In this document: in pieces, positions 1 to 27,457 of the stretch
Layout: every line of letters begins with the position of its first letter
Position numbering within the stretch: position 1 is the first letter of the stretch
NCBI GenBank assembly: GCA_039683575.1
Contig: JBDKRC010000109.1
Location: forward strand, 1-27,457
DNA: 27,457 bases
Direction: 5' to 3'
Source of the DNA: Armatimonadia bacterium
GTDB lineage: Bacteria > Armatimonadota > Zipacnadia > Zipacnadales > UBA11051
The notes under the pieces: model-generated
The model's input: the letters and a program-made list of their open reading frames with translations, nothing else
What the model was told of the DNA's origin: nothing
The model's database searches: none
Translations under genes and position numbers: made by a program

Positions 1-568
1 TAACAAGCTCTCGTGGCGGGTCCCATGATCGCCCACCGTCCCGCGAGACCGTCATCCGCCAGCTACTCGTCTCCCACGTCGGCGCCTGCCGGTAGGACAC
101 GAACATCTCCCCCGGCAGGAGCTCCCACGGCTGCGGATACGAGGTCTTCAAGTCGGGCAGGGCCGCCACCGTCTCCCACTCCGTCTGGTCGTACGGCCGC
201 ACCGACCGCAGCACCCGCGACTCATGCCCGTGCGCGCCATAGAAGACGTGCAGGAAACCATCCGTGTCTATCAGCAGCGTGGGGTTGCGGTGCGCATCCC
301 CATCCGGATTGCTCCCCAGTACCACCGGGTACGCAAACTCCCCGGTCTGGTGGTCATACACGCTGATCGTCGGCGCATTGTCGGCGTTGCCATAGACGAA
401 GAACGTCTTGTTGACCTTTGCCGCATAGACAGCAATCGGCCGGTGCCACGCGCAATAGGTGGCCATCGGCCCAGAGTAAACCCACTCATGCCCCGGCAGT
501 GTGTTGACCTGATGTCCGCAGCAGTACCAGACTCCACGGCACTCGGGTGGCAGTTCGCGTTGGCTCAT
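1..568 (-). CDS. BNR-4 / Asp-box repeat protein (putative sialidase-like beta-propeller), runs off the left window edge
   Basis: Not in the ORF track because it has no stop in the window. Manual translation from ATG at 568 (GGAGGGA SD upstream) gives MSQRELPPECRGVWYCCG...YSGPMATYCAWHRPIAVYAAKVNKTFFVYG...DAHRNPTLLIDTDGFLHVFYGAHG...TSYPQPW...VSRDGGRSWDPP, open to position 1, with an Asp-box SxDGGxSW. Confidence 0.75.
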   Translation of the reverse strand, partial: MSQRELPPECRGVWYCCGHQVNTLPGHEWVYSGPMATYCAWHRPIAVYAAKVNKTFFVYGNADNAPTISVYDHQTGEFAYPVVLGSNPDGDAHRNPTLLIDTDGFLHVFYGAHGHESRVLRSVRPYDQTEWETVAALPDLKTSYPQPWELLPGEMFVSYRQAPTWETSSWRMTVSRDGGRSWDPPRELV

Positions 569-600
569 GTTGGCGTCCCTCCGGTACAACCTCGATCTTT

Positions 601-821
601 GTAGGCCGGGCGTCTCGCCCGGCTCCCGGCCCCACCCCGCGTAGTGCGGGCGTCTCGCCCGCTCCGCGTTCCCGTCGCGTACGATGCGGGCGAGACGCCC
701 GCACTACGCGGGGTGGGTGAGGTAGCACGGACCATGGATAACGGCCGGCGGGGCACGAGCCCCCTGCGACGCGGGCGTCGCTGCGCCCTACAGCCGGATG
801 CGGGCGAGACGCCCGCACTAC
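601..821. repeat. Cluster of GTAG-tagged REP palindromes (BIME/REPIN-like)
   Basis: GTAGGCCGGGCGTCTCGCCCGGC at 601-623 and GTAGTGCGGGCGTCTCGCCCGC at 641-662. Inverted copies GCGGGCGAGACGCCCGCACTAC at 686-707 and 800-821. 631-662 and 686-717 form perfect 32-bp inverted arms. Confidence 0.85.
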
Positions 822-834
822 GCGGCGAACCTTT

Positions 835-862
835 GCAGGTATACTCTGGAACACTGCGGAAT
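835..862 (+). promoter_or_regulatory. Sigma-H-like promoter (GCAGGT-N18-GAAT)
   Basis: AGGT 837-840, 18 nt, GAAT 859-862, 46 nt before the ATG at 905. The same geometry occurs at five other gene starts. Confidence 0.6.
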
Positions 863-904
863 GCATCGGTGTCCTAAACAGTCTTTGGAGGCAGGTTCCC
901 CCTC

Positions 905-1996
905 ATGCGGCTCCGATACATGGTCCTGACAATCGCCGTACTTGCCACAACCTGCGCCCTGGCGGCCGAGCTTGGCAATCTTCTGCCGCTCCAGCCACCG
1001 CAGGTGGTATTTACCCGCCAGGCCGGCGTATACCTGCGCCACGAAGCAGTCACGCAGCTTCGCCAGGGCGAGAACTGTCTCCTCTTCGATCACGGGCGTC
1101 TAGACGTAGACCCCGCTACAGTGGAATTCCGCGTCCTCTCACCCCGCGAGGGCGTTCAGGTGCTTGGCCGCCAGATCGCCGCCAACTCCGGCCAGAGCGT
1201 GTGGCTCGTGCAGGCCCGGCAGCCGGTCGAAGCACGCCTGCAGTTGACCTATGCCGCGAAGGCCCTCGAGACCGAGGTCTCATACACCCTGAACCTCCGC
1301 CCTGCGCGTCAGGACCTGACGCTCGAGGCCCAGGTTGCCCTCAAGAACGGCGGCAAGCTCAGCCTGCCGCAGGTTCAGGTCGTTCTGCCCTCCGGCCAGC
1401 GCCTCACCGCCGCTCTGGAGCCCGGGCAGACTGTCCAGCAGCGCCTGTTTCGCATTGAGGGCATTCCGTACCAGACCAGCTATCTCTATGACAACAGCCG
1501 CTTCAAGGACAGCGTGCGGGCCATCCTGACCATGCCGCGCGATGGCAACAGCGACTTCGACAAGCAGGCTCTCCCTGCGGGCAAGCTCAAGGTCTACGCC
1601 CCCGCTGCCGGGGACGCGGCCACTTTCATCGGCGACAACGCCCTGCCCTACACGCCCCGGCGCGAGAAGGTCGAACTGGACCTCGGCAACGTCTCGGAGA
1701 TCACGGTTCTGCGCACGAAGCTGCGGGGCGATCAGGTGAACGTCCGCACCGACGTCTACCGCAAGCTGGCGGTGTTTGATCTGGAAGAAGAGTACGAGCT
1801 TGAGTTTGCCAACCACCGCGCCGGACGCGTAGTGGTGGCGGTACAGGAGCACGTGCCCGGCGACTGGCAGGTGCTGAAGGCGACCCACGAGTACACCAGG
1901 CGTGACGCCGCAACGCTGGAGTTCACCGTGCCGCTGGAGCCCAACCAACTGACCAAGCTTCACTACAGCCTCAAGCGTCTGAACGTAGAGCCCTGA
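905..1996 (+). CDS. Secreted DUF4139-domain protein
   Basis: GGAGG SD and a signal peptide. C-terminal ALPAGKLKVY...FIGDNALPYTP..EKVELDLG...YELEFANH...VAVQEHVPGDW...LEFTVPL resembles DUF4139 proteins. Confidence 0.7.
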   Translation: MRLRYMVLTIAVLATTCALAAELGNLLPLQPPQVVFTRQAGVYLRHEAVTQLRQGENCLLFDHGRLDVDPATVEFRVLSPREGVQVLGRQIAANSGQSVWLVQARQPVEARLQLTYAAKALETEVSYTLNLRPARQDLTLEAQVALKNGGKLSLPQVQVVLPSGQRLTAALEPGQTVQQRLFRIEGIPYQTSYLYDNSRFKDSVRAILTMPRDGNSDFDKQALPAGKLKVYAPAAGDAATFIGDNALPYTPRREKVELDLGNVSEITVLRTKLRGDQVNVRTDVYRKLAVFDLEEEYELEFANHRAGRVVVAVQEHVPGDWQVLKATHEYTRRDAATLEFTVPLEPNQLTKLHYSLKRLNVEP

Positions 1997-2068
1997 GACG
2001 CTTCAGTTTCCATCGTCCGCCACCTGTTCCCGTCGCACCCGCAATACCCGCTTCTGATTGGTCGCACT

Positions 2069-2767
2069 ATGTCTGGAAACGAAAAGAAACCGTCTCGCCG
2101 CAAGCTTCCGACCGCTGCGCCCAAGACCTTTGAGCGCGAGGCGTGGGGGAGAGGCATCCGTTATATCGCCGGCGTGGACGAAGTGGGCCGCGGGGCGCTG
2201 GCCGGGCCCGTGGTGGCCGCTGCGGTGGTCATGCCGCCTGACGCCCACATCCCGCACGTGACCGACAGCAAGCTGCTGCTGCCAGAAGAGCGCGTGATGC
2301 TGGCTGAGAAGATCAAGAAGGTCGCGGTCACCTGGGCCATTGGCATGTGTCCGGCGCCGATGATAGACGCCTGCAACATCCTCCGCGCCACCTATATCGC
2401 CATGCGCGAGGCCATTCGGGCACTCGAACCGCCGCCGGAGCTGATCCTGGTCGACGGCTGGGCCCTGCCGGACATCGAATTCGACCAGCAGAACCTCATC
2501 GGTGGGGACCGCCGCAGCTTCTCAATCGCCGCCGCCTCGATCGTGGCCAAAGTCACTCGCGACCGCATCATGTGCCATCTGGACACGCTGTATCCGGAGT
2601 ATGGCCTGGCCAATCACAAGGGCTACTCCGCGGCCAGCCACTTCGAAGCCATCCGGCTGCATGGCCCCTGCGCCGTCCACCGCATGAGCTTCTCACCCTT
2701 CACCACCGAGCCTCAAGAACAGTTTGATTTTGACGATGACGATGAAGGTGAGGAGACGGGGATCTGA
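2069..2767 (+). CDS. rnhB: Ribonuclease HII
   Basis: IAGVDEVGRGALAGPVVAAAV, DSKLL, ILVDG, SIAAASIVAKVTRD, NHKGY, HRMSF; acidic C-terminal tail. Confidence 0.97.
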   Translation: MSGNEKKPSRRKLPTAAPKTFEREAWGRGIRYIAGVDEVGRGALAGPVVAAAVVMPPDAHIPHVTDSKLLLPEERVMLAEKIKKVAVTWAIGMCPAPMIDACNILRATYIAMREAIRALEPPPELILVDGWALPDIEFDQQNLIGGDRRSFSIAAASIVAKVTRDRIMCHLDTLYPEYGLANHKGYSAASHFEAIRLHGPCAVHRMSFSPFTTEPQEQFDFDDDDEGEETGI

Positions 2768-2867
2768 CGTACGTCTCAACCTCTGCGGTGCATTATTCCC
2801 ACTCACCTGGGTATAATATTGCTATCATCCGGCGCAGGCCACGCCGCGTCACTATGGGAGGGACATT

Positions 2868-3506
2868 GTGCTGATTTCCCGCCGGCGGGGCTTCACGCTG
2901 ATCGAACTCCTGGTTGTCATCGCCATCATCGCCGTGCTCGCGGCGATTCTCTTCCCCGTATTCGCTCGCGCCCGCGAGCGCGCCCGCTCCATCCGCTGCG
3001 TCTCCAACCTCAAGCAGCTCGGCTCCGCTATCCGCATGTATATGGACGACTACGACGGCTACTTCCCGTGGGCCGTGGACCCGGCCGATAGGAACCTCCC
3101 CCAGATCTGGAACGGTTTCCCCCAGTGGCAGTCCTGGATCGCGTACATGCCGCTGATGCACCAGGTAGTGGACCCGTACGTCAAGAACCGCGAAGTCTGG
3201 CACTGCCCGTCGGATAAGGGCTACGATGTACTGGAAGACACCGGCCTGCCCCTCCCCGCCCATCCCACCGGCTTTGCGACCTTCGGCACCAGCTACATGT
3301 ACCGCACCGAAATCACGTTCCTGCAGGCCTCGCAGGAGAGCATGCTGGATGCGGTCGGCACCAATGTGTTGTTCGACAGTGATGGGGATTGGCACGGCGG
3401 GGGGGACGCCGAGGATGGCCGGTGGAATATCCTCTACGGCGACGGGCACGCCAAAACCGCGAATCGGTCACAGTACGACAAAGCCTGGCATACGGCGATA
3501 CACTAA
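2868..3506 (+). CDS. Prepilin-type N-terminal cleavage/methylation protein (DUF1559-like, H-X9-DG type)
   Basis: GTG start with GGGAGGGA SD and TATAAT at ~2812. [49 protein letters not shown]-terminal H...[11 protein letters not shown]. Confidence 0.9.
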
Positions 3507-4186
3507 GTGCCGTCTGGGATTCTGATTTCCTGAAGCTTGTAGCGGTATTCAGGCCGCAACCGCGTCACAATAACCCCGTTCGGCTCCGTCGCATGTCGTA
3601 CGAACCATGCCACATCGTTGCGGCCATAGCGCGCAGTCTTCCACCGTTTGAGCTTGACGAAGTCGTACACCATGCCGTCCGCGCCAATGATGCCTACATG
3701 CCAGCAGGCTCCGGGATATGGGGCGTACCATGGGGAATGTGCCACTGACACCGCATCACCCGGCAGCAGCGGGCTCTTGTGATCCCAGACGAGGTTCTGG
3801 AAGTACTCGGGGTTGCTCCCTAACAGATGCCTCTCCGAGGCGCGCCTGAACCGCGCCTTCGCTCCCAGCCCCTCATCCATCACGCATTTGACGAAGTCAG
3901 AGCAGTCATTCCCCTCGTCCCGTACGCCAAGCCCGAGCACGAACTTGCCCATTGGCCGGGTCTCGTATAGCTCGATAGCGGCCTTGCCGATGGCGACGTT
4001 CAGCGGCTGCTGGCCCGGATGCTCGCGCAGGAAGTGCCTCCGTGCCCGGCGCTCACGCTCTTGTGCCGACTCCATGTGCGGCAGCAACATCGTGTACATG
4101 GCCGGGGGCCGGAACCGGTAGAGATAGGCCCCGACCATGGCTACAGCCACGATGATGAGCGCAATTGCGGCACGTTTGTACTTCAT
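3503..4186 (-). CDS. Membrane-anchored NlpC/P60-like (papain-fold) cysteine hydrolase
   Basis: N-terminal hydrophobic anchor; GNDCSDFV (catalytic Cys), LLPGDAV, WHVGI (His), then VYDF. Starts 2 nt after the upstream gene's stop. Confidence 0.65.
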
Positions 4187-4188
4187 TG

Positions 4189-5217
4189 CTACTTACTCAG
4201 CACCAAATCCGCCGCCACCAGCCGGTGATCGGATACCTTCCCATCCCTCGCAAACGTCTGCACCGGCTTCGGGCCGTCCTTTACGAAGATATGGTCAATC
4301 CGCACCATCGGCCGCTCTCGCCGGTAGGTCAGCCCCCAGCCCCGCCCGGCCACGAACGCGTTGGTCGCCTCCGCTGAGATGCGCCGGTAGATCTCCGCAT
4401 TCGGCGGCGTGTTGAAGTCCCCCGCCACGATCTTGTTCTCCCCCGGCTCCTGCAGCCACTTCACCACCGTCGCCGTCTCATTCTCCCGCCCCTCTCGCGT
4501 GTGGTCCAAAAAGCCCGCAAGGTCGTAGCTGTTCTGCTTCACCGTCCGCCCGGTGAAGGCCGTGATGAAGTGTACGTTAAGCACCCGCACGCGCCCCTGC
4601 GGCAGGTCTATCACCGTCTCCAGCCCATGGCGATAGTTCGGGTACGCCCCCAGCCTCAGTGCGCGGCTGCTCACAATCCTGCCCCGCGTCAGTGTCGTGA
4701 CTTCATGCGTGTGCGCTGCCTGCGCCCCCGGCAGCACCTCGGCGAAGTCCTTTCGGCGCGCCTCCTGCAGGCAGACGATATCCGGCTTCAGGCTCTCCAG
4801 CACCTCGCGCATCTGCGGCGTCTCGTGGTAGCTCTCGTGTACGTTCCACGTCACGACCCGCAACGGCTGTTTCCCGCCAAGCCGGGCGCGATGGGGGATC
4901 GTCGGCGGTAACAGTGCCACTATTCCCACCAGCAGTAGCACAGCGTTCCCTATCACCAGCCTCCGTGCCCGCGCCAGCAGCGATAGCAGCACCATCGCCG
5001 CCATCGGCAGCAGCAGGGGCGGCTGGGGCATGTACACGAGCATGAAAGTCAGGTGATGCTCTTCGCCAAAGGACTTCTCCGCCACAATGATGATGGTAAG
5101 ATACACAAACACCAGCAGTGTCCCCAGCAGGCAAAGCACCCGCGCGCAGCCGCACCCGCTATGGTGCCGCCGCCGTGGCCGTCGCTGGTTGTGGCCCCCC
5201 GGCTCGTGCTCTGCCAT
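4189..5217 (-). CDS. Endonuclease/exonuclease/phosphatase (EEP) family membrane protein
   Basis: Start reassigned to ATG 5217 (AAGGGAG SD, TATAAT upstream). About three N-terminal TM helices, then VVTWNV, DIVCLQE, NVHF, IVAGDFN, RIDHIF, SDHR. Confidence 0.9.
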   Translation of the reverse strand: MAEHEPGGHNQRRPRRRHHSGCGCARVLCLLGTLLVFVYLTIIIVAEKSFGEEHHLTFMLVYMPQPPLLLPMAAMVLLSLLARARRLVIGNAVLLLVGIVALLPPTIPHRARLGGKQPLRVVTWNVHESYHETPQMREVLESLKPDIVCLQEARRKDFAEVLPGAQAAHTHEVTTLTRGRIVSSRALRLGAYPNYRHGLETVIDLPQGRVRVLNVHFITAFTGRTVKQNSYDLAGFLDHTREGRENETATVVKWLQEPGENKIVAGDFNTPPNAEIYRRISAEATNAFVAGRGWGLTYRRERPMVRIDHIFVKDGPKPVQTFARDGKVSDHRLVAADLVLSK

Positions 5218-5291
5218 GGCTGCTCCCTTCGGGCTCATTATACAGGCGCAGGCGAAATAGATGAACCCGGTCGTTGCTGGTAGCGCGCCCG

Positions 5292-5319
5292 GCAGGAATC
5301 TCACCCTCTCCCGGCGAAC
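5292..5319 (+). promoter_or_regulatory. Sigma-H-like promoter (GCAGGA-N18-GAAC)
   Basis: AGGA 5294-5297, 18 nt, GAA at 5316, 34 nt before the ATG at 5350. Confidence 0.6.
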
Positions 5320-5349
5320 CCTCCTCCACTTCTGCGCTGGAGGCTCACA

Positions 5350-6066
5350 ATGAACTTCATTGACTACTCCCGCTCCTTCGTCACCTTTCAGGTGCCCGGT
5401 AACAACGCCCGCATTCAGGTCGAAGCCCGCTGCGTGCTTACTGCCCCCGACGGCTCTTCCCAGCAGTTCCTGATGTTTGCCTCCTGCAAGTCGGAAGACA
5501 CTTATGCCGAAGATGAGCTCTTCCGCGTCCCCAACTATGACTTCTCCGGTATCTTCGGCGAGCACGACTACTGCATCGCCCGCATCCACGCCTGCACCGA
5601 CGACGAGCAACCCGACGTCGGCACCATCGCAGGGCGCTTCAGCGGGCTCGTACGCCACCTGTGCGACGTCCCGCGGGTCACGCCCCTGACCGACAAAGCC
5701 TCCATCATCCGCGCCACGCTGGACCACAAGGTCATCATCGGCCGGACTGAGCTGAGCGATGGTGAGGGCACGGTCGCGGTTATCGAGTACCCCGTCAAGA
5801 CGATGAACGTCAACCCCGACCTTCAGATGTTTCAGACCGACACCGGCCCGGTACCGCTATATAGCTTCGGCAGCGAGGCCCCCGACGCGATGTCCCGCTT
5901 TGAGTGGGCCTATGTGGCCTTCAACGACTTCACTGGCGCCGAGTTCGTCATCCAGCGACCCACGCCGATCATGTGCGAGGGCAAAGTCGTCGCCACTACC
6001 ACCCATTACTCCGAGATCCGCCAATCCGATCAGGCCGTGAACACCCTGTACGCCCTTGAGGACTGA
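5350..6066 (+). CDS. Hypothetical protein
   Basis: GGAGG SD, codon usage typical of + strand genes, and 1 nt gap to the next ATG. Motifs such as ASCKSEDTY..LF..PNYDF and IEYPVKTMN; no function recognised. Confidence 0.8.
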   Translation: MNFIDYSRSFVTFQVPGNNARIQVEARCVLTAPDGSSQQFLMFASCKSEDTYAEDELFRVPNYDFSGIFGEHDYCIARIHACTDDEQPDVGTIAGRFSGLVRHLCDVPRVTPLTDKASIIRATLDHKVIIGRTELSDGEGTVAVIEYPVKTMNVNPDLQMFQTDTGPVPLYSFGSEAPDAMSRFEWAYVAFNDFTGAEFVIQRPTPIMCEGKVVATTTHYSEIRQSDQAVNTLYALED

Positions 6067-6067
6067 C

Positions 6068-6913
6068 ATGCCCGATACCGACCGTCCCCTGAATGTCCTT
6101 GTCTTCGGCGCCCATCCCGACGACTGCGACCTCCGCTTCGGCGGCGCGGCCATGCTCTATCGCCAACATGGTCACAACGTCCGCTTCGTATCGCTCACCA
6201 ACGGCGACACCGGACACCACGAGATCGGCGGCGGGGACCTCGCCCGGCGCCGCTATGCCGAGGCCCAGGCCGCCGCCAAAGTCGCCGATATCGAGTATCA
6301 GGTCGTGGACATCCACAATGGTGAGCTTGACGCCTCCGTGCCCAACCGCAAGCTCGTCATTCAGATCATGCGCGAGTTCAAGGCCGACCTGGTCCTGTGC
6401 CACCGCGCCAACGACTACCATCCCGACCACCGCGCCGTCGGAACTCTCGTACAGGACGCGGCCTATACCGTCACCGTCCCCAACGTCGCGCCGCTGACCG
6501 AGCCCCTCAGGATGCCACCGGTCGTCGGGTACATGTTCGACGACTTCCAGGATCCCACACCCTTCCGCGCCACCTTCGCCGTGGACATCGAGGAGGTCAT
6601 GGAGCGCAAGATAGACATGGTGCGCTGCCATGTCTCGCAGATGTACGAGTGGCTGCCATACGGCGATGGCATCCTGGACAAGGTCCCGGCCGACGACGCC
6701 GGTCGCCGCGAGATGACCCGGGCCAACATGTACCGCCGTTTCGGCCACCAGGCCGAAAGGTGCCAAGAAGCCCTCGTGCGCTGCTACGGCGAAGAGCGCG
6801 GCAAGGCCGTCAAGTGGTGCGAGGCCATCATGATCTCGCAATACGGCCTCGCCCTGCGCGACGATGCCTGGGATCGCTTCTTCCCCTTCTTCCCAAAGCG
6901 CTCGGCCTTGTGA
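6068..6913 (+). CDS. PIG-L / LmbE family N-acetyl deacetylase
   Basis: VFGAHPDDCD, SLTNGD.G, RR..EA, DYHPDHR metal-binding motifs; ATG at 6068 with GAGGA SD. Confidence 0.92.
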   Translation: MPDTDRPLNVLVFGAHPDDCDLRFGGAAMLYRQHGHNVRFVSLTNGDTGHHEIGGGDLARRRYAEAQAAAKVADIEYQVVDIHNGELDASVPNRKLVIQIMREFKADLVLCHRANDYHPDHRAVGTLVQDAAYTVTVPNVAPLTEPLRMPPVVGYMFDDFQDPTPFRATFAVDIEEVMERKIDMVRCHVSQMYEWLPYGDGILDKVPADDAGRREMTRANMYRRFGHQAERCQEALVRCYGEERGKAVKWCEAIMISQYGLALRDDAWDRFFPFFPKRSAL

Positions 6914-6957
6914 CAACGCGGAGCAAAGGGCGGGAGGGCTCTCCAGAGACCGGCCTG

Positions 6958-7749
6958 ATGCCTGACATCATTGACTTCGTCCTAATCGCCGACGCCCACG
7001 TGCAGGACGGCGACGCCCGCACCCTGCCGGGCATCATCGACCGGATCAACGCCCTTGACCCGTTACCGCGGTTCGTCGTCTCCCTCGGCGACAACATCTA
7101 CGGCGCCGCCCACCGCGACGGCCCCGCCGATATGCGCCTGTACCACTTCCACATCCAACGCCTGAAATGCCCCCACTACTACGTCCTCGGCGGCCATGAT
7201 CTGGAGCCGGTAGAGGTCTTCCACCAGCTAACCTGGCCCGAGCTACTGGCAATCTGGGAGCTGCCCAGCCGGTGGTACAGCTTCGATCAGGGCCCGCTCC
7301 ACTGCTGCGTGCTCGATTCATGGGCACATCTCCAGCCCGAACTGCTCGCCGAACAGCTCACGTGGTTCGCTGACGACCTAGCGACCTCGACTGCCCCCCT
7401 CCTCGTCTTCACCCACGAGGCTCTCGGCTTTCAGCAATCGGACCTGCCGCTGTGGGTCAATGAGGACAACCGCAACTTCTGGCCTCCGGGCAATCCCTTT
7501 GAGAGGCTGCTCGAAGCCCACAGCGACCGCCTGCTCGGCGTCTTCGCGGGCCACAAACACCGCTGCCTGCACAAGTGCCAGAACCTGATCGACTACCACC
7601 TCGTCGCCCCGGCCTTCCGGCACGGCGGGCAGTTCGCACAGGTGACACTGGAACTGAACGGTCACTGGGCAGTCCATGCGCACCCGCCCTCCCGCCCGCA
7701 GGGCCCCGAACACGACATTCAGCAGAGCTATCGCCGCAAACCGTCGTAG
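6958..7749 (+). CDS. Calcineurin-like metallophosphoesterase
   Basis: Start reassigned to ATG 6958. IADAH, LGDN, LGGHD (variant of GNHD), FTHE, AGHKH. Confidence 0.88.
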   Translation: MPDIIDFVLIADAHVQDGDARTLPGIIDRINALDPLPRFVVSLGDNIYGAAHRDGPADMRLYHFHIQRLKCPHYYVLGGHDLEPVEVFHQLTWPELLAIWELPSRWYSFDQGPLHCCVLDSWAHLQPELLAEQLTWFADDLATSTAPLLVFTHEALGFQQSDLPLWVNEDNRNFWPPGNPFERLLEAHSDRLLGVFAGHKHRCLHKCQNLIDYHLVAPAFRHGGQFAQVTLELNGHWAVHAHPPSRPQGPEHDIQQSYRRKPS

Positions 7750-7768
7750 GACGGGCCTCTCGCCCGTC
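7746..7768 (+). repeat. GTAG-tagged REP overlapping the TAG stop codon
   Basis: GTAGGACGGGCCTCTCGCCCGTC; its TAG (7747-7749) is the stop of the upstream gene. Confidence 0.75.
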
Positions 7769-7790
7769 AACACCCGCGAGGTACCCCCCC

Positions 7791-8861
7791 ATGACCATGC
7801 GCGAACGCATGCTCGCCGTCATCCACGGACAGGAGCACGACCGCGTACCCTTCGTCCAGTACGACGGCATCGCCGCACCCAACACCGAAGTCTGGGATCT
7901 CGTGGGCCGCGACAACCTCGGCGTTCTGCGCTGGAGCGCCCTGCACACCCTCTACGCCCCCAACTGCAGCATCGAAAGCGAGCAGATCAGCCTCAACGGC
8001 CGCCCTGCCCTGCGCAACACCCTTTTCACCCCCGCCGGCGCTCTCACCCAGGAGCGCCTGTACGAGCCGGTCTTCCACACCACCGCCGCCCACACCCACT
8101 ACGTCAAGTCCATCGCCGACTATGAGATACTGATCGCCTACCTGCGCGACTTGAAGGTGGGGGAGAGCACTGATGGCTTCCACCAGTCCCAGCGTGACCT
8201 CGGCGACGACGGCCTCCCGATGCCTGCCGTCATGCGCACGCCCTACCAGCAGCTTTGGGTGCAGTGGGTGAGCCTGCAGGACCTCTGCCTGCATCTCGTA
8301 GATGCCCCGGACGTAACGGGGGAGTGCCTCGAACTGCTGGCACAGCTCGAACTGCAGGTCTTCGAGGTGGTCTATCAGGTAGCGCGGCGCGAGCCCATTC
8401 ACTTCGTGGACATCCCCGACAACATCACCGCCCCGACCATCGGCGAGCGCTACTTCCGCCAGTACTGCCTGCCGCTCTACCAGCGCTTCGCGGACATGAT
8501 GTCCTCTCTCGACGTACCCGTCTTCGTCCACATGGACGGCGACCTCAAGCCCCTGTGGAGCGCCATCGCCGAGTCCGGCATCCGTGGGCTGGATTCCTTC
8601 TCTCCGCCGCCGGACAACGACACCTCGGTTGCCCAGGCCCTCTCTCTTTGGCCTGAGATGCGCCTGTTCATGAACTTCCCCTCCTCCGTCCACCTCGCCG
8701 CCCCTGAAGCCATCTACGCTACCACCATGGACCTCCTCGCCCAGGACAACCACTCCGGTCGCCTGCAGATACAGGTCTCCGAGAACGTCCCCCCGGGCGT
8801 CTGGCGCACCAGCTACCCGGAAATCATCCGCGCCATCCACGACTTCGCCCAATTGCGATAG
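7791..8861 (+). CDS. Uroporphyrinogen decarboxylase (UroD/MtaA-like TIM-barrel) family protein, not true HemE
   Basis: Start reassigned to ATG 7791 (GAGGT SD). MTMRERMLAVIHG..DRVPF, TPAGALT, YVKSIADY, DIPDNIT, YFRQYCLPLY, FVHMDG. Confidence 0.75.
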   Translation: MTMRERMLAVIHGQEHDRVPFVQYDGIAAPNTEVWDLVGRDNLGVLRWSALHTLYAPNCSIESEQISLNGRPALRNTLFTPAGALTQERLYEPVFHTTAAHTHYVKSIADYEILIAYLRDLKVGESTDGFHQSQRDLGDDGLPMPAVMRTPYQQLWVQWVSLQDLCLHLVDAPDVTGECLELLAQLELQVFEVVYQVARREPIHFVDIPDNITAPTIGERYFRQYCLPLYQRFADMMSSLDVPVFVHMDGDLKPLWSAIAESGIRGLDSFSPPPDNDTSVAQALSLWPEMRLFMNFPSSVHLAAPEAIYATTMDLLAQDNHSGRLQIQVSENVPPGVWRTSYPEIIRAIHDFAQLR

Positions 8862-8914
8862 TCATGCACGCCGGACATTCCCGTCGGCCGCTCCCGCAGC
8901 GTCAACCTCGCCGG

Positions 8915-8942
8915 GAAGGTGCCTCGCGCCTTCTCGTCGAAA
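8915..8942 (+). promoter_or_regulatory. Sigma-H-like promoter (GAAGGT-N18-GAAA)
   Basis: AGGT 8917-8920, 18 nt, GAA at 8939, 49 nt before the GTG at 8988. Confidence 0.5.
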
Positions 8943-8987
8943 CCCCTCCAGCGACCAGCGCATCTCCGCTTGCCCGAGGTGTCCTTA

Positions 8988-11144
8988 GTGTCTTCCGTGC
9001 TCCCGGATCCCGCGCATGCCCATGGCGACCCAACTCCACACGAACCGCACGCTCTGGCCAAGCCCTACCATGCCGCCACGCTGCGCGCCATCGTTGTTGC
9101 CATCATCCTCTCTCTTCTGATCAGTGCCTGGACCAAGCAGGCCGAGTTGGTGACGCTCACCAGCCAGATCTCCGAGAGCACCCCGCCTATCGCCTCCATC
9201 CTCGCCCTTTTCCTGCTCATCGGCTTCGGAGGCCTGTGCCACCGCATCGCCGACCGCTGCACCCACGGAGACTCCTGCAGCGCCCTGGGCCGCCTCGCCA
9301 AGCGCCTGCGCTTTTCCCCCGGCGAAATCCTCGTGGTCTTCATCTTCCTCGCCATCACCGCCGCCATGCCCGGCGTCGGCCTGTTCCGGCAGGTCATGCC
9401 GTGCCTGATGGTCACGCAGTATTTTGGGATGCCGACCAATCATCTCACCGAGATGTCCCAGGACATCCCCTGGCAATGGGCCCCGACCGATACCGAAGTC
9501 GCCCGCGTCTTCTGGGAGGGGGGCGACGCTAACCCGCCCACCCTCGGTATGGAGAACGTGCCCATCGTAGGCCCGGTGATCGAAAGCGCCTACCGCTTCC
9601 TGGCCGGTCCGAGCCTGATCCCCTGGCGCATCTGGCTCGTGCCGTTCCTGCTCTGGAGCGGCTATCTGAGCGCCTATTTCGTCACCGCCTTCTGCCTCAT
9701 CACCCTCTTCCGCCGCTCCTGGGAGGAGGATGAGCGTCTCACCTTCCCTGTCTCCAGCTTCGCGGTCGAGATGATCCGCCCCGAGGGCAGCCTGCTCTCA
9801 GGCATTAGCTTCTTCCGTGACCCGGTCATGTGGATCGGCTTTGGCCTCGCGATTCTCTACAATGGTATGAACGCCATGAAGGTGTTCAATCCCGCTATCC
9901 CGGCGCTTGGCATCTCCTACCCTCTGGCCTCGCTCTTTACCGAATCCCCCTGGGACACCATGCGCGGCCTCTCGATCTTCTACAAGCCCGAGATTCTCGG
10001 CCTCGGCTACCTCGTACCCTCTGATGTGCTCTTCTCCTGCTGGTTCTTCAGCCTCATGGCCTGGTTGGTGCGTCCCTTCGCGAAAATGGTGGGCTACCAG
10101 CCCCCTGGCTTCCCGTTCATGACCCAGCAGGCCATGGGCGCCTTCATCCTGCTCGGCATCTACTTCCTCTACCAGGGCCGGAACCGCCTGATGCAGATCG
10201 CCCGCCGCGCCGTCTCCAATGAGCCCCTCCCCGGCGAAGACCAGGAGCCCCTGAACTTCAAGCTCGCCTTCTGGGCCGCCGTGGTTGGCATCTTCGTCAT
10301 CATCACGATGCCGATCATGTTCGGCGTGGTCTGGTGGATGTCGGCGATGTACTTCGGCCTGATGCTCATCGTCCTGCTGGTCTACTGCCGCAACCGCGCC
10401 GAAATGGGCTTTCCCATCGTCTGGGGCTACCCGCTCTACGAGCAGCGCCCGTTCATGGTCAACTTCCTCGGCACCCAGCGCCTCCTGCCCGGCGGAGACA
10501 GCCAGTCCCTGACCCTCCTGACCATGTTCTCGTGGCTGCAGCGCAGTGTGAACCAGGCAATCACCAGCATCGGCGTTGAGGGCTATGTGGCGGCCTCCCG
10601 CCTCGGCCAGAGCCGCCGCACGCTTGCCAAAGTGGTCATCGCCGCCCTGATCTTCGGCCTCATTACCGCCTTCCTGGTCAACCTCTCCTCGTATTATGAG
10701 TATGGCGGGCTCGTCCTCTCCAGCCCCGGCGGCACCGAGGGCGGACAGATGACCCAGGAGGTCCTCAGCCAGTTCACGGCCATCTCGCAATGGCTCGACA
10801 AGCCCGAGGACCCCAATCAGCGCAAAATGGCCTACACAATCGTTGGCGGCGTGATGGCCCTGGGCATGATCCTCGGCCGGCGCGCCTCCGTGCGCTTCCC
10901 CTTCCACGCCGGCGCCTACGCCCTGTCGCTCTGCCACGGGTCCTCGTTCATCTGGTTCCCGTGCTTCCTCTTGTGGATAATCAAGTCCGCGGTGCTGCAT
11001 CTGGGCGGCATCAAGCTCTACCGCCGCATCGCCCCCGGCTTCCTGGCCTTTACCCTCGGCCATTTCTTCGCCACAGGCATCTGGAGCCTCGTCGGCCTGC
11101 TGGCCGGTGAATGGGTCAAGCGCTACATCGTCTGGTTCCTGTAA
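8988..11144 (+). CDS. Large polytopic membrane protein, DUF6785/DUF6784-type (putative OPT-like transporter)
   Basis: GTG 8988 with GAGGTG SD is preferred over 8919. Many TM helices; RRSWEEDERLTFP and C-terminal RFPFHAGAY...IIKSAVLHLGGIKLYRRIAPGFLAFTLG. Confidence 0.75.
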   Translation: MSSVLPDPAHAHGDPTPHEPHALAKPYHAATLRAIVVAIILSLLISAWTKQAELVTLTSQISESTPPIASILALFLLIGFGGLCHRIADRCTHGDSCSALGRLAKRLRFSPGEILVVFIFLAITAAMPGVGLFRQVMPCLMVTQYFGMPTNHLTEMSQDIPWQWAPTDTEVARVFWEGGDANPPTLGMENVPIVGPVIESAYRFLAGPSLIPWRIWLVPFLLWSGYLSAYFVTAFCLITLFRRSWEEDERLTFPVSSFAVEMIRPEGSLLSGISFFRDPVMWIGFGLAILYNGMNAMKVFNPAIPALGISYPLASLFTESPWDTMRGLSIFYKPEILGLGYLVPSDVLFSCWFFSLMAWLVRPFAKMVGYQPPGFPFMTQQAMGAFILLGIYFLYQGRNRLMQIARRAVSNEPLPGEDQEPLNFKLAFWAAVVGIFVIITMPIMFGVVWWMSAMYFGLMLIVLLVYCRNRAEMGFPIVWGYPLYEQRPFMVNFLGTQRLLPGGDSQSLTLLTMFSWLQRSVNQAITSIGVEGYVAASRLGQSRRTLAKVVIAALIFGLITAFLVNLSSYYEYGGLVLSSPGGTEGGQMTQEVLSQFTAISQWLDKPEDPNQRKMAYTIVGGVMALGMILGRRASVRFPFHAGAYALSLCHGSSFIWFPCFLLWIIKSAVLHLGGIKLYRRIAPGFLAFTLGHFFATGIWSLVGLLAGEWVKRYIVWFL

Positions 11145-11153
11145 CCCATCCGC

Positions 11154-11178
11154 GTAGGCCGGTTCGTCTCGAACCGAC
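11154..11178 (+). repeat. GTAG-tagged REP (GGTTCGTCTCGAACC subtype)
   Basis: GTAGGCCGGTTCGTCTCGAACCGAC, 9 nt after the stop codon. Confidence 0.8.
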
Positions 11179-11210
11179 GCCCGACCCCACACCCCCATGC
11201 ACCACGAAGA

Positions 11211-11243
11211 AAAACGCCTTCCCTCATCGAGGGAAGGCGTTTT
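11211..11243. terminator. Bidirectional intrinsic terminator between convergent genes
   Basis: AAAACGCCTTCCCTC-ATC-GAGGGAAGGCGTTTT: a perfect 15-bp stem with A/T tails on both sides. Confidence 0.85.
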
Positions 11244-11272
11244 GACTTCCTGTCCTGTGTTATCCGGAGGCT

Positions 11273-11956
11273 CTACCACACGTTGGAGAAGACTTCCAGA
11301 GGCGGGTGGATCGAGTAGGATGTCGAATTCGGAGCTACCCAGCTACCGCCGATGGCGCCTGCCTGGAACCGGGCCCACTTGGCATGTCCGTCAACGAACG
11401 TCATGTTGCCACCCTCGTTGTGGGGCATGGCGCAGGCGTAGTACTGGCCGTTGAGAACATACTGGTCGCCGCCGCCGTTGCCCTCTTCAGTCATCATCAG
11501 GCTTTCGGCCGGGCGGGCGAACTGGCCCAGGCTCAGGTTGGTGGCGAAATAGGGTACTACCGTGCCAGACGAGTTCATGGCGTTGTACGGCAGGGCATAG
11601 TTGATGCCGCAGTTCAGATAGGTGTTGCTCGGGCATCTGAAGACCTGGCCGTTCTTGACGTACGGCAGGATGCGCGTGGCCCAGCCATGCTGGTTCGTGC
11701 CATCAGCGCGCAGGTTGAAGCTGCCGAGAGCCGCGTCCGTGAACAGCGGGGCACCGCCGATCGCCGGGAACATCTCATCATAGTCCTGCGCGTAGGAAAT
11801 CATGCCAAGGCCCAACTGCTTGAGATTGCTCAGACAGGACGACTGCCGGGCCTTCTCGCGGGCTTTGGCGAACACCGGGAACAGGATTGCCGCCAGAATC
11901 GCGATGATCGCAATCACGACCAACAACTCAATTAGCGTGAAACCGCGTCGGGACAT
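11273..11956 (-). CDS. Prepilin-type N-terminal cleavage/methylation protein (DUF1559-like, H-X9-DG)
   Basis: [77 protein letters not shown]. Confidence 0.93.
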
Positions 11957-12087
11957 ACTCCATCTCCTTCACAAAATATACACTGAAGAACAACACACAG
12001 ACCCAAAATGGTCCAGGAAACGACAACTATACCCGACAATCCCCCAGTTTGAAACCCCTAAAAATCGTCACCGCCTTCGCCCCTTGC

Positions 12088-12115
12088 GGAGGTAATGGCA
12101 TCTGAATGCACGAAC
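12088..12115 (+). promoter_or_regulatory. Sigma-H-like promoter (GGAGGT-N18-GAAC)
   Basis: AGGT 12090-12093, 18 nt, GAA at 12112, 38 nt before the ATG at 12150. Confidence 0.55.
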
Positions 12116-12149
12116 TCTGCCCTATACACCCCAACCCGGAGCCTCCATC

Positions 12150-13085
12150 ATGCTCTATCGTCGCCTCGGCCGCACCGGCCTGCAAATCTCCGAACTCGGC
12201 TATGGAGCCGCCCGAGGCTACCAGGACGGTAGCCTCCAGACCACCGTCGCCGCCGCCCTCGATGCCGGCCTCAACTTCTTCGACACCGCCGGGGGCTATG
12301 GCGACTCCGAGCTGGCTCTGGGAGAGGTCCTAGAGGGCCGCGAAGACGTCATCATCGAGACGAAATACTGCCCCTACCAGACCTACGCCGTCGGCGCGCC
12401 CTACGTCGGCACCCCCGAGGCCCTCGTCGCCTCCGCCGAAGAGAGCCTCCGCCGCCTGCGCCGCGACTACCTCGACGTCCTCCTCGGCCACGGCATGCGC
12501 ACCATCGAATCCTTCGACCGCTTCATGTCCGACGGCTCGTATGACGCCATGGTCAAGCTCCGCGACCAGGGCAAGGTCCGCTTCATCGGCATCAGCGAGC
12601 TATCCGAAGGTGATGGCACCCACGAGGTGCTCCAGCACGCCATACCCACCGGCGCGTTCGACGTGGTCATGCTGACTCTGAATCTCCTGCTGCAGACTGC
12701 CGCCGACCGCGTGCTCCCGCTGTGTGCGAAGCACGACGTCGGCGTCGCCACCATGATGCCTCTCAACCAGCCCTCGCCCGTCTGCGGCCTCATCAGCCTT
12801 CCCGCCGCCCTCGAAGCTGTGCGGCGCTACGTGGAGCACGGCGACCTCCCCGCCGAGCCCCCATACACCGAGGAGACCATCTTCGACTTCTTGCAGCCTC
12901 ATTCCATACCCGAAGCAGCCATCCGTTTCGTGCTCAGCCACCCGGTAACTACCTGCTGTGTCGGCATGCGCTCCCCGCAGCGTCTGCAGGAGAACCTGCA
13001 AGCCGCCCAGCCGCCGTATCTCAGCGAGAAGCAGCTATCCCACCTGCGCGAACTCTTCGGCAGCATCCGCTGGCAAGTACGCTAA
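12150..13085 (+). CDS. Aldo/keto reductase
   Basis: YRRLGRTGLQISELGYG, FFDTAGGYGDSE, IETK, ESLRRLRRDYLDVLLGH (D/Y/K/H tetrad), GKVRFIGIS. Confidence 0.95.
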   Translation: MLYRRLGRTGLQISELGYGAARGYQDGSLQTTVAAALDAGLNFFDTAGGYGDSELALGEVLEGREDVIIETKYCPYQTYAVGAPYVGTPEALVASAEESLRRLRRDYLDVLLGHGMRTIESFDRFMSDGSYDAMVKLRDQGKVRFIGISELSEGDGTHEVLQHAIPTGAFDVVMLTLNLLLQTAADRVLPLCAKHDVGVATMMPLNQPSPVCGLISLPAALEAVRRYVEHGDLPAEPPYTEETIFDFLQPHSIPEAAIRFVLSHPVTTCCVGMRSPQRLQENLQAAQPPYLSEKQLSHLRELFGSIRWQVR

Positions 13086-13092
13086 CAAACGC

Positions 13093-13117
13093 GTAGGCGG
13101 GTTCGTCTCGAACCCGC
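13093..13117 (+). repeat. GTAG-tagged REP inside a probable operon spacer
   Basis: GTAGGCGGGTTCGTCTCGAACCCGC lies between the AKR stop and the AGGAG SD of the next gene. Confidence 0.8.
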
Positions 13118-13135
13118 GCCTCCAGGAGACCACCA

Positions 13136-14107
13136 ATGAAAATCCTCCAGATCACCGCCCCTGGCCAATCCACCATCGTGGACGTGCCGATCCCCGAGCC
13201 CAAAGCGGGCGAGGTCCTCGTCCGCGTCGAGGCCATCAGCACCTGCGTCCAGTGGGACCTGCACTGCCGCCACAACGAGCCGATGATCCTCGGCCACCAG
13301 TTCAAGTACCCCTACACCCCCGGGCGCCCCGGCCACGAGGCCACCGGCACCGTCGAGGCGGTCGGCCCCGGCGTCACCAACGTCGCCGTCGGCGACCGCG
13401 TCAGCGCCTGGCGCGACCGCTCGGAGGACGTCGTGGGCGCCTACGCACAGTTCTACCTCAACCCTGCTCCCAACGTCATCCGCGTCCCCGAGGGCCTGCC
13501 GCCCCAGGCCACCGCTCCCGTGGAAATGGCGATGTGCGTCGCGACCGTCTTCCGGATGCTTCGCGACATGAACGCCATCGCGGGCCGCTGCTTTGGCATC
13601 ACCGGGCTCGGCCCCGCCGGGCTCATGGCCCTGCAGATGGCTCGCGCCGAGGGTGCCTCCGAAGTCTTCGGCTTCGATCCGCTGCCCGAGCGACGCGAAC
13701 TGGCCCTCAGCCTCGGCGCCGACGCCTGCTTTGACTCCACCGCCGACCTCTCCGCCGAATTCCCCGCCCGCCCGCGCGCCCCGCGGCTGCAGACGACCGT
13801 GGACTGCGTCGGCGCCCGGCGCACCGTCGAGTTCTCCATGGATCACACCCAGGACGTTGTCGCCCTGTTCGGCGTGCAGCGCGAAGATTACACCTACGCC
13901 CACCGCCACGGCCGCCTGACGCTCTGCGGCTACAAAGGCCACTCCTGGGAATCCGCCCAGTACGCCGTGAACCTGATCGAGCAGGGCAAGCTCAACCTCG
14001 CCCCCATCATCACCCACAACCTCCCGCTGGAGCGCTACGACGAAGGCATAGCCCTCCTCGAGCGGCGCGAGGCCGTCAAAGTCTGTTTCTTCCCCTGGGA
14101 AGATTGA
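13136..14107 (+). CDS. Zinc-binding (MDR) alcohol/sugar dehydrogenase
   Basis: EVLVRV..ISTC, GHEATGTVEAVG..V..VAVGDRV, GLGPAG NAD-binding motif, ITHNLPL...VKV; lacks the 4-Cys structural-zinc lobe. Confidence 0.93.
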   Translation: MKILQITAPGQSTIVDVPIPEPKAGEVLVRVEAISTCVQWDLHCRHNEPMILGHQFKYPYTPGRPGHEATGTVEAVGPGVTNVAVGDRVSAWRDRSEDVVGAYAQFYLNPAPNVIRVPEGLPPQATAPVEMAMCVATVFRMLRDMNAIAGRCFGITGLGPAGLMALQMARAEGASEVFGFDPLPERRELALSLGADACFDSTADLSAEFPARPRAPRLQTTVDCVGARRTVEFSMDHTQDVVALFGVQREDYTYAHRHGRLTLCGYKGHSWESAQYAVNLIEQGKLNLAPIITHNLPLERYDEGIALLERREAVKVCFFPWED

Positions 14108-14129
14108 CCGCGCCGCCAGCCATTCGGGT

Positions 14130-14156
14130 TGTCATCCTGAACGAAGTGAAGGATCT
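14130..14156 (+). repeat. GTCATCCTGA...GAAGGATCT palindromic REP-like element (CGTC/TGTC-type)
   Basis: TGTCATCCTGAACGAAGTGAAGGATCT just downstream of a stop. Resembles the widespread GTCATCCTGAGCGAAGCGAAGGATCT repeat; single copy in this window. Confidence 0.6.
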
Positions 14157-14284
14157 CTCCTGCCTTCCAGCCTGCCCGGCCGCCTGCCCTCTCGCCCCTC
14201 CCCAAAATACTTCTCTCCCCACCGGGAAGAAAACCCCGCCTCAAGTGATTGATCATGTAGCACTGCTGCATTGCGAACTACCCC

Positions 14285-14313
14285 TTGACAAATACTACGG
14301 GCAGTAGTACATT
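14285..14313 (+). promoter_or_regulatory. Sigma70-type promoter with an inverted repeat in the spacer
   Basis: TTGACA(14285-14290)-17 nt-TACATT(14308-14313); TACTAC-N5-GTAGTA at 14293-14309. Confidence 0.65.
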
Positions 14314-14376
14314 GAAGGAGTATCGCGATAGCTTCACCTGCCACCGCAACTATTCTGCACGTAGAAGGTGATCTCA

Positions 14377-15828
14377 ATGAAACGTATGGTGTGGTTGGCA
14401 ACCATTCTCAGTCTCCTGATGATCGCGAGCCTCGCCTACGCCGGGGGCAAGGGTAGCAGGGGCGGCGATAGCTCCGGCTCCTCAGCCAAATACGAGTCCT
14501 CCGGCAAGCAGCACTCGGATTCCGGCTCCAGCCAGTCCGTGAAGTCCAGTTCCGAGTCCAAGCCCAGCCACTCGTCCTCGTCGAGTCGCGAGTCCAAGCC
14601 CAGCTACTCGCCTTCGTCGGGCAGCGAATCCAGGCCGAGCTACTCATCAAAGCCCAGCCCCAGCTATCAGCCAAAGCCCAGTTCTCAGGGCAGCTACAGC
14701 TACGGGCCCAAGGATTATTCCCCCAGGCCCGCTAACGGGCCCACCTACGACTACCAACCGAAGCCCGGTGGCACCACCTACAACTACGGTGGCGTGCAGC
14801 CGCGCACCAAGTACGAAGCCCCGGTGAAGCCTCAGAGCTACGGCTCGGGCCAGACCTACACGCCGCAGAAGTCTGACGGCCCGCAGTTCCGGGACTCCCA
14901 GAAGACGCAGCCGCAGTACTCCTCCTCCGAGCCGAGCCGTGTGCCGCAGAAGTCCGACGGCCCGCAGTTCCGGGACTCTCAGAAGACGCAGCCGCAGTAC
15001 TCCTCCTCCGAGCCCGGCCGTGTGCCGCAAAAGTCTGACGGCCCACAGTTCCGAGACTCCCAAAAGACGCGCCCAGAGTACTCCTACGGCAAGGTTCCCC
15101 CTGCCAATGGCGGCTCCGGGCCTTCCGGCGGCCACTCTGGCGCCGTCCTGAACAATGACGGCCGACAGCAGGGCTTCCATCCCGGCGACACCGCCGTCCT
15201 CAACGACGGCCACCAGTACCAGTCGCCCAACCGCGATGAAGCCAAGCTGGACCACAACCCCAATGACGGCAACCACAACTATGGCCCCGGCGGTGGTCAT
15301 CACGACTATGGCTACGGCGGCGGTCACCACGATGACCATGACTACGATCACGACCACTACATCTACGAACACGGTCATGCCCGGCACCACTGCAACTCCA
15401 GTTGCCACTGGTGGCGCCCGCTGTTCACCTTCTCCTACTCCTATGCCTACCCGGTCTATGTCGAGGTGCCCGTGCCGGTCTACTACGGCCGCGAGCGCCC
15501 CTATGACTGGAGCTATATCGACGACTGCGAAATCTACGCCGCTGACGGCGCCTACCTTGGCTTCTTCGCCCGCGACTACTATCGCGAGGACTCGATCGCC
15601 AATCCCGAAGGCCCCTTCGGCAGCCGCTGGTCCGCTACCAGCATCTTCAACTCCGAGTGCGCCTACGGCGATGCCAACAGCGCGCTCAGCCCCTGGAACC
15701 CCTACACCAGCACGCCCCCGCGGCTCTTCTACCGCGGTACGTTCCGGGGTTATCTGACCGTCAACACCAGCCTCCAACCCCGGGTCGATCCCCGCTGGGT
15801 AGTCGACGGTTACCTCTACAACAACTAG
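14377..15828 (+). CDS. Secreted low-complexity protein: S/P/Y/Q-rich region, 27-aa tandem repeat, His/Asp-rich segment, compact C-terminal domain
   Basis: AAGGTG SD and signal peptide MKRMVWLATILSLLMIASLAYA. C-terminal DGAYLG...DSIANPEGPFGS.WSATSIFN...YG..NSALSPWNPY..TPP...GYLTVN. Confidence 0.8.
   Translation: MKRMVWLATILSLLMIASLAYAGGKGSRGGDSSGSSAKYESSGKQHSDSGSSQSVKSSSESKPSHSSSSSRESKPSYSPSSGSESRPSYSSKPSPSYQPKPSSQGSYSYGPKDYSPRPANGPTYDYQPKPGGTTYNYGGVQPRTKYEAPVKPQSYGSGQTYTPQKSDGPQFRDSQKTQPQYSSSEPSRVPQKSDGPQFRDSQKTQPQYSSSEPGRVPQKSDGPQFRDSQKTRPEYSYGKVPPANGGSGPSGGHSGAVLNNDGRQQGFHPGDTAVLNDGHQYQSPNRDEAKLDHNPNDGNHNYGPGGGHHDYGYGGGHHDDHDYDHDHYIYEHGHARHHCNSSCHWWRPLFTFSYSYAYPVYVEVPVPVYYGRERPYDWSYIDDCEIYAADGAYLGFFARDYYREDSIANPEGPFGSRWSATSIFNSECAYGDANSALSPWNPYTSTPPRLFYRGTFRGYLTVNTSLQPRVDPRWVVDGYLYNN
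14863..15084 (+). repeat. In-frame 81-bp tandem repeat, ~2.7 copies
   Basis: Units start at 14863, 14944 and 15025, encoding PQKSDGPQFRDSQKTQPQYSSSEP(S/G)RV. Confidence 0.95.
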
Positions 15829-15853
15829 CACAGGCTCTCTCCCCGGCCTGTCA

Positions 15854-15896
15854 GAATCAGATCGGCGTGGCCTACCCGGCCACGCCGATCTGATTC
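15854..15896. repeat. Perfect 19-bp inverted repeat (hairpin, possible terminator or stabiliser)
   Basis: GAATCAGATCGGCGTGGCC-TACCC-GGCCACGCCGATCTGATTC; no U-tract. Confidence 0.75.
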
Positions 15897-15900
15897 CCCC

Positions 15901-15929
15901 GCAGGAATCCCGCGCTACTGCGACGAATA
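15901..15929 (+). promoter_or_regulatory. Sigma-H-like promoter (GCAGGAAT...GACGAATA)
   Basis: AGGA 15903-15906, 18 nt, GAAT 15925-15928, 51 nt before the GTG at 15976; the best match to the sigma-H consensus. Confidence 0.65.
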
Positions 15930-15975
15930 ACAACCATGGAAGGGGCGGTTGGGAGCGTTTCAGGGAGGGACCCGC

Positions 15976-17001
15976 GTGAGTTTCAACTTCAGCCTCGGCA
16001 ACAGTGGCGGCGTCAGCGCCGGCACCGGCGGTTGCGCTGGGTGCAGCACCGGCTGCGGCGCCATCTTCGGCCTGCTCTTCGGCCTCCTGCTCGTACCAGC
16101 GGGCTTCTACATGGTCTACTATGGCGAGGCCAAGCTCGTTAACCACGGAGTCGTCTTCGCCCGCACCGCCATGCTCCCCGTCGAAGCCGCTGCCAAGGTC
16201 AAGGAGGGCTTGGTCAAGTTCAGAGGCCAGCCCAAAGGCGAATTCCTGCGCGTCCCCCGCTATGACAAGCCGGTCCTCTACTGGGATACCGACATCGAGG
16301 AGTACCAGGAGAAGCGGGATTCCGACGGCGATAGGACGCACAGTTGGGAGAGTGTCGGCGGCGAGACCAAGTGGGCTGCCTTCACAATCGGCCCCCTGAA
16401 GATCAACCCCGAGAAAGCCAAGCCCATTGGGCAGAAGATGGTCTTCAAGGGTGTCAAAAAGCGCAATGCCGCGACCTTCGACCCCGCTGTCAGCGACAGC
16501 AGCCCTGCTGTGGGAGACCGGCGACTGGAGCTGCGCGTGATTGACGCCAACAGCCCTCTGATTGTCCTCGGCGACCCCGACGGCAAGACCTGCTGCGGAG
16601 GCTCCACCTTCGTCGTCAGCGCCCTCGACGAGGCAGGCACAGAGAAGGCCCTGCGCACCGAGTACAAGATATTCTACTGGATGCTCAAGATCGGTGCCGG
16701 TCTCGCCATCTGGCTCGGCTTGATCGCCATCTTCGCCCCGTTGACCGGTCTGCTCGGCGGAATGCCCCTCGTGGGCGGCTCTCTCGGTGCGGCCTTTGCC
16801 TTCGGCGCCTTCGTCTTCAGCGCCCTGATGGTCGCGGTAGCCACCTTTGCCCTGAAGTTCTTCTGGCTGGTGGCCATCCTGGCAGCCCTGGCGCTCGTCG
16901 TAGTGGTCGCCGTCGGCATCGGCATGTCACGCAAGAGAGCGGCGGCCGCACCGTCAGCGCAGATACCAACAGTCCTGCCTCCGCCCCCGCCGGCGCAGTA
17001 G
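15976..17001 (+). CDS. TMEM43 (DUF1625)-like membrane protein
   Basis: GTG with GGGAGGGA SD. One N-terminal TM ending ...YYGE, a large soluble loop, then WMLKIGAGLAIWLGLIAIFAPL..LLGGMPLVG and further TMs, which is the TMEM43 topology. Cys/Gly-rich N-terminus and Pro-rich tail. Confidence 0.6.
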   Translation: MSFNFSLGNSGGVSAGTGGCAGCSTGCGAIFGLLFGLLLVPAGFYMVYYGEAKLVNHGVVFARTAMLPVEAAAKVKEGLVKFRGQPKGEFLRVPRYDKPVLYWDTDIEEYQEKRDSDGDRTHSWESVGGETKWAAFTIGPLKINPEKAKPIGQKMVFKGVKKRNAATFDPAVSDSSPAVGDRRLELRVIDANSPLIVLGDPDGKTCCGGSTFVVSALDEAGTEKALRTEYKIFYWMLKIGAGLAIWLGLIAIFAPLTGLLGGMPLVGGSLGAAFAFGAFVFSALMVAVATFALKFFWLVAILAALALVVVVAVGIGMSRKRAAAAPSAQIPTVLPPPPPAQ

Positions 17002-17063
17002 CAGAACGAGCGGAGGGCGCTGGGGGAGCGGGCACGGTTCGTAAAATGTACACCTCAATGCGC

Positions 17064-17125
17064 GTAGGTCGGTTCATCCCTGAACCGACGCGGGGTGGGA
17101 GTGGGTTCGAGACGAACCCACCTAC
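17064..17125. repeat. Inverted pair of GTAG-tagged REPs
   Basis: GTAGGTCGGTTCATCCCTGAACCGAC (17064-17089) and GTGGGTTCGAGACGAACCCACCTAC (17101-17125). Confidence 0.8.
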
Positions 17126-17365
17126 TCCGGCAAACGGGCTCAGAAGTCTCAGCCACGGCTCAATCCGCGCCGTCCGCTTTACCTGCTCTTGATGCTCTGT
17201 TTGACCATTCCTTAGGAAAACGTGGTATGATATCCGCGCCGGGGAGCGTGCCTGACGGCCTCACTGCCCCGAATACCAAGCTCCGGCCTGTTGGCACTGC
17301 GAGCGCCATTTGGCCGCCTCGTATCATGCCCAGGCTATCCGCAGCCTGAGAGAGGCGATAGGACC

Positions 17366-19612
17366 ATGCCCGAACAGCCCTCATCATGGACCAGGCAGGG
17401 GGGAAAACTGCTCCAGCAGGAGCAGAAAATCCGCCTGGTTATCACCACCCTGCTGGTGGTCTTTCTTCTCGCCGGGCGCGGGGCCATTACCGATCTTGCC
17501 TCAGTCTACCTCGCTGTCACCCTCATGGTCGGCAGCCTGCTCATCAGTCTCTTCAGCTCCCGTGACCAAGCCATCGGCCCCCAGCAGTTCCAACTGAATG
17601 CTGTAGCCCTCACCGTCCTGGATCTCGTAGCCGTCACCCTGCTGCTCCGCGGTACCGGGGGGCTGCACAGCGGCTTCTTCTCCCTCTACCTGGTCTCGCT
17701 CATTTTCGCCGCTGCCTTCTTCCGCGGCCTCGAGCTCGCCCTGCTCACCGCCCTCGCCGCTCTGCTCTACATTGGCGTCTCCTATCACTACCTCGCCCTG
17801 GGCCTCAACGCCTGGCATCTCTCCGCCCGGCTGATCGGGATGATCGTCGTTGCCTGGTACGCCTACCTGCTCTCGGGCGTGCTCCATCGTGAGAAAGAAA
17901 ACAACGACCGCCTTCTGCGCCACCTCACCGAGGGCGTCCTGCTCTTCGACAAGGACCAAAAGGTCTCTCTCGTCAATTCCACGCTGCTTGGCCTGCTGAA
18001 CCGCGAAGAGGGCGATATCATCGGGAAAACCCGCGCTGACCTGGCGGCCCAGGACAACGTGATGAGCTGGATCCTCGGTGACGTCGGCTCCGATGCCGAC
18101 GGCTTCCGCACCCGCATCGGCTGTTTCCCCGAAGCCGACCTGCCGTTTACCGAGTGCACCACCATCCCCTGTGGCCTCAAGGAAGACGGCGGCGGCTGGG
18201 TTGTGGTCTGCAAGGACCTCCGCGACCTCAAAGTCGACCCCAAGTCAACTCGCCGCGCCACCTGCGACAAGCTGGCCCCGCTCTCCAACCTTCGCGCCCT
18301 CTCCGAGGCCCTCTACGGCATGGCCGAGTACCTCGACGAGAGCAAGCGCTGGCAGGCGGTCGAGGTCATTGAGAAGCATACCCTGGCCCTGCAGGCGATC
18401 CTCGCCGAGATGCTGCACCGTGGCCAGGACCAGAAGGAAAGCCTCGATCTCGACTTCATAGACGTCTCCAGCCTCCTGGCCAACACCCGCCGCCTGCTTG
18501 AGATCCAACCCGTCGGTGAGGGCCTCGAACTCGAGATCTTCTGCCAGCAGGGTCTGCCGGAGGTCAACGCCGACCGCAGCCGCCTCGGCCAGAGCCTCTT
18601 GCAGATCTGCAAAGCCTTCATGGCTATCGGCAAGCCCGACGACAAGCTCGTCATAGACGTCCGCTCCGCCGAGCGCAAAGTCGTCTTCATGCTCCAACTG
18701 GTCAACAGGCTCAACCCCAGGGCCGTGCCCGAGGCCCTGAGCGAGGCCGAAGCCGCCCAATTCGGCGAGCTTTGCGACCTGCCCATCTTCCGCATCATCG
18801 AGGAGCATCACGGCCGGTGGGAGTGCTCTCCCACGGACGTCAACCGGCGCGTGATCTTCGACCTGCCGATCTCCGGCCCGGCAACCCTGGACGAGACCGT
18901 CCTCTCCGAGGAAGCTGCCGCCGGCGAACGCTCTCCTGCCATGCCCAACAACTGGCCCCTGCAGCCCTCCCTCGCTGCCGAGGTCACCAACCAGCTCAAG
19001 AACACCCTCAACGTCATCCGTGGCTACGCCGAGATGAGCGTCTACTCTGACGACATCGAGCGTCTTCGCGACGCGATGAAGTCAACTATCGATCTCAGCG
19101 ATCAGGCTTCTGAACTGGTGGATGTGCTGCAGCCGTCGACCGGGGAATTCGACCTTGAGGTGAAGCTGCCCGAGGGTGCCGAGGAAGAGGCCGAATCCAT
19201 GGCCATCCCGGAGACGTCGGCGGCAGTCGGCGAGGGTGCCATCCTGGTGGTGGACGACGATGCTGCCATGAGGGGACTGCTGGTTGACCTGCTCCATGCC
19301 GTCGGCTATGAGACCATCGAGGCCAACGACGGCCGCGCTGCTGTCGAACGAATACGCCTCACGCCACCCGCTCTCGCCTTCGTAGACCTCTCCATGCCCC
19401 GCGTCACCGGCGTCGAGGTCATGAAAGAGGCCAGAAAGTACCTCCCCGGCCTCCCGGTGGTGCTGATGACCGGCTACGCCACCCAGGTGGCTGTCGAGGC
19501 CCTCGGCGACGAGAAGCCCTACGCCATCCTGAGCAAGCCCTTCACCATAGATGACGTCCTATCACTTGCCAAGGCGGTAGTAGGCCCTCCCGCCGCTAGA
19601 AACGCCTCATAG
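17366..19612 (+). CDS. Membrane hybrid sensor: TM - PAS - degenerate HisKA/HATPase - second degenerate HisKA - receiver domain
   Basis: ATG 17366 (GAGAGG upstream). About 5-6 TM helices; PAS-like LRHLTEGVLLFDKDQKVSLVN; REC with ILVVDDD, FVDLSMP, LMTGY, LSKPF. Confidence 0.85.
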   Translation: MPEQPSSWTRQGGKLLQQEQKIRLVITTLLVVFLLAGRGAITDLASVYLAVTLMVGSLLISLFSSRDQAIGPQQFQLNAVALTVLDLVAVTLLLRGTGGLHSGFFSLYLVSLIFAAAFFRGLELALLTALAALLYIGVSYHYLALGLNAWHLSARLIGMIVVAWYAYLLSGVLHREKENNDRLLRHLTEGVLLFDKDQKVSLVNSTLLGLLNREEGDIIGKTRADLAAQDNVMSWILGDVGSDADGFRTRIGCFPEADLPFTECTTIPCGLKEDGGGWVVVCKDLRDLKVDPKSTRRATCDKLAPLSNLRALSEALYGMAEYLDESKRWQAVEVIEKHTLALQAILAEMLHRGQDQKESLDLDFIDVSSLLANTRRLLEIQPVGEGLELEIFCQQGLPEVNADRSRLGQSLLQICKAFMAIGKPDDKLVIDVRSAERKVVFMLQLVNRLNPRAVPEALSEAEAAQFGELCDLPIFRIIEEHHGRWECSPTDVNRRVIFDLPISGPATLDETVLSEEAAAGERSPAMPNNWPLQPSLAAEVTNQLKNTLNVIRGYAEMSVYSDDIERLRDAMKSTIDLSDQASELVDVLQPSTGEFDLEVKLPEGAEEEAESMAIPETSAAVGEGAILVVDDDAAMRGLLVDLLHAVGYETIEANDGRAAVERIRLTPPALAFVDLSMPRVTGVEVMKEARKYLPGLPVVLMTGYATQVAVEALGDEKPYAILSKPFTIDDVLSLAKAVVGPPAARNAS

Positions 19613-19624
19613 GCGCTGCCTCTC

Positions 19625-22561
19625 CTACTTCAGCTTCTCAAGCATCTCACCGATCTGTACCCGCACCGCGTCGGCGGCGCCGCGATCCCGCGGCGCCTGC
19701 CAGCGCATATGGTTGACGTTGTACTCGGCGATCGTCGCTCCCGGCGCCGACAGAACCCGGCCCGGCGCCCCCGTCAGCAGCGCCTTCGCCCGCGGCAGCA
19801 GCTTGTGCTTCGGCTCCTGCTTCTCCAACTCGCTGACCCGGTCGCGCAGCAGGCAAAGATACTCAAAGTCCCCGGCGCTCTCCCGGATCGCCTCCATGTG
19901 CTTGCCTGCGGTCACGCTATCCTTGTCCATGAACAGCGGCGTGTATGACGTATCCTGCTGGACATAGGCATTCCAGGAACTCCCGCCGCCATTACTCCCC
20001 AGCGCCCAGAAGAAGCTCCCCTCCCCGCCCAGCTCAAACGCGCTCCACGCCTGCAGCCGATAGTAAGCGTACGGGTCCAGGCTCCGCGTCGGCCCCCAGC
20101 ATGAGTACATGTAGATCCCCTTGCCAGCCTCTTTCTGCCTTTGGTATACCGCCTTCACCGCCTCATTCCTCTCGGCCAGGAGCGACGGCCGGTGCGGGCA
20201 CATATAGCCCACCGCCGCCAGTATCTCCGGGGTGCAGCGCTCCAGCTCCCGCGTGCCGTCGTCCCAGATCGACACCTCCGGCTCCGCCGCTTTGATCGCC
20301 CGCGACCAGGCGATGATCATGCGGTCATCTTCCACGTTCTGAGACTCGTCCACGAGCAGCACAAACAGCTTCTCCGGCCCGATCCCGAGAGTCTTCAGAT
20401 GCGCCACCCAGAACCGTATCCACGTGCCCACCTTCGCTTCGAACAGCGGATCATCAATCTTGAGCTCGCCCCCGGCGTCAACGCGCTTGAACACATGGTA
20501 GCGCCGAGCCTGCGGCCAGTCCTTCACCCAGTTGTCAAAGCTCCCGGTGCGCGGCGGCTTGGTGAACTGCCCCGCCGCATCGAACTCCCCAAACCCCATC
20601 ACGCCCGATGTCGCCCACGGTGAGTCCACAAACCTGCTCTGCAGATGCGCCAGGAATGCCGCCCGATTCTGCGGCGTCACCCCGTACAGGTTGCCATCCG
20701 TGTAGTCCCAGCCGCCCACGTGCAGCCTCGGCTGAGCCGGGAACTGCAGGTCAAACACCCTAACCGTCACCGGCACCCGGAGCGGCTTCGCGGTCGCCCC
20801 CTCAATCACCACCGCCCCCGTGTGCCTGCCCGGCTTCGGGCCCGCCGCAGTGATCGAGAACCACACCTGTCGCGTCATGCCCGCCGGCAGCGCCAGTTCA
20901 TACCGCCCCTCCCGCGCCGTCAGTTCCGGCAAAGCCGCGCCCACGACCACTCCCTCCGGCGTATCGGTCCACGCCACCTCATGCACCCGCACACACTCCG
21001 CCGCCAGCCGTTCCAGCCTCAACTCTGCCGTCAGCGGCTTTGCCGTGCAGTTGGTCAGGTTCAGCGCACAGGCGCGCGTCTCGCCCTGCATCGCCGCAAC
21101 GCTCAGCATCGGCGTCGGTGGCGACGCCGGCAGCTCTGCGGGCGTCAGGTAGTCCCACGGATTGGCCCTCCACGCCACCACAGGCGCCCGCCCCAGAGCC
21201 GCCCGCGCCGTCCCCAGCAGCCCATACACCCGCTCGTGCACAGCATTGAACGGCAGCACCCCGCGGAAAGTGGCTGGGTCAACCACCGGCACTTCCCGAA
21301 TGTCCCCGTCCAGCTTCTCCGCCTGACGCGCCAGCCCCTGGCGCACCGCCGCTGGCAGCTTCTCCTTCTCAATCGCCGTCCGCACCGTCTCCAGGTCCTT
21401 ACCCATGCGGCGCTTGAGGTTCACCATGAAGGGATCGGCGTCGAAATACTCCGGCGCATAGTTGACAGCCTTCCCCGGCAACGCGAACTGCTTGAACGCC
21501 TCGTCCCCGCGGTACACCTCGATCTCGTCCACAAACGTGCAGTTCCCCACCGGCGTGATCAGCAGCTTGACATACCGCCCATGCGTCTTCAGCGCATCGG
21601 TCTGAAAGCGCTGCACCGTGTACGTGCCATCCGGCGCAGGCGGTGTGCTGCTCAGCTTCAGCAGGTCCCCGAGTTCGTGGTAGGCCCGCCCATCCGCGCT
21701 CACCAGCACCCTGATCGCCGCTGGCCACTTCACCCCTGCGATCCCCGCCGCCGAGTTCAGCGACAGCCCTCTGATCGGGTAGTCGTCCCCCAGGTCCAGT
21801 GTAACCACCAGGTCCTGCATCCGCACCCAGCCCACCGTGCTCTTCTGCGTCCAGAAATACCCCACCGTATACTGCCCATCGGTAAGCTGCGTGCTGTCGC
21901 CCGGGTCCGTGCAGTGTGGATACCCCGGCGTGGGCTGCAAGGTATAGGACTTCCCCCGCGCCACGTTTTCGTATGCGAAGCCGCCGCTCTGCTCCGTCCG
22001 CAGCGCCTGCGCCTCCTGCCTGGACACCACCTGCACCTCGTCGAATCCGACCTTGCCTGCCGGAGCCTTGCGTTCCGGCGAGTGCAGCCGCGTCAGATCG
22101 GTCCAAAGCTCAACAACCGCCTCTCCGCCGTTCCCCGTGTTGAACTCAGCAGCGTACTGCCGCCACACCCCCGCCGGCGCCTCACCCACCAGCCGCACCA
22201 GTTCAACCCCTTCCGCCCCCGCCATCCTCAGCCTGACCACCGGCTTGCTGGCCCCGTCAGACTTCATCGCACAAGTCAGCACCAGGTCCGCATGCGCCGG
22301 CAGCGAGAGCGTCTGCGTCACAGGCTGAGCCGCACTCGCCACCGTGGCTGCATACTGCAAGGAATCATTGCCCATACGCCCATCGGCATCCGTGCCATAC
22401 CACCCGCCACCCGCAGGCACACTCCACCCCTCCGGCAGGCGCCCGCTATCGGCTCCCGGCGTAAACCCGCCATTGCGCACCAGCGGCTCAGCAGCAGCCA
22501 GCGCTCCAACCGACAGCACTAACACGATAGCCGCCAGCGTCAGCTTCATACCAAGCTTCAT
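19625..22561 (-). CDS. Secreted multidomain putative glycoside hydrolase (CBM-like + discoidin/F5-8C + GH123/DUF4091-like)
   Basis: Start reassigned to ATG 22561 (GAGAGG SD) with a signal peptide. LVRNGGF CBM-like start; NVARGKSY..LTDG..VTLDLG..FVDEIEVY discoidin; C-terminal EAIRESAGDFEYL. Confidence 0.7.
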   Translation of the reverse strand: MKLGMKLTLAAIVLVLSVGALAAAEPLVRNGGFTPGADSGRLPEGWSVPAGGGWYGTDADGRMGNDSLQYAATVASAAQPVTQTLSLPAHADLVLTCAMKSDGASKPVVRLRMAGAEGVELVRLVGEAPAGVWRQYAAEFNTGNGGEAVVELWTDLTRLHSPERKAPAGKVGFDEVQVVSRQEAQALRTEQSGGFAYENVARGKSYTLQPTPGYPHCTDPGDSTQLTDGQYTVGYFWTQKSTVGWVRMQDLVVTLDLGDDYPIRGLSLNSAAGIAGVKWPAAIRVLVSADGRAYHELGDLLKLSSTPPAPDGTYTVQRFQTDALKTHGRYVKLLITPVGNCTFVDEIEVYRGDEAFKQFALPGKAVNYAPEYFDADPFMVNLKRRMGKDLETVRTAIEKEKLPAAVRQGLARQAEKLDGDIREVPVVDPATFRGVLPFNAVHERVYGLLGTARAALGRAPVVAWRANPWDYLTPAELPASPPTPMLSVAAMQGETRACALNLTNCTAKPLTAELRLERLAAECVRVHEVAWTDTPEGVVVGAALPELTAREGRYELALPAGMTRQVWFSITAAGPKPGRHTGAVVIEGATAKPLRVPVTVRVFDLQFPAQPRLHVGGWDYTDGNLYGVTPQNRAAFLAHLQSRFVDSPWATSGVMGFGEFDAAGQFTKPPRTGSFDNWVKDWPQARRYHVFKRVDAGGELKIDDPLFEAKVGTWIRFWVAHLKTLGIGPEKLFVLLVDESQNVEDDRMIIAWSRAIKAAEPEVSIWDDGTRELERCTPEILAAVGYMCPHRPSLLAERNEAVKAVYQRQKEAGKGIYMYSCWGPTRSLDPYAYYRLQAWSAFELGGEGSFFWALGSNGGGSSWNAYVQQDTSYTPLFMDKDSVTAGKHMEAIRESAGDFEYLCLLRDRVSELEKQEPKHKLLPRAKALLTGAPGRVLSAPGATIAEYNVNHMRWQAPRDRGAADAVRVQIGEMLEKLK

Positions 22562-22603
22562 GGCACGCCTCTCAACATGTGATTGATCCCACTCTCGCAC
22601 CTC

Positions 22604-22631
22604 ATTCCCTGCCTCCCCTCCACCCTCCTGC
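22604..22631 (-). promoter_or_regulatory. Sigma-H-like promoter (GCAGGA-N18-GAAT)
   Basis: Minus strand AGGA 22629-22626, 18 nt, GAAT 22607-22604, 46 nt before the ATG at 22561. Confidence 0.6.
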
Positions 22632-22766
22632 GGCAAAGCAAAAACGGCGACAGACAGTGTCCGTCCCCGTTCACGTTTCACGCCGTTGTTCCCGCGTTCC
22701 CGCCTCACCCGTTCCCGCCGTTCCCCTCCGACTGTTTTCCGTTCTCTGTTCTTCCGTTTTCGCCGT

Positions 22767-24548
22767 TCAGCCCCTAAACCGCCGATCCAACTGCTCCCCG
22801 CTCATGGACACAATAATGGGGTCCCCATGCGGGCACACCGCTGGCGCCTCGGTCTGCATCAGCGCCTCTACCAGCTCCTGCATCTCCCGCTGGCTCAGCG
22901 TCTGGCCCTTCTTGATCGCCGCATGGCAGGCCACCATCGCCAGCAGTTGCTGCCGCCGCTTGCTCTCCACCGACGGCACCTCCCACTGCGCCAGATCCTC
23001 CACCAACTCCCGCACCGCCTCCTCATAGTGTCCCAGGAGCGCCGTAGGCACCGACCGCACCAGCCACGCGTTCGGCCCAAACGGTTCGAACTCAAACCCC
23101 AGCCCCAGCAGCCCCTCCCGCGCCTGCTCCACCGCCGCCGCCTCGTGCGGCGACAGCTCCAGCGTCAGCGGCACTGCCAGAAGCTGCCGCGCCACGCCCT
23201 GCTCCGTCGCCTCCAGGTTGTGCAGTAGCACCCGCTCCGCCGCCCGGTGCTGGTCTATCAGCAGCAGGTCCGCCCCGAGCCGCGCCACGATATACTTGTC
23301 CCCAAGCTGCCCCAGCGCCTCGGGCACCGGTCCCACGACCGGCGGTGGCGCCATCAGCCGCGACTGTGTCGGCCCCTCCTCGCCTTCCTCCTCCGCCACC
23401 GGCGCTTCGAACACATTCAGCCCATCATCCCGCGTGTCGAGACTGTCCGCAAACGGGTTCACCCGCAGCCTCTGGGCCTGCTGACGCTGCAGATCCTCCG
23501 GCGGCGCCCACGTCGCCGCCCCCTCAGGCCGCTGCCGCGCATGGGTCAGCGACCGGAACCCCGCCGCCGCCAGCGCCTCCTCACAAGCCCGCAAAAAAGC
23601 CTGATGCACCCGCGCCGGCGTCCGGAACCGCACCTCGATCTTCGTCGGGTGTACGTTCGGGTCCACTTCCTCGGGCTGCACCTCCAGGTGCACCGCGCAC
23701 ACCGGCAGCTTCCCCGCCGGCAGCAGCATCCCGTAGGCCTCGGTCAGCGCATGGCTAAGCTGCCGGCTGCGCACAAACCGCCGGTTCACAAAGAAATACT
23801 GCTGCTGCCGCGTCGCCCGCGTCAGCCGCGGACCGGAGATATACCCGCTCAAGAGCAACTCCGGCGTCTCCGCCGTCACCGGCAGAAACTCCCGCGCCGC
23901 CGCGCTCCCGTAGATCGCCCCCAGCACCGCCAGCAGGTCACCGCCCCCGGGGCTGGTGAATACCACCGTCCCCTCGCTCACCACCTTGAACGCGATGTCC
24001 GGCCGCGACAGCGCCAGATACTGCACCCACGAGACGCAGTGCCCGCGCTCGGTGGCCGAGGTCGCCAGGAACTTCAACCGCGCGGGCGTATTGAAGAACA
24101 GGTTCGCCACCTCAATGGTGGTCCCCGGTGGGGAGCCCACCGCGTCCGGCCCTTGCAGCACGCCCCCTTCCACCAGCAGCGACGCCCCCTCTGCCGCCTC
24201 ATGCCGCCGGCTGGTCAACCGCAGATGCGCCACCGCCCCGATGCTCGGCAGTGCCTCCCCGCGAAAGCCCATGGTCAGAATGTGGTCGAGGTCCTCAGCC
24301 TCCGCAATCTTGCTGGTCGCAAACCGCTGCACGGCCATCAATAGGTCTTCAGCGGCCATCCCGCAACCGTCGTCCACGACCTTGATCAGCTTCCGTCCGC
24401 CGTCGCGAAGCTCCACCTCAATCCGCGTCGCCCCGGCATCAATGGCATTCTCGACCAGCTCCTTAACCACAGAAGCAGGCCGCTCCACCACCTCTCCGGC
24501 AGCGATACGGTTGGCCAGATTTTCAGGCAAGACACGTATTACAGGCAT
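22767..24548 (-). CDS. mutL: DNA mismatch repair endonuclease MutL
   Basis: NRIAAGEVVERPASVVKELVENAIDAGA, DDGCGM, RFATSKI, TMGFRGEALPSI, LFFNTPARLKFL, VDPNVHPTKIEVRF; C-terminal DQH, ACH and CPHG motifs. Confidence 0.98.
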   Translation of the reverse strand: MPVIRVLPENLANRIAAGEVVERPASVVKELVENAIDAGATRIEVELRDGGRKLIKVVDDGCGMAAEDLLMAVQRFATSKIAEAEDLDHILTMGFRGEALPSIGAVAHLRLTSRRHEAAEGASLLVEGGVLQGPDAVGSPPGTTIEVANLFFNTPARLKFLATSATERGHCVSWVQYLALSRPDIAFKVVSEGTVVFTSPGGGDLLAVLGAIYGSAAAREFLPVTAETPELLLSGYISGPRLTRATRQQQYFFVNRRFVRSRQLSHALTEAYGMLLPAGKLPVCAVHLEVQPEEVDPNVHPTKIEVRFRTPARVHQAFLRACEEALAAAGFRSLTHARQRPEGAATWAPPEDLQRQQAQRLRVNPFADSLDTRDDGLNVFEAPVAEEEGEEGPTQSRLMAPPPVVGPVPEALGQLGDKYIVARLGADLLLIDQHRAAERVLLHNLEATEQGVARQLLAVPLTLELSPHEAAAVEQAREGLLGLGFEFEPFGPNAWLVRSVPTALLGHYEEAVRELVEDLAQWEVPSVESKRRQQLLAMVACHAAIKKGQTLSQREMQELVEALMQTEAPAVCPHGDPIIVSMSGEQLDRRFRG

Positions 24549-24555
24549 GGTTAGT

Positions 24556-24564
24556 AGTATAACA
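24556..24564 (-). promoter_or_regulatory. Extended -10 promoter giving a leaderless mutL transcript
   Basis: Minus strand TGT-TATACT, 7 nt before the ATG at 24548; no SD present. Confidence 0.6.
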
Positions 24565-24646
24565 GTCGTTCGACCCCAAACGGGTCACCGAATCCGGGGC
24601 GTCTTCCGGGCTGTCTCGCCGCCCTCTGCGCCCCCGCGTCGTCCGT

Positions 24647-24751
24647 GCCGTCTCTCTGTGACCCCAACGGGGTCACCGAACATAGCCAGGAGTGAAACCC
24701 CTGGTCCCCGCGCCTCATTCCCCCTTGACCCCAACGGGGTCACCCGCCGTC
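24647..24751 (+). repeat. Triple-hairpin repeat element, copy A (plus a degenerate partial copy at ~24571-24593)
   Basis: TGACCCCAACGGGGTCA-CCGAACATAG-CCAGGAGTGAAACCCCTGG-spacer-TGACCCCAACGGGGTCA-CCCGCCGTC. Confidence 0.9.
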
Positions 24752-24752
24752 T

Positions 24753-25814
24753 CTACCGCACGTACGTCCGCGCCGCCGCCGTGAACTCCGCGTCAGTCGC
24801 CTGGCTCCCAACAAACAACTCCACCTTGATGGTCTCCGGCCCCGTGACCTGCACAATCAACAACCCCGCCGCGGGTTGGGTGGCGCTGAAATACGGGTAC
24901 CGCAACTGGTACGCCACCTTCCCCGTCGCCTCACTAACCTCCGCCGGACGTGGCGCGCCCTCCTGGATCGAGAAGACCTCGCACAACCCGAGCTCGCCGC
25001 CCATGGAGATGCGCACCTGCGCCGGGTGCTGGGGCTCATAGACGAACGACAACTGCCGTTCCCACTCATCCATCCCGGCGCCCTCAGAGAACCACGTGCC
25101 GACCAGTCGTCCGAGCACATCATAATCGATCTTGCCGTCCTTGTTCTCACCATCGCAGCGGACCAGCGCGTACAGGCTGTCGCGCAACGGCTCGGTGAAG
25201 TAGCTCAAAGGCGCGCGACAGTACCGCGTGCTGTCATAGTACCTCTCTGGGTGGATGAAGCCCGGTAGAGAAGAAGAGGTATCCATCACTCCTATGTCCA
25301 TGCCCTTCAGATCCCCCGGAGGTCCACCAGCCGTCCCCAGCGTCTGTCCTGCGGTGACGGCGATAGAGACCTCATTGGAGCCCTCGTGCAGGTTACCCGC
25401 CGCCGCGAGCATCGCCTCACTCAGCACTACATGGTCGAGATAGCTGGATATCTTGGAGGTATGACGGAACGTGAGCTTGTAGTCATACCCCGACGCGTTG
25501 GAGGCCGTCCGCTTGAAGATGCGGGTGATCGTGCTTGTGGCATGGGCATAGATCGGGTACGTCTGGTTGGGGTCGGCGAAGTAGAAGCCAATGTGATCGC
25601 TGGGGTAGGTATGCCCCGGCGGGTTCAGGTTCCCGAGCGGCTGGATATGCAGAACATCGTCAAGGTCCATCGGCGAGTGAGTGAAAGTAACCGTAGTTCC
25701 ATTGTCATCACCGTCATCACTCCCGCCGCCCCCACCCCCACACCCGGCAAGCAGCAAGCTCAGAAGCCCCACGACAGCCAGCAGAACAAACCCAACCCGG
25801 TCAGTACGGCTCAT
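24753..25814 (-). CDS. Lipoprotein, possibly with a degenerate M23/duplicated-hybrid fold
   Basis: Start reassigned to ATG 25814 (GGAGG SD). Lipobox LLLAGC followed by a poly-Gly linker; PLGNLNPPGHTYPSDH, PIYAHATSTI, YLDHV, VTAGQTLGTAG. Confidence 0.75.
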   Translation of the reverse strand: MSRTDRVGFVLLAVVGLLSLLLAGCGGGGGGSDDGDDNGTTVTFTHSPMDLDDVLHIQPLGNLNPPGHTYPSDHIGFYFADPNQTYPIYAHATSTITRIFKRTASNASGYDYKLTFRHTSKISSYLDHVVLSEAMLAAAGNLHEGSNEVSIAVTAGQTLGTAGGPPGDLKGMDIGVMDTSSSLPGFIHPERYYDSTRYCRAPLSYFTEPLRDSLYALVRCDGENKDGKIDYDVLGRLVGTWFSEGAGMDEWERQLSFVYEPQHPAQVRISMGGELGLCEVFSIQEGAPRPAEVSEATGKVAYQLRYPYFSATQPAAGLLIVQVTGPETIKVELFVGSQATDAEFTAAARTYVR

Positions 25815-25957
25815 GGAAAACCCTCCAGTAATCAGATGAGCAACATACATACGGGCGGGACCCATGGCCCACCCGAGCCTTCCTCGTGCAAGCCTCACCG
25901 CCGCGCCCCCGCGTAGGGCCGGACCGTGGTCCGCCTGCGTTACCTGGCCCGGGTGGT

Positions 25958-26044
25958 CAAAATGGGGACGGAGCCTTCGCGCCGGCGGAGGCTTCAGGTG
26001 TTCCACCCAGGTAACATCGGCGCGAAGGCTCCGTCCCCATTTTG
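25958..26044. repeat. Perfect 27-bp inverted repeat with a 33-nt loop (MITE-like)
   Basis: CAAAATGGGGACGGAGCCTTCGCGCCG (25958-25984) and CGGCGCGAAGGCTCCGTCCCCATTTTG (26018-26044). Confidence 0.9.
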
Positions 26045-26135
26045 GGCGACGCCCCTGCGCTGATGTGCAGTCGCCATCATCCTCGACAACGCCTCGTCCT
26101 TCCGCCACGCGTCTCGCCCGCCTCCGACTCAGCCT

Positions 26136-26244
26136 CGCCCCGCCGTCTCTCCTGACCCCAACGGGGTCACCGAATATAGCCAGGGGTGAAACCCCTGGTT
26201 CCGCCGCCACCCTCCCCCTGACCCCAACGGGGTCACCCGCCGTC
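26136..26244 (+). repeat. Triple-hairpin repeat element, copy B
   Basis: CGCCCCGCCGTCTCTCC-TGACCCCAACGGGGTCA-CCGAATATAG-CCAGGGGTGAAACCCCTGG-spacer-TGACCCCAACGGGGTCA-CCCGCCGTC. Confidence 0.92.
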
Positions 26245-26330
26245 CAACTCGCCGAACTCCGGCCTCACCAGCACCCCGTTCTTCCCTCCTCGCGCTCCCT
26301 CTCCATTGCGTCGAGACGTAACCTTCAGGT

Positions 26331-26358
26331 TTGACAACCCACACACGCTATGCATAAT
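26331..26358 (+). promoter_or_regulatory. Sigma70-type promoter, probably leaderless or near-leaderless
   Basis: TTGACA(26331-26336)-16 nt-CATAAT(26353-26358); ATG at 26367 with no SD. Confidence 0.55.
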
Positions 26359-26366
26359 GGCTTCAG

Positions 26367-27230
26367 ATGTGGCACATGCACCGACCACTTTATTTCATCG
26401 TTTTCTCTACCGTTGTCTTCCTGTGCGGCTGCCGCGTCCCCTCCGAACCTGGCATTACGTCGGCCTCTGAGACCGTCTTCCTTGCGGCCCATCCCCTGCC
26501 ACCTGTCACGGCCACCATGGCCCGGCAACTAATCGCCGACGTTTGGGGGCCAAACGCGGGCCAGGTTGAAGTTCTGGAGCACAAAGTCTTTCCGGACATG
26601 TCCTCCCAGGTATGGAAGCTTCAGGCCGGGAAGCAGCTATACAGCGTCACGGGAGACCCTGTCTATGGCTGGAGTGCTTGCCTCACTCACTGGCAGAACC
26701 TGCCCACGCTCAACCAGCATACCCCGGAGCAGGCCCGGCAGGTTCTGCAACAGGTAGCTCGGCGGCGCTGGGGCTCGGTCTACGAGCGAATGGTGTGGAA
26801 GCTGCAGCCACGTCCGATGCCGCTCCAACTCCCGCCGGGCGGGCCACAACCTTCCGAGCCCAAAGGCTTCGAATTCGTCGCCTGTGAAGAGCTAACGCCA
26901 GATGTACTGACTGGAAACTGGATGTCCGCGTCCGCCGGCCCGGCGGGAGTGGTGTCCTATATGGAGATCCGTCCGCCCAATCACATGGAGCCGTCGAAGG
27001 TGCGGGTTTCGCGGAATCGGGCAATCAGGATTGCCCGCCGCGTCGCTGCAGCCGACCCCGAAGCTCCCAAGAGCTTGCGTCTCAAATGCGCCAGACTCAG
27101 CCTGTGGGGAGCCGGTGTGGCCGACCACGGCCCCGAGTGGATTGTGGAGTTTGAAGGCAACAGTCTCATCGAGATCAATGCGATGAACGGCAAGCAGATC
27201 ATCCCGGACATGGGCGGCCTCTCAGGCTGA
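26367..27230 (+). CDS. Hypothetical lipoprotein with a PepSY-like C-terminus
   Basis: Lipobox FLCGC; VSRNRAIRIARR...WIVEF...IEINAMNGKQI resembles PepSY/YcdB-like repeats. Start could be 26367 or 26376. Confidence 0.6.
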   Translation: MWHMHRPLYFIVFSTVVFLCGCRVPSEPGITSASETVFLAAHPLPPVTATMARQLIADVWGPNAGQVEVLEHKVFPDMSSQVWKLQAGKQLYSVTGDPVYGWSACLTHWQNLPTLNQHTPEQARQVLQQVARRRWGSVYERMVWKLQPRPMPLQLPPGGPQPSEPKGFEFVACEELTPDVLTGNWMSASAGPAGVVSYMEIRPPNHMEPSKVRVSRNRAIRIARRVAAADPEAPKSLRLKCARLSLWGAGVADHGPEWIVEFEGNSLIEINAMNGKQIIPDMGGLSG

Positions 27231-27246
27231 TCAGCGCCTCCCACTC

Positions 27247-27344
27247 CGCCCCGCCGTCTCTCCTGACCCCAACGGGGTCACCGAATATAGCCAGGGGTGG
27301 AACCCCTGGTACCGTCGCCACCTTCCCCCTTGACCCCAACGGGG
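27247..27344 (+). repeat. Triple-hairpin repeat element, copy C, interrupted in its last hairpin
   Basis: Near-identical to copy B up to TGACCCCAACGGGG (ends 27344), then switches to unrelated sequence instead of TCACCCGCCGTC. Confidence 0.9.
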
Positions 27345-27457
27345 CATACGCGTAAACTTAAGCTCTTTACGTCCATCCCGGTTCCGGCTACACTTGTAGC
27401 ATGGAAATCACCGAGCTTATCGGAACTGAGTGGCGATATGTGCTCGACATGCTGCCG
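27345..27457 (+). mobile_element. Left end of an IS4-family element (IS186/IS231-like)
   Basis: Begins CATACGCGTAAACTTAAG, resembling the CAT...AACTTAAG termini of IS186/IS231 (recalled, not searched). Followed by a TTTACG-17-TACACT promoter and an ORF. Confidence 0.7.
27401..27457 (+). CDS. IS4-family transposase, N-terminal fragment (runs off the right window edge)
   Basis: MEITELIGTEWRYVLDMLP... resembles the W..(V/I)L..LP start of IS186-like transposases; 56 nt inside the putative terminal IR. Only 19 codons are visible. Confidence 0.6.
   Translation, partial: MEITELIGTEWRYVLDMLP

Follow-up and report, generated by a model that had tools for sequence, protein, structure and literature searches.

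A predicted promoter class, most likely SigH-type, at unusually large scale outside the Firmicutes

What reads a spaced motif that recurs ahead of unrelated genes in an uncultured bacterium? The question arises from a 27,457-nt stretch of DNA (the window), for which the initial annotation had claimed six AGGW-N18-GAA sites and a non-Firmicute host. All six are present where they had been placed, and the genome is that of an Armatimonadota bacterium. Core coordinates start at the A of AGG and end at the last A of GAA. The first predicted H-type promoter, GCAGGT-N18-GAA at 835..861 (plus strand, core 837-861, score 16.8), lies upstream of gene 905-1996 (363 aa), whose product gave no match in a Pfam search. 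GCAGGA-N18-GAA at 5292..5318 (plus, 5294-5318, score 20.4) precedes gene 5350-6066, after which Pfam searches place a PIG-L deacetylase (6068-6913), then ORF 6958-7749 and a URO-D-like gene (7791-8861). GAAGGT-N18-GAA at 8915..8941 (plus, 8917-8941, score 17.0) stands before a DUF6785/DUF6784 membrane protein gene (Pfam) with its start called at 8997 and its end at 11144. GGAGGT-N18-GAA at 12088..12114 (plus, 12090-12114, score 14.3) is followed by genes for an aldo/keto reductase (12150-13085) and a Zn-dependent dehydrogenase (13136-14107; both Pfam), and GCAGGA-N18-GAA at 15901..15927 (plus, 15903-15927, score 19.4) by gene 15976-17001, with a weak TMEM43-like Pfam match. The sixth site, GCAGGA-N18-GAA at 22605..22631 on the minus strand (22629-22605, score 14.1), lies upstream of a gene for a large F5/8 type C domain protein (Pfam; 19625-22561, minus strand, by the called start). 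Position-weight scores of the six span 14.1-20.4.

With gene calls from a custom-made caller, GAA lies 31-55 nt before the start codon, close to the 34-51 nt first given but over a wider range. Gene 5350-6066 had been taken as real, and its codon-position GC agrees (GC3 0.83); the 5' part of the overlapping minus-strand ORF 4189-5727 (GC3 0.62-0.69) was rejected as a shadow frame. The window as a whole holds nine AGGW-N18-GAA matches, compared with 3.92 +/- 1.70 in 100 dinucleotide-preserving shuffles, none of which reached nine. The remaining three matches (1083-1059 on the minus strand, 3163 and 26608 on the plus strand) are intragenic and compatible with chance.

AGG and GAA are short words, so the pattern could in principle arise by chance, as an artefact of base composition or from a repeat scattered over the genome; in two related genomes, G107 and G003, which lack SigH, many matches to a longer form of the pattern are copies of one repeat. 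We counted AGGW-Nk-GAA in the 3030 intergenic regions that lie upstream of genes in this 6.2-Mb genome. A spacer of k=18 gave 417 matches and one of k=17 gave 200, while the other 15 spacings gave 45-81, so the excess is confined to two spacer lengths. The genome-wide gapped-motif discovery proposed in the initial annotation gave the same pattern: in an unbiased scan of all 3-mer dyads, AGG-N19-GAA ranks first in intergenic DNA (597 vs median 144, z 37.5). The position-weight score is passed by 544 of the 3030 regions in forward orientation, 247 in reverse and 29 after shuffling. Across the whole genome, 668 sites are intergenic (0.44 per kb) and 345 coding (0.03 per kb). The expected bias in strand and position is strong: in tandem intergenic regions 245 sites face the gene downstream of them and 17 face the opposite way, and density is 2.2 per kb in divergent regions compared with 0.04 per kb in convergent ones. 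The median distance between GAA and the start codon is 49 nt, the fullest bins being those of 30-50 nt. Within the spacer, the frequency of any one base stays at or below 0.44, and in orthologous upstream regions a site scoring >13 is kept in 7 of 9 cases with unrelated spacers. Orthologues of 905-1996 keep it in G013 (19.1), G067 (17.6) and G027 (15.0), with AGGC variants in G041 and G131; those of 12150-13085 in G041 (13.1) and G013 (15.2); those of 15976-17001 in G131 (15.1) and G041 (15.6). Spacing, dyad scan, shuffles, orthologue conservation and orientation together rule out chance, artefact or repeat, a reading to which we give next to no probability. The motif heads about one sixth of the gene units in this bacterium.

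The class consensus reads G-[C/A]-AGG-[A/T>G] at -35 and [G]-[G]-[C]-GAA at -10, AGGN and GAA being separated by 17 or 18 bases without conservation; frequencies are G.84 and C/A.77 ahead of AGG, then G.67, G.46 and C.55 ahead of GAA. The likeness to sigma-H promoters that had been pointed out holds in register with the consensus in the available text of PMC4754846, (A/G)(A/C)AGG(A/G)WWW-N11-12-(A/G)(A/G)(A/C)GAA(A/T). Common to this Firmicute consensus, as that text gives it, are the AGG and GAA cores, the 17/18 spacing and the R-M and R-R-M flanks. It differs in that the A/T-rich WWW flank after AGGR and the last W after GAA are not seen here, and position 3 is A/T>G rather than A/G (PMC4754846, same text). 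The spacer is also GC-rich in this genome's sites, unlike that of Firmicute sigma-H promoters.

Neither the six sites nor the class consensus resembles RpoD-type TTGACA-N17-TATAAT promoters, which form a class of their own. Two promoter classes had been proposed, and canonical TTG-N20-TANNNT is indeed also enriched in the dyad scan (192 and 107 vs ~50) and serves tRNA genes: 20 of the 45 have a TTGNNN-N16-18-TANNNT match and none an H-type site. In the window, a canonical TTGACA-N17-TACATT promoter is predicted at 14285..14313 (plus strand), upstream of gene 14386-15828. Of the sigma-70 promoters assigned earlier to mutL, 14377 and 26367, this one stands, although at 14285-14313 and not at 14377; upstream of mutL and of 26367 the TTGNNN-N16-18-TANNNT expression found no match. 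Metatranscriptome contigs (assembled, from four runs of one study) cover window positions 3001-23000 in fragments and span 14271-15844, over gene 14386-15828. Assembled contigs cannot show 5' ends and are therefore uninformative on transcription start sites of H-type promoters.

The two classes bear on a further possibility, that a global activator or repressor binds the motif, which would then not be a promoter. A pair of short boxes might in principle represent two half-sites, but they lack dyad or direct-repeat symmetry, their 17/18-nt spacing is rigid and their orientation to the gene is strict. Moreover, sigma-70-like matches are depleted, not enriched, beside the motif (11 of 599 regions with it vs 119 of 2431 without, p=4e-4), and these genes would therefore have no other recognisable driver. 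We consider a regulator site very improbable.

If the motif is a promoter, which sigma factor reads it? A profile search found 18 sigma-70-family genes in the genome, 13 of them ECF-type. The SigH-family factor for which a search had been suggested is present in two copies, both above the NCBIfam cut-off of NF006148 (208 bits): sigH-1 (G000:C263:940-1587, minus strand) with 256.7 bits and sigH-2 (G000:C81:8442-9131, plus strand) with 230.1 bits. With TIGR02859 they score 242.9 and 219.0 bits, and neither reaches the stricter cut-off of that model, 294.8 bits. The proteins, of 215 and 229 aa, are two-domain sigmas that have regions 2 and 4 but neither 1.1 nor 3, each with a Sigma70_r2 match; Sigma70_r3 matches in the genome are limited to RpoD, a SigB/F/G-type sigma and FliA. 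In an alignment of 12 sequences (A1), DHEDVVQEGMIGLFKA(I/V)RDF, QI..AV...R(Q/E)KH and K.(I/V)DNA..R are common with five Clostridia/Oscillospiraceae sequences, so that the region 2 blocks and the region 4.2 helix are common to these sigmas and Clostridia SigH. The closest relatives come from Armatimonadota MAGs (45-60% identity), with Clostridia next (37-41%). MAGs labelled Actinomycetota, Clostridia or Gemmatimonadales also bear close SigH relatives.

Two SigH paralogues are found in this order. AGGA and AGGT were considered as marks of the two paralogues and rejected: motif position 3 is linked solely to three adjacent bases and not to spacing or the -10 box, and both forms are present in genomes with a single SigH copy. 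In an autoregulation test, the 260 nt ahead of each sigH gene contained no H-type site. In Firmicutes, sigH adjoins the tuf/secE-nusG ribosomal cluster. The order sigH-1, tRNA-Thr-Tyr-Thr, tuf is that of this genome, and of 41 related loci six have it, five of these also with EF-Tu. The 41 include L054, a locus with neither a tRNA nor an EF-Tu match, and become 40 without it; none of five Clostridia loci has a sigH-tRNA-tuf order within 1.5 kb.

Of 151 genomes of the phylum, 106 have a SigH above cut-off; of 14 control genomes, B. subtilis alone does. The long pattern GCAGGW-N15-GNCGAA occurs 2961 times in SigH-positive genomes vs 1272 for a reversed control (median ratio 2.2) and 467 vs 461 times in SigH-negative ones (median ratio 0.88), in a comparison of related genomes that are not independent samples. 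In G133, from another family, the AGG/GAA dyad also ranks first de novo (43 vs 13); in the SigH-negative G046 the de novo scan does not return it. SigH-bearing families differ in enrichment, some having none and others up to about five-fold. The presence of SigH does not suffice for motif enrichment: none is seen in family f11 (ratio 0.8, in 7 genomes), in family f20 (ratio 1.2) or in G141, a complete genome (7 vs ~5 at k=18), although all of these have SigH. Conversely, G031 is strongly enriched (61 vs 14) without a detected SigH; this genome is only 80% complete, and the two others of its family have SigH.

Since several SigH-positive families are unenriched, sigH gene and motif are not one-to-one, and one may ask whether another sigma reads the class: one of the 13 ECF-type factors, the SigB/F/G-type sigma, or RpoD with a helper. 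The wealth of sigma-70-family genes in the genome leaves room for this, and one ECF sigma gene (C176) is itself preceded by an H-type site. Against it, the consensus fits sigma-H position by position and enrichment tracks SigH presence across the 151 genomes. The consensus sequences of ECF (GGAAC/CGT-type), FliA and SigB are unlike the H-type motif. A SigB/F/G-type sigma is over cut-off in three of five tested SigH-negative genomes, of which G007 and G046 have no pattern excess and G064 has 15 vs 6; RpoD serves the canonical tRNA promoters. Another sigma is thus an unlikely reader. We predict, with high confidence, a second major promoter class most likely read by RNA polymerase with a SigH (Spo0H)-family sigma. 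SigH would recognise the H-type sites, with transcription probably starting ~6-10 nt past GAA, and canonical RpoD (TTGACA-N17-TATAAT) would keep the housekeeping load, for instance the tRNA genes.

The genes under H-type sites had been described as largely catabolic, secreted and membrane genes. This fits 82 downstream genes, mostly sugar oxidoreductases, glycosidases and uncharacterised envelope proteins, although they come from 18 regions picked by site density and the contrast with neighbours is modest; the gene contrast is therefore a description and no enrichment test. GFO_IDH_MocA oxidoreductases make up 9 of the 82 H-type genes vs 2 of 114 neighbours (p=0.009, in these density-picked regions), and URO-D, DUF6785 and AP_endonuc_2 are found in both groups. 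Two more DUF6785 genes elsewhere in the genome have H sites. The sample also includes one ComM-like gene and two prepilin-like DUF1559 genes. The class may thus coordinate dispersed sugar-scavenging and envelope genes.

How does such a class compare with known systems? Bacteroidota have phylum-wide promoters of the -33/-7 type, where the primary sigma itself is unusual. As there, a lineage-specific type dominates the intergenic motif statistics; unlike there, the primary RpoD is canonical and the extra class is predicted to belong to an alternative sigma. Armatimonadota are not known as spore formers, and SigH of B. subtilis has roughly 50 promoters. Listeria SigH directly regulates '>60 genes' according to the available text of PMC5641562, compared with ~670 intergenic predicted sites here. 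In Firmicutes, SigH acts on genes of the transition phase, of sporulation and of competence (PMC4885068, in the text available), in contrast to the mostly sugar oxidoreductases, glycosidases and uncharacterised envelope proteins found here. For the 'disorganized' Armatimonadetes genomes, abundant sigma factors have been put forward as a potential mechanism coordinating dispersed genes (PMC4959169); neither SigH nor the AGGW-N18-GAA motif is mentioned in the accessible portion of it. The ECF sigmas of that proposal (PMC4959169) are, like SigH, alternative sigmas of the same genomes, but here one class has hundreds of sites instead of many small regulons. Our literature search, which left most subscription-journal papers and supplements outside, found no paper on SigH or such a promoter in Armatimonadetes/Armatimonadota.

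More tentatively, and with rather less than even confidence, SigH may be a co-primary sigma in this order and several other families of the phylum, mainly coordinating the sugar-scavenging and envelope genes of 'disorganized', operon-poor genomes. It would then have grown from a niche alternative sigma to one heading ~1/6 of promoter-bearing upstream regions.

The usual view ties SigH to the Firmicutes and to their transition phase, sporulation and competence. Here that sigma family and its promoter grammar would operate in a poorly studied phylum, most likely as a SigH-type class at a scale rivalling the housekeeping promoter. This offers a testable answer to the question posed in the available text of PMC4959169, how related genes scattered outside operons are coordinated. 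It also supplies a rule that can be applied directly to predict promoters and transcription units across hundreds of uncultured genomes. Because enrichment varies so widely among SigH-bearing families, the phylum is also a natural experiment on the growth and shrinkage of alternative-sigma regulons. If sigH is ancestral and was not acquired by transfer, early Terrabacteria may have had a general sigma for scavenging or the stationary state, from which the sigma that Firmicutes use in sporulation and competence would descend.

The two-box signal AGGW-N17/18-GAA, here called the H-type motif and read as a SigH-type promoter, occurs nine times in the window at 18-nt spacing, compared with 3.92 ± 1.70 matches in 100 shuffles, none of which reached nine. 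Six of the nine matches are intergenic, lie on the coding strand and precede predicted start codons by 31-55 nt; the other three are intragenic. All six sites listed in the initial annotation are present. The first site precedes a gene for a 363-aa protein without Pfam match, and the second a run in which a function-unknown gene is followed by a PIG-L deacetylase gene, an unknown ORF and a URO-D-like gene. The third lies ahead of a gene for a DUF6785/DUF6784 membrane protein, the fourth ahead of an aldo/keto reductase gene accompanied by one for a zinc dehydrogenase. Behind the fifth is a gene with a weak TMEM43-like match, and behind the minus-strand sixth one for a large protein with an F5/8 type C domain (979 aa from the predicted start). 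The plus-strand gene 5350-6066, preceded by the site at 5294, is real: its codon-position G+C resembles that of true genes (GC3 0.83), while the overlapping stretch of the antisense ORF 4189-5727 (GC3 0.62-0.69) does not. This minus-strand ORF is a real Exo_endo_phos gene in its 3' two-thirds only. Its 5' 600 nt are a shadow of 5350-6066, so automatic annotation may miscall the overlap. An H-type match with a score of 15.0 at 1059-1083 (minus strand), antisense within gene 905-1996, faces the BNR-repeat gene at the left end of the window about 470 nt away and may be a chance occurrence (cf. 0.03 sites per kb of coding DNA).

The assembly containing the window, as contig C109, comprises 6.23 Mb in 352 contigs with 63.5% G+C. 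Using a purpose-written codon-usage caller we obtained 4679 genes (88% coding). Of their upstream regions, the 3030 with a length of 60 nt or more, together 485 kb, were analyzed. On the coding strand of these regions the counts of AGGW-Nk-GAA peak at k=18 (417) and k=17 (200), compared with 45-81 at each of the fifteen other spacings between k=10 and k=26. A gapped-motif check over all 3-mer/3-mer pairs at spacings 8-27 ranked AGG-N19-GAA first, with 597 occurrences versus a median of 144 (z 37.5), so it is the genome's strongest intergenic motif. Variants differing from AGG or GAA by one base showed no enrichment, except that AAA and CAA are weakly over-represented in the second box. Position 4 of the first box was A in 196, T in 221, G in 107 and C in 73 cases. 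The extended motif reads G (.84), C/A (.77), AGG, A/T in the first box and G (.67), G (.46), C (.55), GAA in the second. A repeat family as the source of the motif was ruled out because the frequency of a spacer base never exceeds 0.44. A two-block weight matrix scored 544 regions above 11 in forward and 247 in reverse orientation, compared with 29 after shuffling. Above a score of 12 there are 1013 sites genome-wide; 668 of them fall between genes, at a density of 0.44 per kb per strand, and the remaining 345 within coding DNA, at 0.03 per kb. Together with the window, these counts confirm the initial observation of a recurrent AGGW-N18-GAA ahead of genes.

The sites are distributed as expected for promoters. 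In intergenic DNA between tandem genes 245 point towards the downstream gene versus 17 away from it, convergent regions hold three sites in 75 kb, equal to the coding background, and divergent regions hold 333 in 150 kb, equally on both strands. GAA and the start codon are separated by a median of 49 nt, with the fullest distance bins at 30-50 nt. A loose sigma-70 pattern was found in 11 of 599 regions with the motif versus 119 of 2431 without it (odds ratio 0.36, p=4e-4), so the motif replaces the canonical promoter instead of accompanying it. For three window genes we compared the upstream DNA with that of orthologs from five genomes belonging to the same order (26-68% protein identity). In seven of nine orthologous upstream regions the equivalent position holds a site with a score above 13, and in the other two it holds AGGC-N17/18-GAA; the spacers of these sites are unrelated.

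The housekeeping promoter class of this genome is canonical, as TTG-N20-TANNNT is enriched at spacers of 17 (192) and 18 (107) over a level of about 50. ARAGORN predicted 45 tRNA genes, and no H-type site occurs in the 200 nt ahead of any of them. Twenty are preceded by a TTGNNN-N16-18-TANNNT match, in many cases a textbook TTGACA...TATAAT, and those lacking one are mostly internal to tRNA clusters. The tRNA promoters, for example those of the genes at C196:64529, C259:3260 and C223:44794, come close to a perfect TTGACA-N17-TATAAT, and a G often stands directly ahead of the -10 box. The match starts about 38-42 nt ahead of the mature tRNA, and the -10 box therefore ends only about 10 nt ahead of it. 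In the window, gene 14386-15828 (480 aa from the predicted start, no Pfam match) has a canonical promoter, TTGACA-N17-TACATT at 14285-14313, and not an H-type one. Cover by the contigs of four metatranscriptome runs from wastewater is by far deepest over this gene (14271-15844), with a contig depth of up to 85. The housekeeping sigma gene rpoD itself (contig C113, 20779-22854) has two H-type sites upstream at ~23085-23228 (minus strand; scores 17.7 and 14.5), about 231 and 350 nt from its start. In Listeria the rpoD transcription unit is described as fed by a sigma-H-dependent promoter (PMC5641562), and the two may thus have SigH control of their housekeeping sigma gene in common.

The genome encodes 18 sigma-70-family genes: one RpoD (691 aa), one SigB/F/G-type sigma, one FliA, 13 ECF-type sigmas and two SigH-type sigmas. 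Two proteins therefore fit the SigH-family factor proposed in the initial annotation; they score 256.7 and 230.1 bits against the NCBIfam NF006148 cut-off of 208, and neither has a region-3 match. The paralogs, sigH-1 (C263:940-1587, minus) and sigH-2 (C81:8442-9131, plus), are 40% identical, and no H-type site was found within 260 nt upstream of either. When aligned with five Armatimonadota and five Clostridia/Oscillospiraceae sequences, they have blocks in region 2 and the region 4.2 helix in common with them, and overall identity to the Clostridia set is 37-41%. Among named records the closest relatives of sigH-1 are MAGs labeled Armatimonadota, Armatimonadia, Chthonomonadales and Fimbriimonadales (45-60% identity), followed by Clostridia (37-41%). 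Downstream of sigH-1 lie tRNA-Thr, tRNA-Tyr and tRNA-Thr, and then tuf begins. The order of sigH and the three tRNAs recurs in six of 41 related loci, five of them also with EF-Tu, and is absent from the fetched flanks of the five Clostridia loci. The second paralog is the last of three co-oriented genes (C81:7544-9131) and is itself followed by glyQS. The products of the two genes ahead of it, a membrane protein with a weak CvpA-like match and a family-less 127-aa protein of unknown function, are possible regulators of sigH-2.

Across the phylum, the SigH model scored above cut-off in 106 of 151 sampled genomes and 80 of 98 genera; the only one of 14 control genomes in which it did so was Bacillus subtilis. 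In the same 151 genomes, whose members are related and not independent samples, we counted GCAGGW-N15-GNCGAA, the pattern with the best genome-wide contrast (106 in the window's own genome versus 21-28 at same-phase spacings), against a reversed-pattern control. Genomes with SigH contain 2961 matches versus 1272 in the control (median ratio 2.2; ratio at least 2 in 64 of 106) and those without it 467 versus 461 (median 0.88; at least 2 in 4 of 45). Five families entirely without SigH (f9, f13, f14, f21 and f33; 34 genomes) have ratios of 0.6-1.2, and three families with SigH lack enrichment (f11 0.8, f20 1.2, f30 0.7). The sole strong exception without SigH, G031, is 80% complete, and both other genomes of its family have SigH. 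In two SigH-negative f9 genomes, many matches come from a single repeat spread over many contigs: G107 contains a GCAGGTTTYGC...CCTTTGCGGCGAA unit about 15 times and G003 a GCAGGTGGGGTTTTAAGGAGTGGCGAA unit several times. We rejected these as H-type promoters, as they are dispersed repeats fitting the pattern by chance. In unbiased dyad scans of 400 kb of five other genomes, AGG-N19-GAA ranked first in SigH-positive G133 from another family (43 vs 13) and was modestly in excess in SigH-positive G112 (14 vs ~5.5) and G022 (21 vs ~10). The scans revealed no excess in G141, which has SigH (217 bits), or in G046, which does not.

To describe the genes predicted to be driven, we sampled the 18 densest 20-kb regions, a choice biased by site density, in which 83 genes are preceded by a site within 160 nt. 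One 69-aa gene truncated by a contig end was dropped. Of the remaining 82, 52 have a Pfam match at 1e-10 and 30 have none. The commonest family, GFO_IDH_MocA oxidoreductases, accounts for nine of the 82 versus two of 114 site-less neighbors (p=0.009, in regions picked by site density). DUF6785/6784, URO-D-like, PIG-L, xylose-isomerase-like TIM-barrel, DUF1559 prepilin-like and TPR proteins occur twice each; URO-D, DUF6785 and AP_endonuc_2 are found in both gene sets. Glycosidases (fucosidase, GH38, GH4, BNR, DUF4838) are joined by a fucose isomerase, an FGGY kinase, a sulfatase, an esterase, ThuA and a solute-binding protein. A few have housekeeping or stress roles (Tmk, formyltransferase, MscL, OsmC, a ComM-like ATPase, an ECF sigma).

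The sigma-H consensus quoted by Liu et al. 2016 in their methods, (A/G)(A/C)AGG(A/G)WWW-N11-12-(A/G)(A/G)(A/C)GAA(A/T), places 17-18 bases between AGGN and GAA, the same spacing as here (PMC4754846). The R-M and R-R-M flanks it predicts are also present, whereas its A/T-rich run and final W are absent in the G+C-rich Armatimonadota genome. In Firmicutes, SigH is described as a transition-phase alternative sigma factor required for spo0A expression (PMC4885068). Here, the ComM-like Mg-chelatase-family ATPase (C264; locus L081:11845-13326, minus) and two DUF1559 prepilin-like genes have H-type sites, a faint echo of competence control by Firmicute sigma-H.

Overall, the results support the initial reading that a SigH-like sigma factor lies behind a large predicted regulon. 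Armatimonadetes genomes have been described as 'disorganized' and non-operonic, with abundant sigma factors suggested as a possible compensation (PMC4959169). The sigma factor genes listed in the Fimbriimonas genome paper (PMC4072686) are rpoD, rpoE-type and fliA genes, with no SigH among them, and a full-text literature search found no paper on SigH or an H-type promoter in Armatimonadota. The sigma family and its promoter grammar are already known; none of the searched papers describes their occurrence across Armatimonadota or their predicted use at about 670 intergenic sites of this genome.
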